In this document: positions 1 through 49,689 of the stretch, one piece after another | How the letters are laid out: each line of letters starts with the position of its first letter | How positions within the stretch are numbered: the stretch's first letter is position 1 | Sequence record: NC_105788.1 | DNA: 49,689 bases | Direction: 5' to 3' (one strand) | DNA from: a phage | Program-made: the position numbers and the translations under genes | The notes under the pieces: model-generated | Told to the model about the DNA's origin: nothing | What the model saw: the letters and a program-made list of their open reading frames with translations, nothing else | Database searches by the model: none

Positions 1-44
1 TCAATCATCGACAAGCTGAATCACTACAAAAAGGAGATCGCAAA

Positions 45-749
45 ATGAAGTTGATTTGGTCCCTATTCGACGGTTCCGGTCTTGCAGGTCATGAACTGGC
101 TAAGCAAGGTCACAAGGTGATGTGCTTCAACTTTGACGGAGCCGATCACGGAGATTATGCAAAGTACAATGCCCGAGTGGAGCATCCGAACATTGAGTAT
201 GTGAACGTGTTCATTGACGCAGCGTTTGAGCGTGATGCTATCGCTGGCGTGTATGGCAAGCCGGATTTCATTATGGCCTTCCCGCCGTGCACTGACCTAG
301 CTGTTAGTGGTGCCGCTCACTTCGCAAGAAAGCGTGAACGCGATCCGTTATTCCAGGAGAAGGCTGTTGCCACCGCCCGGATTGCTGCGAACATTGGCGA
401 TAGCCTGGGCGGGACTTACATCATTGAGAATCCGGTAAGCGTCCTGTCGTCTGCGTGGAGAAAACCAAATCACTCCTTCAATCCCTGGGAGTATGGCGGC
501 TATCTTCCTGAGAATGACTCACACCCCTGGTTCCCGATGTATATTGCGCCGCGCGATGCTTACCCGAAGAAAACTTGTCTGTGGACCTCTGACGATTTTG
601 TCATGCCTGAAAGAAAACCTGTAAGCCTGCCTGACGGGTACTCTGCACAGCACAGCAAGCTAGGCGGCAAGTCTGCCAAAACTAAACTGATACGCTCTCT
701 GTCGCCCAGGGGATTTTTTAAAGCGATCGCAAATAGCACTTTTTGTTAA
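45..749 (+). CDS. DNA (cytosine-5)-methyltransferase-like protein (short orphan MTase)
   Basis: ATG with AAGGAG RBS 8 nt upstream; N-terminal LFDGSG (motif I, FxGxG), FPPC (motif IV Pro-Cys), IIENP (motif VI ENV-like); last codons ANSTFC-stop are encoded by the conserved box. Confidence 0.55.
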   Translation: MKLIWSLFDGSGLAGHELAKQGHKVMCFNFDGADHGDYAKYNARVEHPNIEYVNVFIDAAFERDAIAGVYGKPDFIMAFPPCTDLAVSGAAHFARKRERDPLFQEKAVATARIAANIGDSLGGTYIIENPVSVLSSAWRKPNHSFNPWEYGGYLPENDSHPWFPMYIAPRDAYPKKTCLWTSDDFVMPERKPVSLPDGYSAQHSKLGGKSAKTKLIRSLSPRGFFKAIANSTFC

Positions 750-752
750 AAC
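733..752 (+). promoter_or_regulatory. conserved box ATAGCACTTTTTGTTAAAAC, followed by hairpin-free spacer, CATAAT and conserved leader TACCTCATCGAAACGAGA
   Basis: one of about 25 copies of the box; overlaps stop codon of upstream gene. Confidence 0.6.
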
Positions 753-810
753 TCGATCGGTGTGATTTGGCATAATTACCTCATCGAAACGAGATTGAGG
801 AAAAACAAAA

Positions 811-996
811 ATGGCACGTCGCATCACTAAAGACCTTAAAGTTCTGAACAAAGAAAACGTAGTTAAGATCCTGGTTATTTGGGGATACAGCGAAGAGTCA
901 GCAAAGCAGAAGGTCGATGCTGGTTATGACCTGGCTATCAAAGCAATGCCTAACGACGACGCTAAAGGTATTGCAAACTACGTATCTTTCTTCTAA
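811..996 (+). CDS. hypothetical small protein (61 aa)
   Basis: ORF track; ATG 811 preceded by GAGG; sits between two box cassettes. Confidence 0.5.
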   Translation: MARRITKDLKVLNKENVVKILVIWGYSEESAKQKVDAGYDLAIKAMPNDDAKGIANYVSFF

Positions 997-1011
997 TTAA
1001 CGGGCCAGAAA

Positions 1012-1197
1012 ATGAAAACAAAATTAGTTCATAAATCAGAGATCAAGATCGGCGATACTGTGATTCACAACGGAGAGCTTAAAACTGTTGGTAAGGAGTC
1101 GATAACCAAAGATGAATTTATGGGTCTATTGTTGTTCGGCGACTCCTATCGACTTGGTTACAAAATGGTTGAGCTTGTTGAGGATGTAAAATTCTAA
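1012..1197 (+). CDS. hypothetical small protein (61 aa)
   Basis: ORF track; stop immediately followed by box. Confidence 0.5.
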   Translation: MKTKLVHKSEIKIGDTVIHNGELKTVGKESITKDEFMGLLLFGDSYRLGYKMVELVEDVKF

Positions 1198-1217
1198 ATA
1201 GCACTTTTTGTTAAAAC
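1198..1217 (+). promoter_or_regulatory. conserved box ATAGCACTTTTTGTTAAAAC (start of a 65-bp cassette nearly identical to the one upstream of the Dam gene)
   Basis: sequence identity to other copies; followed by CATTAT and TACCTCATCGAAACGAGA leader. Confidence 0.6.
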
Positions 1218-1279
1218 TGCCGGAATGGAATCTGGCATTATTACCTCATCGAAACGAGATACACATCAGGAGCAAGAAA

Positions 1280-1615
1280 ATGAAATACGAAAATCGCGGT
1301 AACGAAATCATCAAAATCGAAAACGGCGTTGAGTACATCATGGTTGCTTGCAAGGTTAACGGAATGGACTCATTCGTTTGGGAAGAAATCAAAACTGAAG
1401 ACAAAGCAGCTAAATTCCTGACCTGTGTTAATCAGCCTGATATGGAACGCGATACCTTCACTCGTTACGGTAAATATGAAATCGTTCGCGAGACTTCCTG
1501 CTTCTGGTGGGTCAAGCCTAACAGCCAGTACAAATTCCCGCGCAAAATCAGCAAGCGCACTATGCGCGAATCTGGCTTCAAGAAAGCATACGCCGCCGAG
1601 TTTGACATTGATTAA
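1280..1615 (+). CDS. hypothetical protein (111 aa)
   Basis: internal ATG of ORF 1208..1615 preceded by CAGGAG RBS; upstream part of ORF is the box cassette. Confidence 0.55.
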   Translation: MKYENRGNEIIKIENGVEYIMVACKVNGMDSFVWEEIKTEDKAAKFLTCVNQPDMERDTFTRYGKYEIVRETSCFWWVKPNSQYKFPRKISKRTMRESGFKKAYAAEFDID

Positions 1616-1634
1616 TAGCACGAATTGCTAAACG
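1615..1634 (+). promoter_or_regulatory. conserved box ATAGCACGAATTGCTAAAC followed by hairpin CCCCGA..TCGGGG and TATAGT
   Basis: box copy overlapping stop TAA of upstream gene. Confidence 0.6.
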
Positions 1635-1689
1635 CCCCGAGTGAGATCGGGGTATAGTTAACACATCAACCAATCAGGAGAATCAACAG

Positions 1690-1920
1690 ATGGCAATTAA
1701 ACACCCCGGGCTGAAGAAGGCAATTCAGCGCGCCAATGATGAGGGATTCATTGTCTACAGAACGCATTACGGTCACATGGGTGGCTTGAAAGAGCATCAT
1801 ACAAAGATTGAGCTTGTCGACTTGTGGGAGGATTACGATACATTCCAGTATATCGCCACGTCTGACGTAGAAGCGCAAGTGAAATACATCAACGACACAA
1901 TTGATAGTTTCAGAGGGTAA
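1690..1920 (+). CDS. hypothetical protein (76 aa)
   Basis: ATG preceded by AACCAATCAGGAG conserved RBS block. Confidence 0.55.
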   Translation: MAIKHPGLKKAIQRANDEGFIVYRTHYGHMGGLKEHHTKIELVDLWEDYDTFQYIATSDVEAQVKYINDTIDSFRG

Positions 1921-1924
1921 TTAT

Positions 1925-2296
1925 ATGTTTAAACAATTCGTAGACCTGGACTTCTCAGCCAGCACGGCAATCCAGACTGACGAGAAAGAAAGCGTAGCGA
2001 TCGAGAACATCGCGCGCAAGATTTACAACAAGCAAGAGAAGGCCGTGAGAGCCGCTCTAAGCGCTTATTATGGTGTAAGTGATGCAATGGAGTGCGTTAA
2101 CCGCGTAACGCGCGTGGTGGACCGTTTGGGTGTGTCTAGTTTCGTCGATAAAGACACTGGAGAGGTAATCATCCAGCTAAACAACCCATCTATGCGTACT
2201 GAGTTAGGCAATATTGCACTGTGGGGAGTTGCTAACTATTCAATCACCGTCAACTCATGTGTAGCGGATCGTGTTAAGGAGGCATTGTATGAATGA
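1925..2296 (+). CDS. hypothetical protein (123 aa)
   Basis: ATG at 1925 with AGAGGG RBS; ORF track 1901..2296 begins at a TTG. Confidence 0.5.
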   Translation: MFKQFVDLDFSASTAIQTDEKESVAIENIARKIYNKQEKAVRAALSAYYGVSDAMECVNRVTRVVDRLGVSSFVDKDTGEVIIQLNNPSMRTELGNIALWGVANYSITVNSCVADRVKEALYE

Positions 2297-2489
2297 TAAT
2301 ATTTACCGCGTAGTTGCGATCTCACGCAAAACGCAAAAGAGTGTGATCGCTTACATGGGTAGTAGCGCCATTGAAGCTACGGATGCCTTCGAATTATTGA
2401 AGAACAACGAGGGATTTATGAACACGTTCCGCGTTCGACTTGAGCGCCTCGAACCTGTTATCATTGATGAAGCGCGAAAGTTATCCTGA
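2289..2489 (+). CDS. hypothetical protein (66 aa)
   Basis: ATG at 2289 with AAGGAGG RBS; 8-nt overlap with upstream gene. Confidence 0.5.
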   Translation: MNDNIYRVVAISRKTQKSVIAYMGSSAIEATDAFELLKNNEGFMNTFRVRLERLEPVIIDEARKLS

Positions 2490-2505
2490 CTGGTTAGGGG
2501 GAATA

Positions 2506-2979
2506 ATGAACCATACTTACAAAATCACAACGAAGTCACCGAAGATTAACGGAAGCACGGTTGCGGCACTAAATAACGCGGCGGCAATTCACGAGAAAAA
2601 CATCATGGAGCGCGTTAAGGCGGCGGTAGGCCGATTCTACGGAATCAACGCAGACATTGCCGACAGCAAACGACTGTTCAAGTATGTGCCAGGCCATCCA
2701 TATAGCCGGATGATTGATATTAAGCACGACAAAGAGCTTGTTAGAATCGGATCGCTTGGCGTTGACGAGTTCGACCACAGCATTAACCTAGTTACGGCAT
2801 ATCAAACGTTGTTAGAATCGGATCGCTTGGCGTTGACGAAAAGCATGATTTGGATTCACACCTTCTACACCGGAAAATTTAACAGCGTTATTCATAAGAG
2901 AGTTTACGAAAGCTACTCTGAAGCTAATAAACAGCATGAAGTTTTAGGTGGAACGCTTAAAGCATATATTCCGGCATAA
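2506..2979 (+). CDS. hypothetical protein (157 aa)
   Basis: ATG 2506 after AGGGGG RBS; contains a 31-bp perfect direct repeat. Confidence 0.5.
   Translation: MNHTYKITTKSPKINGSTVAALNNAAAIHEKNIMERVKAAVGRFYGINADIADSKRLFKYVPGHPYSRMIDIKHDKELVRIGSLGVDEFDHSINLVTAYQTLLESDRLALTKSMIWIHTFYTGKFNSVIHKRVYESYSEANKQHEVLGGTLKAYIPA
2738..2839 (+). repeat. 31-bp perfect direct repeat (TTGTTAGAATCGGATCGCTTGGCGTTGACGA) at about 2738-2768 and 2809-2839
   Basis: read directly; copies 71 bp apart so they are translated in different frames. Confidence 0.7.
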
Positions 2980-2999
2980 ATAGCACGAATTGCTAAAGA
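2980..2999 (+). promoter_or_regulatory. conserved box ATAGCACGAATTGCTAAAGA
   Basis: box copy directly after stop of 2506..2979. Confidence 0.6.
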
Positions 3000-3057
3000 C
3001 ATGCTATCGGGGGTGATATATATTACTCCCACACCAAACGAAACAAAGGAATCAAAA

Positions 3058-3282
3058 ATGAGCATTAAAGTTGAGAATATCATCAAGCACCTGAACGCGA
3101 AAGGTCGTGTAGTTATCAAAATGGATAAGTCTTCCGGTTTTATTTCAATGACGGTAACTAAGTCCCGTAACGGTAATAACGTTATCGGCAGTACGCCAGG
3201 CTCGCGCTTAGTAAATGCAACAGATGCGGATGTGCGCGCTACGCTTGAGTCTAACTCAATTTACATTAATTCATGGAGTTGA
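3058..3282 (+). CDS. hypothetical protein (74 aa)
   Basis: ATG 3058 after AAAGGA RBS (internal start of ORF 3001..3282). Confidence 0.5.
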   Translation: MSIKVENIIKHLNAKGRVVIKMDKSSGFISMTVTKSRNGNNVIGSTPGSRLVNATDADVRATLESNSIYINSWS

Positions 3283-3495
3283 TTGATGGAGCGGGATAAT
3301 TTCTAGACTCGTTATTTTGCCGCTCTTGATGCTGGGCTTAGCGCGGAATGGTGTATCAAGGTTGCGTATAAAGAAATTACGCTTGACGACGCGCTAGGGA
3401 ATATGGATATGGACGCGGAGAGTGAATATAATCCCGGCTTCGAGATGCCTGGTGATGATATTGATGAGGACGACGACGATTATATTCCCTGGTAA

Positions 3496-3515
3496 ATAGC
3501 ACGATTTGTTAATAT
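3496..3515 (+). promoter_or_regulatory. conserved box variant ATAGCACGATTTGTTAATAT
   Basis: box copy after an unannotated acidic open frame. Confidence 0.5.
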
Positions 3516-3575
3516 TGCCGTAAGGTCATTTGATAAAGTGGCCTTATTCAAGATAACCAATCAGGAGCGAACGCA

Positions 3576-3992
3576 ATGAAAACCATTAAACTTAAATGCA
3601 CTTCAGCAGACAAAATCACAGGATTCGAAGTAAACAATCTGTATAAAGGTCGTGAGCGCTATGATGGCACTCGCGAAGTAAAGTTAAAATGCGGTAAGTA
3701 TTTAAAACTTGAAAAGCATGATGAATTACAGATTCACGGATCTGATGAAATCTTCTTCGCGAAGTTCACCGAGTTGAAAACAAAGACGCTCAAGTGCACC
3801 GGACTTGACCATCGCAACCCGATGAAAAAATCATTCAAAGTTGGCAAGCGTTATCAGGTAGAAAGCGGTCGCGCTCTTGGTGGCGTAGCTGGTTACATCT
3901 TTGATGAAGATGGATATCGCTGGACCCTGTTTCGCGAAGAGGTTGGTTTTAGTATCGCAGACGGCACAACCTTTGAGGCCAAATACTTATAA
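3576..3992 (+). CDS. hypothetical protein (138 aa)
   Basis: ATG preceded by AACCAATCAGGAG block. Confidence 0.55.
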   Translation: MKTIKLKCTSADKITGFEVNNLYKGRERYDGTREVKLKCGKYLKLEKHDELQIHGSDEIFFAKFTELKTKTLKCTGLDHRNPMKKSFKVGKRYQVESGRALGGVAGYIFDEDGYRWTLFREEVGFSIADGTTFEAKYL

Positions 3993-3995
3993 CCA

Positions 3996-4015
3996 ATAGC
4001 ACTTTTTGCTAAACG
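3996..4015 (+). promoter_or_regulatory. conserved box ATAGCACTTTTTGCTAAACG
   Basis: box copy after stop of 3576..3992. Confidence 0.6.
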
Positions 4016-4068
4016 CGTGTACCATTGGCGGTGTATCATTCACACCGTCAACAAAGGAGTTTATTGTG

Positions 4069-5637
4069 ATGTTTAATATTAAGCCAAAACTGAATTACCA
4101 ACAGATTATTGAGATCGCAAATAGCACTGGAGTTAATCCGGTGGCGATCGCAATTCGTGAAAACAGCTATGGGGATTCAGTTTCGTTTTGGCAAGATCCG
4201 ATCGATATCAACAGTGGAAACGATAAGTTCCCGCTGATTTCGTTAGGTGGCGATAACCTGGTATTCGAATATGCAAAGGCAAAGGCTGAGTCTGTACAGT
4301 TTCCTGTTTCGTCTGCGTACGCTCATTTCATTGGGTGCATCTCAGCCGCGATGCTAGGGAAGTTTTGGGTGCAATATCACGGAGAAGAGCAACCGACCGC
4401 TCTTTATATGGTGATTAGTCAGCCACCTTCAACAGGTAAATCAGCTATTAACTCAGCGGCGATTACACCTATGCGTGCGGAGATTCAGCGGCTGAATGAA
4501 GAGCGAAAAAAGGAGCGCATCCGTTTAACCAGTCAGCTACGTCAGGTCGAGAAGGAAATCAAAAACGATCCAAAGGGTAATACGACGGCGGCGCTGTACG
4601 AAGACAAGGAAAAACTGGAAGAAAAGATCAAGAAGATGGCTGATATTGTTTTTGCGGTATCAGATCCTACACCTGAAGGTCTTGCGAAAGTTGCGGCTGT
4701 TCAAGGTCATTTCTCAGTAATCTCTGATGAGGCAACGGCAATAAATACATTGCTTGGCCTGACTTATGGCGGCTCTGATAAGAAATCAAACAGCGAGCTT
4801 ATACTCAAGGCGTGGGATAAAAACCATATGGAGGTTGCGCGTTCAAATCAGGACAACAACTTATCTCTTTGCCCGGTCGGTTCGATCTGCGTCATTGCGC
4901 AGGATGAAACAATCAAGGGTATCATGGACGCAGGCCAGCGCGGCATCGGTGTATCTGAGCGTTTCCTCCTGGTTCGCGAGGAACCGCTTTTAGGTACTCG
5001 TATTCTTTGCGATGAAAATGGTGATGCGCTGTATAAGGAAGTCGATCGAGGGTTGGTGAGTAAATATTATCGACTCGTGCACAACATTATGAAGGAGGAC
5101 AACATTGTTCTCTCTGTAAGCCGCAATGCTATGCGTGAATTAAACCTTGCGCGTCAGGCGATGGAGCCGGATTTCGCAGCCGGGGGAAAATACTCTCACT
5201 CAATGCTACGCGGTCATCTCGGCAAGTTCGATAAGCATGCCTTGCGTATTGCTTCAGTTCTCCACACGATCAAGAATTGGGAGGGTGAATCACCGAACCG
5301 TTCCAACCGTGAGATTGACCTTGAAACAATGCAGGAAGCAATCATGATTTTCAATGAGCTTTCCAGGACTTATCTGTCGTCTGCCAGCGCTGCCGGGTAT
5401 GCTGGTGATGAGGCTGAATCTCGTAAGCTGATTGATGTTATCACTGAGATCGCAAAGAAGAACAAAGGGCGCGCTCCGATTCATAGCATTGTTGCAAAGT
5501 GCCGGAATGTTACGCCGTTCAACGGTCAACAGAAAGTATCTGAGCGAATCGACAGCCTGCTGATCACGCTCGAAGAGATGAACTACACTTGCCGGATTGA
5601 TGATATTGTTTTCATCAACCCTCGACTGATGGGTTAA
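4069..5637 (+). CDS. large early protein of unknown function (about 522 aa) with P-loop-like PPSTGKS motif
   Basis: ATG 4069 (GTG 4066 possible) after AAAGGAG; long uninterrupted ORF; motif resembles DUF3987-type NTPase signatures but not verified. Confidence 0.55.
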   Translation: MFNIKPKLNYQQIIEIANSTGVNPVAIAIRENSYGDSVSFWQDPIDINSGNDKFPLISLGGDNLVFEYAKAKAESVQFPVSSAYAHFIGCISAAMLGKFWVQYHGEEQPTALYMVISQPPSTGKSAINSAAITPMRAEIQRLNEERKKERIRLTSQLRQVEKEIKNDPKGNTTAALYEDKEKLEEKIKKMADIVFAVSDPTPEGLAKVAAVQGHFSVISDEATAINTLLGLTYGGSDKKSNSELILKAWDKNHMEVARSNQDNNLSLCPVGSICVIAQDETIKGIMDAGQRGIGVSERFLLVREEPLLGTRILCDENGDALYKEVDRGLVSKYYRLVHNIMKEDNIVLSVSRNAMRELNLARQAMEPDFAAGGKYSHSMLRGHLGKFDKHALRIASVLHTIKNWEGESPNRSNREIDLETMQEAIMIFNELSRTYLSSASAAGYAGDEAESRKLIDVITEIAKKNKGRAPIHSIVAKCRNVTPFNGQQKVSERIDSLLITLEEMNYTCRIDDIVFINPRLMG

Positions 5638-5641
5638 TAAT

Positions 5642-6049
5642 ATGCTTCTTCTTTTAGATCTGTTCAGGTTCTGCGAAGGTTACGACAAATACACCCGACA
5701 GCACATAGCGAAATTTATATACGCCCACAATGAAAGTGAGCGATTTGCTAAGGCCGCCGGGATGACTCGCCGTGAATTTACAAGCGCGCTATCTAAGGAG
5801 TTTTGCGCACGTTGCGTGACTGAGGGTTATCTTGATTGCAGGGGTGGGTTTTACTGGTGCAAGGGAAAGATCAAGCGCCCGGTAATGATGAAGCTGATGT
5901 GTATTGATGGCTACAACAATCGATATACGTGGGAAATGATGCACATTGGAGAAATGAGTGATGAAGAATTGTTTGGCGAACGTAGAAACGTTGATAGATC
6001 GGAACGTCGAATTGTGCGCAAGGCTCCAGCTTACGAAAGAAGAATTTGA
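5642..6049 (+). CDS. hypothetical protein (135 aa)
   Basis: ORF track; overlaps next call by about 90 nt in another frame, so the true 3' end is uncertain. Confidence 0.4.
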   Translation: MLLLLDLFRFCEGYDKYTRQHIAKFIYAHNESERFAKAAGMTRREFTSALSKEFCARCVTEGYLDCRGGFYWCKGKIKRPVMMKLMCIDGYNNRYTWEMMHIGEMSDEELFGERRNVDRSERRIVRKAPAYERRI

Positions 6050-6161
6050 GCAAGGATTACTTAGCCTACTGCTCACTTCGATGAGGGCCAATAACGACGG
6101 TGAGCACAATCTTTGCGATCAGGATGGGGAGTTGCTACTTCACGTCAAAAGGTACAAATAG
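5961..6161 (+). CDS. hypothetical protein (66 aa)
   Basis: ATG after GGAG RBS; stop TAG lies inside a box copy, as for many other genes. Confidence 0.45.
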   Translation: MKNCLANVETLIDRNVELCARLQLTKEEFEQGLLSLLLTSMRANNDGEHNLCDQDGELLLHVKRYK

Positions 6162-6177
6162 CACTTTTTGTTAAAAC
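6158..6177 (+). promoter_or_regulatory. conserved box ATAGCACTTTTTGTTAAAAC followed by hairpin CCCGAT..ATCGGG, TATATT and TTCATCGAAACGAAACG leader
   Basis: box copy. Confidence 0.6.
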
Positions 6178-6238
6178 ACCCGATCTCGCATCGGGTATAT
6201 TTGTTTCATCGAAACGAAACGACCTGAAGGAAAACATC

Positions 6239-6454
6239 ATGGCTAACAAATTTTTAGTAGTTCGCGTTTACAATCACTCAAACGGTACTAGTAGTGAGAT
6301 TCCTACTCTTTACAGCAAGACTGATGGGTGGACTGAAGAAGCGGCGGTGGCGAACGAGAAGAAGGTCGCTGAGATGTACGGCGACACCTGTGAAATTGAA
6401 GTTCGCGAATACGCAAAACTCACGAACGAAAGTTACATGTGGGCTGATGCATAA
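6239..6454 (+). CDS. hypothetical protein (71 aa)
   Basis: ATG 6239 after GAAGGA RBS (internal start of ORF 6113..6454). Confidence 0.5.
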   Translation: MANKFLVVRVYNHSNGTSSEIPTLYSKTDGWTEEAAVANEKKVAEMYGDTCEIEVREYAKLTNESYMWADA

Positions 6455-6458
6455 AAGA

Positions 6459-6487
6459 AAAGGAGGCTTACGCCTCCTTTTTTTCGT
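6459..6487. terminator. bidirectional intrinsic terminator (AGGAGGC-TTAC-GCCTCCT flanked by A-run and T-run)
   Basis: GC stem plus T8 on + strand and A-run upstream; lies between convergent + and - transcription units. Confidence 0.7.
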
Positions 6488-6872
6488 CCTTACGAATTGA
6501 AAAATAAACCAGCAACAGGCCAATGAAAACGAGAGTCCATCCTACAATTGCATCGTACCAGTTTTCCGGTTTTGTTACTGTGATGCTTTCAGCGTTAACC
6601 GTGTTAGCCTGAATGGTTGACACTTCAATTGACTTCTTCAAGGAAGAGTCAATCTTTCCTACATTGGACTTCTCAACTTTAACATCTCGCTTATCTTCGG
6701 ATTTTGCGGTTACTCCTGCTAATTGCTTTGTGTTCTCCTCTCCGATTTGTGCTGTAACTTCCGGTTTAGATCCGATTAAACCGCTCATGGCAGATGCCGT
6801 CGAGCAACCGGATAGAGAAATAACACCAACAGCAACAGCAATCGCAATGCACGTTTTCTTCATTCTCATCAT
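6468..6872 (-). CDS. unimolecular spanin (u-spanin, T1 gp11-like)
   Basis: N-terminal lipoprotein signal with lipobox LSGC plus C-terminal transmembrane helix ([20 protein letters not shown]); directly downstream of endolysin with ATGA start/stop overlap. Confidence 0.75.
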
Positions 6873-7357
6873 AGTTCCTTAACGCAATACGCGTATTCTT
6901 CAGCGCGTCGGTTCTTGAGTCCTCTAGACACTTCGCGCTTTTTGGTTTTTGGGTTGTAGTAGTATACCCATCGCCATAACTGATTGCACGCTTCCTTGTG
7001 CTTACTCTGATTTATTAGCTTAAGCATTGTAGACGATCCGAACGCGCCAGTCCCAACGTTGAAAGTGAAGCTATACAGTGATGCGCGCATAGTTACCGGG
7101 ATATCAACCTTCACCTTTTTGTCGACGTATCGCTGAGCGACGCCGATATGTTTTATCAACAAGGCATCGCATTCTCGCTTAGTGTATTTCTTACCAGGTA
7201 TGACGTCAGGCCCGGTTATTCCGCTGCATACGGTAGGGACTCCGGCGATATCGTAATAAACCTCGTATTCTATACCTTCGATCCGTTCCAGTAGGGTAGG
7301 TGTCAACGTCAAAGCGGCCCCGATTGATGCGCCTATAACGTTATTTTTTAAACTCAT
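6869..7357 (-). CDS. SAR endolysin (lysozyme, phage 21 R-like)
   Basis: Gly/Ala-rich weakly hydrophobic N-terminal SAR-like segment followed by E..D..T lysozyme-type catalytic region; strong GGGGGAG RBS; position between holin and spanin. Confidence 0.7.
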
Positions 7358-7572
7358 TATCTCCCCCTGATCTTAAGCGCCTTATTTAGATCGCCATCGT
7401 TTAACGCCTCCTGAATTGCCTTACTATCACGATACTTCCAGTACGCTCCCCAGGCGCCAAAAAGCAGAAAGCAAATGAATGTAGCGCCAGCAATATAAAG
7501 TTGCCCTGTCGCCGCCCCTACCAACGAAGCGCCGCCTGTGCTGGACGTCGCAGCGGTTAAAAATTCTTTCAT
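7357..7572 (-). CDS. holin (pinholin-like, about 71 aa)
   Basis: small membrane protein immediately upstream of SAR endolysin; start chosen at internal ATG with GGTGAG RBS; upstream TTG start of ORF track not supported. Confidence 0.6.
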
Positions 7573-7690
7573 AATCTCACCATATATTTTTTGAACAAGT
7601 GAGTCGATTTTAACCTTCAAATTTACTTGATACAACGCAAAAAGGCCAGCATGTAAACCATGCCAGCCTGTAAGGTGATGAATGATATTG

Positions 7691-7867
7691 TTAATCTATC
7701 GCAATAAATTCCAGATAGCTGCCGTTCAGAGGAGCCTGGATTGCTGAACCTCGCCCGTCGTAAATCTCAAATAATCCCCCACCGAAATCATAACCAACAC
7801 TATAGATCTGATTTACGCGGAATGGAAGTGTTTTGGAGTCATTTCGGATGCACTTAACTCGTTTCAT
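7691..7867 (-). CDS. hypothetical small protein (58 aa, below ORF-track cutoff)
   Basis: manual translation MKRVKCIRNDSKTLPFRVNQIY...; AAGAGGA RBS 6 nt upstream; coordinates approximate. Confidence 0.4.
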   Translation of the reverse strand: MKRVKCIRNDSKTLPFRVNQIYSVGYDFGGGLFEIYDGRGSAIQAPLNGSYLEFIAID

Positions 7868-7921
7868 GATATATCCTCTTTGTTTTCGTTGTGGTTACTA
7901 TACCCGAATCCCTTCGGGCGT

Positions 7922-7939
7922 CTTTATCAATTAGTGCGA
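7922..7939 (-). promoter_or_regulatory. degenerate box copy (GCACTAATTGATAAAG) followed by hairpin CCCGAA..TTCGGG and TATAGT
   Basis: resembles box cassettes; overlaps stop codon of 7931..9082. Confidence 0.4.
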
Positions 7940-9082
7940 TCCTGTCATTTCTGGACGATATATGAAACGACCGATTTCCCCAAACTGCTTATCGTAAACA
8001 ATTACCGCCGCCTGGCGATACGATCGCCACCCTCCGCGTGCTGCGTATGCATCTTTCGCGCCTAACTGGCCGTGTACTTCATCAATACCAAGCGAGTGCT
8101 CAGTGATTGTCTGGTGATGCCAGTGACCACTATGAGTATACACATACTTGCTCTCGCCGAAGTCTGATCGGAAATCTGCCGCCATTGCTGCAAGTCTCGT
8201 ATCTGCCTTCTTCATAGTGTGACCGTGAGTGTATCCCAACAAAGTATTTCCCCAACGAGTCTTATGCAGAATCATAGGACTAACATCAACGAATACTCGC
8301 GGCTCGTCTTCATAATATGCCGACATTGCAGCTCGCAGCCAAATCATCCCAGACTGATCGTGGTTCCCTTCGATAACCTGGACCTCGACTTCTTTGTGTT
8401 TCATAAGCATTTTGTCGATGGCGCGACGCACAGAACGAATCGCTACATGCACCAATTTCGCATATCGTGAATCCTGATCCAGAACGTGACCGCTTGCCGG
8501 GGTAACAGCGTCAAGGCCGTCAGAGTGAAGGAAGTCGCCACCGATTAACAGAACAGCCTTCTCTGCGTTCGGCGCAATATCGATCGCGTAATTAAAGAAG
8601 TCGCTAAGCACTTTTTCCGCTACGTCGGTGGAATAGTTCTCACCGCATTCATGCTTATGAGCAAGCGCGCCAATATGGAGATCGAATACCGGATAGAGTG
8701 CCAGCTTACCCATCGCTGTCGTAAGCCCTTGCGAGGTTAGTAGCTCGGTTGGCTTTGCTCGCGGCAGGTCTTCACAGAATGCAATACGCGCCGCTTCCAT
8801 CATTGCCGCAATCTTCTCACGGTCCTGATCGGTTTTAACCCAGCGCACTACCTCGGTCCCATCTCCGCGAATCATCGTTGATGTGCCTTTTACCATGAAT
8901 CCTTCCGGTACGTTCTTAGCAACATGCTCGTTACCGTGGAAGTGGCCTTCTTTTGCCAATTTTGCGTGGCGAGCTTCAACCGTGCGAATGTGCATACCGT
9001 ACTTTTCCGCGATCTCGCGAAGTGTAAGTCCGTTCATGCGTTCTTCGATAAGTTGCTCGGTAGTGATTTTAGATTGTGACAT
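7931..9082 (-). CDS. HTH domain fused to calcineurin-like metallophosphoesterase (Mre11/SbcD-like nuclease or PPP-type phosphatase)
   Basis: N-terminal helix-turn-helix-like segment (LTLREIAEKYGMHIRTVEARHAKL); metallophosphoesterase motifs DLHIG, GGDFLHSD, GNHD, GHTMKK, GHWHH; AAGGA RBS. Confidence 0.65.
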   Translation of the reverse strand: MSQSKITTEQLIEERMNGLTLREIAEKYGMHIRTVEARHAKLAKEGHFHGNEHVAKNVPEGFMVKGTSTMIRGDGTEVVRWVKTDQDREKIAAMMEAARIAFCEDLPRAKPTELLTSQGLTTAMGKLALYPVFDLHIGALAHKHECGENYSTDVAEKVLSDFFNYAIDIAPNAEKAVLLIGGDFLHSDGLDAVTPASGHVLDQDSRYAKLVHVAIRSVRRAIDKMLMKHKEVEVQVIEGNHDQSGMIWLRAAMSAYYEDEPRVFVDVSPMILHKTRWGNTLLGYTHGHTMKKADTRLAAMAADFRSDFGESKYVYTHSGHWHHQTITEHSLGIDEVHGQLGAKDAYAARGGWRSYRQAAVIVYDKQFGEIGRFIYRPEMTGSH

Positions 9083-9160
9083 ATTTTAATCCTTACATGA
9101 TAATGAAATACATTACTGAAAATGAAATTAGCGGTGTTAATACTACAGCAAAATAAAGTC

Positions 9161-9562
9161 TCATGCCACAGCCTTTAACCAGAATCCTAGATCTGAAGAT
9201 TTAAACTCAACCAGTTTTCCATTAACCTCAAGCATCATACTGTTTCTACCTGGTGAGTAATAACCTATATGCAACTCTTGCTCGATCCCAATAGTGCAAA
9301 GCACATTAACGAAGTCAGGAGGCAACCAATCAGAGAAAGGGATTTTCTTAACCTGCTTCTTTCCGATCCATATGGTCTGGTAGTCATCTAAGTTAATGTT
9401 TAAGCCTGGAAGACTTGTTGCTCTTTGCTGTTTTTCGTTCTCGCTCAATTCTCTTTCCTTCTTCACGATAAAATTCAAGTGATGGGGTAGCTGGCACTCT
9501 ATGCATTTTTCTCGGCATATCTTCCATAAATGAAATCTTTCCGTTTGAGATAATGCTAACAT
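9161..9562 (-). CDS. C-terminal frame of a frame-disrupted gene (hypothetical)
   Basis: protein-like ORF with no credible RBS at its own ATG; overlaps 9393..9665 by 170 nt in another frame. Confidence 0.3.
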   Translation of the reverse strand: MLALSQTERFHLWKICREKCIECQLPHHLNFIVKKERELSENEKQQRATSLPGLNINLDDYQTIWIGKKQVKKIPFSDWLPPDFVNVLCTIGIEQELHIGYYSPGRNSMMLEVNGKLVEFKSSDLGFWLKAVA

Positions 9563-9665
9563 CCTTTATATCGAAATATTTTGCTATTAGTGCTATATCG
9601 TCTGAGATTCCGCATTCCTTTGCGTGCTCCCACACTTCGCGCTTACCTTTCTTTTTTATCAGCAT
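9393..9665 (-). CDS. N-terminal frame of a frame-disrupted gene (hypothetical)
   Basis: good GGAGAAA RBS at 9665 start; 3' part looks like out-of-frame readthrough (KR-rich). Confidence 0.35.
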   Translation of the reverse strand: MLIKKKGKREVWEHAKECGISDDIALIAKYFDIKDVSIISNGKISFMEDMPRKMHRVPATPSLEFYREEGKRIERERKTAKSNKSSRLKH

Positions 9666-9852
9666 TAGTTAATTTCTCCACGTCAGAGATGAAGCCTTCG
9701 ACTTCTTCAACCGAGCAACGGTAATAAGACATTTTAAGGAAGTTCATAGCAATATCCCAATCGAAGTTGCCACCTTGCTTACTCGTAATATGAACGGCCA
9801 TTTTTGCAGACTGCTGGGCGATATTGAAAAAGTTTGCGTTAATGCGTGCCAT
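9643..9852 (-). CDS. hypothetical protein (69 aa)
   Basis: internal ATG of ORF 9643..9867 with GAGGAA RBS. Confidence 0.45.
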   Translation of the reverse strand: MARINANFFNIAQQSAKMAVHITSKQGGNFDWDIAMNFLKMSYYRCSVEEVEGFISDVEKLTNADKKER

Positions 9853-9908
9853 CTTCTGATTCCTCATTTCGTTTCTATGAAATAACTATACCCGACTTTC
9901 GCCGGGTA

Positions 9909-9928
9909 GTTTTAGCAATTAGTGCTGT
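9909..9928 (-). promoter_or_regulatory. box variant (AGCACTAATTGCTAAAAC) followed by hairpin TACCCG..CGGGTA and TATAGT
   Basis: box-like sequence overlapping stop of 9919..10170. Confidence 0.45.
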
Positions 9929-10170
9929 GTGATTATCTCAGAAGAAAGTTCTTCTACGTCTTTTTGGATGATTGAAGGCCAACGCTCGATATATTCATTT
10001 TTTATCTCATCGAAAGACATATCAAGAGAACTGGTGAACTCCCACAGATCGCAACCAATAACATCCTGAGTCAATCCGTTTTGCTCCATAATTTCGCAGC
10101 ACGTAGCGCGATAAAGAAGCCATAAACCTTGCTCAGTTAATTTAACAGGAACCATTTTTTCGCTCATCAT
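9919..10170 (-). CDS. hypothetical protein (83 aa)
   Basis: ATGA overlap with Dam stop; GGTGAGGAAAG RBS. Confidence 0.5.
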   Translation of the reverse strand: MMSEKMVPVKLTEQGLWLLYRATCCEIMEQNGLTQDVIGCDLWEFTSSLDMSFDEIKNEYIERWPSIIQKDVEELSSEIITQH

Positions 10171-10880
10171 ACTTTCCTCACCTTTGCTCGTTTGTTTTTA
10201 ACCGAAGGGCAAATGCTTGTGATTGGGATATAGTGAGTTTGCTGTGTCTCACCCTCTTTAAGTTCGCGCATGATAAAAATTACCGAACCTTTGTTATTAC
10301 CATCTACGGCCTTTCCAGTTTCACCGGATATGAAAGCCAGGCGACCGGATCGTGCGTATTCATTGCCGTCAATATCCTCAGTCAAGTCCGCTTCAATCCA
10401 GATTATTTCAGCTGCGTTCTGTCGCGCCTCAGTAAACCACGCCGTAGAGTTATCTGCAGGTAAAAGCATATCGATCTGATTGTTGTGCTCCATTTGCTCA
10501 ATGGCCTTCTTGACAAATATATCAGGTCGGCTATAAGGAGGATTTAACCAAACGTGCTTATTCTTTCCCCACCAACGTTTTAAGCAGTTTGTTTCCTGAG
10601 AGTAAAACTTCTCGCAAACTTTATTTTCTTCGCTTGCCGCAGCGTCGAGATCATATTTCCCATAACGACCCTCAAGGTATGCAATAACCTCGCGCGGAGT
10701 TGACCATAAATCACGAACAGCGTCAGGGGTATTTGTCCCCTTGTATCGACGCCCTGAAATCTCTTTGCAGGTTGGCGTTTTCAATGCCTGATAATAACCG
10801 CCTGATGCTATTGCTTCGCGAGTGAATGAGCAACCAGTCTCTGCAAAGTCGATGGTTTCAATATCATTAAAGTCTTTCAT
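10167..10880 (-). CDS. dam: DNA N6-adenine methyltransferase (phage Dam-like)
   Basis: WLNPPYS catalytic motif (NPPY); GAGAGGA RBS; preceded by a full box cassette. Confidence 0.75.
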   Translation of the reverse strand: MKDFNDIETIDFAETGCSFTREAIASGGYYQALKTPTCKEISGRRYKGTNTPDAVRDLWSTPREVIAYLEGRYGKYDLDAAASEENKVCEKFYSQETNCLKRWWGKNKHVWLNPPYSRPDIFVKKAIEQMEHNNQIDMLLPADNSTAWFTEARQNAAEIIWIEADLTEDIDGNEYARSGRLAFISGETGKAVDGNNKGSVIFIMRELKEGETQQTHYIPITSICPSVKNKRAKVRKV

Positions 10881-10931
10881 CTTTAGTCCTCTCGTTTCGG
10901 TGAGATAATAATGCCAGATTCCATTCCAGCA

Positions 10932-10951
10932 GTTTTAACAAAAAGTGCTAT
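10932..10951 (-). promoter_or_regulatory. conserved box (minus strand reads ATAGCACTTTTTGTTAAAAC); cassette nearly identical to 1198-1265
   Basis: box copy overlapping TAG stop of VRR-NUC gene, upstream of Dam. Confidence 0.6.
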
Positions 10952-11364
10952 TTCATTAATTCGTAAATTGCGACCTTGAATTGCTCAAATCCGTATGCGA
11001 CGGCAGGGAAGCCGCCACGCTCACGGACCTTTCGGAGAAATTCCCTTTGCTTGTCGCTGACTGGTGACGCCTTTCCTTTGCCTGACTTATTAACCCGCTT
11101 AAGTTCGATTGCTGCAAACGGGTATCGTGAGTTAACACCAATCAGGATAACAAAGTCTGACACGCCTTTAAGTAATCCGGCCTGCTCATCCCTGAGCGCC
11201 GATGTGATTGTTTTTTCACCTTCATTGACAGTGTGCCAAAATAGAAGGTGAGGAAAATTGTATTTCAGCCAGGATACACAATCCACCTGATGAGCGTCCT
11301 CCTTTCTAGTGTCGCTTGGATCTCTCTCGTAAAATTCTAAATAATCACCTTTGTCTGTAATCAT
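10948..11364 (-). CDS. VRR-NUC domain nuclease
   Basis: PD-(D/E)xK-like arrangement (GVSDFVILIG ... AAIELK); GGAGGA RBS inside helicase 3' end. Confidence 0.6.
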   Translation of the reverse strand: MITDKGDYLEFYERDPSDTRKEDAHQVDCVSWLKYNFPHLLFWHTVNEGEKTITSALRDEQAGLLKGVSDFVILIGVNSRYPFAAIELKRVNKSGKGKASPVSDKQREFLRKVRERGGFPAVAYGFEQFKVAIYELMK

Positions 11365-13379
11365 TCCGGGATATCCTCCATACCAAAGTCTTTTCGTGAG
11401 ATAATATCTTCTTTCTTCTGGTTGCGACGATGAGTTACGCGCACCGGGTGAGCAATATGATGTGAGTATTGCAAAATCTTGATGGCGTTCTTCATTCCGA
11501 TAAAGTATCGGCGCATTTTAGGATCTGATACGTGTGGCAATACACCTTTAGTTTTCCATAGCGTACCGCAAATCTTAGAGTCAGACTCGGGGAAGAATTT
11601 TTCATACGCCTTGAACTCATCACCATCATCGTTAATAAGAGTGTATTTGTATATTATGCCTTTCTGGTTTTTGGTTAGCGTAACCTCAAAATTCTTTACT
11701 TCATACCAGTCATTCTTGGTGTACGCCTTACCGGATAACTTCAGGTTGGGATCGACAAGCGAAACATCACAACAACGACAGACTCGAGCCACAACGTCAT
11801 TCTCTGCACCGCATCCTTTAACAAGGATTTTCCCGGTACGTTCATCAACCTGGTCCTCGCAAATCTGAGAAGTCCAGAAATAATCGCAACGTTCACCATC
11901 AATAACATTAACGCATCGTCGAGCATAGAAGCTATTTACGCAACCGCATTTCGGACATGTTTTCGGATCTTTTCCGTTTTCAAATCGCTTTTGGAATTGC
12001 GCCTGCTCAAGTATCGGATCGAAATAAAGCTGCCCCAGCTCATCCATGGTGCCTGCAAAATCCCACACCAAATGGTCTTGCTTAACCATTCCCTCAGCAA
12101 CCTGCCAGGATTTAAGCAGACGCATACCCCTACCCAAAAGCTGAATCAACAGAGTGAGCGACCCTATCTTGCGGAGTATGACACTGAAATCCCAATTTGG
12201 AACGTTAACGCCAGTCGTGAGCGCCATGACCTGAAAGGTGTATTTAATCTTCCCAGCCCTTACATCGTCCAGAATCTTCTTGCGCGTTTTGGTGTCTGTG
12301 TCGCCAGTGATTATTGCATAGGTGCTTCCTGGAGGCAGTGCCGCAGCCGCCTCTTTACAGTGACGCACCCCCGCGCATGTAATCAGAACCGCGTTACGTT
12401 CTTCAGCCTTTTTGGCGACCATTTGCATGATTCGCTGAGTAAGAGATTTATCATGAAGGATCTCATCTTCCATTGCCTTCATATCTTTCTCTGCAAAGTC
12501 CTGTACGCCGTCCTCGCTTGATGCCTTGAACTTATCCAGGTCGTAGTGTACGCCGTCAGTCGAACCGAATATCGTCGGCACAACAGAGCCAAACTCAATC
12601 AGATAGTTTGTGTCGATATCAGTTACGCGCTCACGCCAGAATCCTAACGCATTTGGATTCTCCACCAGAATCGGAACAACGCCCCTAAATTCAGATCCTG
12701 TCATGCCAAATATTCTGAGGTCATGCCCGTGAATCTCTTTACAGCGACGCATCATCTCCATGATTACGATCGTGTACTGGCTTCGCTTAGTTCCAAGTAA
12801 AGGTTTCCCATCATTACCAATCAGAGGAATCTCCCCGTCCATAATAATTTTCCCTTTCTCGCCCCTCATCTGCTCCATCGTTTCTTTTCCTTCGATGGCT
12901 TGAGCAAGGTCTTCCCAATCCACCTGGTGACATTCGTCGATCCCAATTACATGCGGGACAAAATCAGCCAACTCATTGTCGAGGCCATTTGCAACCGTAC
13001 CCTCAGAGCCAACCACGATCGGGAAGTAGCAGGACTTGATTCCAAGCGATGCTGAGAAGATGGAGTTCGTTACCCCGAAGTTGTCGATCTCCTCACTATC
13101 CTGATCGACAATCTCACCCTGTCGGGCAAGCACAAGCATTTTCAGGCCCATTTTTTGACACTGCTTTGCCACCATAGCGAATATGATTGTTTTACCCGCA
13201 GATACTGACGCTTTAACAAAGAATGGATGCTCGTAATTTGACAGGCGTTTTGCGATCTCGGCATAAGCAACAACCTGATACGGATAAGGAACGACCTCAC
13301 CGACAGTGAATCGTTCTTGAGTGCGTTTTATATAGTCCTCGCCAAGTAATGCGATTTGCTTCTTGATGTTAATTGTCAC
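11361..13379 (-). CDS. SF2 DNA helicase with C-terminal Cys-rich (zinc-binding-like) region
   Basis: Walker A SAGKT, DExH box IDECHQ, C-terminal CPKCGC..C..C cluster; start codon appears to be GTG. Confidence 0.75.
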   Translation of the reverse strand: MTINIKKQIALLGEDYIKRTQERFTVGEVVPYPYQVVAYAEIAKRLSNYEHPFFVKASVSAGKTIIFAMVAKQCQKMGLKMLVLARQGEIVDQDSEEIDNFGVTNSIFSASLGIKSCYFPIVVGSEGTVANGLDNELADFVPHVIGIDECHQVDWEDLAQAIEGKETMEQMRGEKGKIIMDGEIPLIGNDGKPLLGTKRSQYTIVIMEMMRRCKEIHGHDLRIFGMTGSEFRGVVPILVENPNALGFWRERVTDIDTNYLIEFGSVVPTIFGSTDGVHYDLDKFKASSEDGVQDFAEKDMKAMEDEILHDKSLTQRIMQMVAKKAEERNAVLITCAGVRHCKEAAAALPPGSTYAIITGDTDTKTRKKILDDVRAGKIKYTFQVMALTTGVNVPNWDFSVILRKIGSLTLLIQLLGRGMRLLKSWQVAEGMVKQDHLVWDFAGTMDELGQLYFDPILEQAQFQKRFENGKDPKTCPKCGCVNSFYARRCVNVIDGERCDYFWTSQICEDQVDERTGKILVKGCGAENDVVARVCRCCDVSLVDPNLKLSGKAYTKNDWYEVKNFEVTLTKNQKGIIYKYTLINDDGDEFKAYEKFFPESDSKICGTLWKTKGVLPHVSDPKMRRYFIGMKNAIKILQYSHHIAHPVRVTHRRNQKKEDIISRKDFGMEDIPE

Positions 13380-13393
13380 GGCTATTTAATCCT

Positions 13394-13422
13394 TTGAATC
13401 GTTGTATCGTTTACGCTATAAT
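13394..13422 (+). promoter_or_regulatory. sigma70-type promoter (TTGAAT-17 bp-TATAAT) for Cro-like gene
   Basis: perfect -10 hexamer and 17-bp spacer read directly; a box copy lies at about +12 to +31. Confidence 0.55.
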
Positions 13423-13440
13423 ACACGACATACAGTAAAC

Positions 13441-13460
13441 GTTTTTAGCAAAAAGTGCTA
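13441..13460. promoter_or_regulatory. conserved box in inverted orientation (GTTTTTAGCAAAAAGTGCTA) between promoter and RBS
   Basis: operator-like position immediately downstream of predicted start site. Confidence 0.55.
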
Positions 13461-13473
13461 CAGGAGAATTAAG

Positions 13474-13926
13474 ATGAATATGCAACGTATCGCAGAATCA
13501 ACTGGTGAAATCGATAAACGTCACATTAATGGTAACAACGGAACGCGACGCGGTAAAGATAAAAAGCCTCGCCAACGCTGCGGTTTCTATATCCACAAAG
13601 AAGAAACACGCGCCGGACTGAGAGCGCGACTTGACGCTCTTATTGAATATTACGGCGGCCCAGCGGCCTGCGCAAAGGCTCTGAAAGTTAGCAATCAGAC
13701 CGTGCAAGGCTGGAAAGAGCGCAATATGATTTCGTGGCAAGGTGCTGAAGCTGCACATCGTGCTTACCGTCGTCAGGGTTGTAAAGGATTCCGCGCCGCA
13801 TGGTTGCGATTCGACCTCAAGTTTGACGGTAACGGCAAGTGTCTAGAGAAACGATGCAAGAACAAGAAGTTTATGCGAGTGGTGAGGAAGGAAGATATCG
13901 GGACGACCAATAGCATTTTTAGTTAA
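13474..13926 (+). CDS. Cro/C1-type HTH DNA-binding protein
   Basis: HTH segment GGPAACAKALKVSNQTVQGWKE; CAGGAG RBS; last codons TNSIFS-stop encoded by a box copy. Confidence 0.55.
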   Translation: MNMQRIAESTGEIDKRHINGNNGTRRGKDKKPRQRCGFYIHKEETRAGLRARLDALIEYYGGPAACAKALKVSNQTVQGWKERNMISWQGAEAAHRAYRRQGCKGFRAAWLRFDLKFDGNGKCLEKRCKNKKFMRVVRKEDIGTTNSIFS

Positions 13927-13929
13927 AAC
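13910..13929 (+). promoter_or_regulatory. conserved box variant ATAGCATTTTTAGTTAAAAC
   Basis: box copy overlapping 3' end of Cro-like gene. Confidence 0.5.
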
Positions 13930-13934
13930 AAACG

Positions 13935-13970
13935 ACGCGTAGCGGGGTAACATCCTTCTACGCGTTTTTT
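13935..13970 (+). terminator. intrinsic terminator (ACGCGTAG ... CTACGCGT + T6)
   Basis: 8-bp stem followed by T-run. Confidence 0.55.
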
Positions 13971-13986
13971 ATTTGGAGATCTGGAA

Positions 13987-14922
13987 GTGAACGAAGAATT
14001 TATGATGTTTCAGAAAGAGGACGTATTACCGTATATGAAGGGGTTATGGCGCGAGGCGTTCCAGTCCATATGCGGATTGCCTAACGAGGTTTTCAACAAG
14101 AAGCACCAACCTTGCCCTAACTGCGGCGGCAAAGACCGTTTTCGCTGGACTGACAATCTGAATACTCCCGGCGACGGCGGCGCGATCTGCAACTCATGCG
14201 GTAACGACTCAGGAATCGGTTGGCTAATGAAGCTAACTGGAATGCCGTACAGCGAATGCATAAACATCCTGGGGAGATTTCTCGGAAAGGTTCCGCAGGA
14301 ATACATTGTCAAGGCCAACAAAAAAGCGCGCCGAACTCCTGTATCTGGTGTTAATGTTATGATGGCAGACCACGAGGCAGTGATGAAAGTTATGGTGCGT
14401 ACAGAGAAGCGCGTAAACACGCCTCTAAGCACGTTTGAGTCACTACCTACTGAATCATTCGACGTTGGCGTAAAACGTCGCGAGGATGGCTCAGAATCAG
14501 TATTTCACACCATACCGTGTCAACTTGTACACGAGGACGGGCTTGATGATGAGTTCTGCAATATTTTGATTATTGATGAGGAAGGAAGAGAGTCATTCTA
14601 CGCGAAGAAATACACAAGCGGATCAGTTGCCGTGACTGGTAAAACTGAAAAGGCGATCTACTTATGCCTGAATTGGATTGATGCTCAGCACATTGCATTT
14701 CACACAAAACAAGAGGTATGGGCCTGCTTCACTCCTGAAAACCTAGAAATGGTTGCGTACAGATACAAAGGGGATCGCGAGGTAAGGGTGGCGTGCGAAC
14801 CTTCAGACAAAGATACTTTGTACATGGCTGACGATCGACAATTGAAGATAATCATCCCGAATCACGGAGGATACCGCTCAGGAATGCAAGCAAAATTATT
14901 CTCAGCAAGCGACCTACTTTAA
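13987..14922 (+). CDS. DNA primase with N-terminal zinc-ribbon (T7 gp4 / P4 alpha-like)
   Basis: CPNCGG..DRFRW..CNSCG zinc-ribbon motif typical of primase-helicase Zn-binding domain; GTG start after GGAG. Confidence 0.65.
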   Translation: MNEEFMMFQKEDVLPYMKGLWREAFQSICGLPNEVFNKKHQPCPNCGGKDRFRWTDNLNTPGDGGAICNSCGNDSGIGWLMKLTGMPYSECINILGRFLGKVPQEYIVKANKKARRTPVSGVNVMMADHEAVMKVMVRTEKRVNTPLSTFESLPTESFDVGVKRREDGSESVFHTIPCQLVHEDGLDDEFCNILIIDEEGRESFYAKKYTSGSVAVTGKTEKAIYLCLNWIDAQHIAFHTKQEVWACFTPENLEMVAYRYKGDREVRVACEPSDKDTLYMADDRQLKIIIPNHGGYRSGMQAKLFSASDLL

Positions 14923-14944
14923 CCGCCTTCGGGCGGTTTTTTAT
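14923..14944 (+). terminator. intrinsic terminator (CCGCC-TTCG-GGCGG + T6)
   Basis: GC hairpin with T-run immediately after primase stop. Confidence 0.7.
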
Positions 14945-14950
14945 TGCCCG

Positions 14951-14979
14951 TTGCAAGACCAGTACCACAATGATAAAAT
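14951..14979 (+). promoter_or_regulatory. sigma70-type promoter with extended -10 (TTGCAA-17 bp-TGaTAAAAT) for tail fibre gene
   Basis: read directly; box copy overlaps predicted start site. Confidence 0.55.
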
Positions 14980-14983
14980 CAGT

Positions 14984-15003
14984 GCTTAGCAATTCGTGCT
15001 ATT
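14984..15003. promoter_or_regulatory. conserved box in inverted orientation (GCTTAGCAATTCGTGCTATT) at predicted +1 region
   Basis: box copy between -10 and RBS. Confidence 0.55.
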
Positions 15004-15022
15004 TACTTAAGGAGTTTATACT

Positions 15023-16885
15023 ATGGCTTTATATAGACGCGGTACGGCATCAATGGATGCAGACGGAACGGTTCACGGAACCGATACAAAATGGAAAGAC
15101 CAACTAGCTCTGATTCGCGTAGGTGCAACTATCGTATTCCTGGAGCAACCAATTAAGCTGGCAGTGATTAGCGATATCGTTAGCGACACTGAATTAAAGG
15201 CTATCTCTACCGACGGTCAAACGGCGGCTAACGGTAAGTATGTGATCCTACTTAACGATTCACTGACTGTAAACGGCTTAGCTCAAAACGTCGCTGAGAC
15301 GCTTCGATACTATCAAAGCAAAGAGACTGAGATTGCCGGGGCAATGGATATCATTGCGAGTCTTGATATGGATAACCTTAACCGCATCGTTGAAGAAATT
15401 AAGGCGAACAAATCAGCCGCTGAATCTGCACAGAATCAAGCGGAACTTGCTCGAGACTCAGCGAATGCAGCACGTGACGAAGCTAAAGCCACCAAAGGAC
15501 AAGTTCAGCAAATTGTTGACGGGGCAGTAGGTAGCATCAATGCAGCAAAAGAACAAGCGATCACAGATGTAGGCTCTAAAGAATCAGCGGCGATTACGCA
15601 CATCGACACGGAAGAGAAAGCAGCCATTAAGGCAATCAATGACGCCAAAGGAGATCTGTCAGGTTACGTTAACAACGCTCAGGCGGCGGCGCAAACTGCA
15701 ACCTCAGCAAAAAACGACGCTCAGGCGGCACGAGACGCAGCGGTAAGATCAAAGGACGCAGCGGCAGTCAGCGCGCAGGAAGCTAAAGACGCAGCAAATA
15801 GCGTTGATGCATCCAATCTTCTTAAGAAGAGTGCCAACCTAAGCGACTTATCAAGTATTGGTGCGGCAATGGAGAATTTAGGTGTAGATAGGTTTGCTCA
15901 ATCTGAGAACAACGGAGAGACGCAGGTAAAAACAAAATCTAAATCAAAATGGATTTTCATAAAAGATAATAGTGATTGGGGGGCTTGGGATAATGCCAGC
16001 AGAAAAGCTATTCCGCTTCCGATTGGTTTCGGTGGCACGGGGCGCGGCGATAACGTCGCCATTTTCAGACAATTTAAATCAAACGGCGATTCACCGGACG
16101 GTGTTATTTTAAAGCAAAATGGTGATGGGTTCGGCGGTATTGGATGGGCCGATAAGAACGATAAGGTACGCTGGCGCGCAGGGATTGACGCCTCGGCGGG
16201 GCACTTTAAATGGTATTCATATGATTCTGCTGGGAACTACCGAGACACCATGCTGGAAATTACAGGGTTAGGTTTAGGCGGTATGGTGTGGTTTCGTGAT
16301 ATGACTGTACGCCCAACGGCAGCAGTTCCAGCGCGGTCTTTCGTACTAAACAATGGCAATGCAAGCGTACCCGCAGACAAACTTCGAACGATGTGGGATA
16401 CGGTTAACATTAACACCAATATCATCTATAAATATTTCGAAAAAGGTAACGGACAGGGTTTTACGATCAACTGGCCTACTACTGGCGGAACGCTGGCGCT
16501 TCAAGGCACGTCAGGGAGAGACTTTAAAAAGAACATTGAAGATGCTGATGTTATTGAGGCTGTAGAACGCATTGAGAAAATGCGAATGGTGCATTACGTG
16601 TATAAGGATGATGAGCAGGAGCGAGTTCGCTTCGGTATCATAGCAGAAGAAGCGGAGGAAATTGCGCCTCAATACATTAAGCATAGGGAAGAGGCATTCG
16701 ATGTTGAGATTGATCCTGAAACAAATGCTGTGATTGGGGAAAAAATTCGAGATCGACCTACTGTAGATAACAACCCAATCGTAATGGACTTGATGGGCTG
16801 CGCGCAGTATGCGATTCGTGAATGTAAGAGAATGGCGGCAGAAATTGAAGAACTCAAGGGGATTATTGAAGAATTGAGGGGGTAG
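15023..16885 (+). CDS. side tail fibre protein with C-terminal intramolecular chaperone (peptidase S74-like) domain
   Basis: Ala/Gln-rich coiled-coil-like central region; C-terminal region typical of auto-cleaving chaperone domains of phage fibres (T5 pb1 / endosialidase-like). Confidence 0.6.
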   Translation: MALYRRGTASMDADGTVHGTDTKWKDQLALIRVGATIVFLEQPIKLAVISDIVSDTELKAISTDGQTAANGKYVILLNDSLTVNGLAQNVAETLRYYQSKETEIAGAMDIIASLDMDNLNRIVEEIKANKSAAESAQNQAELARDSANAARDEAKATKGQVQQIVDGAVGSINAAKEQAITDVGSKESAAITHIDTEEKAAIKAINDAKGDLSGYVNNAQAAAQTATSAKNDAQAARDAAVRSKDAAAVSAQEAKDAANSVDASNLLKKSANLSDLSSIGAAMENLGVDRFAQSENNGETQVKTKSKSKWIFIKDNSDWGAWDNASRKAIPLPIGFGGTGRGDNVAIFRQFKSNGDSPDGVILKQNGDGFGGIGWADKNDKVRWRAGIDASAGHFKWYSYDSAGNYRDTMLEITGLGLGGMVWFRDMTVRPTAAVPARSFVLNNGNASVPADKLRTMWDTVNINTNIIYKYFEKGNGQGFTINWPTTGGTLALQGTSGRDFKKNIEDADVIEAVERIEKMRMVHYVYKDDEQERVRFGIIAEEAEEIAPQYIKHREEAFDVEIDPETNAVIGEKIRDRPTVDNNPIVMDLMGCAQYAIRECKRMAAEIEELKGIIEELRG

Positions 16886-16889
16886 ATGA

Positions 16890-16916
16890 AAGGGGCCAGC
16901 TGGCCCCTTTTTTTTG
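16890..16916 (+). terminator. intrinsic terminator (GGGGCCAGCTGGCCCC + T8)
   Basis: perfect palindromic GC stem followed by T8. Confidence 0.8.
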
Positions 16917-17333
16917 TTAGAACGGAATATCATCATCAAATGTTGACTGAGGATTTGGCTGTGGCTGTGATTGAGTTCGCTGTTGTTGCTGAGGTGCTCG
17001 TTGTTGCTGGTTGCTTTGTCCTCTCTGACTGAATACCAGCTTAGGAAAATCAGCAGCCTGCAATGAATTGTAAATCATTCCGTTGTGCTCACGTGATGAG
17101 ATCCTCAACGTCTCGCACGATACTGAGATTACTCTACCAACCTGGAACGCATCACGATACCAGTCAGCGAGACCAGGCTTCCCACCGTCGCTAAAAAAGA
17201 ATGTGTAGTTGGTGTATTCGCGATCGCCATCACGCGGCTTATAGCTTTCTGACAGTTCGATTATGTAAGTATTGCCGCCGTTACGTTCCAGAATCTTCGG
17301 TTCTTTGCGGATCTCTCCAGTGATAATATGCAT
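16917..17333 (-). CDS. ssb: single-stranded DNA-binding protein
   Basis: Gln/Pro-rich linker and hallmark acidic C-terminal tail DDDIPF. Confidence 0.75.
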   Translation of the reverse strand: MHIITGEIRKEPKILERNGGNTYIIELSESYKPRDGDREYTNYTFFFSDGGKPGLADWYRDAFQVGRVISVSCETLRISSREHNGMIYNSLQAADFPKLVFSQRGQSNQQQRAPQQQQRTQSQPQPNPQSTFDDDIPF

Positions 17334-17380
17334 GATTTTCTCTCCTAAAATTTATGGGCGACCGAAGCCGCCCGAAATTA

Positions 17381-18028
17381 CTATTCGAAGTTGGTTATTG
17401 ATTGAGATTGTACAGGTTTCGCGCTCGTTGCTTCAACCTGTTTTTTCTGTTCCGGTTGCGCCGGGCGAATGCCGCGAGCTTTTCCGATCTCAAACTTAGC
17501 CTTCAGTGCGTTGTAGTGATCCTGAATGATTGACTTGCTCGCCGTGTCAGTCTGGCGATAAGCATTGGCCCAAACATCCTTCAGTGACTCGATATCTTCG
17601 CACGCATCAAGTTCTTTCTTCCAGTCCTTGACGGATTTCACCGCAAGCTGCGCGTCGTCGTCACTTTGGCTAATTCCCAGCGCGGCGGCTAGAGAGTAAC
17701 GTCGAGCATACGTCATTGCGGAACCTACGCCTTGAGGATCTCGTTTTGCAATCGGCATCATCATGAAGAATTTGGCCCATTGCCCGGATTTGTGAATCAG
17801 CATAGTTTCAAGGTGGAATGTTGTTTCCGTGCTGGTATCAAGCATTGATTGCAGGATCATGATATCGTTATCGGTTAACGCCGGACTAACTGCCGCCATC
17901 ATTGCGTCAAGAGTTGCGTATGAATTTTTCAGGTGATTGTTTTTAGCGTCCTTCTTTGCCTTCGCGAATTTATTGCGAGCGTTGAACAGTGCCGGAAGGA
18001 TTTCATTGGTTTCTGGTGATAATTGCAT
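17381..18028 (-). CDS. erf: ERF-family single-strand annealing protein
   Basis: GSAMTYARRYSLAAALGI motif typical of ERF proteins; start moved to internal ATG preceded by ACCAATCAGGAG. Confidence 0.65.
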   Translation of the reverse strand: MQLSPETNEILPALFNARNKFAKAKKDAKNNHLKNSYATLDAMMAAVSPALTDNDIMILQSMLDTSTETTFHLETMLIHKSGQWAKFFMMMPIAKRDPQGVGSAMTYARRYSLAAALGISQSDDDAQLAVKSVKDWKKELDACEDIESLKDVWANAYRQTDTASKSIIQDHYNALKAKFEIGKARGIRPAQPEQKKQVEATSAKPVQSQSITNFE

Positions 18029-18102
18029 CTTAACTTCTCCTGATTGGTGTATGAGGTGCATTATAACACCTCACTAATTATTTGTTTAGCTATTTGTGCC
18101 GT

Positions 18103-19167
18103 TTACTTGTTTTGGTAGCGTACCCATGACGGCGTTTCAAGTTCGATCTCGCTTGCGTCGCCAGCGTATCCTGGCCAAACATCCATCTCAGAACAAGCCT
18201 TGTAAGTGTGGACAACGCTAACATACTGACTACGACCGATCCTGATTTGCTCCATAGTCATACGGTAAGCAAGTGCGATGTAAGGCTCTTTTTTCTCCTG
18301 CGCAAGCAATCGAACTACGATCGGGATATCTTCCGGGAAGTTTCCTTCAAAAGCGCCAGCTTGGATTGCACGTCGTAGCAGGTCATGCTGCAAGGCCATT
18401 TTAAGATAATACCCGTGATTGTATGCCAGTCTCGGGAACTCTAACGGGTTGGCGCTCATCGTGGTTTTGAAGTCAGTGATAATTAGCGCTTCAGGGAAAA
18501 TAACGTCTTCAAATACCGGATCGCCGTTATCATCATAACCAGTCAGTACGCGACCTGGTACATTCTCTTTGTAGTCCAAGTGATCGAGTCGAACCTTAAC
18601 CTTGACTCCGGATATTTCACCGAAGATTGAGATTTCACGCTGAGCCGTTTCACTGTTGATGCACGCTTCATGATCGGGGTTCTGTTCAAGTATAGCTCTC
18701 ATCTTCATGCAGGCGTCGTATTTATCAGCGTCTACGAGTTTCTTTCCTTCAGCACGCGCCTCAGCTTCTGCGATCAGTTCAATCAGGTATTGAACATTAA
18801 GGTCTTCGCCACAATCAACCATCATTTTGATGAGGTCCGGGTACTGCTTACCGGATGTACCTTTCAGGCCGAATGATTTTAATTTTGCTGCCAGCGCCGC
18901 CTGCGAAGTAATCAGATCCTTAAACTCTGCCGGAGCCGGGCAACGGGCATACGATGCAGTAAACAGATCTCGGCTCTCAAAGTTGGTATGCGACTGAGTA
19001 CCGAACTCCAGCGCTTTCGTTGTCTCATTCTTCTTGAATCGCCAGTTAGCCGGGCAAGTTTGATAGATTTCTGCAAGACTCGATCCGCTTACATACTCTG
19101 CCGCCCAACCTTCGTTACTATGATACTCGTCATTAGAAAGCTGACTTGATGTGAATACTTGGAACAT
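18103..19167 (-). CDS. recombination exonuclease (PD-(D/E)xK, RecE/YqaJ-like)
   Basis: PEALIITDFK PD-(D/E)xK-like motif; first gene of exo-erf-ssb module; AGGAGA RBS. Confidence 0.55.
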   Translation of the reverse strand: MFQVFTSSQLSNDEYHSNEGWAAEYVSGSSLAEIYQTCPANWRFKKNETTKALEFGTQSHTNFESRDLFTASYARCPAPAEFKDLITSQAALAAKLKSFGLKGTSGKQYPDLIKMMVDCGEDLNVQYLIELIAEAEARAEGKKLVDADKYDACMKMRAILEQNPDHEACINSETAQREISIFGEISGVKVKVRLDHLDYKENVPGRVLTGYDDNGDPVFEDVIFPEALIITDFKTTMSANPLEFPRLAYNHGYYLKMALQHDLLRRAIQAGAFEGNFPEDIPIVVRLLAQEKKEPYIALAYRMTMEQIRIGRSQYVSVVHTYKACSEMDVWPGYAGDASEIELETPSWVRYQNK

Positions 19168-19198
19168 TGCGTTTATCTCCTTCGTTTACGATGAATCC

Positions 19199-19226
19199 AT
19201 TATAGCCATTAACAGCGTTTAGTCAA
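19199..19226 (-). promoter_or_regulatory. near-consensus sigma70 promoter (TTGACT-16 bp-TATAAT) for recombination module
   Basis: read on minus strand about 30 nt upstream of exonuclease ATG. Confidence 0.6.
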
Positions 19227-19329
19227 TCGAATACATGTAATTGATGTGTAATTGCGTGTCTATATCGCTCAAGTTACAACCAGCATCAACGTAATCAATA
19301 GCTTAATCCTGTTTTTATGTGATGTCTAT

Positions 19330-19615
19330 TGCGTAACACTTGTAACCGCTTTTTCTTAGAAATACACAGATATCCATGAATAGAATCCCGATCGATTAAA
19401 TTTTGAGCATATATGATAGAAATTTGACGAATCAATCAAATCACCTGTTACACGATAGACAACTGTTACACAACAATAATTATATATATAAAGCTAAAAT
19501 TAAATATTATCTATCTATATGTATTATATAGAGTTTTTATCATATCTCCCTGCGGTCGGATGGGGTCGATTTTGTAACACCACCTCCAGTTACAAAAATA
19601 GACACCTGTTACACG
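19330..19615. repeat. AT-rich region with at least 5 copies of TGTTACA(C) / TGTAACA in both orientations
   Basis: read directly; divergent intergenic region between exonuclease and cor-like gene. Confidence 0.5.
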
Positions 19616-19635
19616 AAAAAATTGTAATCGGGCTA

Positions 19636-19664
19636 TTGCAATAAAAGTAAATGCGACATACAAT
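19636..19664 (+). promoter_or_regulatory. sigma70-type promoter (TTGCAA-17 bp-TACAAT) for cor-like gene
   Basis: read directly. Confidence 0.5.
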
Positions 19665-19693
19665 GCAATCACACTAACGACGAGGACATGCAA

Positions 19694-19921
19694 ATGAAAA
19701 AGTTAATCACCATTATCGCTGCGGCATTCATTCTGACTGGTTGCTCATCGATGCCTGAGCGCACTTGCACGGCAATTTATGAATCAGGTGGAGCGGAGTA
19801 CTCGGTTTACGTTTTTGGCTCTAAGATGCGCGGAAAGGAGATGGTATTGCGTGCTGGATACCCATTCTCCTTCAACTATGTATCAGAGAAAAACTTCAAA
19901 TCTCACGATTGCTCGATATAA
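19694..19921 (+). CDS. cor: Cor-like small outer-membrane lipoprotein (superinfection exclusion candidate)
   Basis: about 75 aa, signal peptide with lipobox LTGC; own promoter and terminator; position next to fibre genes matches cor of T1/phi80-type phages. Confidence 0.6.
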   Translation: MKKLITIIAAAFILTGCSSMPERTCTAIYESGGAEYSVYVFGSKMRGKEMVLRAGYPFSFNYVSEKNFKSHDCSI

Positions 19922-19943
19922 AAGAAAAGCCCCGCAAGGGGCT
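19919..19943 (-). terminator. intrinsic terminator (AGCCCC-TTGC-GGGGCT + T-run on minus strand)
   Basis: hairpin at end of late operon, shared with convergent cor gene. Confidence 0.65.
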
Positions 19944-20632
19944 TAGTCGTATGCTGCCGTTTTGATTGCTGTTATAATATTTCCATTATTCGTTGTGTTC
20001 ATTATCTGACCCGCCGCAGTGGTTGCTGCTGCATTTATTCTCGTTGTGCTCCCGTTGTACCTGCATGAACTTCCTGCTGTTGAGTTTCCTATTATTGGTT
20101 GCCCAGTTGGCAACCTACCAATAACAACTTGATAGTTGCCAAGTATAGTTGGAACAACCGCGTAGCTTCCGCTGAGTGTTGTGTCTATGTTTAATCCACC
20201 GCCAGCGTATCCAGGAGTGCCGATTGTAACCAAATCACTAAGGACTTTTGTCTCATTTGTCAGCACTAGCTTTCCTGACGCATCCCATATCGCCATACCC
20301 CAGCTCGGTAGTGACTGCTCAAATATGGCAAATATGTAATATGTTAGTGTGTATGATTGGTTTGCTGGATTTGTCCCCCTTATATAAACAGTTCCAACAT
20401 TGGGTCCACTTCTGAAAGTAAAGGCTGAAAGCGCGGTCCCCTGCTGCGTACTTGTTGTTTTGCAAAAAGCTATAACCGGAACACCTGTAGGTATCCGAAC
20501 ATATCTCTCCGCAACCTGTGAACCACTAACATTTACTGATTTAATTTCCCCTCTCGCATATAAAGCGAATGGCGTGGATAGCGGGGTTATGAATGGATTT
20601 CCGTTTACATCTATAAAAGCACCGTATGACAT
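19943..20632 (-). CDS. putative distal tail fibre / receptor-recognition protein (229 aa)
   Basis: last gene of late operon downstream of J; Gly/Thr/Asn-rich; shares a (A/S)IWDA(S/N)G motif with the preceding 101-aa protein. Confidence 0.4.
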   Translation of the reverse strand: MSYGAFIDVNGNPFITPLSTPFALYARGEIKSVNVSGSQVAERYVRIPTGVPVIAFCKTTSTQQGTALSAFTFRSGPNVGTVYIRGTNPANQSYTLTYYIFAIFEQSLPSWGMAIWDASGKLVLTNETKVLSDLVTIGTPGYAGGGLNIDTTLSGSYAVVPTILGNYQVVIGRLPTGQPIIGNSTAGSSCRYNGSTTRINAAATTAAGQIMNTTNNGNIITAIKTAAYD

Positions 20633-20937
20633 TAATCATTCTCCAGATATGCTATTAAGTAACAGTTTGATGATGGGTGCACGTTTGGCCCAGGTGAGTT
20701 TGCTGGCGTTACTGTTATCGTATTACCGCTAGCAATAATTTTCCTGCCAGGCCCACTAATGGCGCCATCGTCAAGGCTTATAACGTAGTTCACATGCATA
20801 CCAGGAGGCACTTGATAGCTGAACGATGCTGAATTCTGGCCTGCTGACAAAAAGTTCCAACCAACAACCGTGACAGGCTTAATCCCATAGTTATTATAAA
20901 CGCCATTTGCGTCCCAAGTTGATATACCGTACGCCAT
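20632..20937 (-). CDS. putative tail fibre-associated protein (101 aa)
   Basis: start at internal ATG with GGAGGA RBS; paralogous N-terminal motif with next gene. Confidence 0.4.
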   Translation of the reverse strand: MAYGISTWDANGVYNNYGIKPVTVVGWNFLSAGQNSASFSYQVPPGMHVNYVISLDDGAISGPGRKIIASGNTITVTPANSPGPNVHPSSNCYLIAYLEND

Positions 20938-20950
20938 AATAAATCCTCCA

Positions 20951-20978
20951 AAAGAAAAGGGCATCTCTCGATGCCCTT
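20951..20978 (-). terminator. hairpin plus T-run immediately after J
   Basis: AAGGGCATC-TCTCG-GATGCCCTT followed by TTTCTTTT on minus strand. Confidence 0.45.
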
Positions 20979-20982
20979 GATA

Positions 20983-23900
20983 TTACCATGAGCCAGTCAA
21001 CCTGCCAATCTGAACCCTAAGGCGACCACTCGCATCCCTAACAGATATTGTGGTATTGGTTTGCTTCATTGCACCCTCACCGTCACTTCCGTAGTTTTCA
21101 AATGTACCTCCCTTGTCAAGTCTCCAGCCAGCCTTGTTAACGACATAGTTATTCGATTGAATAACGTTACCAATCATCGCATTCGTGATGAATCCGTTCT
21201 TAATGATGGCACTATTAAGAATCACCTGATTACCTTCAACAACGAAAGGATACTGAGTCTGGCCATTCATTCCAGTCATGATTGCAAATCGTGACGCTTC
21301 GAATAGAATTTGCGCTTTAACCGCCGCGCCGGAACCAATCAGAGACATGGCCATGCCTGCGCTGTATTCCTGACCGTTATATTTCAGACCTAGCTTGACG
21401 CCGTACATTGCCCCAGTCGAATTAGCGTTACTCCATGAGTCTAATTTTTGAGCAAGTGCTGCCTCGTTATCTCCAAGCCTTGCGCTCAGCGTCAAGTCGG
21501 CTTGCGTTCTCGCCTCAGTTTCATTTGCGATAGCCTCGCGGATATCGGTCAAACTTGCCTGAATATCGTCACCAATCTGAGCCTTAAGCTGGTCAATCTC
21601 ACGCGATAAAGCCTCAGTTTCAGTTGCGATAACTTCACGCAGTTCGCTATTGCTTGCGCTAATCTGATCACCAAAACTTGCCCTCAACTGCTCAACTGCT
21701 GTTACTCGCGCCTGAGTCTCATCAGCAATTAGTTGCAGTGATTTGGTGTACTCTGCTTTTCGTTTTCCGTTCTCCTTCTTCATGTAGATCGCGTCTTTGT
21801 CATTAGCTAGTGCGTTCTCAATTGCTGCCTCTGCGTTCGCTGCGTTCTGCGACGCGTTGTCGGTTGCGTTATCAACAAGCCATTCGTAACCCGGCGAGTT
21901 TTCGATATCGACAGAAATCTCTCCGATGATATCGTCAACGTTTGTTGATGCCATGCCCCTGACAAAATCAGTCCACTGAGACACGTTACCGATCCTGTCA
22001 ACTGTCCTTACCCGATACCACACAATATTCCCTCCCGGCATCGGTGAGTGATAATACTCATGCTGCGGGTACGGAATCAAAGAAAGCAAACTTGCGTTAT
22101 CCACTGTTCCATCCGGTGACTGTTGCAACTCTGTATAGGCCGTATCTCCAGAACCATCAGAGAACCCCCATTTTGTACGGATACCAAAAACAACATCATC
22201 CGTAGCTGTAAGGTTAATCGGTCGGCCCGGCTCACCTTGTTTACCCGTCAGCGTCGCAGCTACGATATTTGACCATCCTGAAGTCGTACCGGAACCAGCG
22301 ACAGAGCGAACGCGAACCTGATAGTTGCCAGCGTAAATACCTTCAACGTATACCTCTTTATTTGCCGTCTGCGGTACATTTTGCCAGTTGCCGTTATCCT
22401 TTCGCCACTGGACGTCATAGAAAACTGCGTACGGCACTTTATCCCAGCTAACAATCATCGTTTCTACGCTCATCCCCTGGACGATTCTCGACTCTGAGGA
22501 CACTTGCACGTTTTCCGGTCTAGGGATCTGATCTGGTTCAACGATGCTCGTCGGTCGGTCGTCGATGTTAACTCCGTAATCAATCTCGTCGTACTTGTTA
22601 GGATCGTACTCCACCGCCGTGATTTTGTAGGTAAATTCCTCGTCATCATCGCCCTTATCGATTTTTGTCACGACGTACTGTTGTAGCGCAATGTCTGTGC
22701 GGTCGATAGCGAATACCGTGTTAGGCTTCACAGGAAAGCCAAAGCCAATGTTAACCTCTATAGTCTTACCATCCGCACTAACACTTGAGATTGTGCGCTT
22801 CACGGGCTTTCCGTCGGGCTTATTTACGATAATAAAGTCACCTGCGCGCGCATCCACACGGAACGGCAAGAAAATCTGGCTTCCAGACACTTCAAGCAAG
22901 CGCCCTGATAGGTTCATAGTCAAGTTGCTTGACCAGAAGTTGTCGGCTATTGCCACAACATCACCTATTGTCGGGATCATGCCCTCAAGCCCGGTCGCGA
23001 AGTTTACCGTAGTGCTGCGAAGGTTGGTCTTCAGAATCCATCGCCCTCGTCGGTTAGCCTCGCTTCGACGCGTGCAACCTATCGCTGTAATGCTGGTTAC
23101 GTTATTACCGAACCGCAGAGTCGCCTCACGATCGAATACTGGCTCAACGTCCTGTTGATACATGTTTTGTTCGTCGTCAAACATCACGTTACACGTCGTG
23201 TACATACTCTTTTCGCTTGCGAACGTATAGGAGAAGTCACCATTAACAACGTTGTCGTTAGTGAAGATGTACGCAGGCTCACGCGGTCTGTCGATGATTA
23301 CCGAGATGCTTTCACCATTCCAGAAGCTCATACCACGGAATATTGAGCAAATATCTCGAATCACCTTGTACGCATCAGTCTGTGACTGAATTATCACGTC
23401 GCAAAGGTAGCGAGGCTCCGTACCACCTTTCCCGTCGGGAACCATCTGGTCGCAATATTGCGCCGCCTCATAGAGCGCCCATTTATCGACGGAGATTCCA
23501 AGCTCCTTCTGATCCAGCCCGTAGCGCTGATTAATCATCAGGTCGTATAGAACCCATGCCGGGTTGTTAGTCCACGCCTTCTTGAAAGTCCCATCCCAAT
23601 TGCCGTTGTAGGTTCGTGATTCCGGATCGTAGTTTGATGGAACGTTTACAATCTTCCAGCGCTTACGAATTGAGATCGTAGGTAACTGGTTTGGGAACAT
23701 CTTCGAGTCGAACTCGACGAAAAGAAGACCTGTCAGAGGGTAACGGAATTTGGCATCAATCACCTCGGCATAGCTCTTTACTTGGATCGCATCAACAACG
23801 TTAGAGTCGTTAGAGTCTGGAGTCTTTCGAACAACTCTGAATATTACCTGACTGTTGAAGTTCGGAAGGTTTACGCGACGACTTCGATCGTAACCTGACA

Positions 23901-24402
23901 TTGTTTTGCCTTCGATTACATCGGTGAGCACCGTCTCAAACGAGCCACCATCAACAGCTTGTTGCACCTCGTACTCAACGCGAACGCCGTTTTTATCACC
24001 GTTACTTTCAATTCGCACGCCGCGAGGCATAAACATTTTGATGCGTATTGCCGATAGTGTTTTATTGGTCACTGAGATCGTGTAAGGGTTATCGGTAGTA
24101 ACCTCACGACTTACAGTTACCTCACTGGAACTATCTTCCATGCCCTTGATGTATTCCTGCGTCTGAGTTCCTGGCCTGAACTCAGCCTTTACTCCCTCGA
24201 AGTTAAATGAGCCATCCTCGTTTTGCACCGGGACTGAGTTAAACATCAACTGCTTTAGGCTGAATGTTTCGTCAATTTCACCATCAGATACAGCTAACAG
24301 GATCTTGATTTTGTTGATTGAGATTAGATTGTCTTCCATCTCAACTGGGTTATGAGGCTTCTGTGATCCACCTTTAGATCCACTTATCACTTTTTGAATC
24401 AT
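20983..24402 (-). CDS. central tail fibre / host specificity protein (lambda gpJ-like)
   Basis: N-terminus and internal blocks align by eye with lambda J (SKGG..NL.S...I..L.AVS.G.I.; SNYDPESRTYNGNWDGTFK; WALYEAAQYCDQMVPDGKGGTEPRY); 1139 aa. Confidence 0.9.
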   Translation of the reverse strand: MIQKVISGSKGGSQKPHNPVEMEDNLISINKIKILLAVSDGEIDETFSLKQLMFNSVPVQNEDGSFNFEGVKAEFRPGTQTQEYIKGMEDSSSEVTVSREVTTDNPYTISVTNKTLSAIRIKMFMPRGVRIESNGDKNGVRVEYEVQQAVDGGSFETVLTDVIEGKTMSGYDRSRRVNLPNFNSQVIFRVVRKTPDSNDSNVVDAIQVKSYAEVIDAKFRYPLTGLLFVEFDSKMFPNQLPTISIRKRWKIVNVPSNYDPESRTYNGNWDGTFKKAWTNNPAWVLYDLMINQRYGLDQKELGISVDKWALYEAAQYCDQMVPDGKGGTEPRYLCDVIIQSQTDAYKVIRDICSIFRGMSFWNGESISVIIDRPREPAYIFTNDNVVNGDFSYTFASEKSMYTTCNVMFDDEQNMYQQDVEPVFDREATLRFGNNVTSITAIGCTRRSEANRRGRWILKTNLRSTTVNFATGLEGMIPTIGDVVAIADNFWSSNLTMNLSGRLLEVSGSQIFLPFRVDARAGDFIIVNKPDGKPVKRTISSVSADGKTIEVNIGFGFPVKPNTVFAIDRTDIALQQYVVTKIDKGDDDEEFTYKITAVEYDPNKYDEIDYGVNIDDRPTSIVEPDQIPRPENVQVSSESRIVQGMSVETMIVSWDKVPYAVFYDVQWRKDNGNWQNVPQTANKEVYVEGIYAGNYQVRVRSVAGSGTTSGWSNIVAATLTGKQGEPGRPINLTATDDVVFGIRTKWGFSDGSGDTAYTELQQSPDGTVDNASLLSLIPYPQHEYYHSPMPGGNIVWYRVRTVDRIGNVSQWTDFVRGMASTNVDDIIGEISVDIENSPGYEWLVDNATDNASQNAANAEAAIENALANDKDAIYMKKENGKRKAEYTKSLQLIADETQARVTAVEQLRASFGDQISASNSELREVIATETEALSREIDQLKAQIGDDIQASLTDIREAIANETEARTQADLTLSARLGDNEAALAQKLDSWSNANSTGAMYGVKLGLKYNGQEYSAGMAMSLIGSGAAVKAQILFEASRFAIMTGMNGQTQYPFVVEGNQVILNSAIIKNGFITNAMIGNVIQSNNYVVNKAGWRLDKGGTFENYGSDGEGAMKQTNTTISVRDASGRLRVQIGRLTGSW
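21510..21710 (-). repeat. diverged tandem repeat of about 100 bp (33-aa coiled-coil unit) inside J-like gene
   Basis: GCCTCAGTTTCA(T/G)TTGCGATA recurs at 100-bp period. Confidence 0.5.
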
Positions 24403-24450
24403 GATGTTTACCTTTTTGTGCTATTTATCGGTAGACTCATTATACAGGCG

Positions 24451-24475
24451 AAAAAAAACCCGCGCAAGGCGGGTT
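24451..24475 (-). terminator. intra-operon hairpin plus T8 between gpI-like and gpJ-like genes
   Basis: AACCCGC-CTTGC-GCGGGTT + T8 on minus strand. Confidence 0.5.
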
Positions 24476-24479
24476 AATT

Positions 24480-25079
24480 TTAACTCATATCCTCGGCATA
24501 AGAACCTGCTGAGAAAGTTGCTCCACCTCCGGCGCGATATCCATATGGGACCGGGAGAGGGTATCCCGCCGCCGTCGTATTGACAGCACCGCCGAACGCG
24601 TACGAAGGTTTATTCTTGCTTGATTGAACTTCAAAGTTTGCGCCACCCGGCTGCGGTGAAATCATCTGCATCACGCCGCCCAGCACCATAGCGCCGCCCA
24701 TCATAAACAGAGACGAGGACATTGTGCCCATTAAAGCCAGAGACGCGCCGCCAGTATAGAATGCTGCAACCATTATTGCCGCGCCCAATACAACCTGGAA
24801 TAGACCTCCTGTCTTAGAGCCAGTAGGGATCGGTACGATTCTTATCTCTTTCGCGCACTTGAATTTTTCCTCTTCATGGTGTCCAACGTTAACGCCATCC
24901 ACAAATATCGCAAACTTGCTACGAGATCCTATCTCGCTTTGCATGTATTCTTTAAATCCATCCACCTGACTGGATAGCGCCCGTATGGCTTCCGGGTAAG
25001 AGTCAACAGCGTAACGGTGAAAGACGCCGAAACGCCTCCCAAGTGAACCTGACAATTTAATTACTTTTACATCATTCAT
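24480..25079 (-). CDS. tail assembly protein (lambda gpI-like)
   Basis: shared blocks with lambda I (EAIRAL; IVP..G.K.GG.FQVVLGAA; MVLGGV.QM). Confidence 0.85.
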   Translation of the reverse strand: MNDVKVIKLSGSLGRRFGVFHRYAVDSYPEAIRALSSQVDGFKEYMQSEIGSRSKFAIFVDGVNVGHHEEEKFKCAKEIRIVPIPTGSKTGGLFQVVLGAAIMVAAFYTGGASLALMGTMSSSLFMMGGAMVLGGVMQMISPQPGGANFEVQSSKNKPSYAFGGAVNTTAAGYPLPVPYGYRAGGGATFSAGSYAEDMS

Positions 25080-25810
25080 AATTTAAGATCCTTATGGCGA
25101 ACGATTAAAGCAGTATGATCCTGATACCATCCGGAATAAATATCACGACGAGATAGCTTGCCGAAGGCATGATGCAGGATCTGATTATCTCCCAGGTAAA
25201 TCCCTGCATGGTTCCATACCGGAACGTTTTGCCCTATCTGCATGATTACCATATCACCGAATGACGGATTATTCTGATCTGGAATCTCAACGAAGCCATC
25301 CTGCTTGTAATAATCCTGATAGAGATTAAGTCCGTGCTCAGGCTTCCACCATTCAAAATTCAATCGGCGATCACGCAACTCTACGCCATGCTCTTTATGC
25401 CACGCCATTACAAGGCCGTAACAGTCGAATGAACCTAATGACCACGGGCGACCAATCAGAGGCAATTTCTCAGGCTTCACAAAACGCATATCTCCTTCCG
25501 GTACGCTAACAATAATCCAGGTAACTTCCATCTCATTACACATGCACGTATCGTGAGCGCTGGGAAGAGTTGTAGCTCCGTCCCCGGTGTGGCTGTGGAC
25601 AATTGCGATCGTGGTTGAGTCTGCGTCGTCCTCAATACATGCGTATTGCACTGCGTCCATCATGAAGTGATTCTCAGGATCGCGATGTACATTATCAACG
25701 CGATGGTATTTTTGCACTCGGCCCTTTTGGGTGACTACCCCGCAGCATTCGCGTGGGTATTCTTCTTGAGCGTGAGTCATAATTTCAAGTTTAATTTTTG
25801 CACTAATCAT
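25076..25810 (-). CDS. tail assembly protein (lambda gpK-like; MPN/JAMM plus NlpC/P60)
   Basis: ECCGVV and HSHTGDG (JAMM-like) followed by Cys/His peptidase-like region; start at internal ATG with AGAGGA RBS. Confidence 0.75.
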   Translation of the reverse strand: MISAKIKLEIMTHAQEEYPRECCGVVTQKGRVQKYHRVDNVHRDPENHFMMDAVQYACIEDDADSTTIAIVHSHTGDGATTLPSAHDTCMCNEMEVTWIIVSVPEGDMRFVKPEKLPLIGRPWSLGSFDCYGLVMAWHKEHGVELRDRRLNFEWWKPEHGLNLYQDYYKQDGFVEIPDQNNPSFGDMVIMQIGQNVPVWNHAGIYLGDNQILHHAFGKLSRRDIYSGWYQDHTALIVRHKDLKL

Positions 25811-26589
25811 TGATTTTTCCTCTGTAGTGAAGCGACAGCGCAACCACCAAAATCCAATTCATTGTTTGCACCGAACCGCAGGCGGCAGGCCGTTACCGTG
25901 CCCGGGCAAAAGTCCAGTGAAGGATCATCTACTGGATTATTGTCTTTATCAAAGTAACCGTTTTGCCCGTTATATCCGCAGCCCTTCCCGGTTTTATACC
26001 ATCCACGCTGCGCCCAATAGCATACGCTTTGCGTGAGTCGAGACGGAATCATGATGCCGTCCATATCGTAAGGTGATGTGAGATCGAACCGCGCAACGCT
26101 TTTATCAACATAGTTCGGACGCTCGATATAGTATACCAGTTTGCGGTAAGCTCCATCAGCGATTGAGCCATCGGAGTTAATAAGCTCACGCTGAGTTATC
26201 CAGATAGTCACCTTAGCTTGCATTAGTCCGTTATATGCACGGATCATCGCAGATACGCGACTATCAATGTTTGCCACCGTTAATTGTGGTTTTGTTGCCT
26301 TTCCTGAACTGTCAAACGAGATCCCGGATATGCCGAACGGTCGCGCCCCGTATTTCTCGCCACGGAATGTAATTTCCTTCGGCGGTAGCGTTCCAGTTTG
26401 CTGGGCCTGCATGATTTCTTCTGGAGTGTACTGGATATTCTCACCGTGGAATCTGTACACCTGAGCGCCGAACTTACTACCATCAACTTCGATGAGAGTG
26501 ATTATCTCTCCCGGATATAGTGATTGTAGGCAGTTGTGAAACAGGCTTCTTCCGCTTTCTTCATCATAAAGTTTTTTGTTTTCGCTCAT
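25807..26589 (-). CDS. minor tail protein (lambda gpL-like)
   Basis: position between M-like and K-like genes; start at internal ATG with AGAGGA RBS. Confidence 0.65.
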   Translation of the reverse strand: MSENKKLYDEESGRSLFHNCLQSLYPGEIITLIEVDGSKFGAQVYRFHGENIQYTPEEIMQAQQTGTLPPKEITFRGEKYGARPFGISGISFDSSGKATKPQLTVANIDSRVSAMIRAYNGLMQAKVTIWITQRELINSDGSIADGAYRKLVYYIERPNYVDKSVARFDLTSPYDMDGIMIPSRLTQSVCYWAQRGWYKTGKGCGYNGQNGYFDKDNNPVDDPSLDFCPGTVTACRLRFGANNELDFGGCAVASLQRKNQ

Positions 26590-26630
26590 TGATTTTTCCT
26601 CTTGTTTACCTGCAACCATTCTACAGCTAC

Positions 26631-26652
26631 AAAAAAACCCGCGCAAGGCGGG
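26631..26652 (-). terminator. intra-operon hairpin plus T7 between gpM-like and gpL-like genes
   Basis: CCCGC-CTTGC-GCGGG + T7; near-identical to the hairpin at 24451-24475. Confidence 0.5.
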
Positions 26653-26668
26653 CTTTTGTTATGTGGCG

Positions 26669-27022
26669 TTAATCCATAGATGTAAACTGCTCCATAAACG
26701 TGACGTTAATCTCCATCACGTCGCGTGATACTGGCTTCGCTCCCAAACTGTTAGGCTTTACTACCCATATCCCGACCTTACCGTCCGGCGGCGTCCATGC
26801 GAACGGCTTAATGCGGTGAGAGTCACAGAAGTCGTAAACAGACATAAAATCTTCCCCAGCATAGACAACTGAATACTCGCGTCGAGTAGTGTTAAATCCA
26901 GACGACGCAAGCTGCATGTATCCGTTACCAAACTGGATGGAGCGGTCATTATTGGTAGTGGTAAGGGAGCCACCGCCCCCTTGAACCTGCGTACACCAAC
27001 CGAAAGTGTCAAGTGTCGCCAT
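26669..27022 (-). CDS. minor tail protein (lambda gpM-like)
   Basis: 117 aa; size, position and W..PP motif resemble lambda M. Confidence 0.65.
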   Translation of the reverse strand: MATLDTFGWCTQVQGGGGSLTTTNNDRSIQFGNGYMQLASSGFNTTRREYSVVYAGEDFMSVYDFCDSHRIKPFAWTPPDGKVGIWVVKPNSLGAKPVSRDVMEINVTFMEQFTSMD

Positions 27023-27024
27023 TA

Positions 27025-29898
27025 TTAGCCTCCTGTTTTTTCCTGAATGTAATTATAAACCTCACCGCCCTGCGAACAAGACTCGCGAATCATTTTTTTG
27101 AACATCATTTCTACCCCCTGAGAAATCCCCCTCGGATCTGATCCGTTGTCAACTCTCACCTCCATGCCGCTTACATCAACGACCGTTCCACCTCCTGAAT
27201 GGTTTACCACCTTTGGCGCCGAGTTTGATGCGTTGAATCCAGAGGTTGCCACACTACCCGCTGCGGCAGCAAGTGATACAGCGGCCCCACCGGAAGATAA
27301 AGATCTAAAAACAGAAGTGGCAGGCGCAGGGGTTGCCTGTGATGCCGCAGAAGCACCAGACGACGCCCCTCCAGCAAAGCTCCACGTCTTACCGCCCATC
27401 ATGCCTGAGATCGTATTGAAGATTACCATCTGAGCAATCATCTTTATAATCATGCCGATGATATTTTTCGCAAAGTCCTCAAAGTTCGCTTTTCCTGTGG
27501 TCAGAAATTGAACCATCATATCTGACATTCCGTTAAGGGCACTTGACGCGATCTCGTTAACATTGCCGTACATATCCATTGCTGCATCACCGTAATCAGC
27601 AAAAGCACTTTCAGCACCTGCCAACCAGTCAGCTCGCTTGGAATCTTCCGCAGCGTAGTAATCATTTTGCGCCTTAATCATGTTCTGAAGTTTCTCGTCT
27701 CCTTCGCTGCCACCGGAGTTGATGTAATCAGTGGTGATTTTAGCTAGTTCAGCTTGTCGTTCCATGTCGCGAGTACTAAGACCTCGTGAAGCGTTAAGCT
27801 GTTCCGTCGCCGCCGTCATCTCATTGACAAACTTCAGTGATTTGTCGGTAAGTGCGTTCAACTGCTGTTGCTTAACGATCTGATCGCCAATCTCGGCCTT
27901 CTGTTTCGCAAGCTCGACAACTTTCTCCTGACTTGCCAGTAACGCTTTTTCTTCCGCAGACAACTGACGCTTAGAGCTGGCTTCACGAAGAACAGCAATC
28001 GTAGCCTCGGTCGTAAACAGCGCCTTTCTCTGCGCGGAAAGTTTTTGACCGATCTCCTTATGCTCCTGCAATACCTTAAGTTGAGCCTTGAGTGAAATTA
28101 ACTCCTTGTCGAATTGCTCTGTCGGTGAGCGCACAATTTTCGACTGCTTATTTCGTTCTCGGTTTCGCTTCTCGATCTCTTCTGCTTCTTTCCTTATTGC
28201 TTCCTTAGTTTCCTCGCTGTACTGCTTTTCAAGAGTGCGACGCTGCTTCATCGCTTCAACGTATCCCATCTCGCCTTTTTCTACTCGAGCGTTAATAGCA
28301 TCAAGCTCTGAAGCCAACTGGTCGTAGTTGTCGCGAGAACTTTTTACGATGTTCTCCTGCTCCTTCAGAACATCAGCGCCGAAATCACTCATACCAGGAA
28401 GAGACTGTGTAGCCTTAATCGCAGAGGCAATAAAGTTTGAGATGTATTCGTCACCTTTCGCAAGAATCATTTTTACCTGAATCACTGTACCCTGAACCAC
28501 ATCAATAATCAGGTTTAGCGCCCCAAGTGTATGATCACCCACCCATCCCCACGCGTCCGAAGCCCATTGTTTAATATCGTTCCACATTTTTTCCAGATGG
28601 GTAGCATTATCCGCTATTGACTTCATTCGCTTTTCCATTACGTCGGCGAATAATTTCGTTGCTTCAGATACTGCCTCAGTTTCTCCTTTCGTCCGGCTTA
28701 ATGTATCGATATAGGTAAGCTGCCCTTTTTCAAGGAAATTATATTGCTCATTTAACTTCTTCAGACCTTTTACCGGATCGCTTGCGATTTTGTCGAACTC
28801 AGAAATAATTTGACTTGCTGATTTTCCTGTTGACGCTGACCACTCTGCGGTAGCCTTAGTGATGTTCTGGATCTGCTCGCGGGTGTACTTACCAGAACTT
28901 GCCAACTCCGTTACAATCTCGCGAATACTCCCAATGGTTGAGTTACTTGTCTGCGCGATCTTTTTAGACACTGAATCAAGATCTTCAGCCGTAACACCTG
29001 CATAACCGCCAGTCTCAATAAGCGCATTCTGAATATCAGTTATTGACTTGTAAGAGTCATAACCAGCTTTCGCCAGAAGACCTAACGAACCAACAAGAAC
29101 GCCAACACCTGCCGTGACCGGATTAATATAGCTAAGCAGTACTTTAAACGTATTACCGACACCGCCGAACGAGTCCTTGATCTGACCACCTTGCTGGATG
29201 GCAACCAGCCATACAGGCATACCGGAGGCGAGAGATGTTACGACGTCAGTGATCTGTGCCGGAAGCATTCTCATAGCCTGCTTATATTCCCCAGCGCTGA
29301 TACCTGCCGCATTCATTGCTCGCCCCTGCTCTTTCAGCTTTGCGATTAGTGGTGCTGCCTCATTCGAAAGTCCAAGCTCAGCCGCTTTCAGCTCCATCAA
29401 TTCAGCATGAGTCTTGCCGATCGCGTTAACTTGACCATTCAGGGCATCCATGAACGCCTTGCTTCGTGCTGCCGCCTGCTCTTTTGCTTTCGCTTCCTGC
29501 AATGCCGCCTGACCTTCTTCCGTAAGCATAGCCCGGCTGCGAGCAAGTTTTGCGTTTTGCAGATCCAGCATTTCACCCAAACGGAAAAAAGTCTCATCTG
29601 GAACGACTCCCTGCTGCCAGAGTTTATCAAGCTGCTGAGATGCAATCTTCAACCTTTCCATTTTTGATACTGTAGGATCGATTGCCTTCTCCACGGCCTC
29701 ATACTCTTTTCTCTGGCGCCTGAGTTGTTCAGCGTGTTCTTTGGCCTTCTGTTTTGCAACCTCTGACTCATTGATTAAAGAACCCATAGAATCAGCGGCC
29801 TGGTCGTTGGCCTTTGAAAACTCTTTCAGTGACTTGACGGCGCGCTGCACTGTTGACACATCAACGTCAAGCGACAGACCTGCTACCTTATCAACCAT
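27025..29898 (-). CDS. tail tape measure protein
   Basis: 957 aa, extensive coiled-coil and Ala/Gly/Ser-rich C-terminus; downstream of G/G-T; start at internal ATG with GGGGG RBS. Confidence 0.85.
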
Positions 29899-29914
29899 AT
29901 AACCCCCTATATAC

Positions 29915-29936
29915 GAAAAAACCGCCAAACGGCGGC
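29915..29936 (-). terminator. intra-operon hairpin plus T6 between G-T and tape measure genes
   Basis: CCGCC-GTTT-GGCGG + T6. Confidence 0.45.
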
Positions 29937-30571
29937 TTAGTTGTTTTGCTTAGCAATCATTTCAAGCGCTTTCGCTTCCATGATCCTAACGTCCTGCAAT
30001 GCCAGTTCTTCATCTTCTATTTTATAGATTTTGAACAACATAGGCAAAACATTATAGTCAAGGCCATAAGCTCCAGCGCCTGAACTTCTCCACTGAGTGA
30101 GCATTGACGTAAAAACATTCCACGCCTTCACCATTTCAGCATCGCCGATTATCGTTTCCGGTTCCTCATCTTCATAGTCAGAAAGGCTGAGGCCAACCGA
30201 TCTTAATTGCTCTTCTGTCGGCGGTTTCTGATATAACAGATAAACCGCCCTTTTTAGTTTTTTGCGCGGTGTCCGGCGAGCGCCTTGATGTAAGTTGCCG
30301 TCAGATTGTACGCTGCGGAAGGATAATACTGTACCAGTTTACGCGTATTCTCTTCGTTAAATTCTTCTTCCAGATTCCAGCCTGACGCGATCTTAGTAAT
30401 GAAATCGCTATCATTCATTTCGCCCTGCTTCGCATACATATCTTGCACTTCTTTACTGGAAAGGTGGCGCACTGTAAAAATAATAGTCGCATCCTCACCG
30501 TTTGGCATGGTGAACGTAACCGGAAGTTTGAAGTCTGGAAGCTGGCCCAACACGAAATTGAATTTAGCCAT
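29937..30571 (-). CDS. tail assembly chaperone G-T fusion produced by -1 programmed ribosomal frameshift
   Basis: -1 frame is open from the slippery site to stop at 29937; arrangement identical to lambda G/GT. Confidence 0.65.
30254..30571 (-). CDS. tail assembly chaperone (lambda gpG-like)
   Basis: 105 aa between major tail and tape measure genes; ends ...RAKN-stop with slippery heptamer in last codons; ACCAATCAGGAG RBS. Confidence 0.75.
   Translation of the reverse strand: MAKFNFVLGQLPDFKLPVTFTMPNGEDATIIFTVRHLSSKEVQDMYAKQGEMNDSDFITKIASGWNLEEEFNEENTRKLVQYYPSAAYNLTATYIKALAGHRAKN
30257..30263 (-). other. -1 frameshift slippery heptamer A_AAA_AAC
   Basis: zero-frame codons GCA AAA AAC TAA; canonical X_XXY_YYZ site 1 codon before G stop. 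Confidence 0.7.
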
Positions 30572-30592
30572 AATGTTTCTCCTGATTGGTTG

Positions 30593-30612
30593 ATAGCACT
30601 TTTTGTTAAAAT
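30593..30612. promoter_or_regulatory. conserved box (ATAGCACTTTTTGTTAAAAT, inverted relative to gene) directly abutting the gpG RBS
   Basis: box copy inside late operon. Confidence 0.5.
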
Positions 30613-30684
30613 TTAATCGAATAAAGTTGATAAGATGATTTTACAGAAATGAATAAGGGGGCGCAAGCCCCCTATGGATGGTAT

Positions 30685-31353
30685 TTAAGCACCAGGCGAT
30701 GCCAGAGTGGAGGAAATGAAAGTAAAGTCACCTTTCAGGGATACGGCGAGTTCCACCGTTTCCATTTCGTTAACCTGCGTGGATGGGATATCGTTAAACG
30801 ACAAGATGCCAGCCCACATACGCATTTCGCTCGCTTTCGGCACGTACATTCGAACCGCTGTTACCTGGCCAGACGAATCCAGCTTGCGCAGAATCGGGTA
30901 GATCGGGTTATCAAATTCGTGCGCGAAAGTGTACGTTAGCGATACCGCAGATTTAAACGTTGGAATCTGCTGCTCTTTATCGTCGGACAAACACTGATAA
31001 GTGTAATACTGCTGCTCGCCGCCGTCCTGACCAATCTCCTGCACGCAAGGGATCTCAGTCCATCCAGTAATTTTTGCGAAGCTCATCGTACCGCCAGCCG
31101 GGAAAACAAGTGTATCAGAGGTGTCAATTCCAGCAAGAGTGATGCTTGTTTCCTGAGCGTCAGTAACAATTAGCACTCGACTAACCATCTTTGCCCAAGT
31201 TGACTGAGTTACAATAACGTAATCACCTTTTGCCAAGTCACCCTTAGATGCAACTGTAGCAACAGGATTTTCTGCGTTAGTGACAGCGGTTGCCTCAACC
31301 TCTACCCCTCGAGAGGTTTCCACGAAAATTTGTGCGCCATTTGGTAAGTGCAT
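30685..31353 (-). CDS. major tail protein (lambda gpV-like)
   Basis: 223 aa immediately upstream of G; start at internal ATG with AAGGAG RBS. Confidence 0.7.
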   Translation of the reverse strand: MHLPNGAQIFVETSRGVEVEATAVTNAENPVATVASKGDLAKGDYVIVTQSTWAKMVSRVLIVTDAQETSITLAGIDTSDTLVFPAGGTMSFAKITGWTEIPCVQEIGQDGGEQQYYTYQCLSDDKEQQIPTFKSAVSLTYTFAHEFDNPIYPILRKLDSSGQVTAVRMYVPKASEMRMWAGILSFNDIPSTQVNEMETVELAVSLKGDFTFISSTLASPGA

Positions 31354-31355
31354 AA

Positions 31356-31754
31356 TTAAGTCTCCTTTGTGTCTACTCGTACTGTAAAGCGAACCGGAAT
31401 CATCCACCCGCTTTCATGTTTAACAATTTGATGCACGATTGCACCCTCGAAAATATAACCAACGTTAAGCATTTTACCATCTTTGAAAAAATCAGCAATC
31501 TCTTTTGCTTTCAATCTTGCTTCGTCAACGCCGGAGCCTGGAGGGAACACTACGCCGATCTGAACGATTGCGATGTAAGATTTACACTTTCTGTCAATGG
31601 ATAGATAAAGCGTATCCCCTTCAATGTAGTTGAACCTCAGCCACATACCGCCATCCTTCGGAGGTGTGAAATTTCTGTTTTCCATGTAGTGAGGAAAGTC
31701 TCTGTACTTTGATAGAAAAGCGGCTCGCGCCGCCGCTGATAACTCATAGTGCAT
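31356..31754 (-). CDS. tail terminator protein (lambda gpU-like)
   Basis: 132 aa, position immediately upstream of major tail gene. Confidence 0.5.
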   Translation of the reverse strand: MHYELSAAARAAFLSKYRDFPHYMENRNFTPPKDGGMWLRFNYIEGDTLYLSIDRKCKSYIAIVQIGVVFPPGSGVDEARLKAKEIADFFKDGKMLNVGYIFEGAIVHQIVKHESGWMIPVRFTVRVDTKET

Positions 31755-32187
31755 TTTGCTGTCTCCTTGCCTGCTTGATTGCGTCAGCCATATATGATCT
31801 CAGCCTTAATGCCACAAGGCCGACAACGCCGCTCGGCGCTTGCTGTGAATGACCGTACTCAAGAGCGTTTGCATAAATCAACATGTTTGAAAAGTGAACT
31901 GATGTTATCGCGCCGCCACGGCTGAACATGCCATAAGTTTTAGCCTGCTCCTCACCTCTGACGACACCGCCAGTTTTATCGTATCGGTTTAATGCGTGGT
32001 TAGGGATTTCGTTAAAAGTTATCTGCCAGTTACCCTTGAATCGACCTGTATCAACAGGGGAGCGGCTAACAAGAGCGTCGTGAACATCCCTTACGAATAT
32101 CTCAATGGCATGTTCTAACGTGCTTTCAGCTGCCTTAATCCACGCATCAATCTCGCCTTGAAATCTACGAATCTGATAATTAGCCAC
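31744..32187 (-). CDS. tail completion protein (lambda gpZ-like), start uncertain
   Basis: position; start placed at GTG overlapping upstream stop after GGAGGG; ORF-track start would overlap upstream gene by about 100 nt. Confidence 0.4.
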   Translation of the reverse strand: MANYQIRRFQGEIDAWIKAAESTLEHAIEIFVRDVHDALVSRSPVDTGRFKGNWQITFNEIPNHALNRYDKTGGVVRGEEQAKTYGMFSRGGAITSVHFSNMLIYANALEYGHSQQAPSGVVGLVALRLRSYMADAIKQARRQQNAL

Positions 32188-32551
32188 CGACTGATACCCT
32201 CCGTAATACTGGACGATAGGCGACTGGTTCCAGTGACGCCTGAACCGGGCGAGCATCAACAACAACATGACGAATGCCATCAATCTCTATATAGTCACCT
32301 TCGTTTATTTCATGATCATTATTGAAGATCCCCAAAATATCTGAGGCGCGGATAGTTTCCCCATCAATCTCACGCGCGTTCGGTCTTCTCGTCGCGCCGG
32401 ATATTGGAATGACCTGTTCCATCGGTGGGATCTCGAATCCGTTTTCATCATATCCGTATTCACCTTGTTTTATCAGGTTCATAGGTCTTGACGGATCGGT
32501 GAAGAAAGCAACGCCTTTGCGAGCCATCCTTTCAATTTGTGAGTAGTTCAT
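32180..32551 (-). CDS. head-tail joining protein (lambda gpFII-like)
   Basis: position; internal ATG with GGAGGA RBS. Confidence 0.45.
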   Translation of the reverse strand: MNYSQIERMARKGVAFFTDPSRPMNLIKQGEYGYDENGFEIPPMEQVIPISGATRRPNAREIDGETIRASDILGIFNNDHEINEGDYIEIDGIRHVVVDARPVQASLEPVAYRPVLRRVSVGG

Positions 32552-32961
32552 TAGTGGCATCCTCCACGGAGTCCTGTCATTAATGCGAATCTACCACGGC
32601 GTCGCGCTTTAAGCTGTTCGAACATCTTACCCCACGGCGTCGAAAGCATCATGTTCCCTGACTGGTTCTTCGTAACCTCTCCGAAAGTCTGACTAAATTC
32701 ACCGCTCAGGGAGAATGACGTAACGCGTCGTGAGTACGATTCCAGATCCTCATCTTCACCTTTTAGCGCCCCGTCAAGGAAAGCAAGGTGCAATGCATAA
32801 AGAGCGAGCGCTTTGACGTATGCGTCTTTAAAGGTCTTCTGGCAGACGAATAGCTCAGCCATTTCTACCCACGCATAAAGCGTTTCGTCTGGAACCTTAC
32901 GAAGTGCCGGAACCAGCTTTCGCATTTGCTCAACAACTGCAATTAAAGTTTCTTGATTCAT
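32551..32961 (-). CDS. head completion / head-tail connector protein
   Basis: 136 aa, position between capsid and tail-joining genes. Confidence 0.45.
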   Translation of the reverse strand: MNQETLIAVVEQMRKLVPALRKVPDETLYAWVEMAELFVCQKTFKDAYVKALALYALHLAFLDGALKGEDEDLESYSRRVTSFSLSGEFSQTFGEVTKNQSGNMMLSTPWGKMFEQLKARRRGRFALMTGLRGGCH

Positions 32962-33005
32962 AACTTACCCCCATAAAAAAAGGCGCTACATGAGCGCCTT
33001 GATGA

Positions 33006-33293
33006 TTAATATTCGCCGCCGTCCTCAAGCTCTTTAACGCTTTTGCTATCCCACGGATCTGGCTTCGTGATCTTTGCCATTTCAGCACGGATTTTGCGGT
33101 TGGTTGCACTGTCGTCTTTAACTTCGATTTCTTCGCGAGCAATTAAGCAACGCAGGCCAGGCAAATCAAGAACGGACGCCGGAAGCGTGACCTCTTCATC
33201 TGGAAGAACTTTAGCAAAGGAGCCATCTTCAAGACGGAACATCTGAAGAGCTACACCAACGTTTACGATAACAACAGTTTTTTCTTTAGCCAT
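33006..33293 (-). CDS. hypothetical structural-module protein (95 aa)
   Basis: ORF track; GGAG RBS; directly after terminator following capsid gene. Confidence 0.5.
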   Translation of the reverse strand: MAKEKTVVIVNVGVALQMFRLEDGSFAKVLPDEEVTLPASVLDLPGLRCLIAREEIEVKDDSATNRKIRAEMAKITKPDPWDSKSVKELEDGGEY

Positions 33294-33306
33294 TTTGATT
33301 TCTCCA

Positions 33307-33335
33307 ATAAAAAAGGGACTAACTAAGTTAGCCCC
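33307..33335 (-). terminator. hairpin plus T6 immediately after major capsid gene
   Basis: AGGGGCTAAC-TTA-GTTAGTCCCT + T6 on minus strand. Confidence 0.55.
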
Positions 33336-33342
33336 TATAATA

Positions 33343-34302
33343 TTACACGCCAGTAATTAAGACAATAGTCATCGGGCGATAAATTGTAAGACCAGTACAC
33401 TTAGAGGTGCAAGGCACTTTGAAGTGCAAGTCTTTCGGCTGCGCTGGCAGCATGTTAAATGCTTCCGGGATCTCGATGGACATGTTCATCGGATTCTTTT
33501 CGTACACCAGCACACCTTTAGTGCCTGCGCCGTCGATATCCTCAAGCTCTGCGATAGAGTCGATTTCGATACCGGAGTTCTGAGACTTGAAATAGTCCAG
33601 ATAAGACATAGTAGTCTCAGGCATACGAATCGCCAAAACCTTACGCATGGAAGGCGGAATCAGGATGTTGGTTGCTCGGTGTTGGCCCCGAGTAATCGTC
33701 TCGATGGTTTCGATCGCTTGAGTTAGCTCAGCTTCCGCAGTTTCCGGCTTCATAGTAGATGCATCAATCCACTTACCGGAGGTAATTTTAGTGATGTTCG
33801 GATGGTTAAACACGGACACAATCTTGTGCGGTGCGGAACCTTTGAACACCAGGCGGTTAACAAGCTGATCATGCGCCAACTGGCACGCGCTCGCCTTACG
33901 GGTTGACAGTGGGCGACCAGTTGCCTGACCTGCTTTGATTTCGTCGATTGAGATCAGATACGCATTACCCAAACGGAACACCTTACCAAATTCAGAAGTA
34001 CCAAGCGCATCAACCAGAGGCAGGTCATCGGTATAGTCAGCGATAATCTGAGCAGTACCAACCTTATCAAAAGTCATGTACTCAAACGTCTTGTCGGTCG
34101 GAGAGAGTTCGGTTGTAACCGGGAATACTCGTAGTGCTGAGCCTACCGGATAGTCTTCTTCGTAAGACTGGCTTTTGATGCGGTGTAGTTCCTGAGCGGT
34201 CCAGATACCCATCGTTGCGGCTGCATCCTGTTTTACGCCAGCCTGGATCAGATACATTTCAACATTACTTTTATCTGCTTCATCAAATTTTTTAGTAGTC
34301 AT
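33343..34302 (-). CDS. major capsid protein
   Basis: 319 aa; lambda-like gene order (protease - decoration - capsid); GGAGAAG RBS; flanked by terminator hairpins. Confidence 0.7.
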   Translation of the reverse strand: MTTKKFDEADKSNVEMYLIQAGVKQDAAATMGIWTAQELHRIKSQSYEEDYPVGSALRVFPVTTELSPTDKTFEYMTFDKVGTAQIIADYTDDLPLVDALGTSEFGKVFRLGNAYLISIDEIKAGQATGRPLSTRKASACQLAHDQLVNRLVFKGSAPHKIVSVFNHPNITKITSGKWIDASTMKPETAEAELTQAIETIETITRGQHRATNILIPPSMRKVLAIRMPETTMSYLDYFKSQNSGIEIDSIAELEDIDGAGTKGVLVYEKNPMNMSIEIPEAFNMLPAQPKDLHFKVPCTSKCTGLTIYRPMTIVLITGV

Positions 34303-34323
34303 GATTACTTCTCCGTAGTTAAT

Positions 34324-34350
34324 AAAAAAGCCGTGATTATGTTCACGGCT
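34324..34350 (-). terminator. hairpin plus T6 upstream of major capsid gene
   Basis: AGCCGTGA-ACATAA-TCACGGCT + T6. Confidence 0.5.
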
Positions 34351-34356
34351 TCAATA

Positions 34357-34376
34357 ATAGCACTTTTTGTTAAAGC
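34357..34376. promoter_or_regulatory. conserved box (ATAGCACTTTTTGTTAAAGC, inverted relative to local genes)
   Basis: box copy between decoration-like gene and capsid gene. Confidence 0.5.
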
Positions 34377-34393
34377 GTCAAAGTGTTTTTATG

Positions 34394-35161
34394 TTATGCA
34401 TCAACCTCTGGAGTTGGCACTGCCTCTACGCGATAAGCAATGTTTGCCGTCGTCTTGCTGGCATCGTTAGCCGTCCAGGTAATATTGAAATCACCGACCA
34501 CCTCTCCACCAACAGGAGTTACAAGACCTGAGTCCGGATCGACAGTGGCGATATTGGTAGCGTCGATTGACCATCTACCAGTCTTATCGGTTGCATTAGC
34601 CGGAAGAGCATTAGCTACACACTGGATCGTAACATTGTTTGGTTGAGGACTTTCCTTGTCAGTGGTGATTGTAGCGGACTCAACAAGAACAACAGGTGGC
34701 GGCGGCGGTGGAACGATGAAAGCATTTTGTTTCACCTGAACCTCAATAATGTGCCCGTCTTCGTGCTTAACAAAGCCACCCGCAAAGGTCCAACCAACAT
34801 AATCATCAACTCCAGTTACTGAGCCTCCAGCGCCAAATTTAAGTTTTGAGAATAGTTCCGGAGCGTCACCAATAGAAGTAAGCGCCCACACGCGACCGTG
34901 AGAAACGACGTTGCACACTTCACCGTCAAGGATTTTACCGCTCAGGTGTTCATATTGGGAACGGAAAGCGATACCGTAAGGAGTTCCACCATCAGAAAGC
35001 GCCGTCACAACTTTTACACCGTCAACGATGCCGACAACCTGAACCGCTGAGCCGAACTCAATGTCACCTTGAGCCACACAAGCACCATCAATATTGTAGT
35101 CTGAAGTATCAGAAAGATTTCCCGGGCACGCCGGGCGCAACATTAAATTTTCGTAAGCCAT
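34394..35161 (-). CDS. capsid decoration-like protein with C-terminal Ig-like (Big_2-like) domain
   Basis: N-terminal 150 aa paralogous to 35221..35700 product; poly-Pro linker PPPPPP then Ig-like domain. Confidence 0.5.
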   Translation of the reverse strand: MAYENLMLRPACPGNLSDTSDYNIDGACVAQGDIEFGSAVQVVGIVDGVKVVTALSDGGTPYGIAFRSQYEHLSGKILDGEVCNVVSHGRVWALTSIGDAPELFSKLKFGAGGSVTGVDDYVGWTFAGGFVKHEDGHIIEVQVKQNAFIVPPPPPPVVLVESATITTDKESPQPNNVTIQCVANALPANATDKTGRWSIDATNIATVDPDSGLVTPVGGEVVGDFNITWTANDASKTTANIAYRVEAVPTPEVDA

Positions 35162-35175
35162 AATGATTTCTCCAT

Positions 35176-35205
35176 AAAAAAAGGACTATCCAAAAGGATA
35201 GTCCT
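35176..35205 (-). terminator. hairpin plus T7 between the two decoration-like genes
   Basis: AGGACTATCC-TTTT-GGATAGTCCT + T7. Confidence 0.55.
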
Positions 35206-35220
35206 TATATTAAATGCTAA

Positions 35221-35700
35221 TTACAGTTGATGCAACTGAACTTCTACAAGCTGAATATCTTTATATTTGGCAAAGCCGCCAGCATAAGTCCAGTTAGTAG
35301 TGATTGTTCCGTCAGATTTCTCCTTGCCGTCAACATCCAACTTAACCGCTGTTCCGAAAGTTGGCGCCGCGACAGATTTGGAAAGCATCCAAACTCGACC
35401 GGATGTAATTACGTTGATAGCACCGCCCTCTTCATAAACCATCTGACCTTGAGAGTTAACAGTTTGCCAGTGAGATCGAATTGCCACGCCGTAAGGATAT
35501 TTTTCCGCTTCCATAACCTTAACAAGTTTATGACCGTCAACCGCTTGCGCTGCGACAACCTGCACGGCAGCTCCAACCAAAACATCACCCCCTACACTAA
35601 CGACGCAAGCGCCGTCAACGTTGTATTTAGAGGTATCCGAAATCATGCCCGGGAGGGCGATCGCCATGTCGCGCTGATAAGATGCGTTAATCTGTGCCAT
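35221..35700 (-). CDS. capsid decoration-like protein (paralog 1)
   Basis: shares motifs with 34394..35161 product (DTS.YN.DGACV; GRVW.L; AGGF.K); AAGGAG RBS. Confidence 0.5.
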   Translation of the reverse strand: MAQINASYQRDMAIALPGMISDTSKYNVDGACVVSVGGDVLVGAAVQVVAAQAVDGHKLVKVMEAEKYPYGVAIRSHWQTVNSQGQMVYEEGGAINVITSGRVWMLSKSVAAPTFGTAVKLDVDGKEKSDGTITTNWTYAGGFAKYKDIQLVEVQLHQL

Positions 35701-35711
35701 GATATTTCTCC

Positions 35712-36824
35712 TTACATTACTTTGCTTAAACGTGAATTTGGCGTAACAGGAGCGGCGTCGTTTTTCTCTTCCGGCTTACCGCCTTCGATAGAGTCGCCTT
35801 TTACTGCTTTACGCTGAATAGCCATGATATCAGAATCTTTAGCAACATCAAACATAGCGTCGATATATGCGTCTGATTTTTCACTAACATCTTTATCAAG
35901 CATGGCTTTAACTACGGCAATCTTGACGTCTTTGATATCAAGACCATCATGTTTGACGCCTGCGGTTTCTGCTACTGCGGTAACTTCTGCGCGTGCGGCG
36001 GCATCGGCTTTTTGCTTCTCTACCTCTGCCTTCACAAGTTCCGGCAGAGAGTCAACCTTAACCTTCAGCGCATCGCGCTCAGCTTCGAAGCCATCAGCTT
36101 TCCCCTGAATGGTGGCAATCTGCGCGGTTAATTTTTCGATATGGTTCGCAACGTCTTCGGTTACTTCCACATCAACTGAGTCGATCTTAATTTTTTTCAT
36201 TTGCTTGTCCTCGTTAGTTAATTGAACGTTATTATCATACGGGAACTCCTGTTCGGCATCAAGATTTAATTTAGCAATTCCCGCACGACCTTTAAAAACT
36301 AGGGCAATATGGTTGACCTTGATATTAGTTTGTACCGCGTCGAATTTCACCCAACCTTCAGGCGGCGCTTCGTCCTGTTTCATATCCTCTTCGAAGATAT
36401 ATTCTCCAGTCTCATTTGAACCCCAGCCGGGCTTATCAATATCTACCGACGTATACCCTACAGATAATTCCCCGGCCTCCTTCGCTTTAGCTTTGCTGAT
36501 CGCGTAGTCGCTGTAAATACTCAAAGGAACTTCAACGCCAACCCCTGAAGCAATACCAGCGCCAGCACACGATCCGACAACAACGTCCTTAGCATTTTGG
36601 GGTGTCACCGTTACGTGACCGACTGTTATCGGCTTGCCTGCAAAACTTTGCAAGGAATCTTGCTTGAAAACTTCGGACGCCGGACGGAACTCAACTCGAT
36701 CGCCGTGAGGCGTTTTGTAAACCTGAGCGCCGATTCGCGCCACGATTGGGCGGTCAACTAAAAAACCGTTATCATCAAAGTGAGCCTTGATTTTTACTGA
36801 ATCGAATCTTTGCTTTGCCTTCAT
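35712..36824 (-). CDS. prohead protease / scaffolding protein
   Basis: position between head morphogenesis and decoration/capsid genes; coiled-coil Lys/Glu/Ala-rich C-terminal half; start at internal ATG with AGGAGA RBS. Confidence 0.55.
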   Translation of the reverse strand: MKAKQRFDSVKIKAHFDDNGFLVDRPIVARIGAQVYKTPHGDRVEFRPASEVFKQDSLQSFAGKPITVGHVTVTPQNAKDVVVGSCAGAGIASGVGVEVPLSIYSDYAISKAKAKEAGELSVGYTSVDIDKPGWGSNETGEYIFEEDMKQDEAPPEGWVKFDAVQTNIKVNHIALVFKGRAGIAKLNLDAEQEFPYDNNVQLTNEDKQMKKIKIDSVDVEVTEDVANHIEKLTAQIATIQGKADGFEAERDALKVKVDSLPELVKAEVEKQKADAAARAEVTAVAETAGVKHDGLDIKDVKIAVVKAMLDKDVSEKSDAYIDAMFDVAKDSDIMAIQRKAVKGDSIEGGKPEEKNDAAPVTPNSRLSKVM

Positions 36825-36826
36825 TT

Positions 36827-37588
36827 TTAATCTCCTGTAGAAAAGTCTGGAACAGCCCAACAGCGGCAGTTGTATTCTTCACCCGGGAATACGTGATCGG
36901 AATCTACCGCTATGCGCTTACCTTCCCATCTTACATGTTTTTCACGTTCGCGTAAATCCATCACCCCGCGCCAGAAATAGTAAGATACACCAGCGTCTTT
37001 TATGCGCTGCCGCATCAGTCTACTGTTCCAGGTTCCGACAATTCCCGACGCTCTATTTTTGGCCCAGCTACGGTAAATACCAAATCGCTCCTTAGCAAGT
37101 TCAACAACAAAATCCTTGCTTTTACCCTGACCGGATGCCGCACGAAGTTTATCAGTGAAATCAGTAACCATGTTGGCGGCAAATTTCCTGATAGAAGTAG
37201 TCACCTGCGATCGCCACAGATTATATTGTCCTGAGTACCAGCTTTCGGCAGCGGTAGGACCAATCAGGGCAAGTAGCATCACAGCTTGATTCTTCTTACC
37301 TCCAGAATTGCGAGCGATGCGCAGCCACTGCTTAGAGTTGAATTTATAGATCGCGAGCGCAACGGATGATAGAGAACCAATAATCGGAGCGATGAGTGAT
37401 TCGACGTAATCAAGCAATGACCTTTCTGCCTGATCTATCTCTTCGTCGGTAGCGTCAAATTTCATCGGCTTTAATTCGTCACGCATTTTTTCAGTTAGTT
37501 TGGCTGCAACATCCTGTAGGGAGCGCGACATTGCGCGCTCGCTCATTTCAGGATAGCGCCACTGTGTTGCAACGCCATTAATTTTCAT
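36827..37588 (-). CDS. head morphogenesis protein (Mu gpF / SPP1 gp7-like minor capsid protein)
   Basis: position directly after portal; GGGGGGAAG RBS. Confidence 0.55.
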   Translation of the reverse strand: MKINGVATQWRYPEMSERAMSRSLQDVAAKLTEKMRDELKPMKFDATDEEIDQAERSLLDYVESLIAPIIGSLSSVALAIYKFNSKQWLRIARNSGGKKNQAVMLLALIGPTAAESWYSGQYNLWRSQVTTSIRKFAANMVTDFTDKLRAASGQGKSKDFVVELAKERFGIYRSWAKNRASGIVGTWNSRLMRQRIKDAGVSYYFWRGVMDLREREKHVRWEGKRIAVDSDHVFPGEEYNCRCWAVPDFSTGD

Positions 37589-38861
37589 TTTCTAACTTCC
37601 CCCCTAATCCCGGCTCCGGCTCGGTTGTTTCTTCAGGTTCGCGAATGTTGATGTTATTTCCATCCTTGAGTTTAAACTCAGGGGCAATAGATCGCAACGT
37701 GTCGCGAGCTTCTTCCAGATCGATGATTTGCTCAGTGATAGCCTTTGTGACTGACTCAACGTTATTCTTCGTGATCTCTGATTCCTCTTTCTTACTCGGA
37801 ACAGACAAAGGCTCAAACTCGATCGACCACTCTTCCTCATCAACAATGAACGGCAACAAGAACTCAAGAAGCGGCCTGTAATCTTCCTCGCGTTTGCGAT
37901 CGACTAGCTTATAGAAAGTCTCAAGTGCTGTGTTTTGGCTCGCTGATACGCCGCCTACGTTCTTGTTCTTAATGATAATCTCATGAATCCCGGATAGGGA
38001 GACGATGCGATCCATCTTGCTTGACAAGAACTCAGGAACTCCGCTGATATCAGAGTTGAGAACGTCATATTCCTCAGTCTCAGCATCAATACCGATCGCA
38101 CGGCCTACGCCGGAGTTATCATCAACCTGAGCAAGTCGCAGTCGCGCGGCATACTGAGCGTCATCATCATCACACATTTCAGCAAGACCTTTGACCTTCC
38201 ATACAGCCTGTTGCTTACGTCGCAAGATCTGAGTAGCCAGAGATTCACAGTAATCATAGTCACAGATTGCATCAATCAGTGACTTGTTCAATACCGAAGC
38301 TCCCCATCCTTGATTCTGCTTTCTTGCCTGTTGCGTTACTCGTTCACCATCAGCAATAAAGACTCTTGAGTGATGAATCAGATACGGCTGCATATTGTCG
38401 CCAGGGGATACCTTGTAAATTTCAGGCTCACCATAGCGAGGGGATCTTGCATTGGTGACTCGCTTTTCAACAGTGATAGCAAATCGATCGTAAACTCGGA
38501 CGCCTTCAAGTTTAGCTCCAGGCTTTGCCTGACTGGTTAACATCCGGTTGTCTTTGATGATTGCAACCATCGCCGCGCCACCGTAAAGTCGCGCCCAACA
38601 AAGAAGATCCACCAGACTTGAATCAAGTTTGTAGCTATCCCATAAAGACTTGAACTCTTTTTCATCCTTAACGCCTGACATTTTAAAACCAGCCGTCACC
38701 ATCTCTTCCGGGATAACATCCACAATTCGCTTCGCGGTTGCGTTGTCGTTGTAGAAAGAACCGACGTGATATGATGCATCAGACATAAAGAATGGCTTAG
38801 GCGATCCATCTGCACCGCCGTTAAAAATATCGTTATATCCATCATGTTTAACAATTTTCAT
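37578..38861 (-). CDS. portal protein
   Basis: position directly after TerL; about 427 aa; acidic C-terminus; start at internal ATG with GGAGGAAAC RBS. Confidence 0.65.
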   Translation of the reverse strand: MKIVKHDGYNDIFNGGADGSPKPFFMSDASYHVGSFYNDNATAKRIVDVIPEEMVTAGFKMSGVKDEKEFKSLWDSYKLDSSLVDLLCWARLYGGAAMVAIIKDNRMLTSQAKPGAKLEGVRVYDRFAITVEKRVTNARSPRYGEPEIYKVSPGDNMQPYLIHHSRVFIADGERVTQQARKQNQGWGASVLNKSLIDAICDYDYCESLATQILRRKQQAVWKVKGLAEMCDDDDAQYAARLRLAQVDDNSGVGRAIGIDAETEEYDVLNSDISGVPEFLSSKMDRIVSLSGIHEIIIKNKNVGGVSASQNTALETFYKLVDRKREEDYRPLLEFLLPFIVDEEEWSIEFEPLSVPSKKEESEITKNNVESVTKAITEQIIDLEEARDTLRSIAPEFKLKDGNNINIREPEETTEPEPGLGGKLENEN

Positions 38862-38872
38862 GTTTCCTCCAA

Positions 38873-38899
38873 TAAAAAGGGCCGTCAATTGACAGCCCT
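38873..38899 (-). terminator. hairpin plus T5 between TerL and portal genes
   Basis: near-palindrome GGGC(T/C)GTCAATTGAC(G/A)GCCC + T5. Confidence 0.4.
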
Positions 38900-38915
38900 G
38901 ATTATATCTCATTTA

Positions 38916-40484
38916 TTACCGCTTAACCATCCCGGCGAGTCGCTTCATTCGCTCGATAGGATCGTCAATTGTCAGTAATTCGATATTCGCCGCATCCATG
39001 AAGTTATCGACGATATCATCATGCGGGTGAGTGTCATCGTAAGTGAATGCGCTGTGTTCCGCGATAATTTCCGCAAGCATGGGGTGCTCTTCTGGCAGAA
39101 CCACGCGCCCGGCTTTAATAACTGGCTGGGCGTCCATAGCTCGGGTAACTTTGTCTTTGTTACGCTGCAATGGAGTGATGGATATCGGAGTCTTTTTCCT
39201 TAGATTCTGGATTAAGCCCGTACCGCTCGCCTTATCTTCCACATAGATTTTACGAAGCACCCCCATTGATTTATTGTGCCTCCATGCCTGGTTGACGAAA
39301 GCGGTAAATTGCTTCTCCATATCCGGCGCTTCCCACTTTCCGCGAATGCCGTCGATAAAGTAAACCTTATCATTCTTCTTGCCCCACAAACAAAATACCG
39401 TGTAGTCGTTTAGCTCGCCTGTCTTCTGAGCGGTATCGGCAGTGATGAATCGGTAATCATATTTACCCGGATCTGGCTCGTCAGCGTCAAGGCTACTGCC
39501 GTAATAAGTCCACCACTCTGAGTTAAACACGGAGCCACCCAGCGCGATCGGCTTCTGCTGATACTGAGAATCAAAGGTATACTGATCTGCTTCTCGTAAA
39601 GCTAGCAGGTCGTGCACACTTTCCTTGCTGGGCCAAAAAGAGTAATGCTTAACGCCATCCAATTCTACATACTCAGACGATAAAACATCACGAGCAAAGT
39701 AAGGCTGTAACCAATCAGGAAGTGTCTTTCCGTATTCTTCCGTCACCAGCGCCGGGATTGAGATTTGGTCAAACTCAATACCCATCCCGCCATTCATCAT
39801 GAACCAGGTTGAATCCTGAGCATGTAGTCGTTGCTGAATTGCAATAATAGGCGTCTCGTTATGCATACGACGGGATCGAATGGTGTTTTTCAATAGCATG
39901 TGCGTACGCTCACGCTTAACCTTTGAGAACATATCATCAGGCTTGTCGATATCGTCTAGCATTACCATCCCCGAGAATCCCGGCGTCATGTAGCCACCAC
40001 GCGAACCAGTAATACGACCGCCAGCCGCTGCGGATATCAACTCAAACCAAACCTTTCCATCTTCGTTAAGAACCTGCATCTCCTCATCTTTCGATGTACC
40101 GAACTTGCAAGGCCATAGCTCTTGAAATTCGTTGCTGCTGATAATCTCACGGACGCGCTTACTGTTACGCTTAACCAGGCTGTCAGCAAACGACACGTTA
40201 AGGTTTCGCACCTTCTTACACTTAAGCATTGCGTATACCGGAAGGTGAATTGAGAACACTTCAGTTTTACCGGAACCCGGCGTGACGTTAAAGATAGTGT
40301 TGCCGCGTCGGCCTGCAATTATTTCCTCCACTTCGTGACATAGGTAAAGGTGATGCCAGTTAGGCTGGAACTGCTGCGCCTGCATAAGCTGGAACCAGAT
40401 CCGAATCATTTTTTCGAAATTGGCCTCGCTCATTTTCTTGATCGCTAACTTCTGCGTTGCGTTAAGGTCTTCCCATTGAATCAT
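38916..40484 (-). CDS. terminase large subunit
   Basis: Walker A-like TPGSGKTE and Walker B-like VMLDDIDK followed by nuclease-like C-terminal half; start at internal ATG with GGGAGA RBS. Confidence 0.85.
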   Translation of the reverse strand: MIQWEDLNATQKLAIKKMSEANFEKMIRIWFQLMQAQQFQPNWHHLYLCHEVEEIIAGRRGNTIFNVTPGSGKTEVFSIHLPVYAMLKCKKVRNLNVSFADSLVKRNSKRVREIISSNEFQELWPCKFGTSKDEEMQVLNEDGKVWFELISAAAGGRITGSRGGYMTPGFSGMVMLDDIDKPDDMFSKVKRERTHMLLKNTIRSRRMHNETPIIAIQQRLHAQDSTWFMMNGGMGIEFDQISIPALVTEEYGKTLPDWLQPYFARDVLSSEYVELDGVKHYSFWPSKESVHDLLALREADQYTFDSQYQQKPIALGGSVFNSEWWTYYGSSLDADEPDPGKYDYRFITADTAQKTGELNDYTVFCLWGKKNDKVYFIDGIRGKWEAPDMEKQFTAFVNQAWRHNKSMGVLRKIYVEDKASGTGLIQNLRKKTPISITPLQRNKDKVTRAMDAQPVIKAGRVVLPEEHPMLAEIIAEHSAFTYDDTHPHDDIVDNFMDAANIELLTIDDPIERMKRLAGMVKR

Positions 40485-40523
40485 GATTAAGTCTCCCATG
40501 TGGGCGCTCGCGCGCCCGTAACG

Positions 40524-41048
40524 TTAAAGCATGTCAAGAATGCTATTTACTGCCTCTTTCATTGCATCCTCAGTAGTGGCGACTACTGTCGATGCGGAAG
40601 CTGACGAGTTTTCGATATTGATTGAGGCTGGCTTATCGATTCCGAGATCCTTACCGATAAAGGAGGCATTAATAACACCGTTGGCGGCAAGCTGGAATTT
40701 TTGCTCGTTGATTACCGATTCCACAAACTCCATAACCTCACTGTATTCTTCCTCTCGCTTCCACTTAATGATTGCGGCCTCGCTTGCACCGATGAATAGT
40801 CGGTATCCGGTCCAGGTGAAGACTCGCGGCTTATGAACTAGCGATTCATAAACGCCACCCTGAAAGCTGGCTGATTCTGACGCCTTGATTGCGTTGTCCT
40901 CAGCCCATTCGAAATACTTAACTGACAGATCGAATAGTTGCTCAGGCGTCATTGCCCGGTTTTTAGCAAGAACAGTGCCGAACTTTTTCTTGTATAGCTC
41001 TTTGAAATTACCTCCATGGACTACTGGGGCGTTCTTAGGTTCACTCAT
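40524..41048 (-). CDS. terminase small subunit
   Basis: position immediately upstream of TerL; start at internal ATG with AAGAGGA RBS. Confidence 0.55.
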   Translation of the reverse strand: MSEPKNAPVVHGGNFKELYKKKFGTVLAKNRAMTPEQLFDLSVKYFEWAEDNAIKASESASFQGGVYESLVHKPRVFTWTGYRLFIGASEAAIIKWKREEEYSEVMEFVESVINEQKFQLAANGVINASFIGKDLGIDKPASINIENSSASASTVVATTEDAMKEAVNSILDML

Positions 41049-41063
41049 AAATCCATCCTCTTT

Positions 41064-41089
41064 GTTTAACATTTAGTGCTATTTTACCA
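41064..41089 (-). promoter_or_regulatory. box copy (ATAGCACTAAATGTTAAAC) overlapping an extended -10 (TGGTAAAAT) upstream of TerS
   Basis: read directly on minus strand. Confidence 0.45.
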
Positions 41090-41101
41090 TATTGCAGGCA
41101 T

Positions 41102-41123
41102 AAAAAAACCCGCCGAAGCGGGT
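41102..41123 (-). terminator. intrinsic terminator (CCCGC-TTCG-GCGGG + T7) at end of minus-strand early arm
   Basis: GC hairpin plus T7. Confidence 0.65.
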
Positions 41124-41132
41124 TAGTATTTA

Positions 41133-41360
41133 TCACGATAATCGTCGTTTAATGCCTTTAGGGTGGGTCTGAGCTTTAGAGTAGCAGTGAGCAAGGTCGC
41201 CAGTCATTTCCCATTGATCCTTCTTAGGCGAGTAGGTCAGCCATACACCAGTTTTATCCTTCGCGTCCATCGCAATTGCTGCCGCCACAAGTGCGAAGCC
41301 AGCAAACAAACCAGCACCAAAAATAATGACACCAGCGATAATCAATAAAAAAATTGTCAT
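41133..41360 (-). CDS. small membrane protein (75 aa)
   Basis: N-terminal hydrophobic helix IFLLIIAGVIIFGAGLFAGFALVAAAIA; AAGGAG RBS. Confidence 0.5.
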   Translation of the reverse strand: MTIFLLIIAGVIIFGAGLFAGFALVAAAIAMDAKDKTGVWLTYSPKKDQWEMTGDLAHCYSKAQTHPKGIKRRLS

Positions 41361-41361
41361 G

Positions 41362-41547
41362 TTAAATCTCCTTGATTAATTCAATATTTATTTTGTGAGT
41401 GTCAAGGTTAGCGCCGGAAAGTTTTTTTGCTTTCGTGATGGCTTCATCCTGACTGGTTGCTGATAATTCAGTTTCGAAAGATTGCTTGCACGACTGGCAA
41501 AACATTCCCATCTTTCGAATAATTAATTTAACCTTGAATCGCTTCAT
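41362..41547 (-). CDS. hypothetical protein (61 aa)
   Basis: ORF track. Confidence 0.4.
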   Translation of the reverse strand: MKRFKVKLIIRKMGMFCQSCKQSFETELSATSQDEAITKAKKLSGANLDTHKINIELIKEI

Positions 41548-41689
41548 CTTCCTGGGCCTTAATCATAACGCCAGCAATGCGACCAATTACAGCCTCGCCG
41601 GGATTTAATCGCTTTTTATAACGAGTTGTTTTACCGTTGCGAGTTACTTTAATTTCAATTTTGACTGTTTCATCTTTAGTGTTTTGCAT
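41528..41689 (-). CDS. hypothetical small protein (53 aa, below ORF-track cutoff)
   Basis: manual translation MQNTKDETVKIEIKVTRNGK...; AAGAGGA RBS; coordinates approximate. Confidence 0.35.
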   Translation of the reverse strand: MQNTKDETVKIEIKVTRNGKTTRYKKRLNPGEAVIGRIAGVMIKAQEDEAIQG

Positions 41690-41853
41690 TATGCAATCCT
41701 CTTGAATTTTTGCCGCTTACGGGTCTGCGGAGTTGCTTAACCACTATGCAACCGAGCTTTTTAGCTGGAAGTGTGAGAATCGTCTCACGCGTTGCGCTTA
41801 GTTGCGCCTCGTCTGTCTACGGGATTAATACTATCACCGCTCAGGGATGTAGG

Positions 41854-42057
41854 TCAATCATTAATTTCGAATTGACCATTAGTCACATCCTGCGGGTAAT
41901 CAATCTCATGCATGTTCCCATCGTCGCCGTAAACATACACAAGCCTCTTTGCTTTACTGACTTTTTCAACGTCATACATGCACCCCGCTGAGAAGGCATC
42001 ACCATTTCGTGAAGTGACGCATAGCACCTGATCGCCTTTCTTCGGTAAGTTAGCCAT
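41854..42057 (-). CDS. hypothetical protein (67 aa)
   Basis: ORF track; AAGGGGA RBS. Confidence 0.45.
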   Translation of the reverse strand: MANLPKKGDQVLCVTSRNGDAFSAGCMYDVEKVSKAKRLVYVYGDDGNMHEIDYPQDVTNGQFEIND

Positions 42058-42287
42058 TATTCGTAATCCCCTTCTTTGTTCCCTACGCGCCCAGCAATGT
42101 ACCCAGCAGTCCAGACAAATTTGTATCGGTCGATGAGTAGCTCGACCTTTTTGTGGTGAGTCGAGATTACGTCAATCATAATCTTGTCGTTTTTCCGATC
42201 TTCTTTCTTCATTCCGCTGACGAATTTATTTAATTCTTTCGCGGCACGCTTTACTACGTTCCATTCTGCTTCACTTAAACCGAACAT
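42057..42287 (-). CDS. hypothetical protein (76 aa)
   Basis: ORF track; GGGAGAGG RBS. Confidence 0.45.
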   Translation of the reverse strand: MFGLSEAEWNVVKRAAKELNKFVSGMKKEDRKNDKIMIDVISTHHKKVELLIDRYKFVWTAGYIAGRVGNKEGDYE

Positions 42288-42631
42288 TATTTACCTCTCC
42301 CAAATGAAAAATTAACACCTAAAACCTGATTGCAAACCGACTCCATGTATCGCAACTGATATTGAGCAACCTTTGAAGGACTTAATTCATCGGAAAATAA
42401 ATCCTCAACATTGATTTCTTTTTTATGCTTGCGCTTCCATGCCTTGATGATATTTGGCAGGATTCGCTCACTTTTCCAGGCTGCAAACTCCGCTTGGTTG
42501 GTTGATGTTGGGGTAAGTTGTCTTTCGATCTGGTTAAGAATCTCAGCAGTAGCGCCTTTTACGTGAAGCTGTTCGCCGATAGTGTCGAGGATTTCACGCG
42601 CTTGTTTATCTGACAGGTTAATCGTGATCAT
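42287..42631 (-). CDS. hypothetical protein (114 aa)
   Basis: ORF track; AAGGAG RBS. Confidence 0.5.
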   Translation of the reverse strand: MITINLSDKQAREILDTIGEQLHVKGATAEILNQIERQLTPTSTNQAEFAAWKSERILPNIIKAWKRKHKKEINVEDLFSDELSPSKVAQYQLRYMESVCNQVLGVNFSFGRGK

Positions 42632-42837
42632 GCTTCTTCTCCTTCATCTTCGATCGGGGTAAAAAACTGAGTATTCACTGCCGGGTTATAATAAACCCCA
42701 TCGTCATAGTCGCTTTCTTTCACTTCAATGAAAACGTCGCAACCGTCATGCATGAAGTCACCATTATCAGTATGAACCAGTTCGAATACTTCAGAAGTTT
42801 TAGTGCAAGTGAAAAACTTATCAGTTGATACCATCAT
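42628..42837 (-). CDS. hypothetical protein (69 aa)
   Basis: ORF track; preceded by box cassette. Confidence 0.45.
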   Translation of the reverse strand: MMVSTDKFFTCTKTSEVFELVHTDNGDFMHDGCDVFIEVKESDYDDGVYYNPAVNTQFFTPIEDEGEEA

Positions 42838-42893
42838 TTCGATTTTCTCTCTTCGTTGTCGATGAGGTAACTATATCAAGTCACCCCACCGAC

Positions 42894-42913
42894 GTTTTAG
42901 CAATTCGTGCTAT
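42894..42913 (-). promoter_or_regulatory. conserved box (minus strand ATAGCACGAATTGCTAAAAC)
   Basis: box copy overlapping TAG stop of kinase gene. Confidence 0.6.
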
Positions 42914-43482
42914 TTGTTGATGAACGTGGCGGCTATGTGCTGAGCGGTAATTTCTGGATGACCTTCGACAGAAAAGAAGTCACATTCCTGATAACCGTTA
43001 ACCCCGATCATGTCGTCAAGATAGATATAGTCTCGGCTGTCGTTATCAAAGCTGCAACCGTTGCGATGGATTCGACATAGCTTAACCTGGATATCACCTT
43101 CAATCATCTGCAAGATCTCATCTTTGAATCCACCGTCAGTAAATACCGAAAGGGAGTGCGACTCTTTCACCTTGCTTTCCGCTCGCATACCGAAGAAGCG
43201 ATTTCCGAACTGCGGCTTGATGACCTCCTCGCTAATCCAGATCATAAACTGGCGCGGGCTTTTACCGTTCAGGATTGATGCTGGCTCTTCTTTATAGCGA
43301 CGGTCCTCATACAAGAACATGAAATACTCAAAATTAGTCTCACCCAGGATTGCTCGGGCAATCTCAAACATTGGAGCTTTAAAGCTGCGTAGAGCTACAT
43401 GATCGTAAGTGTCAGCCAGGATGCACCCTATAGTGTCTTTTCCCGCGCCAGGCGCACCGTTTAAAATGATAGCTGTTTTCAT
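42910..43482 (-). CDS. deoxynucleoside monophosphate kinase (T4 Dnk-like)
   Basis: Walker A LNGAPGAGKDT and LNGKSP block that also occur in T4 Dnk (recalled, not searched). Confidence 0.6.
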   Translation of the reverse strand: MKTAIILNGAPGAGKDTIGCILADTYDHVALRSFKAPMFEIARAILGETNFEYFMFLYEDRRYKEEPASILNGKSPRQFMIWISEEVIKPQFGNRFFGMRAESKVKESHSLSVFTDGGFKDEILQMIEGDIQVKLCRIHRNGCSFDNDSRDYIYLDDMIGVNGYQECDFFSVEGHPEITAQHIAATFINK

Positions 43483-43483
43483 G

Positions 43484-43594
43484 TCAGTATCTCCCTAAAA
43501 ATAATTTCGCCACATTGATGATGGTGGAGTTTATGATTAACAGAATGATAACTGTTAGTACCGGATGTGCTGCAATAAATTCGTATAGGTTCAC
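43484..43594 (-). CDS. tiny hydrophobic peptide (36 aa, GTG start, below ORF-track cutoff)
   Basis: GTGA overlap with phosphatase stop, AAGGAG RBS; predicted single TM helix; coordinates approximate. Confidence 0.3.
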   Translation of the reverse strand: MNLYEFIAAHPVLTVIILLIINSTIINVAKLFLGRY

Positions 43595-44202
43595 TTCAAT
43601 AACTCCTTGCACTTAATGCAAATTTTCTCACCAAATGGCGGTAGCGGCTCAGATGGTTCATGATTGCAAACCTCATCTACCCCGTGAGATTTTAAATGAT
43701 CGTGGACTTTATCGCCATAGTCAACTACAGCATAAGTGGTTATTCCAAGCGACCGGAATAATGGAATAATTTGCGGTGAGTCATCCCATGCCGCCAGAAT
43801 GTTCTCAATGCCGATCGCGCGCACCGCCTCTTCTTTCATTACTGTGTCTTTCCGGTTATCGGTGTGTGGTCGCATAATCAGGTAATCATATCGAGCGCCG
43901 TGATGCTTGAGCCATAACTCAGATGCGTAACGCACCTCATCACTTCGCCCGGTTAAAATGATCACATGATACCCAGCGGCAAACATAGAGTTCATCACTT
44001 CAATCGTACTCTTGATTGGGTTATCAAATATTGCCGCTCGGTTAAACTCTGACCAGCTTTCAGTTAGGTGCAAATCCTTTGTCGGTAGCAGGTGAAGTCT
44101 ACCTGATCCGTCACTAAGTGTCCCGTCAAAGTCAAAGATTGCTACGCGGCGAGTACCGAGAAACAGGTTGATTGTCTGGCCCCAAATGGTAATTTTATCC
44201 AT
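43591..44202 (-). CDS. HAD-superfamily phosphatase
   Basis: N-terminal DFDGTLS (DxDxT) motif; C-terminal Cys cluster; CAATCAGAGGA RBS. Confidence 0.6.
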   Translation of the reverse strand: MDKITIWGQTINLFLGTRRVAIFDFDGTLSDGSGRLHLLPTKDLHLTESWSEFNRAAIFDNPIKSTIEVMNSMFAAGYHVIILTGRSDEVRYASELWLKHHGARYDYLIMRPHTDNRKDTVMKEEAVRAIGIENILAAWDDSPQIIPLFRSLGITTYAVVDYGDKVHDHLKSHGVDEVCNHEPSEPLPPFGEKICIKCKELLK

Positions 44203-44266
44203 GATTTATTCCTCTGATTGGTTGCTTAACTCAACGAAGGGCATTCTAACAAATGCCCTTGAGCAA

Positions 44267-44286
44267 GTTTTAGCAATTCGTGCTAT
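44267..44286 (-). promoter_or_regulatory. conserved box (minus strand ATAGCACGAATTGCTAAAAC) followed by hairpin AAGGGCA..TGCCCTT
   Basis: box copy after TAA stop of upstream gene. Confidence 0.6.
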
Positions 44287-44732
44287 TACCAACAAGTGAT
44301 CTCATAGTTGGCCCAGTCATCAAAGATACCCTGGCTGAAGTCGCCACCGTAGTTTTCCATAAGTTCATCGATCAGGAAGTAGCAGGATTCGCCGTTACGA
44401 TAGAAGTATGAATCTGCAACGTTACGCGCCCAGCGTCCGGCATCTTTCTTGCTCATCTTCCAGTATTTCATTGCAATTTTCTTGAATGCTCGCACGACAC
44501 GCTTGCGGATCTTGATATTCTTGTACACCGAATTGCAGCCGTAGGCCATATATTCGTTATTTCCAAGATTCTGCATGATGTACGGATTAACCTCTTTTGA
44601 GGTAATCATCAGATCGCCATCGCCGCGACGCGCATCATAAATACTTGCTGTCATGTAGTGACCTTTGAACATTCCGATGCCGTGCAGGGTGTATTCATCG
44701 TTAGGCGTTTCAATGCAAATCAAATGTTTCAT
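44286..44732 (-). CDS. hypothetical protein (about 148 aa)
   Basis: internal ATG with GAGGGA RBS. Confidence 0.45.
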   Translation of the reverse strand: MKHLICIETPNDEYTLHGIGMFKGHYMTASIYDARRGDGDLMITSKEVNPYIMQNLGNNEYMAYGCNSVYKNIKIRKRVVRAFKKIAMKYWKMSKKDAGRWARNVADSYFYRNGESCYFLIDELMENYGGDFSQGIFDDWANYEITCW

Positions 44733-44786
44733 GAGTGTTCCCTCGTTTTTTGGTGTAGGGGAATCATAGCGCATTCCCCTTGATAG

Positions 44787-44806
44787 GTTTTAGCAATTCG
44801 TGCTAT
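44787..44806 (-). promoter_or_regulatory. conserved box (minus strand ATAGCACGAATTGCTAAAAC) followed by hairpin AGGGGAATG..CATTCCCCT
   Basis: box encodes C-terminal TNSTNC-stop of upstream gene. Confidence 0.6.
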
Positions 44807-45008
44807 TCGTTTTAATAGTGATGCAAAAATAATTTTTTAAGCACGTCACCACGCGCGCTGAATCGACTTGTGGGAGCCTTAAAATTTCGTGGACCAATTG
44901 CACTGCCGACACCTCAGATTTGTAGTAGTGTGCGATTCTTGAGGTATTTGGGCGCATTCCTTCCACTGCGTCACGCGCTGCATCTTCTGTTGTCATGATA
45001 GTAGCCAT
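44790..45008 (-). CDS. hypothetical protein (72 aa)
   Basis: ORF track. Confidence 0.45.
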   Translation of the reverse strand: MATIMTTEDAARDAVEGMRPNTSRIAHYYKSEVSAVQLVHEILRLPQVDSARVVTCLKNYFCITIKTNSTNC

Positions 45009-45112
45009 AAAACACCCTTAAGAGATAATGTCAGGACCAGGAGGCAGAATAGCAACTCCTGAAATGATGGCGGCTCGTTATTCCAGTTGGAAAAGTCTGG
45101 CATAGTGTTTTC

Positions 45113-45148
45113 TCCAAAAGAAAGGGGAACCGTTCAGAGCCGATTCCC
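45113..45148 (-). terminator. hairpin plus T-run after 45157..45795 gene
   Basis: GGGGAATCGG..CCGTTCCCC followed by TTTCTTTT on minus strand. Confidence 0.45.
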
Positions 45149-45156
45149 CATTAAAA

Positions 45157-45795
45157 TTACATAATGAAAAACAGCGAAATCGCAGCCACCAGGAGAACAA
45201 TCGCAACAGCCAGGCCGGATAAATCCGCTTTCTCTTCAAACTTCATTGCTGGCTTGCGGTCAACATCAATAGGCTTGACGTTGCTAATCTTGCTGGTGTT
45301 GATCTTGCCGTTGACGCGGAAAGTTCGCTTACGCTTCTTGCCGAACGTTGCAAACTTAGTACCGCCGCTATTCCAGCGAAGACCCTCGCCGTTGTGCGTT
45401 ACGGTTGCAATGCGGTTGCGGCCCGTGTCGTCGGTAATTACAGCTGTGTGCTTTGCGTGCTCGGTCGGTACATCGTAGATATTGCCAACGGTAAATTTTT
45501 TGGTGTTATCGCTGATACATTCGAATTTCATAGTTTTTACCTCTTTATTATGCAGTTGGTTGATTGCTTCGATTACGTCGTTAAATTTAACACCATCCAC
45601 GATTCGATGGAAGATATATTTTGAGCTACCGCCATAAGGCAGGAAAATTTCCTGATATTCGTGACGCCGTACAACGTTCACGTTGCAACCGTTCTCATCA
45701 GTAATGATGAAGCTGTCATCATTTACGCGAACACCTTTGTAAGTTTTTCCCCACTTAAAACCAGATCCGCTACTTGATACGCACTCAAATTTCAT
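45157..45795 (-). CDS. tail-anchored membrane protein with two tandem homologous domains
   Basis: two repeats both starting MKFEC(V/I)S with shared I(I/V)TD(E/D).G.N core; C-terminal TM helix LSGLAVAIVLLVAAISLFFIM. Confidence 0.55.
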   Translation of the reverse strand: MKFECVSSSGSGFKWGKTYKGVRVNDDSFIITDENGCNVNVVRRHEYQEIFLPYGGSSKYIFHRIVDGVKFNDVIEAINQLHNKEVKTMKFECISDNTKKFTVGNIYDVPTEHAKHTAVITDDTGRNRIATVTHNGEGLRWNSGGTKFATFGKKRKRTFRVNGKINTSKISNVKPIDVDRKPAMKFEEKADLSGLAVAIVLLVAAISLFFIM

Positions 45796-46079
45796 GGTCT
45801 AACCTTCCTGTAAGGCTTGATTGATAACATCACGTATTGCGTGAAGTCGCATTCTTGCTCGTCATAACCGCGATTGATGTATGGCGTCACGTCTGTAACA
45901 TCGGACACCCTTGCGTGAACTTCCCACCCGGTAAATTCGTCACGATCGAACTCGCGTAGCTCAAGGATATCACCAACCTGGAAGTTGCGGTCATTGACGC
46001 GGAACTCTGCCGTTTTGGTTCCGTTCATTACACCAATGAAATGTACCGGGGAGATTTTTAACTTATGAGTTTTGCTCAT
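45792..46079 (-). CDS. ASCH/PUA-like small protein (DUF3850-like)
   Basis: pattern KISPVHF..V..G.KTAEFR.NDR.FQVGD.L.L.E typical of ASCH-fold proteins (recalled, not searched). Confidence 0.5.
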   Translation of the reverse strand: MSKTHKLKISPVHFIGVMNGTKTAEFRVNDRNFQVGDILELREFDRDEFTGWEVHARVSDVTDVTPYINRGYDEQECDFTQYVMLSIKPYRKVRP

Positions 46080-46269
46080 CTTTCTTTACCTCGAATGTCA
46101 CGTTCCAGAATTTATTGCCGCATGAGTGATAGATTACGTCCTGAGACGTGAGTTCGTGCAATGCGTGCCCGATAATCTCCATGCGGTCGTTCGGTGCCAG
46201 TCCGCGAAGCGATTCACGAAGGCGTGAGGCCTTGTCGTAAATCTGCCACTGAGTTAGTCGTGTAGCCAT
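46063..46269 (-). CDS. hypothetical protein (68 aa)
   Basis: internal ATG preceded by AACCAATCAGAGGA. Confidence 0.45.
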   Translation of the reverse strand: MATRLTQWQIYDKASRLRESLRGLAPNDRMEIIGHALHELTSQDVIYHSCGNKFWNVTFEVKKDEQNS

Positions 46270-46334
46270 AGCTGATTCCTCTGATTGGTTGCCTTGCTTC
46301 AATAAGGCCACTATATCAAATGGACTTGCGGAAG

Positions 46335-46353
46335 GTTTAGCAATTCGTGCTAT
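46335..46353 (-). promoter_or_regulatory. conserved box (minus strand ATAGCACGAATTGCTAAAC)
   Basis: box copy overlapping stop of a small unannotated ORF. Confidence 0.6.
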
Positions 46354-46499
46354 CGTTTAACGCACATCGTTTTTACTTCGTATCCGAACGGCTTGTTCTC
46401 TGAAATCACCTCCCGAGCCTTGTTGCATGATTGTTGGCTTTCCATGTATACGTGTTCTGGCCCGGTACTCATCAAGATAATCAAAATCCACGCCGCCAT
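46350..46499 (-). CDS. small protein with hydrophobic N-terminus (49 aa, below ORF-track cutoff)
   Basis: manual translation MAAWILIILMSTGPEHVYMESQQSCNK...; GAGGTGA RBS; TAATG overlap with upstream gene; stop TAG inside box; coordinates approximate. Confidence 0.4.
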   Translation of the reverse strand: MAAWILIILMSTGPEHVYMESQQSCNKAREVISENKPFGYEVKTMCVKR

Positions 46500-47005
46500 T
46501 ATTTCACCTCATAGCGTACAAGTGTTCCGCGCTTAACGCTTATTTCACCTGATACCGTTTTGTGCTTAAAGCTGCCGTAATGCAATAGGAGAATCACTAC
46601 ATCATCATGCACCTCAATAGTTTTAGGTGTGGCGGTAATCTCGATCCAGGATTCGCTATCAAGTTGAACGCCCTTTAGCGTAGCGCTCAATGGCATGTTC
46701 TCGATCTGAGTGCATTGTAACATCGGTTTAATTTCTGGCTTTGCGGGGTGGAAGATGGATCGATCAGTTTTCCAACCATCATACTTTCCGTACGAATCCT
46801 GACTACCACTAATAATGTAATGGTAATCCTTCTTGTCTGAGTTTTCAGGATTTACTTCATTGTGCCGATTGATAAACCAATCCAACTTAAGCTGAGACAC
46901 CTCATCAGTGGCCCACTTGCCTTTATCTTCACTGGTGAATGTAATTTCACCGCAACCCAGGCTGATAAATTTAATCGGGAATTTTACGTCTTCTAATTTT
47001 AACAT
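46499..47005 (-). CDS. hypothetical protein (168 aa)
   Basis: ORF track; AGAGGAA RBS. Confidence 0.5.
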   Translation of the reverse strand: MLKLEDVKFPIKFISLGCGEITFTSEDKGKWATDEVSQLKLDWFINRHNEVNPENSDKKDYHYIISGSQDSYGKYDGWKTDRSIFHPAKPEIKPMLQCTQIENMPLSATLKGVQLDSESWIEITATPKTIEVHDDVVILLLHYGSFKHKTVSGEISVKRGTLVRYEVK

Positions 47006-47060
47006 GATACTTTCCTCTTAGTGGTTTATGTGGGGATTATACCAGTCAGGCCAAATCCCC

Positions 47061-47080
47061 CTTTAACAATTCGTGCTTAG
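47061..47080 (-). promoter_or_regulatory. box variant (minus strand CTAAGCACGAATTGTTAAAG)
   Basis: box-like copy overlapping stop of upstream gene. Confidence 0.5.
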
Positions 47081-47565
47081 TAAACTAACTCGCACTCAAT
47101 ATCGAACGGTTCTGGATCTCGATGGAAGAAGCAGAGCGCCTCTTTATTCATACCGCCGACAAATCCAACTGCTCGCAACTGCTCATCGTTAACGTATGCC
47201 AGGTTGCTAGTGATTTCTTCAAAATCAACGATAACCGGGAACGTGCGGTTCTCATACCCCGAGCGCATCGGGTATCCGCCACTATTGAGAAGTCGAACCT
47301 TGCGCGGCTTAGGATTTGACTGGACTTCCCACTCGAAGAAGAACATCGTTCCGTCTTTCTCATTGAAGTCTGCCGGACCGACTACCTGGCTAACCGAAAG
47401 TCCATAATCCAGATCGTACGCGCCAGCTTTTACCAGATCGTCAACCTTAACACGGTAGCCTCCAGTACTGGAATCACACTTCACCGCATCAACCACGATA
47501 GGGTCCGCTTCCAGATCTCGGGTAAATCCCTTGTAACCGCCAGTGCAAATTAATTTGATTTTCAT
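47077..47565 (-). CDS. hypothetical protein (162 aa)
   Basis: ORF track; GAGGA RBS. Confidence 0.5.
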   Translation of the reverse strand: MKIKLICTGGYKGFTRDLEADPIVVDAVKCDSSTGGYRVKVDDLVKAGAYDLDYGLSVSQVVGPADFNEKDGTMFFFEWEVQSNPKPRKVRLLNSGGYPMRSGYENRTFPVIVDFEEITSNLAYVNDEQLRAVGFVGGMNKEALCFFHRDPEPFDIECELVY

Positions 47566-47620
47566 GCTATCGTCCTCGCTCGTTGTCGATGGGGTTACTA
47601 TATCGCAACCCCGGAATTTA

Positions 47621-47640
47621 TTTTTAACAAAAAGTGCTAT
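47621..47640 (-). promoter_or_regulatory. conserved box (minus strand ATAGCACTTTTTGTTAAAAA)
   Basis: box copy overlapping TAG stop of upstream gene. Confidence 0.6.
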
Positions 47641-48107
47641 TTGGTGAGATACTTTACCTCACTGCCTGACATCATATTCCAACCATCATCAAAGAATACG
47701 CTATAGCATGTTGCCGAACGCTGGCGAATCTTAGATACAGTGCGCCACACCTTACGACCCGAGTAACCAGTCAGCACACGCATCCCTGGCAATAGCTCAC
47801 ACGACTTTCTCACCTTGATAGTCACATCAGCATCAAGTTCGAACGACTCAAGGCGAACCGGATTGACCATCTCAAACATTCGCATAACTTCGTGATCTTC
47901 CTTCCACTCGCAGCCGCCGCTAGCTTTAACGGCTTCAATGAAATTACTCAGTTTGTCAGTGAGCAGTTCGTCATCGTACGCCTCAATTGATATGACCGTG
48001 TAGTGAGTGTACGTATGCCAGTGCGAGCCGGTTTTATGCTCAAACGCAAAGAATGACATTTCGCCATCAAGCTCATCTTTAGCAAGAAATACGGTAATTG
48101 TCGCCAT
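47637..48107 (-). CDS. hypothetical protein (156 aa)
   Basis: ORF track; GGAGG RBS. Confidence 0.5.
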   Translation of the reverse strand: MATITVFLAKDELDGEMSFFAFEHKTGSHWHTYTHYTVISIEAYDDELLTDKLSNFIEAVKASGGCEWKEDHEVMRMFEMVNPVRLESFELDADVTIKVRKSCELLPGMRVLTGYSGRKVWRTVSKIRQRSATCYSVFFDDGWNMMSGSEVKYLTK

Positions 48108-48109
48108 GA

Positions 48110-48304
48110 TTAAGCCTCCGCAAAGTAAGTGTTAAAGCCTTTGAGTTTATAGTCGCTGCCTACGCGCACCACGTTCCAGGTGAGGCCCGAGTGATATGCA
48201 ACCATATCCTCAAGGTCGATCGTGATTTCCGTTCCTTTCTTGAACAAACCCTTTTCATGAGTTGAGTCTCGCTGAACAACCACTACGTCAAGTTGCGTTT
48301 CCAT
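48110..48304 (-). CDS. hypothetical protein (64 aa)
   Basis: ORF track; AAGGAA RBS. Confidence 0.45.
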   Translation of the reverse strand: METQLDVVVVQRDSTHEKGLFKKGTEITIDLEDMVAYHSGLTWNVVRVGSDYKLKGFNTYFAEA

Positions 48305-48359
48305 CTTCGTTTCCTTATTCGTTGTCGATGGGATAACTATACCAGGTTATCCCGATCCG

Positions 48360-48379
48360 GTTTTAACAAAAAGTGCTAT
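48360..48379 (-). promoter_or_regulatory. conserved box (minus strand ATAGCACTTTTTGTTAAAAC)
   Basis: box copy after first gene of minus early arm. Confidence 0.6.
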
Positions 48380-48393
48380 TTACCTCTCAGCGC

Positions 48394-48909
48394 TTACAGT
48401 CCACACTTTTCGATATGCGCTTTCATCTGGCGCACGATCTCATTTACATCACGAACCATTAACTCGCTGTCGCTCAGCTTGCTAACATCAACATCAAACG
48501 AGTCCAGGCAATCAGCCAAGCTAACTTTTTTCCGGCTGCGGCGCTTCTTCACCGGAACCTCTTCGTCGGTAACGATAACGGTTATCATCGTGATTGCCGC
48601 GTCATTCCGGCCTACCTTCACCTTTGCCACCTTGCCATACTTGCAAAAGTGTCGGGTAATGATCGGAGTGATGAAAGCGGACTTGAATCTCTTCTCTACC
48701 TCCCCCTGGTTCTGGTCAACCCATCCGGCAGCGGCAGATTCAAGATCGGCATCGCTTACCTCCTGGCCCCGAAAGTAGAATCGCGCTGCTTCTAGGGCCA
48801 TATCATCAGCCACGAAAGAGAACTCATTCATGCCTTTGTCGCGGTACATTGCATCGCAGGTTAGTCGAATCATGTCGGTGATTTTTAATTCCTGATTGGT
48901 ATTGCTCAT
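48394..48909 (-). CDS. hypothetical protein (171 aa), first gene of minus-strand early arm
   Basis: ORF track; directly downstream of AT-rich regulatory hub. Confidence 0.5.
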   Translation of the reverse strand: MSNTNQELKITDMIRLTCDAMYRDKGMNEFSFVADDMALEAARFYFRGQEVSDADLESAAAGWVDQNQGEVEKRFKSAFITPIITRHFCKYGKVAKVKVGRNDAAITMITVIVTDEEVPVKKRRSRKKVSLADCLDSFDVDVSKLSDSELMVRDVNEIVRQMKAHIEKCGL

Positions 48910-48929
48910 AATATGCTCTCTTTGTCTAT

Positions 48930-49300
48930 TGGTGTGTAAATGGTGTCATAACATGTCAACAATTGCCATTGTGACAGAGCGACGTAGAGCTGTCAACGAC
49001 TGCAAGCCAATTTTAAGCCGTGTAATATTTGTCTAGCCGTCTAGAGTCACTATAGAAATATATAGCCCTCAAAAAAGTACTGTATATATAAACATGCAGA
49101 TAGAAATATGCCAGCAGTACGCTAGACAATGTAAGACGGCTATACACAACTATTACAATATAATTATCTATATATATAAATAAAAAAAACACTATATATA
49201 TTATATATATACATATATCTATATGTCTATTGTGATGCGTCACAGTGCGTAATTTTGTCACAAGTGCGATTCTAGACAAATATTACAGTCGTGACAAGTT
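48930..49300. promoter_or_regulatory. AT-rich divergent control region with inverted repeats (TAATATTTGTCTAG ... CTAGACAAATATTA) and repeated TGTCAC/GTGACA motifs
   Basis: read directly; separates divergent early transcription units. Confidence 0.5.
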
Positions 49301-49312
49301 AAAGTGTAATCG

Positions 49313-49332
49313 ATAGCACGTTTTGCTAAAAA
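49313..49332 (+). promoter_or_regulatory. conserved box ATAGCACGTTTTGCTAAAAA
   Basis: box copy. Confidence 0.55.
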
Positions 49333-49517
49333 TGGAGATGACTACCAGGCGAACCGGGTAACACTAAATCCTCCCTCTCACAATCATTGCATTCTAAGCA
49401 ACAATCACATCAACAGTTGCACACCATGCAACAATCGCATTTCATCATTCGAGATCAATCGGGATCGCAATTATTCCAGATATTCCATTGCTGGTGGAAT
49501 AATGAGCAACTATTGGA

Positions 49518-49537
49518 ATAGCATTTTTTGCTAACGA
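49518..49537 (+). promoter_or_regulatory. conserved box ATAGCATTTTTTGCTAACGA followed 23 nt later by TATGAT and AACCAATCAGAGGA RBS block
   Basis: box copy. Confidence 0.55.
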
Positions 49538-49592
49538 TTTGGTCAGGCTGGCAGGGTATGATTCATATCATCAACCAATCAGAGGAATCGAC

Positions 49593-49689
49593 ATGAATAT
49601 TGCAAACATCAACGCAGCCATTAATCGTTACGAACACATCTATCGCGTAGCTCTGTTCTCTGACATGGCGCTAGCCAACAAGTCGAAGT
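49593..49689 (+). CDS. 5' fragment of an early gene truncated by window end
   Basis: ATG preceded by AACCAATCAGAGGA; open to end of window (MNIANINAAINRYEHIYRVALFSDMALANKSK...). Confidence 0.4.
   Translation, partial: MNIANINAAINRYEHIYRVALFSDMALANKSK

Follow-up and report, generated by a model that had tools for sequence, protein, structure and literature searches.

What does the 20-bp box that recurs at gene boundaries of this T1-like (Drexlerviridae) phage do, and which protein reads it? The window, that is, the whole stretch of 49,689 nucleotides analyzed (NC_105788.1), had been described in the original prediction as carrying such a box in the form ATAGCAC-N5-TTGYTAAAAC. The repeat is genuine and far above chance, with 28 copies between 733 and 49537 by relaxed criteria over the whole window, and with 19 matches to TAGCAC-N(0-12)-TTGYTA against 0.14 expected; the written pattern, however, was mis-spaced, having no match even at two mismatches, and N5 holds solely between the half-sites TAGCA and TGCTA. 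The real unit found by pattern search is the 20-bp ATAGCAC-N3-TTGYTAAAAC. The repeat itself is not new, since it was published in 2024 as a 21-nt direct repeat in TLS, and the same sequence, aaATAGCACnnnTTGnTAAAA, was reported there for TLS, T1, Rtp, and Rogue1, lying about 76 nt upstream of start codons, along transcription, with T, G, and A subtypes (PMC11447400). Those authors suggested a stoperator, an enhancer site, or an UP element and named the function as an unanswered question, without a link to the marbox, to a fixed -10 hexamer, or to hairpins (PMC11447400). Two results are new here, namely that the box belongs to a predicted promoter and that it is a consensus marbox.

Placement of the box and geometry of the predicted promoters

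Comparison of ORF ends with box coordinates bears out the claim that the stop codon of the preceding gene usually adjoins or overlaps the box, either as TAA immediately 5', as TAG in aTAGcac, or as TAA in gcTAAaac, and the same is true of the three genes whose C-termini are encoded by the box (45..749, 13402..13926, and 44790..45008). The bias in position and orientation, which had been set as a test, is strong, with the box oriented as its flanking genes in both early arms. The proposal of a protein site defining a regulon is likewise supported by sequence, and the box is a candidate protein-binding DNA element.

In 22 copies, a -10 hexamer TAnnnT, often preceded by TG, lies exactly 18 bp past the box (17 or 19 bp in three of these), followed after 7 nt by a predicted C/A start and after another 19–34 nt by the start codon (Table 1). 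Pooling of 94 sites from five genomes showed that the spacer (box positions 21–35) is not conserved, while T (52%) and G (81%) occupy positions 36–37, positions 39–44 read T71 A87 T69 A60 A50 T81 (percent), and C (62%) and A (83%) stand at 50–51. From this conserved C/A, the predicted +1 is box position 51 and the box centre falls at -40.5, with every start site predicted from the -10 hexamer. Class II marbox sites are known to lie in forward orientation, clustered near -41, without a -35 hexamer. Judged from its sequence, the box with its -10 hexamer at a fixed distance is a predicted class II activator-dependent promoter, and some two dozen predicted phage promoters have the box as their upstream half; a standard sigma-70 scan of the window detects none of them, and six of the 28 copies are unable to work in this class. 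The same architecture is common to T1, TLS, Rtp, and Klebsiella phage KP36, and 405 distinct modules with it were found in IMG/VR relatives.

A variable hairpin is also present between the box and the predicted +1, significant over 388 modules (z = -2.96), with 3' ends that peak at box positions 39 and 50. This hairpin would be part of the upstream transcript, as a terminator or 3' stabilizer, which a transcript starting inside or after it would skip, and it probably acts in RNA. For the box itself, the RNA-level signal offered in the original prediction is not supported, given that the distance to the -10 is rigid at 18 bp though the intervening sequence is unconserved, which points to a DNA-level geometry.

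Table 1. Predicted promoter modules, putative late promoters, and other box sites in the window.
Feature	Position	Strand	Elements
Class II module	733..783	+	box 733-752; 18-bp spacer; tgg-CATAAT 771-776; predicted +1 783; ATG 811
Class II module	1198..1248	+	box 1198-1217; tgg-CATTAT; predicted +1 1248; ATG 1280; spacer hairpin TGCCGGA..TCTGGCA
Class II module	1615..1665	+	box 1615-1634 (GAA type); TATAGT; predicted +1 1665; ATG 1690; spacer hairpin CCCCGA..TCGGGG
Class II module	2980..3031	+	box 2980-2999; 19-bp spacer; TATATT; predicted +1 3031; ATG 3058
Class II module	3496..3546	+	weaker box 3496-3515; tga-TAAAGT; predicted +1 3546; ATG 3576; hairpin around -10
Class II module	3996..4046	+	box 3996-4015; TATCAT; predicted +1 4046; GTG 4066 (helicase-like, 523 aa)
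Class II module	6158..6208	+	box 6158-6177; TATATT; predicted +1 6208; ATG 6239; terminator-like spacer hairpin 6178-6196
Class II module	7890..7940	-	box 7940-7921 (TAA type, matrix score 18.4); TATAGT; predicted +1 7890; ATG 7867; lysis genes downstream
Weak/uncertain class II module	9546..9596	-	box 9596-9577 (ATAGCACTAATAGCAAAATA); TAGCAT
Class II module	9878..9928	-	box 9928-9909; core GCACTAATTGCTAAA = host ChIP-seq consensus (18.6/18.6); TATAGT; predicted +1 9878
Class II module upstream of dam	10901..10951	-	box 10951-10932; tgg-CATTAT; predicted +1 10901; ATG 10880
Cro-like regulator promoter, canonical sigma-70	13394..13422	+	TTGAAT-17-TATAAT; -10 back to back over helicase-module -10
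Class II module, helicase gene (GTG 13379)	13411..13461	-	box 13461-13442; TATTAT 13423-13418
Class II module in terminator	13910..13960	+	box 13910-13929 (encodes regulator C-terminus); TAACAT in loop of hairpin CGCGTAG..CTACGCG+T6; predicted +1 within 3' arm of hairpin; GTG 13987 (primase)
Putative late promoter, side tail fibre gene	14951..15002	+	TTGCAA-17-TGaTAAAAT (14951-14979); reversed box 14983-15002 over about -3..+17
Class II module	18053..18102	-	box 18102-18083 (ACGGCACAAATAGCTAAACA); 17-bp spacer; TATAAT; hairpin GTGAGGTG..CACCTCAT around -10; likely ATG 18028 (Erf-like gene)
Putative late promoter TGTATAAT	24405..24444	-	-10 at 24444-24439, after terminator; degenerate box 24424-24405
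Box 30593-30612	30593..30643	+ and -	+ strand: TAAGAT at 18 bp, antisense into terminator; - strand: in leader of gene 30571, downstream of TGTAAAAT (30643-30638)
Capsid-gene promoter	34354..34381	-	TTGACG-16-TATTAT; reversed box 34357-34376 fills spacer
terS box 41082-41063	41063..41086	-	directly 5' of terS ribosome-binding site; putative extended -10 TGgTAAAAT (41086-41081) overlaps box start
Class II module	42863..42913	-	box 42913-42894; tga-TATAGT; predicted +1 42863; ATG 42837
Class II module	44236..44286	-	box 44286-44267; tgt-TAGAAT; 8-bp hairpin AAGGGCAT..ATGCCCTT around -10; ATG 44202
Class II module	44756..44806	-	box 44806-44787; TATGAT; hairpin AGGGGAAT..ATTCCCCT; ATG 44732
Class II module	46303..46353	-	box 46353-46334; tga-TATAGT; ATG 46269
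Class II module	47029..47079	-	box 47079-47060 (TAAGCAC variant); tgg-TATAAT; ATG 47005
Class II module	47590..47640	-	box 47640-47621; TATAGT; hairpin GGGGTT..AACCCC ending at -1; ATG 47565
Class II module	48329..48379	-	box 48379-48360; tgg-TATAGT; hairpin GGGATAAC..GTTATCCC; ATG 48304
Class I arrangement	49262..49332	-	reversed box 49313-49332; TTGTCA (49297-49292)-17-TAGAAT (49274-49269); predicted +1 near 49262
Class II module	49518..49569	+	weaker box ATAGCATTTTTTGCTAACGA; 19-bp spacer; TATGAT; predicted +1 49569; ATG 49593

The box as a match to the host marbox

The marbox is an asymmetric 20-bp site bound by MarA, SoxS, and Rob, which are monomeric activators with two helix-turn-helix motifs, and RamA is the additional member in Klebsiella and Salmonella. 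The box had been described as matching no known operator or promoter; on the contrary, its match to the published marbox is perfect, and together with the -10 at a set distance it constitutes a predicted class II promoter. We built a scoring matrix, independent of the phage, from 87 Salmonella ChIP-seq sites for MarA/SoxS/Rob/RamA, and its consensus is the window box at 9925(-), which reaches the maximum possible score of 18.6. There are 23 window sites scoring at least 16, while E. coli micF, rob, and mar score 14.9, 14.2, and 12.9, the number reaching the 90th percentile of genuine host sites is 0.05 in shuffled sequence, and phage T7 gives none at such scores. The published marbox gcannwwntgnnaaa (GCANNWWNTGNNAAA) has 21 exact matches in the window against 0.81 expected, AYNGCACNNWNNRYYAAAY has 22 against 1.12 with at most one mismatch, and the published definition GCAHWWWWTGYYAAA fits the TTT-type boxes exactly. 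These 22 matches, at no more than one mismatch, are to the marbox consensus AYnGCACnnWnnRYYAAAYn, reportedly from Martin et al. 1999.

Conservation also speaks about the reader, and over the 94 sites it is asymmetric: A occupies both position 1 and position 17, C7 stands opposite T11, and A17 and A18 are 96–100% conserved while the mirrored positions -1 and -2 carry A instead of T. This agrees with a monomer that has two unlike reading heads rather than with the symmetric dimer site originally envisaged, and the weak GCA...TGC dyad is already inherent to the host marbox consensus. In addition, conservation reaches about 95% at A3 and T11, and nearly every copy has C or T at position 14; conservation of the box exceeds what the host marbox needs, a hint of an extra constraint or a second reader.

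The identity to the marbox, the geometry, and their conservation across the phage family are what we observed, and on these grounds we consider it fairly likely that the box is a consensus marbox read by host MarA/SoxS/Rob (RamA in Klebsiella and Salmonella) as activators; we infer these proteins as the binders, activation by them, and the exact start sites. The class II box, in forward orientation and spanning about -50 to -31, would take the place of the -35 hexamer. With the host activator bound there, sigma-70 RNA polymerase would be recruited and would begin transcription from the conserved A 7 nt past the -10. Each module would stand at the head of a short leader and of a single small set of early or DNA-metabolism genes. 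If true, this suggests that T1-like phages turn on their early genes through bacterial stress-response activators. The named hosts are almost all Enterobacteriaceae, which encode MarA/SoxS/Rob-type regulators, and the phage gave no homologue of these among 868 six-frame ORFs (best E-value 0.31) nor an AraC-type Pfam domain among 10 early proteins. When the Keio single-knockout collection was screened with LL5, a TLS-like phage, tolC, LPS genes, secB, and ppiB were recovered and rob, marA, and soxS were not, and therefore no single one of these regulators is essential; a knockout effect could be masked by redundancy among them and by the strength of the extended -10 elements. In cells without stress there is little MarA or SoxS, and most of the Rob is in aggregates.

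The closest host counterpart is the class II, MarA/SoxS/Rob/RamA-dependent micF promoter of E. coli, where the marbox faces forward, ends in AAAAC, and is centred near -41, and where a -35 hexamer is lacking; its marbox ACAGCACTGAATGTCAAAAC, 18 bp, TAGAAT, and then +1 have a spacing identical to that of the phage modules. The phage boxes differ in scoring higher on the host matrix (16–18.6 vs. 14.9), in often having an extended -10, and in occurring 14–24 times per 50-kb genome. The MotA-dependent middle promoters of T4 similarly place an activator box instead of the -35 upstream of a good -10, bypassing sigma region 4. Centred at -30, the MotA box (TGCTTtA) depends on the phage-encoded MotA plus AsiA, whereas the marbox-like box has a different sequence and is centred at -40.5, and no phage activator was identified here. 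Early promoter plus stem-loop (PeSL) cassettes, repeated at small early gene boundaries, were reportedly described in T4-type phages by Arbiol et al. in 2010; those promoters are ordinary sigma-70 early promoters, while here a marbox is the upstream element and the hairpin lies within the promoter.

Copies outside class II and other candidate readers

One further copy would work in class I, upstream of a canonical -35/-10 early promoter. Since box 49313-49332 is on the + strand and its promoter on the - strand, the box is reversed; it lies 15 bp upstream of TTGTCA with its centre at about -60.5, and the arrangement also occurs in T1, despite different hexamers. It resembles E. coli marRAB, whose marbox is reversed too, shares the 14-nt core TTTAGCAAAACGTG exactly, and stands 16 bp ahead of a good -35 and its 17-bp spacer (TTGACT-17-TATTAT); in the phage this is a single copy.

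The other five copies overlap putative late promoters or the leaders of these; there, binding by the same protein would block transcription instead of promoting it. The reversed box at the side tail fibre gene has a putative operator-like position, and the degenerate box 24424-24405 is in the gene J leader and includes the gene J ribosome-binding site. At the E. coli rob promoter the marbox likewise lies between or over the core hexamers, as in the putative capsid, terS, and tail-fibre promoters of the phage, where the copies are lineage-specific. Repression at rob was reportedly found by Schneiders and Levy in 2006; the phage late promoters and their repression are predictions. The stoperators of mycobacteriophage L5 likewise repeat a site for one protein many times across the genome, each copy asymmetric and oriented, and the late-gene boxes have comparable roadblock positions; the L5 sites, however, bind the repressor of a temperate phage without a fixed -10 relation, while most copies here are predicted promoter elements of a virulent phage.

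The obvious alternative reader is a family-specific helix-turn-helix regulator, most likely the conserved Cro-like protein (13474-13926), which stands as a rival from the regulators originally named; its companion, the 'HTH-phosphoesterase', has no Pfam match. Made from its own sigma-70 promoter, the Cro-like regulator would act as activator at the box promoters and as repressor at others in a classic immediate-early to delayed-early cascade, with the marbox likeness as convergence or mimicry. It is found in every box-carrying genome and nowhere else, is one of few genes with a canonical promoter both in the window and in TLS (P57), and lies between two boxes, one in its own leader (the helicase-module box, at +13..+32 of the divergent regulator transcript), which would allow autoregulation. 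The TAGCA-N5-TGCTA dyad would suit a helix-turn-helix dimer, and the excess conservation would suit a reader of this kind, but such a dimer leaves A17/A18 and C7 unexplained. Its putative recognition helix varies by lineage (NQTVQGW, LKTVWGW, PQAVEEW, IQVVQQW, TKVVTGW) while the box is unchanged, the box equals the host ChIP-seq consensus and follows the class II and class I rules of orientation and position specific to MarA-type proteins, and an activator accumulating during infection would increasingly repress late promoters, the wrong direction for late genes; we regard this reader as unlikely.

Activator-free action is very improbable in our view, that is, an intrinsic element with an UP-like alpha-subunit contact, or a displaced -35 (TTGYTA), boosting extended -10 promoters. 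The position at -50 to -31 with an A/T-rich centre and an A-tract, the UP-like role proposed by the TLS authors (PMC11447400), and the absence of a known host knockout phenotype agree with it. Nevertheless, the UP consensus is A/T-only, which neither the GAA-type centre nor the invariant G/C positions (GCAC, G13) resemble; TTGYTA at 22 bp from the -10 is too far for sigma region 4; the standard sigma-70 scan misses these promoters; and neither the reversed copy at -61 nor the copies in late promoters are accounted for. We give hardly any credence to a processing or termination element in RNA acting with the adjacent hairpin, or to a boundary sequence for recombinational cassette shuffling. Transcripts of the preceding gene always carry the box at the 3' end, the significant hairpin follows it, late-region boxes lie within about 60 nt of terminators, a small UAGCA/UGYUA stem would retain its G-C or G-U pair whether position 14 is C or T, and the flanking small genes differ among relatives; against this, the distance to the -10 is fixed while the hairpin moves, reversed copies would yield a different RNA, and recombination would be a by-product of sequence identity that leaves the marbox match unexplained.

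The repeated box and its likeness to host marboxes

The window is the nearly complete genome of a T1-like siphovirus (Tunavirus, Drexlerviridae); in the table of database matches, Shigella phage SH6 and related coliphages show about 92% identity to it. A control region near 49.2-49.6 kb separates two early arms that run in opposite directions, and the late structural genes occupy the minus strand from about 20 to 41 kb. Under relaxed criteria the genome carries 28 copies of a 20-bp box, which follow the direction of the neighbouring genes and typically abut or overlap the upstream stop codon, bearing out the original prediction of a multi-copy repeat at gene boundaries; looser pattern searches of the window gave 19-22 copies versus 0.1-1.1 expected. 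The literal form then proposed, ATAGCAC-N5-TTGYTAAAAC, has 0 matches in the window because its spacing was mis-stated, the true unit being ATAGCAC-N3-TTGYTAAAAC. Its conservation in related T1-like genomes was confirmed, with boxes in T1, TLS, Rtp, and Klebsiella phage KP36. The repeat is genuine and has been published before, without an explanation: the 2024 re-annotation of TLS listed aaATAGCACnnnTTGnTAAAA 21 times, some 76 nt ahead of start codons, reported the same repeat in T1, Rtp, and Rogue1, and guessed at stoperators, enhancer sites, or UP elements, leaving its function as an unanswered question (PMC11447400). In an IMG/VR scan for the box outside T1-like phages, multi-copy contigs occurred only at about 47-53 kb among the matches listed, and the single matches in other contigs look like chance. 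Eleven T1-like records in the table of database matches are labelled as Campylobacter phages with C. jejuni as host, which lies outside the enterobacterial host range of the family, and they are probably mislabelled or contaminant sequences.

What is new here is that the box, judged by its sequence, is a super-consensus marbox, the site of host MarA/SoxS/Rob (RamA in Klebsiella and Salmonella), placed in class II and once in class I geometry and nested with a terminator-like hairpin. It had been described as no known operator or promoter, but it agrees with the published marbox consensus and has the class II geometry set out below. Published MarA/SoxS/Rob site definitions include gcannwwntgnnaaa and GCAHWWWWTGYYAAA, and the former has 21 exact matches in the window versus 0.81 expected. 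The marbox consensus AYnGCACnnWnnRYYAAAYn, reportedly that of Martin et al. in 1999, has 22 matches with at most one mismatch versus 1.12 expected. A scoring matrix made solely from host ChIP-seq sites (n = 87; Salmonella, MarA/SoxS/Rob/RamA) has the consensus GCACTAATTGCTAAA, which is exactly the window box at 9925(-). On this matrix 23 window sites score at least 16 (maximum 18.6), those of E. coli reach 14.9 (micF), 14.2 (rob), and 12.9 (mar), and shuffled sequence yields 0.05 sites that attain the 90th percentile of the true host sites; T1, TLS, Rtp, and KP36 hold 11-17 high-scoring sites each, and phage T7 holds 0.

Conservation over 94 pooled sites is asymmetric (A1/A17, C7/T11, and A17-A18 at 96-100% with no mirror partners), a pattern that suits a monomer whose two helix-turn-helix heads are unlike, and a weak GCA...TGC dyad is already present in the host consensus. 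Of the symmetric dimer site once envisaged, TAGCA/TGCTA is the sole symmetric part; 39% of copies have TGTTA, and the flanks are asymmetric. Box position 14 is almost solely C or T (53 C, 37 T, 3 G, 1 A; n = 94), unlike host sites, which often have A; either pyrimidine would preserve G-C or G-U pairing in an RNA folded as UAGCA-N5-UGYUA, and the bias may reflect a second constraint on the box.

Promoter modules and their hairpins

All window copies were aligned on the box, and 94 sites were then pooled from the window, T1, TLS, Rtp, and KP36. A -10-like hexamer (TATAGT, TATAAT, CATAAT, TATCAT, and similar) follows the box and 18 unconserved bp in 22 of the 28 window copies, the spacer being 17 or 19 bp in three of these 22, and the layout box-18 bp-TAnnnT is common to all five genomes. 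The features of the pooled profile (see the table) mark a sigma-70 promoter whose discriminator is 6 nt long and whose predicted start is C/A. Relative to this predicted +1, which lies 19-34 nt upstream of the ribosome-binding site and start codon, the box spans -50 to -31 with its centre at -40.5, and the sequence at the -35 position is AAAACn, so that there is no -35 hexamer. In class II MarA-type promoters a marbox in forward orientation occupies the -35 position, its centre near -41; the -10 is normal, and a -35 hexamer cannot be recognised. The phage modules show this same arrangement with respect to their predicted starts; the spacing of E. coli micF (ACAGCACTGAATGTCAAAAC, 18 bp, TAGAAT, then +1) is equal to theirs.

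Positions of the box profile and of the features in the window
Feature	Position	Sequence	Conservation or arrangement
Box (94 sites)	1-7	ATAGCAC	93-100%
Box (94 sites)	9-10	A or T	99-100%
Box (94 sites)	11-13	TTG	90-99%
Box (94 sites)	15-18	TAAA	96-100%
Spacer (94 sites)	21-35		essentially no information
Extended -10 (94 sites)	36-37	TG	T 52%, G 81%
-10 (94 sites)	39-44	TATAAT	T71 A87 T69 A60 A50 T81 percent
Predicted start (94 sites)	50-51	CA	C 62%, A 83%
Tail-fibre promoter (putative, late)		TTGCAA-17-TGaTAAAAT	reversed box about -3 to +17
terS promoter (putative, late)		TGgTAAAAT	overlaps box start
Gene J promoter (putative, late)		TGTATAAT	box in leader, over ribosome-binding site
Gene 30571 promoter (putative, late)		TGTAAAAT	reversed box in leader
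Capsid promoter (putative, late)		TTGACG-16-TATTAT	spacer filled by reversed box
Late promoters of T-run type (putative)	24439-24460, 30638-30660, 41081-41105	TG(n)TAnAAT	kept in TLS, Rtp, KP36
Class I box	49313-49332		reversed
(TA)n-rich block	49150-49215	ctatatatataaataaaaaaaacactatatatattatatatatacatatatctatatg	kept in relatives
Regulator and helicase-module promoters	13394-13461		divergent
Regulator -10	13417-13422	TATAAT	sigma-70
Helicase-module -10	13423-13418	TATTAT	back to back with regulator -10
Cro-like regulator gene	13474-13926		
Erf-like gene start	18028-18061	ATAATG	ATG within predicted -10 region (T1 record)
Conserved leaders, predicted +1	783, 1248, 6208, 10901, 42863, 47590, 48329; also 1665, 49569		also the gene 30571 leader

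The box at 49313, the sole early-region copy with no forward -10, has the opposite orientation to a canonical leftward promoter, TTGTCA-17-TAGAAT, and lies 15 bp upstream of its -35 with its centre near -60.5 from the predicted +1, as in class I MarA-type sites, which are reversed and clustered near -62 (also -72) upstream of a good -35. In E. coli marRAB a reversed marbox, which has a 14-nt core identical to that of this phage copy, is separated by 16 bp from the downstream TTGACT-17-TATTAT. T1 retains the phage arrangement, although its hexamers have diverged to TTGATT and TATGAT. Obedience to both the class I and the class II rules would not be expected of a protein unrelated to MarA. A class I reading of boxes 15002, 30593, and 34357 was rejected because the implied starts fall inside or beyond start codons. 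The (TA)n-rich block adjoins the immediate-early promoters and may represent an origin, bent DNA, or an element with a part in packaging.

Other promoter types fit poorly. An UP element, A/T-only at -40 to -60, is at odds with the conservation of G4, C5, and G13 at 99-100% and of C7 at 94%, and with a GAA-type centre that is not a T-tract; in an ordinary sigma-70 promoter the TTGYTA would stand 16-18 bp from the -10 and not 22 bp, and a standard consensus promoter scan of the window found none of the modules, with overall counts equal to those of shuffled sequence. In T4 middle promoters, which depend on phage-encoded MotA and AsiA, the MotA box has its centre at -30 and stands 11-13 bp from the -10, whereas the box of the window ends 18 bp from the -10 with its centre at -40.5 and 10 early proteins have no relevant Pfam match.

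An inverted repeat lies between box and +1 in nearly every module. Examined in a fixed register, it gave little covariation (anti-diagonal sum 77, observed-minus-expected about 0.1), since the register of the hairpin changes from module to module; folding energy, compared with shuffles and with random windows, was used instead. Over 388 distinct modules the 42 nt at box positions 19 to 60 fold to -12.0 kcal/mol (z = -2.96, with z < -2 in 68%), versus -6.2 kcal/mol and z = -0.13 for random windows of the same phages (Mann-Whitney p 1.6e-63). The hairpin 3' ends peak at position 39, with the stem stopping as the -10 begins, and at position 50, with the -10 enclosed by a stem that runs to -1. Several hairpins of the former type are annotated as rho-independent terminators in the T1 and KP36 records, the -10 lies in the loop of a full terminator at window 13910 and TLS 35240, and pairing is kept where sequence has changed, as in AAGG..CCTT (window 3496) versus AACG..CGTT (KP36 5770). 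The sole match to an Rfam covariance model at E <= 1 was to SraG, below threshold and at another place in the window. The hairpin would end or protect the upstream transcript, and the new transcript would start inside or after it, thus escaping it.

Two conserved leader families begin at the predicted +1 of several modules: one reads cATCGAAACGA / cATCGACAACGA and might fold into a small 5' hairpin (UCG-AAA-CGA); the other reads ATCAACCAATCAGAGGA and runs into the ribosome-binding site, and they may set mRNA stability or translation efficiency. The Erf-like gene of the T1 record (ST28) starts within the predicted -10 region; a better fit to the module architecture is an alternative ATG 33 nt downstream, which has a strong ribosome-binding site, caggagaagttaagATG.

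Candidate readers of the box

Host activators of the MarA/SoxS/Rob type probably drive the box promoters, as motif and spacing suggest, and a phage-encoded reader, with the Cro-like regulator as the obvious candidate, appears unlikely; this weighting draws on the lack of a phage homologue, the variation of the regulator's helix, the Keio result, the scarcity of the activators, and the excess conservation of the box. MarA/SoxS/Rob profile and phmmer searches against all six-frame ORFs of the window gave noise only (best E = 0.31), and Pfam on 10 early or regulatory proteins gave only a weak P22_Cro/YdaS helix-turn-helix, in the regulator. The regulator is made from its own sigma-70 promoter with a box in its leader and occurs only in these phages. 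All 80 homologous loci are at least 51% identical and on Drexlerviridae-sized contigs, so that distant relatives did not separate regulator from box, and the informative comparison was that of helix with box: from lineage to lineage the putative recognition helix changes and the box stays constant, which counts against the regulator. A symmetric dimer also leaves the asymmetric conservation unexplained.

The host-activator reading is itself weakened by a Keio screen with the TLS-like phage LL5, in which single rob, marA, and soxS knockouts were not recovered, and by the state of the activators, Rob being mostly aggregated and MarA and SoxS scarce without stress. The box is also more conserved than a marbox requires, which counts against this reading too. 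Our literature search found neither a start-site map of any Drexlerviridae phage nor a paper tying marboxes or MarA/SoxS/Rob to phage promoters.

Late-gene copies and a possible transcription programme

Five box copies lie at putative late promoters (see the table); they are lineage-specific, being absent at terS and J in Rtp and KP36. The capsid case is reminiscent of E. coli rob, whose core promoter elements are overlain by a marbox. Repression at E. coli rob was reportedly described by Schneiders and Levy in 2006. The placement of these copies suggests that the same factor may repress late promoters. On the minus strand the rob promoter has a forward marbox, AAAACACTGAATGCTAAAAC, 12 bp from TATTAT, and on the opposite strand ATAGCATTTTTTGCT, overlapping its -10; the latter sequence is the same as nt 1-15 of two phage box variants, those at window 49518 and TLS DR18.

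We tentatively propose, as a possible but rather doubtful programme, that T1-like phages run nearly their whole early and middle transcription on super-consensus marboxes for host Rob/MarA/SoxS (RamA in Klebsiella), with loss of activator as the early-to-late timer. Loss of free activator could act as such a timer because the same sites overlie several late promoters; it might come about by titration on hundreds of replicating genomes with about 25 sites each, or alternatively by decay of unstable MarA and SoxS after host shut-off. Many such phages, Webervirus among them, are therapy candidates. If the programme holds, multidrug-resistant strains overexpressing mar, ram, or sox would be better phage hosts, and salicylate or bile inducers would modulate infection. 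If the marbox-regulon reading itself is right, an interplay of mar/ram/sox-type resistance, inducing drugs, and Drexlerviridae phage therapy would be predicted. It would then be a clear case of a virulent phage with some 20 promoters under a regulator family of the host's antibiotic and stress responses, its early expression tied to the regulators behind AcrAB-TolC efflux and to TolC, the TLS receptor, and the modules would be compact, portable cassettes of terminator and activator-dependent promoter for engineering. This reading would also offer a concrete mechanism for a box whose function was named an open question for T1-like phages (PMC11447400).

The putative late promoters of terS, J, and gene 30571 appear to lack a -35 and to follow intrinsic terminators directly, in the form of a terminator T-run plus TG(n)TAnAAT. 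At the regulator, the sigma-70 -10 overlaps that of the divergent helicase module back to back, and therefore the two promoters should exclude each other; the helicase-module box occupies +13..+32 of the regulator transcript, beside its ribosome-binding site.

Follow-up and report, generated by a model that had tools for sequence, protein, structure and literature searches.

Methyltransferases described in related phages

Among the closest described systems, the 236-aa Dcm of phage K42 is an active enzyme, which raises 5mC on the msDNA of retron Ec86 as measured by LC-MS (bioRxiv 10.1101/2023.08.16.553469) and triggers the retron (bioRxiv 10.1101/2023.08.16.553469; Wang et al., Cell Rep 2024, cited in PMC13158370), whereas its quadruple mutant C82A/E128A/K175A/K176A yields neither the 5mC rise nor retron activation (bioRxiv 10.1101/2023.08.16.553469). 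Defence was abolished with msDNA in which CCTGG was mutated. The host Dcm of MG1655, a dcm+ strain, was poor at methylating the msDNA and did not set off the retron, and the phage enzyme may therefore not be equivalent to Dcm; the CCWGG specificity of the K42 enzyme was assumed from E. coli Dcm and was not mapped directly. An adenine methyltransferase is induced by phage T1, whose DNA contains additional m6A (Auer & Schweiger 1984, Wagner et al. 1979, as relayed in PMC3620542 and PMC11267873), and the DNA of the T1-like phage KP36 is fully EcoRII-resistant (155 sites), for which the host Dcm could account (PMC3620542).

Genome layout and the T1-type Dam

The window, that is, the whole stretch of DNA analysed (NC_105788.1, 49,689 nucleotides), is a complete genome of a Tunavirus (T1-like coliphage, Drexlerviridae), and its two methyltransferase genes sit ~9.4 kb apart on opposite strands and are separate transcription units, as shown in Table 1. 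Both genes named in the preliminary description are real and not chance matches, the C5-cytosine methyltransferase matching PHROG 757 (E=5.6e-83) and the Dam protein matching Pfam PF05869 (E=1.7e-70; 236.5 bits against a cut-off of 28.1) and the TIGR01712 equivalog (E=6.7e-71; 237.2 bits against a cut-off of 97.05). They are also already known, being annotated as Dam-like and Dcm-like in close relatives. The C5 ORF runs from an ATG to a TAA at 747-749, with a GGAG Shine-Dalgarno sequence 8-9 nt 5' of the ATG. It opens the plus arm, as previously described, only in the window as cut: joining the window end to the window start gives a match to phage CLB_P3, and a 47-aa ORF then precedes the C5 gene and overlaps its start codon (ATGA), as in CLB_P3, with a promoter-like repeat ahead of it. 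A PHROG search with this 47-aa ORF returned no match.

Table 1. Positions of the two methyltransferase genes, their motifs and neighbouring features in the window.
Feature	Position	Strand	Basis or remark
Short DNA C5-cytosine methyltransferase gene, 234 aa	45..749	+	DNMT3-like; 'Dcm-like' in annotation of relatives
Motif I, F8-D-G10-S-G12, SAM-binding loop	66..80	+	translation, alignments
Motif IV, P80-P81-C82, catalytic cysteine	282..290	+	translation, alignments
Motif VI, E128-N129-P130, ENV-type glutamate	426..434	+	translation, alignments
Conserved block D171-A-Y173-P-K175-K176-T177-C-L-W180, in place of motif VIII (QxRxR)	555..584	+	conservation, model strand
Block R217-S-L-S-P221-R222-G223, most conserved C-terminal block	693..713	+	conservation, model
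T1-type Dam gene, DNA N6-adenine methyltransferase, 237 aa	10167..10880	-	Pfam, TIGR01712, T1 identity
Dam catalytic tetrapeptide N113-P-P-Y116	10533..10544	-	translation
VRR-NUC gene	10948-11364	-	PF08774, E=3.6e-13; directly upstream of Dam
Promoter-like repeat	49516-49575		ahead of 47-aa ORF
47-aa ORF, front part	49593..49689, rest at 2-48	+	joined window ends aligned with CLB_P3, and CLB_P3 annotation; context only

The Dam assignment is decisive at the level of sequence, because 236 of the 237 residues are identical to phage T1 Dam (ST20), which makes the protein T1's own Dam. The NPPY tetrapeptide that had been noted in this enzyme is present. T1 Dam reportedly acts at GATC, and the enzyme of the window would place m6A at that site, as judged from the T1 identity and the T1 literature.

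Both methyltransferases are orphan, and the genome yielded no restriction gene. The earlier claim that a cognate restriction gene is absent also holds, with none found by PADLOC, Pfam or PHROG among the neighbours and none annotated in SH6, T1 or KP36; the neighbours (small proteins, VRR-NUC, helicase) gave no PADLOC restriction-model match except generic helicase-motif matches. It is very improbable that either methyltransferase belongs to a concealed restriction-modification pair, such as one formed by Dam and the neighbouring VRR-NUC nuclease, although the VRR-NUC gene directly precedes the Dam gene in the same orientation and VRR-NUC has a PD-(D/E)xK-type nuclease fold that is common to many restriction enzymes. 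Against such a pair, the VRR-NUC gene belongs to the replication module, where it overlaps the end of the helicase gene; an annotated terminator lies between VRR-NUC and Dam in T1, and an extra gene lies there in KP36; VRR-NUC matches no PADLOC restriction model, while Dam itself is matched best by the PADLOC model 'orphan methyltransferase' (PDLC03721, E=5.3e-173); and the C5 gene is flanked, according to a PHROG search of its neighbours, by small proteins of unknown function.

Family, fold and motifs of the short C5 enzyme

The C5 protein is 55% identical, over its whole length, to the orthologue of phage KarlJaspers (Bas06), which is annotated Dcm-like, and 42% identical to a family member in KP36. 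Phage K42 is a close relative of KarlJaspers, and its Dcm is the counterpart of the Bas06 protein. The Dam-like and Dcm-like annotation in relatives, and the fact that this short type of C5 enzyme is a known trigger of retron Ec86, had been missed in the preliminary description. PHROG 757 is a large family, almost every member of which is ~225-250 aa long, and among more than 4,800 homologues the best 120 all measure 158-259 aa, most of them ~225-250 aa, and their catalytic residues are invariant. Shortness characterises the family and is no anomaly, and the wording 'unusually short' is apt against canonical enzymes, whereas within the family the length is normal. Whether the 234-aa ORF is the inactive remains of a full-length C5-methyltransferase that has been truncated was considered, since the protein falls short of M.HhaI or M.HaeIII by ~100 aa and has no Pfam match; this reading is ruled out because the whole family has such a length and the 236-aa K42 enzyme is active, and it also conflicts with the confident folding of the full chain in the structure model and with a length near that of the 285-aa DNMT3A catalytic domain.

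The profile search proposed earlier gave a divided outcome, with PHROG 757 and the hhalign comparison to DNMT3A in agreement with a C5-MTase but no match to Pfam PF00145. The protein showed no NCBIfam or PADLOC match, no Pfam match at E<=0.1 and no PDB match by sequence, while three homologues 61-62% identical to it (P0007, P0011, P0043) do pass PF00145 (cut-off 22 bits), scoring 24.7-28.5 bits in a match confined to motifs I-IV. The structure model (pLDDT 90, with the entire chain confidently folded) predicts a Rossmann-like catalytic domain nearest to solved C5-MTases; the 49 best Foldseek matches (lowest E 6e-8) are all DNA C5-MTases, of which 48 are DNMT3A/3B. In hhalign against the DNMT3A catalytic domain (E=3.6e-4 to 8.7e-5), motifs I, IV and VI fall in register with C82 on C710, and the same register is obtained with M.HaeIII and E. 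coli Dcm, but as weak matches (E 0.14-0.17). The C5-MTase assignment is supported by this fold, the motif register and the published 5mC data on the K42 enzyme; together with the T1 identity of Dam, it bears out the earlier proposal of two methyltransferases of different chemistry.

Motifs I, IV (Pro-Cys) and VI were all found as described, except that motif VI reads E-N-P and not E-N-V. The FxGxG loop of motif I is present at the end of strand 1, with G10, S11 and G12 invariant in alignment A1, and FDGSG aligns with LFAGIGG of E. coli Dcm, LFSGAGG of M.HaeIII and LFDGIATG (639-646) of DNMT3A. C82 does not vary in A1, reaches a conservation of at least 90% in A2 (a diverse homologue set) and aligns with C71 of M.HaeIII, C710 of DNMT3A and the PC of E. 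coli Dcm. E128, N129 and P130 are all invariant in A1, and E128-N-P aligns with the ENV of E. coli Dcm and E756-N-V of DNMT3A, with lower alignment confidence than motifs I-IV. The preliminary description had named the absence of the catalytic Cys/ENV residues from such an alignment as grounds for rejection; C82 and E128 align with genuine C5-MTases.

The arginines of motif VIII (QxRxR) are absent and Lys/Thr occur instead, the strand reading K175-K-T177-C-L-W180 (strand 177-181 in the structure model). This block is highly conserved in A2 (D171 and Y173 100%, K175 and T177 93%, W180 98%), and K175/T177 fall on R790/R792 of DNMT3A in a global hhalign of low confidence; the block may plausibly act as a functional substitute for the arginines. 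The C-terminal block is similarly conserved in A2 (R217 98%, P221 93%, R222 95%, G223 98%), lies in the loop connecting helices 211-217 and 222-230 of the model, resembles G890-R-S-W-S-V-P896 of DNMT3A and is probably the motif X equivalent, with three competing alignment registers for motifs IX/X at R217-S-L-S-P-R-G and L206-G-G-K-S. Between the motif VIII strand and this block there are ~20-35 residues (182-216), mostly loop and a short helix, with no target-recognition domain. With only ~50 residues left after the motif VIII strand, a separate domain of this kind is lacking, and short loops would have to provide recognition, as they do in DNMT3.

The window enzyme may act at CCWGG, by analogy with K42. 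The earlier judgement that specificity is unclear was fair, because CCWGG has been assumed rather than mapped; moreover, the loop from motif VIII to the C-terminal block is GYSAQHSK here and DNPGWAK in the K42/Bas06 type, so identical specificity is not guaranteed. It is rather improbable that the C5-MTase fold serves an activity other than plain CCWGG cytosine methylation, such as a different or relaxed specificity, a preference for hairpin or single-stranded DNA, or transfer of another group, for example carboxymethyl from Cx-SAM as in the phage enzyme CmoX. An altered specificity would suit an enzyme lacking the canonical recognition domain, and host Dcm in MG1655 did not reproduce the effect of the K42 enzyme on msDNA, but the loss of defence upon CCTGG mutation speaks against it. 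As for another group, the selectivity of CmoX hinges on an Arg replacing Asn304 of M.HhaI in motif X, and Cx-SAM is supplied by E. coli (PMC12783734); Arg217 and Arg222 are near-invariant in the present family, and the K42 LC-MS, as described in bioRxiv 10.1101/2023.08.16.553469, was compared only with a 5mC standard. On the other hand, 5mC clearly rose with the K42 enzyme and not with the mutant, and an Arg at motif X does not imply Cx-SAM use, because DNMT3A, a true methyltransferase, also has one (R891) beside the motif X glycine. Candidate CmoX proteins combine SPPC with the Arg and have cmoA on most contigs (PMC12783734), whereas the window protein has FPPC in place of SPPC, and neither cmoA nor the ligase is annotated in near-identical genomes.

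Site usage, role and comparison with known systems

Neither GATC (237 sites) nor CCWGG (82 sites) is avoided in the genome, many 6-bp palindromes are nearly absent from it, and T1, which has no C5 gene, shows the same CCWGG and GATC frequencies. Anti-restriction is the accepted reading of phage-encoded Dam and Dcm (bioRxiv 10.1101/2023.08.16.553469, PMC11267873, PMC3620542), and the anti-restriction or epigenetic role suggested in the preliminary description agrees with this standard view, but in the BASEL study restriction resistance showed no simple link to these genes. The enzymes might be genuine methyltransferases whose main use is not restriction escape but marks for replication, packaging or expression timing, or a shield from phage-encoded or other host nucleases. 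This is unlikely, with some points in its favour: E. coli K-12 already has Dam and Dcm, so phage marks would bring little benefit there except where phage DNA is copied faster than the host enzymes can follow; the C5 gene is missing from T1 and is therefore accessory; and the phage relies heavily on 6-bp palindrome avoidance. However, host methylases under-methylate fast-replicating phage DNA, with only about half of the GATC sites of lambda methylated, so a phage copy closes a real gap, and in the literature covered no regulatory role was found for either enzyme in T1-like phages.

The best overall explanation, to which a probability of roughly 85% is given, is that the phage carries T1 Dam together with a minimal DNMT3-like C5-MTase, both stand-alone and most likely serving anti-restriction. 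In the proposed mechanism, FDGSG would bind the SAM cofactor, Cys82 would attack C6 of a flipped-out cytosine and Glu128 would protonate N3, after which the methyl group would pass to C5 and the cysteine be eliminated. Replicating phage DNA would be pre-methylated by both enzymes, and cutting would be blocked in new hosts, with MboI/DpnII-type enzymes countered at GATC and EcoRII-type enzymes at CCWGG. The price is that bacteria treat such activities as a warning: this type of C5 enzyme is sensed by retron Ec86.

The Dam of the window has the same length and gene order (helicase, VRR-NUC, Dam, small ORF) as that of T1 and differs by a single conservative substitution, T212 here and V in T1. 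The C5 enzyme and K42/Bas06 Dcm share the family, the length class (234 and 236 aa), the numbering of C82, E128, K175 and K176 and, the phages being T1-like, their location in the early operon, whereas the phage subfamily is Tunavirinae here and Tempevirinae there. Compared with E. coli Dcm, M.HhaI and M.HaeIII (PF00145), the phage protein lacks the large target-recognition domain and the motif VIII arginines; unlike canonical C5-MTases, it falls below Pfam detection, and unlike E. coli dcm, its gene is not accompanied by the vsr repair gene. CmoX (PDB 8YF3, PMC12783734) is a larger protein (372 aa in the PDB chain) and is usually found with cmoA and a ligase, while the orthologue of the window enzyme makes 5mC. 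With the catalytic domain of DNMT3A/DNMT3B (PDB 6F57, 6U8P), the phage protein shares 14-17% identity and a TM-score of ~0.45-0.5, while being 50 residues shorter than that of DNMT3A (285 aa) and carrying K-x-T in place of RxR in motif VIII; the likeness is one of catalytic fold and does not imply DNMT3-type oligomers or CpG specificity.

Genome identity and setting of the two methyltransferase genes

The first 12 kb of the window matched more than 400 Drexlerviridae genomes, with 93.6% identity to two members of Tunavirus, Shigella phage SH6 and Escherichia phage LeonhardEuler (Bas13), and the 234-aa C5-cytosine methyltransferase (short C5 enzyme) is 99.6% identical to a protein of phage CLB_P3. 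When the end of the window was joined to its start, a colinear alignment with CLB_P3 and LeonhardEuler was obtained, indicating that the window is a complete T1-like genome, opened a short way before the C5 gene that starts at 45. Against CLB_P3, positions 49689 and 1 hold one and the same T. The join is spanned by a 47-aa ORF, whose stop codon overlaps the start codon of the C5 gene (ATGA) and which would run in frame into that gene if the duplicated T were kept; the ORF had no PHROG match and is missing from LeonhardEuler and SH6.

Two methyltransferases of different chemistry, as recognized in the preliminary description, are encoded here, namely an N6-adenine enzyme (Dam) identical to the product of T1 gene ST20 at 236 of 237 residues and a protein with C5 motifs I, IV and VI and the corresponding predicted fold; both ORFs lie where they had been placed (Table). 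Dam is the classical enzyme of T1, scoring 236.5 bits against Pfam PF05869 (cut-off 28.1) and 237.2 bits against the TIGR01712 'phage N-6-adenine-methyltransferase' equivalog (cut-off 97), and it is covered end to end by the PADLOC 'orphan methyltransferase' model (E=5e-173); sequence search detected no solved structure for it. Auer and Schweiger are said to have assigned GATC as the specificity of T1 Dam in 1984. The first report of a phage-induced DNA adenine methyltransferase, with extra m6A, concerned T1 (Auer & Schweiger 1984 and Wagner et al. 1979, as cited in PMC3620542 and PMC11267873). In phage lambda, GATC sites are under-methylated (PMC3299994), and that paper, on non-specific adenine methyltransferases, states no tie to the T1 Dam family.

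The claim that no cognate restriction gene is present was borne out, as the neighbours of the C5 gene are proteins without known function and the PADLOC restriction models matched nothing except generic helicase motifs. The Dam gene is placed after the helicase and VRR-NUC genes, in the same order as in T1, SH6 and the T1-like Klebsiella phage KP36. The VRR-NUC gene, between these two, overlaps the helicase stop and is conserved in the same three phages; neither Pfam, PADLOC nor the gene order in T1, SH6 and KP36 gave evidence that it is the restriction partner of Dam. A hidden restriction-modification pair was rejected, and the Pfam and PADLOC searches likewise dismissed the VRR-NUC protein, a metallophosphatase 'DNA repair exonuclease' and a DUF3987 protein as hidden restriction enzymes.

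A distance of 9.4 kb separates the C5 gene from the Dam gene on the other strand, and the C5 gene heads the other early arm. No homologue of the short C5 enzyme was detected by tblastn in the whole T1 record, so within Tunavirus the gene is accessory, carried as a cassette where this arm begins; positions 1-1600 of the window showed only repeat-element matches to T1, and the small ORFs beside the C5 gene were unmatched. The intergenic repeat, also found in T1, has the layout AAATAGCAC..TTGTTAAAA/TTGCTAA, ~17 nt, a TATAAT-like hexamer and CCTCATCGA, and precedes genes of both divergent early arms, with one copy just past the C5 stop. It looks like the early promoter of the family; it was not singled out by a generic sigma-70 scan, and promoter and terminator scans around the C5 gene gave matches at chance level, so no promoter claim is drawn from the scans. 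The 45-nt element looks like a repeated bidirectional terminator of the late region.

Coordinates of genes and repeated elements in NC_105788.1
Feature	Position	Strand	Remark
Short C5 enzyme gene	45-749	+	234 aa; GGAG ribosome-binding site
Dam gene	10167-10880	-	237 aa; NPPY present
VRR-NUC domain nuclease gene	10948-11364	-	PF08774, E=3.6e-13
47-aa ORF	49593-49689 plus 2-48	+	MNIANINAAINRYEHIYRVALFSDMALANKSKSIIDKLNHYKKEIAK
62-72-nt intergenic repeat	731-792, 1196-1257, 3494-3555, 6156-6217	+	
62-72-nt intergenic repeat	42844-42915, 44737-44808, 46284-46355, 47571-47642, 48310-48381	reverse complement	
62-72-nt intergenic repeat	49516-49575		upstream of 47-aa ORF
45-nt element	24438-24482, 26617-26661, 41088-41132		three copies; GC-rich hairpin AAAAAAACCCGCGCAAGGCGGGTT

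Family and predicted fold of the short C5 enzyme

The short C5 enzyme is still missed by automatic pipelines, with zero matches in Pfam, NCBIfam and PADLOC. In the profile searches, proposed earlier for confirming the C5 fold, PHROG 757 'DNA methyltransferase' matched at E=5.6e-83 and three homologues, 61-62% identical to the window protein, exceeded the gathering score of Pfam PF00145 over motifs I-IV. A large protein database contained 4,864 homologues, the best 120 of which measure 158-259 aa (mostly ~225-250 aa) and reside mainly on phage-sized contigs, and an exhaustive search over 50%-identity representatives gave 908 clusters, mostly of 210-280 aa. The enzyme had been described as unusually short; the length itself stands, but as a property of the family and not as an anomaly, and the reading of the ORF as a truncated pseudogene is ruled out by it. 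By tblastn the gene occurs in 1,517 of 50,697 phage records (~3%), including phages of Escherichia, Klebsiella, Salmonella, Campylobacter, Vibrio and Arthrobacter and a cyanophage.

Of the C5 motifs claimed, FDGSG and PPC are present, whereas motif VI reads ENP and not ENV. Residues G10-S-G12, P80-P-C82, E128-N-P130, D171, Y173, K175, T177, W180, P188 and R217..P221-R222-G223 are invariant or nearly so in the family alignments. Searches of PDB sequences with the single protein and with the first homologue profile (A1) gave nothing useful, and the profile of a more diverse set (A2) gave a marginal M.HaeIII match (E=0.14), ranked below a chance Ktr match, in which C82 falls exactly on the catalytic C71. 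With hhalign, E. coli Dcm aligned weakly (E=0.17) with motifs I, IV and VI in register, and the DNMT3A catalytic domain (100% identical to PDB 5YX2/6F57) aligned at E=3.6e-4 to 8.7e-5 and placed C82 opposite C710 and E128 opposite E756, the significance against single sequences being limited to motifs I-IV. The catalytic Cys and Glu align with those of genuine C5 methyltransferases, the Glu of motif VI at lower confidence. An AlphaFold2 model (pLDDT 90.1, pTM 0.88) retrieved only DNA C5 methyltransferases among its best 49 Foldseek matches, 48 of them DNMT3A/3B chains (E down to 6e-8), and on this basis the protein is predicted to share the C5 catalytic fold, with motifs I, IV and VI of the active site intact, and to be nearest to the DNMT3 type.

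The C-terminal part departs from canonical C5 methyltransferases, in which motif VIII is QxRxR; the corresponding strand here is K175-K-T177-C-L-W and is followed by ~50 residues, leaving no separate target-recognition domain. For the conserved C-terminal block (R217..P221-R222-G223), the register of DNMT3A motif X (G890-R-S-W-S-V-P896) is favoured owing to the helix-loop-helix pattern and the R-S-x-S/T-P identity. In local mode hhalign pairs L206-G-G-K-S with L888-L-G-R-S of DNMT3A, the C-terminal register varies with alignment mode, and visual inspection shows a likeness of the block to motif IX, RxLTPRExAR, as well. The fold would also be compatible with a Cx-SAM-using carboxymethyltransferase such as CmoX, a reading made unlikely by the FPPC motif in place of SPPC, the lack of a cmoA or ligase gene in the annotation of close relatives, the 5mC yielded by the orthologue of phage K42 (K42 Dcm) and the fact that DNMT3A too carries an Arg beside the motif X glycine.

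Site usage and annotation in related phages

The window contains 237 GATC, 82 CCWGG and 72 CCSGG sites (the last at observed/expected 1.47), with no avoidance. Many 6-bp palindromes are strongly avoided and nearly absent, such as AAGCTT (0 observed versus 15.7 expected), GGATCC (0 versus 9.1) and GAATTC (1 versus 10.2); across the whole window ACCGGT, GCCGGC, CCGCGG and GAGCTC occur 0 times each, and AGGCCT, GCATGC and CTGCAG once each. This usage fits self-methylation at GATC and CCWGG with avoidance elsewhere; it proves nothing, because T1, which has no C5 gene, does not differ from the window in its CCWGG and GATC ratios, and these carry no specificity signal. Complete EcoRII resistance at 155 sites was reported for KP36 and credited to host Dcm, no cytosine methylase gene having been seen (PMC3620542, 2013). 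Our counts in KP36 (155 CCWGG, 302 GATC) agree with that paper, and KP36 gp74 (47552-48244, -) belongs to the short C5 family at 42% identity and has FPSC in place of FPPC; that it was overlooked led to the attribution to host Dcm. In the BASEL study, no simple link was found between Dam-like or Dcm-like genes and restriction resistance.

Both genes are already annotated in sister phages. The C5 gene is a 'Dcm-like C5 cytosine methyltransferase' in two phages of the BASEL collection, LeonhardEuler, which also has a 'Dam-like' annotation, and KarlJaspers (Bas06), and 'hypothetical' in CLB_P3; the C5 family has been partly characterized. The preliminary observation and most of its interpretation are right, but they describe known biology.

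Comparison with K42 Dcm and the trigger of retron Ec86

The literature already names the short C5 enzyme as the trigger of retron Ec86. In phage K42, 95% identical to KarlJaspers, all four of four retron escape mutants disrupt a 711-bp dcm gene, which is present in 34 of 35 retron-sensitive phages; its expression was toxic to retron-bearing cells only, LC-MS showed a rise of 5mC in msDNA, and the C82A/E128A/K175A/K176A protein produced neither toxicity nor the 5mC rise (bioRxiv 10.1101/2023.08.16.553469, published as Wang et al., Cell Rep 2024, according to PMC13158370). The window protein has the mutated residues under the same numbers; it shares 55% identity with the KarlJaspers copy and differs in the loop before the C-terminal block (GYSAQHSK, versus DNPGWAK in the K42/KarlJaspers type). 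Hosts that carry retron Ec86, BL21 among them, would be predicted to sense the window phage.

The CCWGG target of K42 Dcm was borrowed from E. coli Dcm, its sole support being that a CCTGG mutation in msDNA abolished defence, and dcm+ MG1655 with empty vector showed little 5mC in msDNA (same preprint), indicating that on msDNA the phage enzyme and host Dcm cannot simply be equated. We give a chance of roughly one in four to the reading that this short DNMT3-like enzyme is no copy of host Dcm and reads its target without a recognition domain, with a specificity or substrate other than the inner cytosine of CCWGG (another site, the outer cytosine, or hairpin or single-stranded DNA). If so, the family, in ~3% of phage records, would be a minimal model of sequence recognition by C5 methyltransferases, and it would be explained why retron Ec86 is set off by the phage enzyme and not by the host Dcm of MG1655.

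Follow-up and report, generated by a model that had tools for sequence, protein, structure and literature searches.

Repeated box-and-hairpin cassettes of a T1-like coliphage resemble class II MarA/SoxS/Rob promoters

The window analysed here, the whole 49,689-nucleotide stretch of sequence record NC_105788.1, comes from a T1-like coliphage and is 99.6% identical to CLB_P3. Between ORF 1012..1197 and gene 1280..1615 it carries a compact cassette in which a box directly abutting the upstream stop codon is followed by a hairpin, a -10-like hexamer, a short leader and a Shine-Dalgarno sequence (Table 1). A preliminary description of this DNA had noted a nearly identical cassette on the opposite strand, and indeed positions 1196-1259 (+) and 10890-10953 (-) are 95% complementary over 64 nt, the second copy preceding a Dam methylase gene. 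The same description counted the leader in four copies, which did not hold up: TACCTCATCGAAACGAGA occurs twice exactly and once with two mismatches in the window, and looser relatives of the form CATCGA(A/C)AACGA lie at 6158, 42913, 47640 and 48379.

The box is a genome-wide element. With at most one mismatch, the window has 22 occurrences of ATAGCACNNNNTGYTAA, where shuffles give an expectation of 0.21, and with at most two mismatches it has 27. In 20 of these 27 copies a -10-like hexamer begins exactly 21 nt past the 17-nt box, and in two more at 22 nt; the hexamers include TATAGT, CATAAT, CATTAT, TATATT and TATGAT. As 21 nt past the 17-nt box equals 22 nt past its TTGYTA end, the proposed succession of box, about 22 nt and hexamer is confirmed. 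The geometry is kept in T1, in Klebsiella phage KP36 and in about 50 related contigs; across 52 related loci, 288 box-to-hexamer offsets are 21 nt, 57 are 20 nt and 13 are 22 nt. Vibrio phage vB_VpP_1, T1-like in its head genes alone, served as a negative control only. Pseudomonas phage Motto, with 45% GC, makes a poor natural test.

Most copies are intergenic and co-directional with the genes. The original label of an 'early' cassette is too narrow, since copies also stand 5' of the helicase, primase and Dam genes and of a small gene (7691..7867) adjoining the lysis genes. A 383-aa protein encoded at 7931..9082 combines a weak sigma-region-4-like helix-turn-helix (HTH) with a metallophosphoesterase domain. 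Downstream of cassette 2980..3031, the true start of the gene is probably ATG 3058 and not the annotated 3001.

Table 1. Boxes, cassettes and promoter elements in the window. Coordinates of class II-type cassettes run from the box through the predicted transcription start.
Feature	Position	Strand	Details
TAA stop codon of ORF 1012..1197	1195..1197	+	Box begins at the following base
20-nt box ATAGCACTTTTTGTTAAAAC	1198..1217	+	Forward marbox match; predicted position -50..-31; 15/20 positions identical to the E. coli micF robbox
15-mer GCA..AAA of this box	1201-1215	+	Perfect match to GCAnnWWnTGnnAAA
A site GCAC; B-site AAA (consensus YAAA)	1201-1204; 1213-1215	+	Within box 1198..1217
Hairpin tgccgga-atggaa-tctggca	1218..1237	+	7-bp stem; dG -9.9, z -2.6; 3' arm extends into first two -10 bases
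TGG + CATTAT	1233..1241	+	-10 hexamer 1236-1241 with extended -10 TGn
Conserved discriminator and initial transcribed sequence TACCTCATCGAAACGAGA	1242..1259	+
Predicted transcription start	1248	+	A of conserved CA, 7 nt past hexamer; from logo of 91 cassettes
Shine-Dalgarno AGGAG; ATG of gene 1280..1615	1268-1272; 1280-1282	+
Twin cassette, Dam methylase gene 10167..10880	10901..10951	-	Box 10951-10932, hairpin 10931-10912, CATTAT 10913-10908, predicted start 10901
Class II-type cassette, gene 811..996	733..783	+
Class II-type cassette, gene 1690..1920	1615..1665	+
Class II-type cassette	2980..3031	+	-10 at 22 nt
Class II-type cassette, gene 3576..3992	3496..3546	+
Class II-type cassette, helicase-like gene 4069..5637	3996..4046	+
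Class II-type cassette, gene 6239..6454	6158..6208	+	Hairpin flagged terminator-like
Class II-type cassette, gene 7691..7867	7890..7940	-	Upstream of lysis genes
Class II-type cassette	9546..9596	-	Degenerate box
Class II-type cassette, gene 9643..9852	9878..9928	-
Class II-type cassette, helicase 11361..13379	13411..13461	-	-10 TATTAT overlaps -10 TATAAT of divergent Cro-like regulator promoter
Canonical promoter of Cro-like regulator gene 13474..13926	13394..13461	+	TTGAAT-17-TATAAT (13394-13422); reversed box 13445-13461 at about +16..+32
Primase cassette	13910..13975	+	Box, strong hairpin (acgcgtag...ctacgcgt + T-run) holding -10-like TAACAT, Shine-Dalgarno
Tail-fibre promoter	14951..15002	+	TTGCAA-17-TGaTAAAAT; reversed box at about +1..+17
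Box in 5' UTR of tail-tip gene 20983..24402	24405..24424	-	Downstream of TATAAT
Box + 21 nt + TGaTAAGAT	30593..30643	+	Antisense into late (tail) genes; conserved in T1
Major-capsid-gene promoter	34345..34385	-	TTGACG-16-TGcTATTAT; spacer is reversed box 34357-34373
Box in 5' UTR of small-terminase gene	41063..41082	-
Class II-type cassette, gene 42628..42837	42863..42913	-	15-bp hairpin around -10
Class II-type cassette, gene 43591..44202	44236..44286	-
Class II-type cassette, gene 44286..44732	44756..44806	-
Class II-type cassette, gene 46063..46269	46303..46353	-
Class II-type cassette, gene 46499..47005	47029..47079	-
Class II-type cassette, gene 47077..47565	47590..47640	-
Class II-type cassette, gene 48110..48304	48329..48379	-	Compensatory change in T1 hairpin (gggAta/taTccc vs gggGta/taCccc)
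Class I-type promoter	49269..49332	-	Box 49313-49332 reversed relative to promoter; TTGTCA (49297-49292) -17- TAGAAT (49274-49269); 15 nt between 20-mer and -35
Class II-type cassette, gene wrapping 49593 to 48	49518..49569	+	-10 at 22 nt

The repeat itself has been seen before. The accessible part of a 2024 paper on phage TLS describes a 21-nt intergenic direct repeat, aaATAGCACnnnTTGnTAAAA, whose function was left open; it is the same element as the window box, and its 18 copies in TLS lie between genes, run in their direction and precede start codons by about 76 nt, with further occurrences in T1, Rtp and Rogue1 (PMC11447400). That part of the text offers a stoperator, an enhancer or an UP element as options, gives only three sigma70-like promoters, and contains no mention of a fixed -10 distance, a hairpin or a marbox link (PMC11447400).

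We find that the box matches the E. coli marbox, a non-palindromic 15-mer with the consensus GCAnnWWnTGnnAAA (PMC12052159). All ten specified positions are matched by 21 copies in the window, 20 in T1 and 14 in KP36, where 0.38 are expected, and an unrelated phage has a single perfect match. A logo of 91 non-redundant cassettes agrees with all ten positions (G-47 91/91, C-46 91/91, A-45 90/91, C-44 84/91, then W at -42/-41, T-39, G-38 and A at -35 to -33); in the structure of Rob with RNA polymerase at micF, Rob contacts -47G and -45A. Compared with host sites read from the E. coli K-12 genome, the phage box is identical to the micF robbox at 15 of 20 positions and to the mar marbox at 16 of 20. 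The phage copies even surpass these two host marboxes, the ones checked, each of which deviates from the consensus at one position.

The placement agrees as well. Class II marboxes point forward and overlap the -35 region, with a centre between -36 and -55, near -41; in the 22 window cassettes the box is centred at about -40 relative to the predicted start, and 18 bp separate the 20-mer from the -10, the same as in E. coli micF as read from the genome. No -35 hexamer lies 16-18 nt from a cassette -10: matches to TTGACA at 17-nt spacing average 1.5 of 6, the chance level, and TTGYTA itself, 22 nt from the -10, was rejected as a -35, in line with the first impression that it stands too far upstream for a standard promoter. 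Salmonella class II promoters, for comparison, average 1.9 matches and 'lack a recognizable -35'. The cassettes thus appear to follow the class II layout of MarA/SoxS/Rob promoters, with protein binding predicted from the letters of the site. Like the micF-type promoters of E. coli and Salmonella, they have a 20-bp asymmetric marbox with GCAC and YAAA lying forward over the -35, 18 bp to a sigma70 -10, no -35 hexamer and a predicted start point at the canonical place. Unlike host class II promoters, they would form the main promoter class of a virulent phage, with about 20 per 50-kb genome, and carry a conserved hairpin over the spacer and -10 region.

Other known sites fit less well. The sigma54 consensus, TGGCAC-N5-TTGC, has GG and GC doublets 10 nt apart; the box has AG in place of GG, doublets 8 nt apart and a position 30 nt upstream of the -10, and was discarded on these grounds. 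None of the IHF, Fis, DnaA, CRP and sigma32 motifs fits in a by-eye comparison. Binding by host Lrp is barely credible: its consensus yAGhAwATTwTdCTr is matched by the 15-bp core at 11-13 of 15 positions, weaker than the marbox match, with the conserved C-44 and the G/T at -43 conflicting with the W and A of the consensus and a GAA subclass of boxes mismatched at four positions. Lrp moreover usually needs clustered sites, and its binding would leave the orientation rule described below unexplained.

Downstream of the box, a G at -14 is conserved in 74 of 91 cassettes (81%), the extended -10 motif TGn occurs in 11 of 22 window cassettes, and transcription is predicted to start at a CA located 7 nt past the hexamer (C-1 64/91, A+1 67/91). 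Such good -10 and extended -10 elements could alternatively fire with no activator, the A/T-rich box serving the alpha C-terminal domain as an UP-like element; the box does occupy the location of a proximal UP subsite, and an UP element is among the suggestions in the available TLS text (PMC11447400). We regard this as improbable, because the best-conserved positions are G/C (GCAC and the G of TG) where A/T tracts would be anticipated, and because a reversed copy upstream of a -35 and copies within other promoters would be left unexplained.

The hairpins are likewise more than chance. From the box end to about +6, the 22 window cassettes fold better than shuffles (mean z -2.8; 18 of 22 below -1), as do 93 non-redundant cassettes of relatives (mean z -3.3). 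A 5-6 bp hairpin within the spacer of about 22 nt had been described; the fold is real, but only about a third of the hairpins, for example that at 1218-1237, lie wholly inside the spacer, and many others have the -10 hexamer between their two arms. Folding favours the sense over the antisense strand by 2.3 kcal (p 2e-9), and 12.5% of the pairs are G-U. The primase hairpin, a G+C-rich stem with a T-run in most lineages, reads as a terminator with the -10 in its loop: its stems differ wholly between lineages, and the -10-like hexamer sits in the apical loop in 17 of 23. Further terminator-like flags were raised at 6178, 9908 and 10931, the last being the hairpin of the twin cassette, and several of these hairpins are called terminators by the annotators of T1 and KP36. 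Most hairpins are followed by three or fewer T in the next 8 nt, so 'terminator' applies to a minority only.

Another reading is that the box is no promoter element, but a 'stoperator' roadblock or an RNA-level processing or attenuation signal. Its intergenic copies running with the genes, the RNA-like behaviour of the hairpins that follow it and a few boxes in 5' UTRs all fit such a signal; the rigid 21 nt to the -10 and the conserved CA start would be unexpected, and no Rfam family matches at gathering score anywhere in the window. In mycobacteriophages, L5-type stoperators are asymmetric sites for a repressor; they lie within transcription units, block elongation and are not tied to promoters, a picture that the fixed 21 nt to the -10 does not fit. 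T1-like phages are virulent and, to our knowledge, have no L5-type repressor; none was found in this analysis. Overall, we consider a roadblock or RNA-level role for the box highly improbable. Of the options originally raised, activator dependence is favoured, by the fixed -10 distance, G-14 and C-1/A+1; RNA processing or attenuation suits the hairpin but not the box.

The orientation of the box depends on its surroundings. Forward copies are centred near -40, and the sole copy accompanying a good -35/-10 pair is reversed and lies upstream of it, 15 nt from the -35. This recalls the class I promoter of marRAB, in which a reversed marbox lies upstream of good -35 and -10 hexamers: the phage site, TTTTTAGCAAAACGTGCTAT, has 14 consecutive bases in common with the mar marbox, and its gap to the -35 is 15 nt against 16 nt in E. 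coli mar, although this is the only such copy in the window. The layout is kept in T1 and nine other loci with differing hexamers. Still other boxes overlap canonical promoters, mirroring host marbox repression sites such as that of pbpG (PMC12052159).

The box could alternatively be the operator of a dimeric regulator encoded by the phage, the candidate being the Cro-fold HTH protein of gene 13474..13926, a homologue of T1 gp23. In lambda, cI bound at OR2 activates PRM, a promoter with a poor -35, from a 17-bp operator at -42 and represses the overlapping divergent promoter. A phage regulator at -42 would similarly activate promoters lacking a -35 and repress those it overlaps, its own included. 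Consistent with this, the box is nearly palindromic around -42 (TAGCA-N5-TGCTA); boxes take operator-like positions on four late promoters; the regulator gene has a canonical promoter with a box just downstream of its start, an arrangement conserved in KP36 and about 45 loci; and all contigs with an intact gene also have boxes. One locus with a regulator homologue and without boxes (L067) was left out as a test, its contig being scrambled and the gene disrupted.

Several observations weigh against the phage regulator. The box is almost invariant among phages whose own HTH regulators are just 45-60% identical and whose recognition helices differ strongly by lineage (NQTVQGW vs VRLTNAY). The box adjoining the regulator gene is already explained by the divergent helicase promoter, whose -42 element it forms, and the co-occurrence of gene and box adds no independent support, as the carriers are all members of a single phage family. 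Furthermore, a symmetric dimer does not predict strictly forward boxes at -40 with a reversed one at -60, nor that the box should agree 10/10 with a host consensus that is asymmetric, and at the spacing of micF. We judge a phage regulator rather unlikely, though it is the chief competing explanation; the lambda parallel, which involves a symmetric phage-encoded dimer, applies only if it is right. A phage-encoded MarA-like protein was sought too: no AraC-type double HTH turned up in Pfam scans of about 40 non-structural proteins, and a tblastn search of the window, T1 and KP36 with MarA as query found no homologue (best E-value 0.21).

We consider it fairly probable that the cassettes are promoters dependent on a host activator and that the associated hairpins stop or mark transcripts from upstream, the activator being named from the sequence of its site. 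A perfect marbox copy placed as in host stress promoters suggests that a host stress regulator has probably been borrowed for most non-structural genes. Each cassette would be a sigma70 promoter without a -35, dependent on an activator bound to its box: a consensus marbox, the asymmetric 20-bp sequence recognised by MarA, SoxS and Rob (RamA in Klebsiella), which are monomeric members of the AraC family, here lying forward at -50..-31 and 18 bp from the -10. The activator would fill the -35 region, displace sigma region 4 from the DNA and hold RNA polymerase through sigma region 4 and the alpha C-terminal domain, the displacement and the polymerase contacts being established for Rob at micF and predicted for the phage. 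Rob, which is expressed constitutively at a high level, would for that reason be the likeliest partner in unstressed cells, with further stimulation by MarA, SoxS and activated Rob expected during antibiotic, oxidative or bile stress.

An inverted repeat would be superimposed on the 18-bp spacer, the -10 and the discriminator, so that RNA reading in from the upstream gene forms a hairpin there; in some cassettes, such as that of primase, this hairpin would be a complete terminator that carries the -10 in its loop. Transcripts starting at the cassette's own +1 would lack the 5' arm and pass freely. One cassette could thereby end or mark one transcription unit and start the next within about 80 nt.

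This host-activator reading has its difficulties. Uninduced Rob is inactive and sequestered, and cells without stress have little MarA or SoxS, yet T1 multiplies quickly in ordinary broth. Classical T1-resistant mutants map to tonA and tonB, not rob. A rob phenotype could be masked by redundancy of the three activators or by basal activity; with TGn in half of the promoters and G-14 so common, activator-free firing may occur. The box is also tighter than the marbox consensus (A-48 97%, T-40 90%), its near-palindrome would equally suit a dimeric phage protein, and the same boxes occur in a phage named 'Vibrio phage Vc1', whose host is known by name only, so that this case does not tell the explanations apart.

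As modules, the cassettes resemble the PeSL (promoter-early stem-loop) cassettes reportedly described in T4 by Arbiol et al. in 2010, likewise short, repeated units that pair a promoter with a stem-loop in the gaps between small early genes. The T4 promoter is a complete sigma70 promoter and follows its stem-loop, whereas here the hairpin is nested within a promoter that lacks a -35. By analogy, such modules could favour gene shuffling.

The marbox match, the class II geometry and the class I copy seem to be unreported in the searchable literature, where we found neither transcription-start data for T1 nor a link between marboxes and T1. If the repeat is taken for a class II marbox, and in one place for a class I marbox, it supplies the missing promoters and yields a specific, testable hypothesis. 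It is quite possible, though we put it forward tentatively, that almost the whole non-structural transcription of T1-like phages, about 20 promoters per genome, has come under Mar/Sox/Rob control and thus reads the antibiotic, oxidative and bile-salt state of the host; that at least 20 consensus marboxes per replicating copy could titrate the activators and blunt the efflux and stress response; and that promoters nested in a hairpin or terminator with a -10 loop act as compact 'stop here, restart here' insulators. The promoter-inside-terminator design may also be of use as a compact synthetic-biology part. If the marbox hypothesis holds, it would be the first case known to us of a virulent phage family depending on host multidrug and stress-response activators, with consequences for phage-antibiotic interactions, for phage therapy with Drexlerviridae and for explaining the success of T1-like phages in the bile-rich gut and in sewage.

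The repeated architecture of box, hairpin and -10-like hexamer anticipated in the preliminary description is real and far beyond chance, as follows from the box counts, the fixed distance to the hexamer, the twin cassettes and the folding scores taken together. The 17-nt box, ATAGCACNNNNTGYTAA, occurs 22 times in the window with at most one mismatch (0.21 expected) and 27 times with at most two, and in 20 of these 27 copies the hexamer starts exactly 21 nt past the box, with two more at 22 nt. The cassettes at 1196-1259 (+) and 10890-10953 (-) are, as had been noticed, nearly identical (95% over 64 nt). Compared with shuffled sequence, the segment between the end of the box and about +6 folds far more stably (mean z -2.8; below -1 in 18 of 22 cassettes); the hairpin is thus present, but in many cassettes its arms lie on either side of the -10 and not within the spacer, where they had been placed. 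The leader TACCTCATCGAAACGAGA, thought to occur in four copies, is found exactly in two, with a third carrying two mismatches and some looser relatives. Usually the box begins at the stop codon of the preceding gene or no more than one base away from it, and the start codon follows 21-42 nt 3' of the predicted transcription start.

The first 6 kb of the window share 99.6% identity with Escherichia phage CLB_P3 (Drexlerviridae, Tunavirus) and 92% with many T1-like phages, and the window is a circular permutation of the whole genome, since one gene wraps from 49593 to 48. By sequence comparison, the cassette is a family trait: the same cassettes are present in T1 and in Klebsiella phage KP36, though the terminase of the latter is only 65% identical, and across 52 IMG/VR loci of T1-like phages the hexamer lies 21 nt from the box in 288 boxes, 20 nt in 57 and 22 nt in 13. 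Boxes also occur in a phage named for Vibrio, a host known from the name alone. In one contig (L067, IMGVR_UViG_2974632794_000001), the gene for the Cro-fold regulator discussed below is disrupted and rearranged; boxes were sought there and none is present, and this contig looks scrambled or mis-assembled. In the HCF1-like lineage (locus L065, 7336 (-) and 6240 (-)), some boxes lack one base between the GCAC and TTGCTAAA elements with the TAAA-to--10 distance unchanged, and the promoter-proximal half of the box therefore seems to be the positional anchor.

A logo built from 91 non-redundant cassettes contains the conserved block (A)ATAGCAC-n-W-W-TTGYTAAAA(c), a hexamer near TATAAT and G-14 (74/91). 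C-1 (64/91) and A+1 (67/91) lie exactly 7 nt past the hexamer, a textbook position for the predicted start site. The normal -35 position averages 1.5 of six matches to TTGACA, and the cassettes are predicted promoters without a -35 element; many have an extended -10, and these may function unaided by an activator.

In sequence, the box matches the marbox, to which the E. coli activators MarA, SoxS and Rob bind and whose consensus is the non-palindromic 5'-gcannwwntgnnaaa-3' (PMC12052159). All ten specified positions fit the logo of the 91 cassettes: G-47 and C-46 occur in 91 each, A-45 in 90, W at -42 and -41 in 90-91, T-39 in 79, G-38 in 89, and A at -35, -34 and -33 in 89-90. The window has 21 perfect marbox 15-mers, T1 has 20 and KP36 has 14, where 0.38 would be expected; an unrelated phage of equal size has one. 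The mar and micF sites of E. coli K-12, each with one mismatch to the consensus, share 16 and 15 of 20 positions with the phage boxes, and A-48 and T-40 of the box are constrained beyond what the consensus specifies.

In class II mar/sox/rob promoters, which have no recognisable -35, a forward marbox overlaps the -35 position, near -41 (PMC12052159). The 18 bp between the end of the 20-mer and the -10 hexamer in K-12 micF exactly equal the distance in the phage, and -47G and -45A, contacted by Rob in the Rob-RNA polymerase-micF structure, coincide with the phage logo coordinates within a numbering uncertainty of 1 nt. Read forward, the box at 49313-49332 is not followed by a -10; it lies reversed, upstream of a good -35/-10 pair on the minus strand, which is the layout of the class I marRAB promoter, where the reversed marbox is 16 nt from TTGACT-17-TATTAT. 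T1 keeps this layout with other hexamers (TTGATT, TATGAT), and among all loci compared 15 nt is the commonest gap between a reversed box and a -35/-10 pair (11 cases). Boxes that overlap canonical promoters resemble sites of MarA-type repression such as pbpG, whose marbox lies inside the promoter spacer (PMC12052159). At the sequence level, the cassettes have all the features by which class II mar/sox/rob promoters, and in one copy class I promoters, are defined. The box at 30593-30643 (+), kept in T1 and accompanied by a good extended -10 at the canonical spacing, is directed antisense into the 3' part of the major-tail-gene region and may be an antisense promoter.

Gene blocks and putative control elements of the window
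Feature	Position	Strand	Detail
Non-structural genes	49.5 kb through 0 to 6.4 kb	+	
Non-structural genes	6.4-13.4 kb	-	
Non-structural genes	13.4-16.9 kb	+	
Non-structural genes	16.9-19.2 kb	-	
Structural genes	19.9-41.1 kb	-	
Non-structural genes	41.1-49.3 kb	-	
Class I copy	49313-49332	promoter on -	box reversed, 15 nt upstream of TTGTCA-17-TAGAAT
Repressor-like box			spacer of major-capsid promoter
Repressor-like box			tail-fibre promoter, +1..+17
Repressor-like box			5' UTR of tail-tip gene
Repressor-like box			5' UTR of small-terminase gene
Repressor-like box			regulator gene, +16..+32
AACCAATCAG(G/A)(A/G)G motif	1668-1680, 3555-3567, 49573-49585 and others		
AACCAATCAG(G/A)(A/G)G motif	18037-18049, 30579-30591, 44211-44223, 46278-46290	-	
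Late-region module	24438-24482, 26617-26661, 41088-41132	-	
Sigma70 promoter without class II box	48968-48996	-	TTGACA-17-CACAAT with TG
Sigma70 promoter without class II box	49200-49229	-	TAGACA-18-TATAAT
Sigma70 promoter without class II box	19199-19226	-	TTGACT-16-TATAAT

As to what acts on the box, the element hardly changes among phages that share only 45-65% identity in their own proteins, which fits a host partner that is itself conserved. No AraC-type domain turned up when about 40 non-structural proteins were scanned with Pfam, and tblastn with MarA found no homologue. The main rival is a phage-encoded regulator, the Cro-fold protein of gene 13474-13926 (+), homologous to T1 gp23 ('transcriptional regulator'). 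The gene is served by a canonical promoter of its own that is followed by a box, and this arrangement is widely conserved. Against this candidate, the divergent helicase promoter already requires that box as its -42 element, the recognition helix is variable where the box is constant, and the orientation rule of the box is not one that a symmetric dimer would predict. The protein combines a Cro-like all-alpha core (residues 38-142, pLDDT >90) with a near-invariant, basic N-terminal arm predicted to be disordered (STGEIDKRxINGNNGTRRGKDKKxRKR). At 13417-13423, the -10s of the regulator (TATAAT, +) and helicase (TATTAT, -) promoters overlap almost fully, as in KP36 and many other loci, so that mutually exclusive firing is expected. 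The regulator-gene transcript should end at the terminator of the primase cassette.

Among 93 non-redundant cassettes, the hairpin has a mean z of -3.3, and its least-paired positions are those of the -10 hexamer. Folding is more stable for the sense than for the antisense strand by 2.3 kcal/mol (p 2e-9), and 12.5% of pairs are G-U, which suggests structure at the RNA level, in transcripts reading in from the upstream gene. Primase-gene stems differ completely between lineages, with double compensatory changes in four of five aligned pairs; the -10-like hexamer occupies the apical loop in 17 of 23 of these hairpins, and a T-run follows the stem in most lineages. One compensatory pair distinguishes T1 from the window in the hairpin at 48379. 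The T1 and KP36 annotators labelled several of the hairpins rho-independent terminators, and three cassette hairpins of the window were flagged as terminator-like. Transcripts that start at the +1 of the cassette itself do not include the 5' arm and therefore cannot form the hairpin; because they escape it, the cassette could work as a stop-and-restart module for transcription. Most cassette hairpins have no T-run, and these may be weak terminators, 3'-end protectors or processing sites.

The motif AACCAATCAG(G/A)(A/G)G has 14 matches (0.24 expected) at early and late genes, about eight of them directly 5' of start codons, where they look like an extended ribosome-binding site. Late-region modules, in which a strong terminator hairpin (aacccgc..gcgggtt plus T-run) immediately precedes cTGTATAATg, cTGTAGAATg or cTGCAATATg, look like terminator-promoter junctions between late operons. 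5' of the major capsid gene (34303-34393, -), directly 3' of the strong promoter TTGACG-16-TGcTATTAT, a hairpin with a -10-like hexamer in its loop (agccgtg-aaCATAATc-acggct plus T-run) may act as an attenuator or else be another instance of a promoter nested within a terminator. Another strong terminator-like hairpin (7643-7669, -; 11 pairs plus TTTTGCGTTG) lies between a small gene (7691-7867) and the holin gene, so that expression of the lysis genes requires read-through or a further promoter. The three near-consensus sigma70 promoters may be activator-independent immediate-early promoters. The starts annotated in CLB_P3 for 3001-3282 (+) and 9161-9562 (-) lie upstream of the predicted transcription starts; the in-frame ATG at 3058, which follows an SD, seems a more plausible start than 3001, and ATG 9527 is out of frame with the annotated ORF 9161-9562 (-). 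The first gene after the 48379 cassette (48110-48304, -) encodes a 64-aa protein that matches PF25180 of Pfam (E 1.8e-35; 'Phage antiviral trigger protein Gp54'). The 383-aa product of 7931-9082 (-), the counterpart of T1 gp16 'DNA repair exonuclease', fuses a weak N-terminal HTH like sigma70 region 4 (E 0.01), also noted in the KP36 annotation, to a calcineurin-like phosphoesterase domain.

The box is not new, as the available part of the 2024 re-annotation of phage TLS gives the element as a 21-nt direct repeat, aaATAGCACnnnTTGnTAAAA, with 18 intergenic copies that are co-directional with genes and lie some 76 nt ahead of start codons, and places it also in T1, Rtp and Rogue1 (PMC11447400). 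Its function is an open question there, with stoperators, enhancer sites and UP elements as guesses; only three sigma70-like promoters were found in TLS, and that part of the paper mentions neither a fixed -10 link nor a hairpin (PMC11447400). Readings of the box as a UP-like element, as a stoperator or RNA signal, or as an Lrp site fit fewer of the facts. The searchable literature yielded nothing joining MarA, SoxS or Rob with T1-like phages or Drexlerviridae, and nothing relevant on marboxes and bacteriophages. The promoter type and the repeat are already known; apparently new are the connection of the two, the fixed geometry, the occurrence of a class I copy and the nesting of the hairpin.

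Most likely, the class II cassettes are driven by a host activator on the box. Caveats are that classical T1-resistant mutants are tonA and tonB and, for Rob, that it has been reported inactive without inducers. The bound activator would recruit RNA polymerase through the contacts known from the Rob-micF complex, where the -35 is no longer occupied by sigma region 4 and contacts are made both to this region and to the alpha C-terminal domain. Rob is produced constitutively at a high level and would therefore already be there when phage DNA enters; under stress, MarA, SoxS or ligand-activated Rob would raise cassette expression, and in Klebsiella RamA could act as the activator (PMC12052159).

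What the first reader, a model, noticed from the sequence alone, without database searches (positions are those of the whole stretch)
2738..2839. 31-bp perfect direct repeat inside a coding region, in different frames
TTGTTAGAATCGGATCGCTTGGCGTTGACGA occurs twice 71 bp apart within gene 2506..2979, so the copies are translated differently (LVRIGSLGVDE versus LLESDRLALTK). A perfect 31-mer in a phage gene is unexpected: it could be a recent slipped duplication, a recombination hotspot, a protein or RNA binding site, or an assembly artefact.
Basis: seen in the sequence. Interest (0 to 1): 0.4.

Follow-up and report, generated by a model that had tools for sequence, protein, structure and literature searches.

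The report
Private duplication fusing two phage genes
The second copy of the 31-base repeat is a very recent copy-and-paste mutation, or less likely a sequencing error, found only in this one version of the T1-like coliphage CLB_P3; it overwrote the stop/start junction between two small genes and welded them into one reading frame, so it is a mutational scar and not a functional element.

Summary
A perfect 31-mer lies at 2738-2768 and 2809-2839, 71 bp apart, and is read in two frames.

The window is a whole Tunavirus genome. It is a circular permutation of Escherichia phage CLB_P3 (OL770108.1) and differs from it at only five places in 49.7 kb. One of those is this site: the 13 nt GGGACGGTAAAAA are replaced by 35 nt. 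Those 35 nt are 30-31 nt copied from 71 bp upstream plus AAAGC.

Every relative examined has one copy and two genes overlapping by ATGA (106 aa, then 44-47 aa). That includes GenBank CLB_P3, independent read-based assemblies of the same phage from four SRA runs, T1, and a homologue with 41% identity. The +22-nt change removes the stop codon and fuses the two genes in frame (2506-2979, 157 aa).

The novel junction is absent from every collection searched. Copy 1 evolves as ordinary coding sequence. There is no RNA family match, no stable structure and no new promoter or terminator.

Best reading: a recent templated deletion-insertion (template switching) in a slightly diverged CLB_P3 stock. An assembly artefact cannot be excluded without reads. 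Interest is low.

The parts
2506..2979 (+). Fused ORF of 157 aa: gene A codons 1-101, a 12-aa linker LLESDRLALTKS, then gene B codons 1-44 and the stop codon
   Evidence: ORF translation. PHROG hits: phrog_10555 on residues 1-101 and phrog_3955 on residues 114-155. In relatives these are two CDSs overlapping by 4 nt.
2506..2808 (+). Ancestral gene A, codons 1-101 (phrog_10555, function unknown). Its native last five codons WDGKK and its stop codon are missing here.
   Evidence: Alignment with CLB_P3, JMPW1 and ADB-2; PHROGs.
2738..2768 (+). Copy 1, the donor. It is native gene A coding sequence (LVRIGSLGVDE).
   Evidence: Present at the orthologous place in all relatives. 9 of its 31 sites vary among them, against 28% for the whole gene, and variation across the gene is mainly at third codon positions.
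2769..2808 (+). 40-nt spacer. It is native gene A coding sequence, identical to CLB_P3.
2809..2839 (+). Copy 2, the inserted copy, read in a different frame as linker LLESDRLALTK. The novel DNA relative to CLB_P3 is 2810-2844 (35 nt replacing 13 nt); T2809 is shared with the ancestor.
   Evidence: Whole-genome comparison with OL770108.1. Absent in all relatives.
2840..2844 (+). Filler AAAGC between copy 2 and the ATG of gene B. Its donor is uncertain.
   Evidence: The 12-mer GAAAAGCATGAT also occurs at 3711-3722, but 7% of random 5-nt fillers do as well.
2845..2979 (+). Ancestral gene B (44 aa, phrog_3955, function unknown). It is intact and now lies in frame with gene A. It has lost the upstream TGA overlap and the GGGACGG...A6 leader.
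   Evidence: The exact 44-aa product is called as a separate gene in OL770108.1 and in the Logan assemblies.
3711..3722 (+). Possible second donor for the filler (GAAAAGCATGAT). Weak and not statistically supported.
   Evidence: p about 0.07.

Best explanation
Copy 2 is the scar of a single recent mutation in a slightly diverged stock of phage CLB_P3. The mutation is a templated deletion-insertion. A DNA 3' end at or near the gene A/gene B junction (ancestral ...CAAACGT|GGGACGGTAAAAA|ATGATTT...) left its template and re-primed 71 nt upstream. It copied 30-31 nt of gene A and then returned to the original template just before the ATG of gene B. In the process 13 nt were lost and 5 nt (AAAGC) were gained, either from a second short hop or untemplated. 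The net +22 nt removes the TGA of gene A and puts gene A in frame with gene B, so one 157-aa fusion protein is encoded instead of two translationally coupled proteins. The repeat itself has no function. What is shown: the derived, private, intragenomic origin of copy 2, and the in-frame fusion. What is inferred: the template-switch mechanism, that the variant really exists in the phage population, and whether it is neutral or selected.
For: 1. The window is CLB_P3. After circular permutation, 43,781 bp align with 2 mismatches and the remaining 5.9 kb with 1 mismatch plus two indel sites.
2. At this site CLB_P3 has GGGACGGTAAAAA where the window has TGTTAGAATCGGATCGCTTGGCGTTGACGAAAAGC.
3. Every relative has one copy and the junction CAAACNTGGGAYGGYAAAAAATGATTT with an ATGA overlap. 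This covers 17 loci from phage records and IMG/VR including T1, 6 metagenome or Logan loci, further Logan loci, and a homologue with 41% identity.
4. Independent read-based Logan assemblies of the same phage from runs SRR19268269, -70, -72 and -73 match the window with at most two base substitutions around the site, and none within about 1.1 kb of it, yet carry the ancestral junction.
5. Copy 2 is identical to this genome's own copy 1, including G2758, which among the fetched loci is shared only with the other CLB_P3 assemblies.
6. The novel junction is absent from IMG/VR, GTDB genomes, JGI metagenomes, 50,697 phage records and E. coli genomes. The fused protein is absent from the 5.8-billion-sequence protein set and from the gene index.
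7. The window also has private point changes: V123G at 412, H51Y at 44582, and a synonymous change at 31051 known only as a difference from the GenBank record. It has no 1-nt homopolymer indels. This fits a real, clean, slightly diverged lineage better than a noisy assembly.
8. Both domains survive the fusion, with PHROG hits on residues 1-101 and 114-155.
Against: No reads are available, so the variant's existence in the phage population is unproven. The junction microhomology is minimal on the left (1 nt, T). On the right, the available 4-nt GACG microhomology was not used cleanly. The AAAGC filler needs a second step, and its candidate donor at 3711 is not significant (p about 0.07). The variant destroys a junction that is conserved even at 41% protein identity, so it may be deleterious. 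That makes it somewhat surprising as a consensus sequence. T1-like phages and E. coli have no Pol-theta-type enzyme known to make such scars (my own knowledge).
Confidence: 0.7

Rival explanations
1. Assembly, consensus or library artefact. The phage has the ordinary single-copy junction, and copy 2 comes from chimeric molecules or a mis-resolved assembly path.
For: Only this one assembly has it. GenBank CLB_P3 and four independent run assemblies do not. Its sister record carries an obvious repeat artefact of its own, a perfect 55-bp tandem duplication, which shows that such errors reach databases. 31 is a common assembler k value (my own knowledge). The change destroys a highly conserved junction.
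Against: A de Bruijn graph cannot invent the two novel junctions or the AAAGC filler without reads that contain them. The repeat is interior, not tandem, and not at a contig end, unlike the 55-bp case. The rest of the assembly is clean, with no homopolymer indels in 49.7 kb. It also carries private substitutions, which suggests a genuinely different stock. The result is an in-frame fusion, a 1-in-3 outcome under an artefact.
Confidence: 0.2
2. A real mutation that was positively selected. Fusing A to B, or abolishing separate B expression or A's native C-terminus, benefits the phage in the condition where this stock was propagated, for example by escaping a host defence that senses one of these early proteins.
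For: The outcome is in frame and keeps both modules. Two of the three accompanying private substitutions are non-synonymous. The B module occurs naturally as the C-terminal domain of larger proteins (P0006 of 75 aa and P0008 of 135 aa), so an N-terminally extended B is probably functional.
Against: There are no functional data. Both families are of unknown function. The sample is a single genome. The junction is otherwise strictly conserved. Three substitutions are too few for any test of selection.
Confidence: 0.12
3. The 31-mer is a functional repeated site: an iteron or operator, an RNA element, a mini-CRISPR repeat-spacer-repeat, or a DGR template/variable pair.
For: The geometry superficially resembles repeat-spacer-repeat (31 + 40 + 31). 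The match is perfect.
Against: All relatives have a single copy. Copy 1 is no more conserved than the rest of gene A, with 29% against 28% variable sites, and in the distant homologue the sequence is unrecognisable. There is no Rfam match at E<=1. The fold is no better than shuffles, z = +1.37. No promoter or terminator is created. There are zero mismatches, so no adenine-specific DGR pattern.
Confidence: 0.02

Closest known systems
Templated insertions / deletion-insertions from serial template switching (FoSTeS/MMBIR-type events; 'templated insert' scars of alternative end joining)
   Same: The insert is an exact copy of nearby sequence (71 bp away, same orientation). A few nucleotides were lost at the breakpoint. 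There is little or no microhomology at the junctions, and a short extra filler suggests more than one priming step. This description of the class rests on my own knowledge; reviews seen only in a search listing are PMC12426944 and PMC5068794, which I did not read.
   Different: It occurs in a virulent coliphage replicated by the host replisome together with a phage recombinase and exonuclease, with no Pol theta. This is a single event, and neither the mechanism nor the enzyme was tested. The second template is not demonstrated.
Replication slippage giving tandem duplication between short repeats
   Same: Backward re-priming on the same strand creates a direct repeat close to its source.
   Different: A slippage duplication would repeat the whole 71-nt unit head to tail and lose nothing. 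Here only 31 nt are repeated, 13 nt are lost and 5 nt are added.
Gene fusion by loss of the stop codon between adjacent overlapping (ATGA) genes
   Same: Two translationally coupled ORFs found separately in all relatives become one in-frame ORF that keeps both modules.
   Different: Fusion is usually by a point mutation or a 1-2-nt indel. Here it comes from a 22-nt net templated insertion that also supplies a 12-aa linker translated from gene A sequence in another frame.
k-mer overlap duplication left in circular assemblies (such as the 55-bp tandem repeat in OL770108.1)
   Same: A perfect direct repeat, private to one database record, with a length equal to a common assembler k.
   Different: It is not tandem, not at the circularisation point, is accompanied by a deletion and a filler, and creates novel junctions that need read support.

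Membership tests
Templated deletion-insertion (template-switch scar) | The insert is identical to a sequence elsewhere in the same genome, close by | tested here: met
   31/31 identity to 2738-2768, 71 nt upstream, same strand. It includes the lineage-specific G2758.
Templated deletion-insertion (template-switch scar) | Derived state: absent from the closest relatives, with ancestral nucleotides lost at the same site | tested here: met
   13 nt GGGACGGTAAAAA, present in CLB_P3, in 4 Logan assemblies of the same phage and in all other relatives, are replaced.
Templated deletion-insertion (template-switch scar) | Microhomology at the switch points | tested here: inconclusive
   Left junction has 1 nt (T). 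On the right, GACG is shared with the ancestral sequence but the product is GACGAAAAGCATGA, not GACGGTAAAAAATGA. A candidate second donor at 3711 would give 2-nt and 5-nt microhomologies but is not significant.
Templated deletion-insertion (template-switch scar) | The variant is present in the DNA molecules (read or PCR support) | not testable with these tools
   No reads are available for this assembly.
Simple tandem (slippage) duplication | The whole unit between the slip points is repeated head to tail, with no loss of sequence | tested here: not met
   Only 31 of the 71 nt are repeated; 13 nt are deleted and 5 nt added.
Gene fusion of adjacent genes | Two separate ORFs in relatives and one in-frame ORF here that keeps both homology regions | tested here: met
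   CDSs of 106 aa and 44/47 aa with a 4-nt overlap in relatives. A single 157-aa ORF here with phrog_10555 on residues 1-101 and phrog_3955 on residues 114-155.
Conserved binding site / regulatory repeat | Two or more copies conserved in related genomes, with conservation above background | tested here: not met
   One copy in every relative. 9/31 variable sites against 28% for the gene. Not recognisable in the 41%-identity homologue.
Structured RNA / CRISPR repeat | Match to a known RNA family, or a stable conserved fold | tested here: not met
   No Rfam match at E<=1 in 2300-3300. Minimum free energy -23.2 kcal/mol against a shuffle mean of -27.9, z = +1.37.
Diversity-generating retroelement (TR/VR pair) | The copies differ at adenines of the template repeat | tested here: not met
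   The copies are identical. A reverse transcriptase was not specifically searched for.
Assembler overlap artefact | Perfect tandem repeat of length k at the circularisation point | tested here: not met
   The copies are separated by 40 nt, lie 2.7 kb from the window end, and are accompanied by a deletion and a filler. Compare the true example in OL770108.1 at 49602-49711.

The most novel reading that the evidence does not exclude
The ancestral junction GGY-AAA-AAA-TGA, with gene B's ATG in the -1 frame, is conserved at the nucleotide level even between gene A homologues of 41% identity. It might be a 'shifty stop' where tRNA-Lys slips -1 on the A6 run, so that T1-like phages would normally make a little A-B fusion protein as well as the two separate proteins. 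On that reading, this CLB_P3 variant is a natural experiment that hard-wires the fusion, and it was tolerated or selected for that reason.
Probability: 0.05. Interest if true: 0.5.

Novelty: new member of a known kind. Interest (0 to 1): 0.2.

Why it matters
Mostly it matters for quality control. Anyone annotating this genome should know that 'gene 2506..2979' is a lineage-private fusion of two conserved small early genes (phrog_10555 and phrog_3955), and that the site should be confirmed with reads before the protein enters databases.

If the variant is real, it is a clean, datable example of a complex templated indel in a virulent phage: only three base substitutions and one 55-bp repeat, itself probably a record artefact, separate the window from the GenBank parent elsewhere in the genome. 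It shows how an out-of-frame copy of coding sequence can become a linker and create a new fusion protein in one step.

It also points to the A/B junction as an unusually conserved translational-coupling site in Tunavirus. It does not reveal a new kind of genetic element.

Tried and rejected
1. Rfam search of 2300-3300 at E<=1 found nothing.
2. RNA folding of 2730-2850 was weaker than shuffled controls.
3. The promoter/terminator scan found nothing created by copy 2.
4. Pfam gave only sub-threshold noise, LEF-9 and Vta1. PHROGs gave families of unknown function only.
5. An AlphaFold2 single-sequence model of the fused protein was unusable (mean pLDDT 33.6), so no fold search was run.
6. I asked whether a natural A-B fusion exists. 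phrog_15992/P0008 (135 aa) aligns to residues 60-155 of the fused ORF. Gene A alone shows no similarity to it, so it is a different N-terminal domain joined to B, and the match through the linker is chance.
7. I asked whether gene A is a paralogue of the upstream 124-aa gene. BLASTP found no similarity.
8. A second donor for the AAAGC filler: a 12-mer match at 3711 was rejected as evidence because 7% of random fillers score as well.
9. Searches for the novel junction in IMG/VR, GTDB genomes, JGI metagenomes, the phage records and E. coli genomes all gave zero hits.
10. The distant homologue P0004 was not found in IMG/VR or the metagenome contigs. It was found through the gene index instead.
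11. The literature on CLB_P3 / OL770108 shows only that it is used as a spike-in phage in virome work. Nothing concerns this locus.
12. One PHROG call failed on wrong coordinates, and two scripts failed and were rerun.

Full report
**Observation.** The 31-mer TTGTTAGAATCGGATCGCTTGGCGTTGACGA occurs exactly twice in the window, at 2738-2768 and 2809-2839 on the + strand. There are no further copies even with three mismatches, and none in 100 dinucleotide-preserving shuffles (family D17). The bases on either side differ, so the repeat is exactly 31 nt. The copies start 71 nt apart. Within the ORF 2506-2979 they are therefore read in different frames, as LVRIGSLGVDE and LLESDRLALTK.

**What the window is.** The region matches T1-like phages (Drexlerviridae, Tunavirus) at 84-98% identity, best to Escherichia phage CLB_P3, OL770108.1. 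The second half of the window is 100.0% identical to CLB_P3. A whole-genome comparison shows the window is a circular permutation of that record and differs at five places:
- three substitutions, at window 412, 31051 and 44582;
- a 55-bp tandem duplication present only in the GenBank record;
- a complex change at 2810-2844.

**What happened at the site.** CLB_P3 reads ...CATATCAAACGT GGGACGGTAAAAA ATGATTTGG.... The window reads ...CATATCAAACGT TGTTAGAATCGGATCGCTTGGCGTTGACGAAAAGC ATGATTTGG.... So 13 nt were replaced by 35 nt, a net gain of 22. Of the 35 nt, the first 30 (31 counting the shared T) are an exact copy of 2738-2768, and the last five are AAAGC.

In CLB_P3, JMPW1 and ADB-2 the region is annotated as two CDSs that overlap by ATGA. 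The first is 106 aa and ends ...TWDGKK*. The second is 44-47 aa and starts MIW/MIY. The +22-nt change removes the TGA and brings the first frame into register with the ATG of the second. The resulting single ORF is A(1-101), a linker LLESDRLALTKS, then B(1-44). PHROG profiles confirm both modules are retained: phrog_10555 on residues 1-101 and phrog_3955 on residues 114-155, both of unknown function.

**Polarity and age.** Every relative inspected has one copy and the junction CAAACNTGGGAYGGYAAAAAATGATTT. The set comprises:
- 17 loci from phage records and IMG/VR, including T1 itself;
- six ENA/Logan metagenome loci;
- two further relatives from ERR runs;
- a homologue with only 41% identity in gene A (L036).

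The strongest evidence comes from Logan assemblies built independently from the reads of SRR19268269, -70, -72 and -73. They contain the same phage, differing from the window by at most two base substitutions in the stretches that overlap (none within about 1.1 kb of the site), but carry the ancestral two-gene junction. Copy 2 matches this genome's own copy 1, including the G at 2758, which among the fetched loci only the other CLB_P3 assemblies share. Copy 2 is therefore derived, intragenomic and very recent.

The novel junction is absent from all of the following:
- IMG/VR;
- GTDB genomes;
- JGI metagenomes;
- 50,697 phage records, none of which covers 80% or more of an 81-nt junction query;
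- complete E. coli genomes.

The fused protein is also absent from the 5.8-billion-sequence protein set and from the gene index.

**Is the 31-mer a functional site?** No evidence supports this.
- Among 19 distinct relatives, 9 of the 31 positions vary (29%), against 28% for gene A as a whole. Across gene A, 62 of 85 variable sites are at third codon positions.
- In the 41%-identity homologue the sequence is unrecognisable, although the A/B junction is kept.
- Rfam finds nothing.
- The region folds no better than shuffled sequence.
- No promoter-like or terminator-like site is created.
- The copies are identical, so there is no DGR-like adenine mutagenesis.

**Mechanism (inferred).** A simple slippage duplication would repeat the whole 71-nt unit and lose nothing, and that is not what is seen. 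The pattern is an exact nearby copy in direct orientation, a small deletion at the same point and a short filler. That is the pattern of a templated deletion-insertion made by template switching: a 3' end leaves the junction, primes 71 nt upstream, copies about 31 nt and returns.

Microhomology is weak. On the left it is 1 nt. On the right, the ancestral GGGACGG shares GACG with the end of the copy, but the product is GACGAAAAGCATGA and not GACGGTAAAAAATGA. The 12-mer GAAAAGCATGAT at 3711-3722 could have supplied the filler in a second hop. However, 7% of all possible 5-nt fillers find a match of 12 nt or more somewhere in the genome, so I do not count this as evidence.

**Real or artefact?** I cannot see reads.

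In favour of a real variant:
- the two novel junctions and the filler cannot arise in a de Bruijn assembly without reads that contain them;
- the repeat is interior and not tandem;
- the assembly has no homopolymer indels in 49.7 kb;
- the window carries private substitutions that neither GenBank CLB_P3 nor the Logan assembly has at 412 and 44582, two of them non-synonymous, V123G and H51Y, which suggests a separately propagated stock.

CLB_P3 is distributed and used as a virome spike-in (PMC10197239), so slightly diverged stocks are expected.

In favour of an artefact:
- it is seen in only one assembly;
- it destroys a junction conserved across the whole family;
- the sister record shows that repeat artefacts do reach databases. 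Its perfect 55-bp tandem duplication at 49602-49711 truncates a 135-aa ORF that is intact in the window and in the Logan assembly.

I put the real mutation at about 0.7 and an artefact at about 0.2. Selection for the fusion is possible but untested. The B module does occur naturally as the C-terminal domain of larger proteins (P0006, P0008). P0008 is not an A-B fusion, because gene A alone shows no similarity to it.

**Consequences (inferred).**
- Gene B loses termination-reinitiation coupling and its native leader, so it is probably made mainly as the fusion.
- Gene A loses its conserved WDGKK C-terminus.
- The two 31-bp repeats can now recombine to delete 71 bp. That would not restore the wild type and would shift the frame.

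**Comparison with known classes, and verdict.** This is a member of a known kind of mutational event: a templated indel that fuses two adjacent genes. It is not a new element. It matters for annotation and quality control, and it is a tidy single example of fusion-protein birth. The most novel reading not excluded is that the conserved GGY-AAA-AAA-TGA junction supports -1 slippage, so that wild-type phages make some A-B fusion and this variant hard-wires it (probability about 0.05). Interest is 0.2.

Noticed in passing
window, + strand copies near 729, 1194, 1611, 2976, 3992, 6154, 13906, 30589, 34353, 49309, 49514; - strand copies near 9580, 9912, 10935, 14986, 18086, 24408, 41066, 42897, 44270, 44790, 46337, 47063, 47624, 48363: About 25 copies of an intergenic motif AAATAGCAC-N3-5-TTG(C/T)TAAA, with an inverted-repeat core TAGCA-N5-TGCTA (or TGTTA). 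Its strand follows the direction of the adjacent genes (families D1/D3). It looks like an operator or promoter-associated site of the T1 family. One copy sits directly after the stop of the fused ORF, and the same motif follows gene B in the distant relative L036.
   Followed up: no
L018 (OL770108.1) 49602-49711; window 5844-5898: The GenBank CLB_P3 record has a perfect 55-bp tandem duplication that shifts the frame and truncates a 135-aa ORF to 106 aa. The window and the Logan assembly of SRR19268272 have one copy and the intact ORF (window 5642-6049). It is probably an untrimmed k=55 circular-assembly overlap in that record.
   Followed up: partly
window 412, 31051, 44582: The only three substitutions against CLB_P3 are G/T at 412 (V123G in a 234-aa early protein), G/T at 31051 (synonymous, in a 222-aa tail protein) and A/G at 44582 (H51Y in a 148-aa protein). 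At 412 and 44582 the Logan assembly agrees with GenBank, so the window alleles are private.
   Followed up: partly
window 49689: The last base (T) is redundant when the window is circularised against the Logan contig, giving a 1-nt overlap of the ends.
   Followed up: no
ancestral junction, e.g. L001 2010-2030; L036 1309-1330: The A/B junction TGGGAYGGYAAAAAATGATTTGG (C-terminal WDGKK, an A6 run and an ATGA overlap) is conserved at the nucleotide level even where gene A has diverged to 41% protein identity. This could reflect translational coupling or, speculatively, a -1 slippery stop.
   Followed up: partly
proteins P0006 (75 aa), P0008 (135 aa), P0007/P0009 (45-49 aa): The 42-aa gene B module (IW[IV]HT[FY][YH]TGKF...VLGG) occurs free-standing, as the C-terminal domain of otherwise unrelated proteins, and (from PHROG profiles 11192 and 36005) at the N-terminus of others. 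It is a small shuffled module of unknown function.
   Followed up: partly
window 24438-24482, 26617-26661, 41088-41132: Three related copies of AAAAAAACCCGC(G/C)...GCGGGTT hairpins (family D9). They look like ordinary intrinsic terminators.
   Followed up: no

Follow-up and report, generated by a model that had tools for sequence, protein, structure and literature searches.

Most probably (roughly 0.88), the minus-strand region 6468-7572 of the analysed phage DNA is a T1-like lysis cassette which is gene-for-gene orthologous to genes 13, 12 and 11 of T1, the proposed mechanism included. The whole stretch of 49,689 nt (NC_105788.1), referred to as the window in the following, corresponds to Escherichia phage CLB_P3 (OL770108.1; 100% DNA identity) of the genus Tunavirus, in line with the T1-like assignment given in a preliminary description of the sequence. 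The cassette type itself is already known: for T1 and related phages, descriptions go back to 2007, with a further one in 2018, and the parts of T1-like cassettes carry the published annotations pinholin, SAR endolysin and u-spanin (PMC4559738, PMC6139136, PMC11447400, PMC13164509). The following elements are considered here, ordered from upstream to downstream on the minus strand:

7691..7867, minus: DUF7244 (SH3-clan) gene, orthologue of T1 gp14; 58 aa; PF23896, 2.2e-28
7643..7669, minus: intrinsic-terminator-like hairpin between the DUF7244 gene and the holin gene; 11 bp stem, then TTTTTGCGTT
7357..7572, minus: holin gene, orthologue of T1 gp13; 71 aa; ATG start with GGTGAG ahead
7501..7563, minus: weakly hydrophobic segment, candidate SAR-like TMD1 (holin residues 4-24; 76% Gly/Ala/Ser/Thr)
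7438..7500, minus: the one clear transmembrane helix (holin residues 25-45); the C-terminal tail behind it is charged
6869..7357, minus: endolysin gene, orthologue of T1 gp12; 162 aa; GGGGGAG ahead of the start
7289..7345, minus: putative SAR domain (endolysin residues 5-23, Lys4 ahead)
6468..6872, minus: spanin gene, orthologue of T1 gp11; 134 aa from ATG 6872; AAGGA ahead
6804..6815, minus: lipobox LSGC (spanin residues 20-23; Cys23 as lipidation site; regex match)
6495..6551, minus: C-terminal transmembrane helix (spanin residues 108-126), followed by the cytoplasmic tail RKDEKKEA
6458..6481, bidirectional: intrinsic terminator with a GGAGGC/GCCTCC stem between an A-tract and a T-tract (terminator scan)

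Reading the minus strand from 7572 to 6468 gives three consecutive, overlapping ORFs for holin, endolysin and spanin, and the region runs exactly from the holin ATG to the spanin stop. The preliminary description had named these limits as well as TAATG and ATGA junctions, and both are confirmed. The holin/endolysin junction reads ...AGA TAATG AGT with an overlap of 1 nt. At the endolysin/spanin junction (...CTATGATGAGAATG) the first ATG shares 4 nt (ATGA) with the TGA stop. All three products match PHROG profiles of the expected function, namely phrog_2877 (holin, 1.9e-38), an endolysin profile (1.5e-50) and phrog_1804 (Rz-like spanin, 6.2e-47). Together with the Pfam matches and the identity to T1, this places the cassette genes far beyond chance.

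The comparison with T1 gp11-13, which had been proposed as a check, yields 100% identity for the holin (gp13), 99% for the endolysin (gp12) and 77% for the spanin (gp11, with 133 of its 134 residues aligned). The window and T1 (NC_005833, genes 13, 12 and 11) agree in gene order, strand arrangement and overlapping junctions, and also in the LSGC lipobox, the upstream gp14 (DUF7244) gene, the intergenic hairpin and the downstream terminator. Of the three proteins, the spanin has diverged most; the majority of its 30 substitutions fall in its periplasmic part or TMD. An additional 71-aa ORF (6239..6454, plus strand) is present in the window, flanked by the spanin gene and the gp10-like gene, where T1 has only ~120 nt.

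Another difference concerns the endolysin stop codon, which is TGA in the window but TAA in T1, whereby the TGA creates an extra upstream ATG. T1 gp11 starts at the next ATG, equivalent to position 6869 of the window. A start at this position results in a TGATG junction with a 1-nt overlap and a spanin of 133 aa, and nearly all spanin homologues are 133 aa long. Based on the T1 start position and the length of the homologues, the conserved spanin start is thus probably ATG 6869, and the ATGA overlap probably just follows from the stop being TGA here. A valid lipoprotein signal is obtained from either start.

The flanks of the cassette resemble T1 as well. Just upstream of the holin gene lies the gene for the DUF7244 protein, which is 93% identical to T1 gp14. 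It has been reported to be genomically linked to the lysis cassette and proposed as a lysis accessory in Drexlerviridae (PMC13164509). The intergenic region between this gene and the holin gene is 98% identical to T1 and contains the hairpin 7643..7669 (fold -18.3 kcal/mol, z = -3.0). A consensus scan found no promoter between the hairpin and the holin gene; by eye a weak TTGTAT-17-TAAAAT is seen, for which we make no claim. At the other end, the TAA stop of the spanin gene sits in the loop of the terminator 6458..6481, which also ends the convergent plus-strand gene 6239..6454. Its RNA folds with -18.4 kcal/mol (z = -4.2) on the minus strand and with -19.4 kcal/mol (z = -4.8) on the plus strand, and in the T1 record the corresponding position carries an annotated terminator. 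The preliminary description was right about the three genes but missed the adjoining DUF7244 gene, the terminators on both sides and the probable second-ATG start of the spanin.

The third gene product is predicted, on solid sequence grounds, to be a unimolecular spanin of the T1 gp11 family. Its N-terminal signal consists of MMRMKK and a hydrophobic core, which is followed by LSGC. Ser24 at position +2 of the lipobox points to sorting to the outer membrane, and an Asp inner-membrane retention signal is not present. The C-terminal helix at residues 108-126 is the most hydrophobic segment of the cassette (mean Kyte-Doolittle hydropathy, KD, 2.33; Hessa sum -1.6). Both elements are kept in the family, which speaks against the concern raised beforehand that homologues might lack one of them. 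A lipobox is found in 81 of 82 spanin homologues (LSGC in 73; Ser at +2 in 78, Ala in 3), the sole one without it being a truncated record. The threshold for a C-terminal TMD is passed by 79 of 82; the remaining three comprise one truncated record, one probably frameshifted sequence and one marginal case.

T1 gp11 carries an LSGC lipobox and complements lambda Rz/Rz1 mutants (PMC6139136). The threshold for the u-spanin family was set in the same study at ≥40% identity over ≥40% of the length, and the window spanin passes it with respect to T1 gp11. No Cys is present in the periplasmic part of the mature protein, as reported for u-spanins (PMC6139136). A scan of all minus-strand frames between 6300 and 7950 found no second lipobox ORF besides the spanin. 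An embedded or overlapping o-spanin was therefore rejected as a candidate, and since the only lipobox on the cassette strand belongs to the spanin, a separate o-spanin is absent.

With lambda Rz/Rz1 the spanin shares the role in the last lysis step, namely linking inner and outer membrane across the periplasm, and T1 gp11 substitutes for Rz/Rz1 (PMC6139136). In contrast to Rz/Rz1, it is a single polypeptide with no sequence similarity to these proteins and no periplasmic cysteines. Moreover, its periplasmic domain is predicted to be beta-rich and not coiled-coil as in Rz/Rz1 (PMC6139136). The endolysin, as detailed below, is homologous to that of phage 21. The spanin of phage 21 is two-component, while the one in the window is unimolecular.

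It might be argued that the third gene merely encodes a lipoprotein with no part in disrupting the outer membrane, such as a Cor-like superinfection exclusion protein, this task then being left to another factor. The GenBank record of CLB_P3 calls the product 'hypothetical protein', several relatives 'lipoprotein', and another small lipoprotein ORF is present in the window (19688..19921). We regard this as highly improbable. The identity of 77% is to a protein that complements Rz/Rz1 (PMC6139136), and the signal for an outer-membrane lipoprotein is combined with a C-terminal TMD, which would be absent from a Cor-like protein. Furthermore the gene is the last of the cassette and overlaps the endolysin gene directly upstream, the order holin-endolysin-spanin with an upstream exonuclease being found in 508 of 522 Drexlerviridae (PMC13164509), and the cassette holds no other spanin candidate.

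The second gene encodes a GH24 muramidase of the T4-lysozyme type, R21 family (Pfam PF00959, Phage_lysozyme, 2e-33). Its nearest solved relatives are R21 of phage 21 (PDB 3hde, phmmer 1.4e-34) and DLP12 RrrD. The identity to R21 amounts to ~55% over residues 23-139, as counted by hand from the alignment. The catalytic triad E27-X8-D36-X5-T42 is invariant in 37 sequences, and E-X8-D-X5-T occurs in both the window endolysin and R21, whose N-terminal segments are also alike in being free of Cys. The AF2 model (pLDDT 88.5) fits full-length R21 (3hde) with a TM of 0.85, compared to 0.62 for the truncated form (3hdf).

The prediction of a SAR endolysin is well supported by sequence, family conservation and structure model, in agreement with the preliminary description. 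Lys4 is followed by 19 uncharged residues (5-23; 47% Gly/Ala/Ser/Thr, mean KD 1.13), and residues 1-43 contain no Cys. In the model this SAR-like segment lies inside a helix of residues 3-27, which continues to the catalytic E27. The architecture is conserved: among the homologues with a recognisable catalytic triad, an uncharged N-terminal stretch of 14-20 residues occurs in 117 of 117, with one to three K/R ahead in 115. In the literature, T1 gp12 goes no further than a 'predicted' SAR endolysin (PMC11447400). SAR-type N-terminal segments on a T4-lysozyme fold are likewise known from P1 Lyz and Lyz103 of Erwinia phage ERA103, and P1 Lyz (1xjt) matches the endolysin model structurally with a TM of 0.75. 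In those two enzymes, however, a Cys of the SAR domain uncages the active site. It is absent from the window endolysin, hence this mechanism is inapplicable.

The N-terminal segment is rather weak for a SAR domain. Compared to R21 the N-terminal region is 8 residues shorter (E27 versus E35) and less hydrophobic. Within its own family the segment is near the bottom (KD 1.13; median 1.84, minimum 1.02). The KD of 1.13 contrasts with 1.99 for R21 and 1.68 for P1 Lyz, and the Hessa sum of +6.8 with +1.5 and +3.3, respectively, the P1 Lyz values being provisional. Both of these SAR domains are also longer than the segment. In the R21 sequence used for the comparison, residues 19-147 match those of the PDB alignment. 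Only three residues separate the end of the segment from E27. Given the weak hydropathy and the closeness to the catalytic residue, stable membrane insertion is not guaranteed.

This leaves room for the reading that the N-terminus is a cleavable Sec signal peptide, or that it is too weakly hydrophobic for Sec, in which case the endolysin would be cytoplasmic and dependent on holin holes. In addition to the hydropathy, it could be held in favour of cleavage that A-L-A, a possible signal-peptidase site, closes the hydrophobic core in many homologues, and SAR domains and signal peptides are not known to be reliably distinguishable by sequence. In the window endolysin, the corresponding residues are A-L-T and then L-T-P. 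Reading the N-terminus by eye gave no good signal-peptidase site: each candidate has a residue disfavoured by signal peptidase I, either Thr at position -1 or Pro at position +1. Cleavage would moreover put E27 ~5 residues from the new N-terminus and strip the helix on which the active fold of full-length R21 depends, as reflected by the two TM values given above. For R21 the SAR mode is established by experiment, an active lysozyme that is secreted freely would lyse the cell too early, and the almost universal sequence of K/R and uncharged stretch in the 117 homologues speaks for a functional signal, be it for export or for anchoring. Taken together we consider a cleavable or cytoplasmic form unlikely, and it is quite likely that the endolysin is tethered to the membrane and released from it.

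It is for the holin that the preliminary description is least secure. The label pinholin agrees with published annotation, and the hydropathy of the protein resembles the TMDs of S21, the pinholin of phage 21, but sequence similarity to S21 is lacking and a single helix is predicted with confidence. Both holins are similar in size, and in both a weakly hydrophobic segment precedes a strong one, with a charged tail at the end. Residues 4-24 have a mean KD of 0.63 and a Hessa sum of +8.7, compared to 0.52 and +8.6 for S21 TMD1. For residues 25-45 the KD is 1.53 versus 1.50 for S21 TMD2 (top 19-residue window 1.81, Hessa sum +0.2). The S21 sequence used here was checked and has a 100% match in phage 21. 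The first segment closes with a conserved ATGQ motif and remains uncharged in close homologues. As TGQ alone separates the two segments, there is no true loop, and the uncharged stretch extends over 42 residues. The holin thus differs from S21 in the inter-segment loop, and it also differs in the dual-start motif and in sequence, for which BLASTP against S21-68 gave no alignment with E ≤ 100.

Homologue searches led to the same picture. The word-indexed search returned 11 homologues and an exhaustive HMMER search of 1.84 billion representatives 10; the matches of the latter are short proteins of the same family, bar a few spurious low-complexity ones. Neither search linked the holin to S21 or to another characterised holin, and no characterised holin family was matched in the Pfam version used, while the homologues carry the Pfam family PF27028 by precomputed assignment. 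In the AF2 model a helix comprises residues 24-58 (pLDDT 81-85) and is the single confident one; the overall pLDDT is poor (65), too low to tell one TMD from two, and falls below 50 for residues 12-20. Since S21 similarity is absent, one TM helix is confident and TMD1 matches in hydropathy only, the pinholin label is the weakest of the three calls for the cassette.

Some gene callers start the holin at upstream in-frame TTG codons. A dual-start antiholin from TTG 7635 or 7620 was rejected: a Shine-Dalgarno sequence is missing, the codons directly follow the terminator hairpin, and there is no Met-Lys-Met motif.

Instead of a pinholin, the protein could be a holin with a single TMD (N-out, C-in) or one forming large holes, with which the SAR endolysin would simply be paired. 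SAR endolysins do not need a pinholin, as P1 Lyz pairs with the canonical holin LydA. Residues 25-45 are the only strongly hydrophobic segment, the AF2 model has one confident helix behind a disordered N-terminus, the RefSeq record of T1 states for gp13 'contains single transmembrane domain', and BLASTP gives no similarity to S21. On the other hand, the N-terminal segment is close to S21 TMD1 in hydropathy and small-residue content and stays uncharged in close homologues, and the stretch of 42 uncharged residues could hold a helical hairpin. In the annotation by several groups (PMC4559738, PMC11447400), moreover, the T1-like holin is a class II pinholin whose two TMDs leave both termini inside (N-in, C-in). 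We thus take the single-TMD or large-hole form to be a possible but less probable reading, whereas the analogy to S21 makes it reasonably likely that the holin works in pinholin mode. Nanometre-scale holes that depolarise the membrane but retain the endolysin would fit the context, as the holin gene is paired with that of a SAR-type endolysin, and would agree with the published annotations. Our literature search found no experimental study of T1 gp12 or gp13.

Based on these features, lysis by the cassette may proceed as follows. The overlapping stop and start codons would couple the translation of the three genes. Their coding stretch lies between the upstream hairpin and the downstream bidirectional terminator, which may mark the transcript boundaries. 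The holin would gather in the inner membrane, anchored by the helix 25-45 and with its charged C-terminus in the cytoplasm. By analogy to S21, segment 4-24 would first reside in the membrane and then exit, giving rise to small holes; triggering at a set time would collapse the membrane potential. The endolysin would be exported by Sec, and the uncleaved residues 5-23 would keep it restrained and tethered to the inner membrane. Depolarisation would free this segment, which, as in R21, could then form the N-terminal helix on the catalytic body and position E27, D36 and T42. As the SAR-like segment contains no Cys, activation is expected to be of the 'steric' kind of R21 and not of the disulfide kind of P1 Lyz.

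The spanin would be processed as a lipoprotein at Cys23 and directed to the outer membrane by Ser at +2, whereas the helix 108-126 would stay in the inner membrane. A single polypeptide with two anchors, both recognised in the sequence, would thus cross the periplasm. After loss of the peptidoglycan mesh, the spanin would disrupt the outer membrane, probably by fusing it with the inner membrane as in the published model.

The cassette could also differ from the phage 21 model, namely with an endolysin that is only marginally membrane-tethered, the conserved upstream DUF7244 protein as a fourth lysis component that might bind peptidoglycan or endolysin and lend extra control, and the holin as an independently evolved pinholin family; we regard this combination as rather improbable. 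For the T1-like cassette, the results matter little beyond annotation. The spanin and the DUF7244 gene, both labelled 'hypothetical protein' in the record of CLB_P3, can be assigned to the u-spanins (T1 gp11 family) and to DUF7244 (SH3 clan), respectively.

The region 6300-7800 matches Escherichia phage CLB_P3 (OL770108.1; Drexlerviridae, Tunavirinae, Tunavirus) at 100% over its full length in a megablast search, and about 60 more T1-like Escherichia and Shigella phages at 91-96%. Three ORFs follow each other on the minus strand between 6468 and 7572, labelled 'holin', 'lysin' and 'hypothetical protein' in the CLB_P3 record. Direct comparison with T1 (NC_005833) reveals the same gene order and spacing, with identities of 100% for the holin (gp13), 99% for the endolysin (gp12, 2 substitutions) and 77% across 133 residues for the spanin (gp11). 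The cassette, from a deposited phage genome, represents a system described before. Its preliminary description as a T1-like cassette of pinholin, signal-anchor-release (SAR) endolysin and unimolecular spanin (u-spanin) is confirmed as an observation and supported in its interpretation, the pinholin label being the least secure element. The features are listed below.

9082..7931, minus strand: DNA repair exonuclease gene (phrog_704), upstream of the DUF7244 gene
7867..7691, minus strand: DUF7244 (SH3-clan) gene, 58 aa, directly upstream of the holin; 93% identity to T1 gp14
7669..7643, minus strand: terminator-like hairpin between DUF7244 gene and holin, 11-bp stem and T-run
7572..7357, minus strand: holin ORF, 71 aa, upstream ribosome-binding motif GGTGAG
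7357..6869, minus strand: endolysin ORF, 162 aa, upstream ribosome-binding motif GGGGGAG
6872..6468, minus strand: spanin ORF, 134 aa, upstream ribosome-binding motif AAGGA
6481..6458, both strands: symmetrical terminator with the spanin stop codon in its loop
6239..6454, plus strand: 71-aa ORF (phrog_27210, unknown function), converging on the spanin

At the holin/endolysin junction (AGATAATGAGT) one base is common to the TAA stop and the following ATG, while at the endolysin/spanin junction (CTATGATGAGAATG) the overlap between the first ATG and the TGA stop is 4 bases long. Reading of the minus strand shows that the boundaries 6468-7572 and both junctions had been described correctly. In T1, the gp12/gp11 junction is TAATG and the gp11 start codon corresponds to window position 6869. 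The additional ATG upstream, at 6872, arises solely from the TGA that ends the endolysin in place of the TAA of T1, and the ATGA overlap at 6869-6872 is confined to genomes with TGA as endolysin stop. Since the T1 start lies at the position matching 6869 and spanin homologues are nearly all 133 aa long, the conserved start is probably 6869 (TGATG, 1-nt overlap), three bases downstream of 6872, giving 133 aa. The protein features are unchanged by this choice.

The third gene carries both anchors by which a u-spanin is defined, a lipobox and a C-terminal TM helix (Kongari et al., PMC6139136). In a rule-based analysis, a positive N-terminus (MMRMKK) leads into a hydrophobic core, and residues 20-23 form the lipobox LSGC, which is also the one reported for wild-type T1 gp11 (PMC6139136). 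The C-terminal helix (residues 108-126; mean Kyte-Doolittle hydropathy, KD, 2.33; Hessa sum -1.6 kcal/mol) is followed by RKDEKKEA, and by the same analysis the periplasmic part of the mature protein is free of cysteine. The lipobox cysteine is followed by Ser, and because Ser at +2 directs lipoproteins to the outer membrane by the Lol sorting rule, this membrane is the predicted destination. The u-spanin call had been staked on homologues keeping lipobox and TM helix, and it stands: 81 of 82 homologues have a lipobox (LSGC in 73) and 79 the C-terminal hydrophobic helix. The single one without lipobox (P0054) is N-terminally truncated; those without a clear transmembrane domain (TMD) are truncated (P0053), probably frameshifted (P0055) or marginal (P0080, KD 1.74). 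The most conserved block in the spanin alignment A2 is residues 32-57, just past the lipidated Cys and near the outer-membrane anchor, with L32, P37, A41, Q42, G44, E46, N47, K49, Q50, G53 and K57 invariant. As no other lipobox ORF was found on the minus strand at 6300-7950, a hidden o-spanin is excluded there. The lysis defect of lambda Rz/Rz1 mutants is reported to be complemented by T1 gp11 (Kongari et al., PMC6139136).

The endolysin belongs to Pfam Phage_lysozyme (2e-33), its best solved sequence relatives being R21 of phage 21 (3hde, 1.4e-34) and RrrD of prophage DLP12 (4zpu). Alignment of 37 diverse homologues shows an invariant triad E27-X8-D36-X5-T42 and four invariant cysteines in the catalytic domain (C44, C63, C124, C158), three of which align with R21 cysteines; they suggest conserved periplasmic disulfides. 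The AlphaFold2 (AF2) model from this alignment (pLDDT 88.5) has residues 3-27 as one helix running into E27. It best matches full-length R21 (3hde, TM 0.85) and RrrD (4zpu, TM 0.82) in the PDB, while truncated R21 (3hdf) reaches a TM of only 0.62. The N-terminus consists of one Lys and 19 uncharged residues (47% Gly/Ala/Ser/Thr, no Cys). All 117 homologues with recognisable triad have such a stretch of 14-20 residues, preceded by 1-3 K/R in 115, with the catalytic Glu near residue 27. Judged from sequence, this architecture is how a SAR endolysin of the non-disulfide (R21) type is expected to be built. Its conservation and the R21-like sequence and modelled fold support the predicted SAR assignment; in PMC11447400, T1 gp12 is termed 'a predicted SAR endolysin'. 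In hydrophobicity the segment ranks near the bottom of its family (KD 1.13 vs a median of 1.84 and a minimum of 1.02), well below the SAR segments of R21 (1.99) and P1 Lyz (1.68), and stops three residues short of E27. By eye, no convincing cleavage site for signal peptidase I is seen in the N-terminus, where candidate sites carry either Thr at -1 or, at +1, Pro; an A-L-A motif is present in many homologues.

The identity of the first gene as a holin is secure (phrog_2877 'holin', 1.9e-38; PF27028 on its homologues). Residues 4-45 form a 42-residue uncharged stretch ahead of a highly charged C-terminal tail, whereby only residues 25-45 are clearly hydrophobic and residues 4-24 are 76% Gly/Ala/Ser/Thr. 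The KD values of both segments (0.63/1.53) nearly equal those of TMD1/TMD2 of the phage 21 pinholin S21 (0.52/1.50), with Hessa sums of +8.7/+1.2 vs +8.6/+2.9; the S21-68 sequence used was confirmed at 100% in phage 21. Although hydropathy is S21-like, BLASTP gave no similarity whatever to S21, and the weak AF2 model (pLDDT 65) has a confident helix at 24-58 only. The RefSeq T1 note gives a 'single transmembrane domain'. An exhaustive search of 1.84 billion representatives yielded only a small family of proteins of ~70-80 aa. The protein is annotated as class II pinholin in PMC4559738, PMC11447400, PMC6139136 and PMC13164509. Hence the holin part of the earlier call holds, while 'pinholin' is a reasonable analogy that we favour somewhat.

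The published three-step pathway is the best-supported model for the cassette. Orthology, the spanin anchors with their conservation, and the endolysin triad, fold and conserved N-terminal architecture were observed here. Holin triggering would depolarise the inner membrane. The tethered endolysin would then be released, refold in the R21 manner and break down peptidoglycan. The u-spanin, anchored in both membranes, would be freed from the peptidoglycan mesh and disrupt the outer membrane, probably via membrane fusion. Whatever concerns membrane dynamics, hole size and fusion is inferred.

The hairpin 7669..7643 (-18.3 kcal/mol, z = -3.0) is conserved in T1, where the DUF7244-holin intergenic region is 98% identical. 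A consensus scan found no sigma-70 promoter match between it and the holin. Such a strong hairpin ahead of the holin implies that the lysis genes would be transcribed by read-through or from their own promoter. The terminator 6481..6458 folds well on either strand (z = -4.2 and -4.8) and is common to the spanin and the convergent gene 6239..6454. T1 has only ~120 nt at the position of the latter, which is therefore an accessory gene in CLB_P3 and some relatives.

The gene order agrees with the published conserved one of exonuclease, SH3, holin, endolysin and spanin (PMC13164509). The DUF7244 gene product, 'hypothetical' in the CLB_P3 record, matches Pfam DUF7244 over its full length (2.2e-28). 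This SH3-clan protein occurs in 188/522 Drexlerviridae, always adjoining the lysis module, and was put forward in 2026 as a candidate accessory lysis factor (PMC13164509).

A second small lipoprotein ORF (19688-19921, plus strand, 77 aa) has an LTGC lipobox and a weak match to PF24052 'Phage lipoprotein'. It was ruled out as a spanin for want of a C-terminal TMD and is possibly a Cor-type superinfection-exclusion lipoprotein as known from T1-like phages.

By tblastn the spanin family is found in 1123 phage records, chiefly of Klebsiella and Escherichia phages and often labelled u-spanin or Rz-like spanin. A T1-family u-spanin is also encoded in 21 records named 'Campylobacter phage' (host C. 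jejuni, ~50 kb); in the one listed, phage A139 (MG065681.1), it is 52% identical. These host labels look doubtful, and the phages appear to be T1-like enterobacterial ones.
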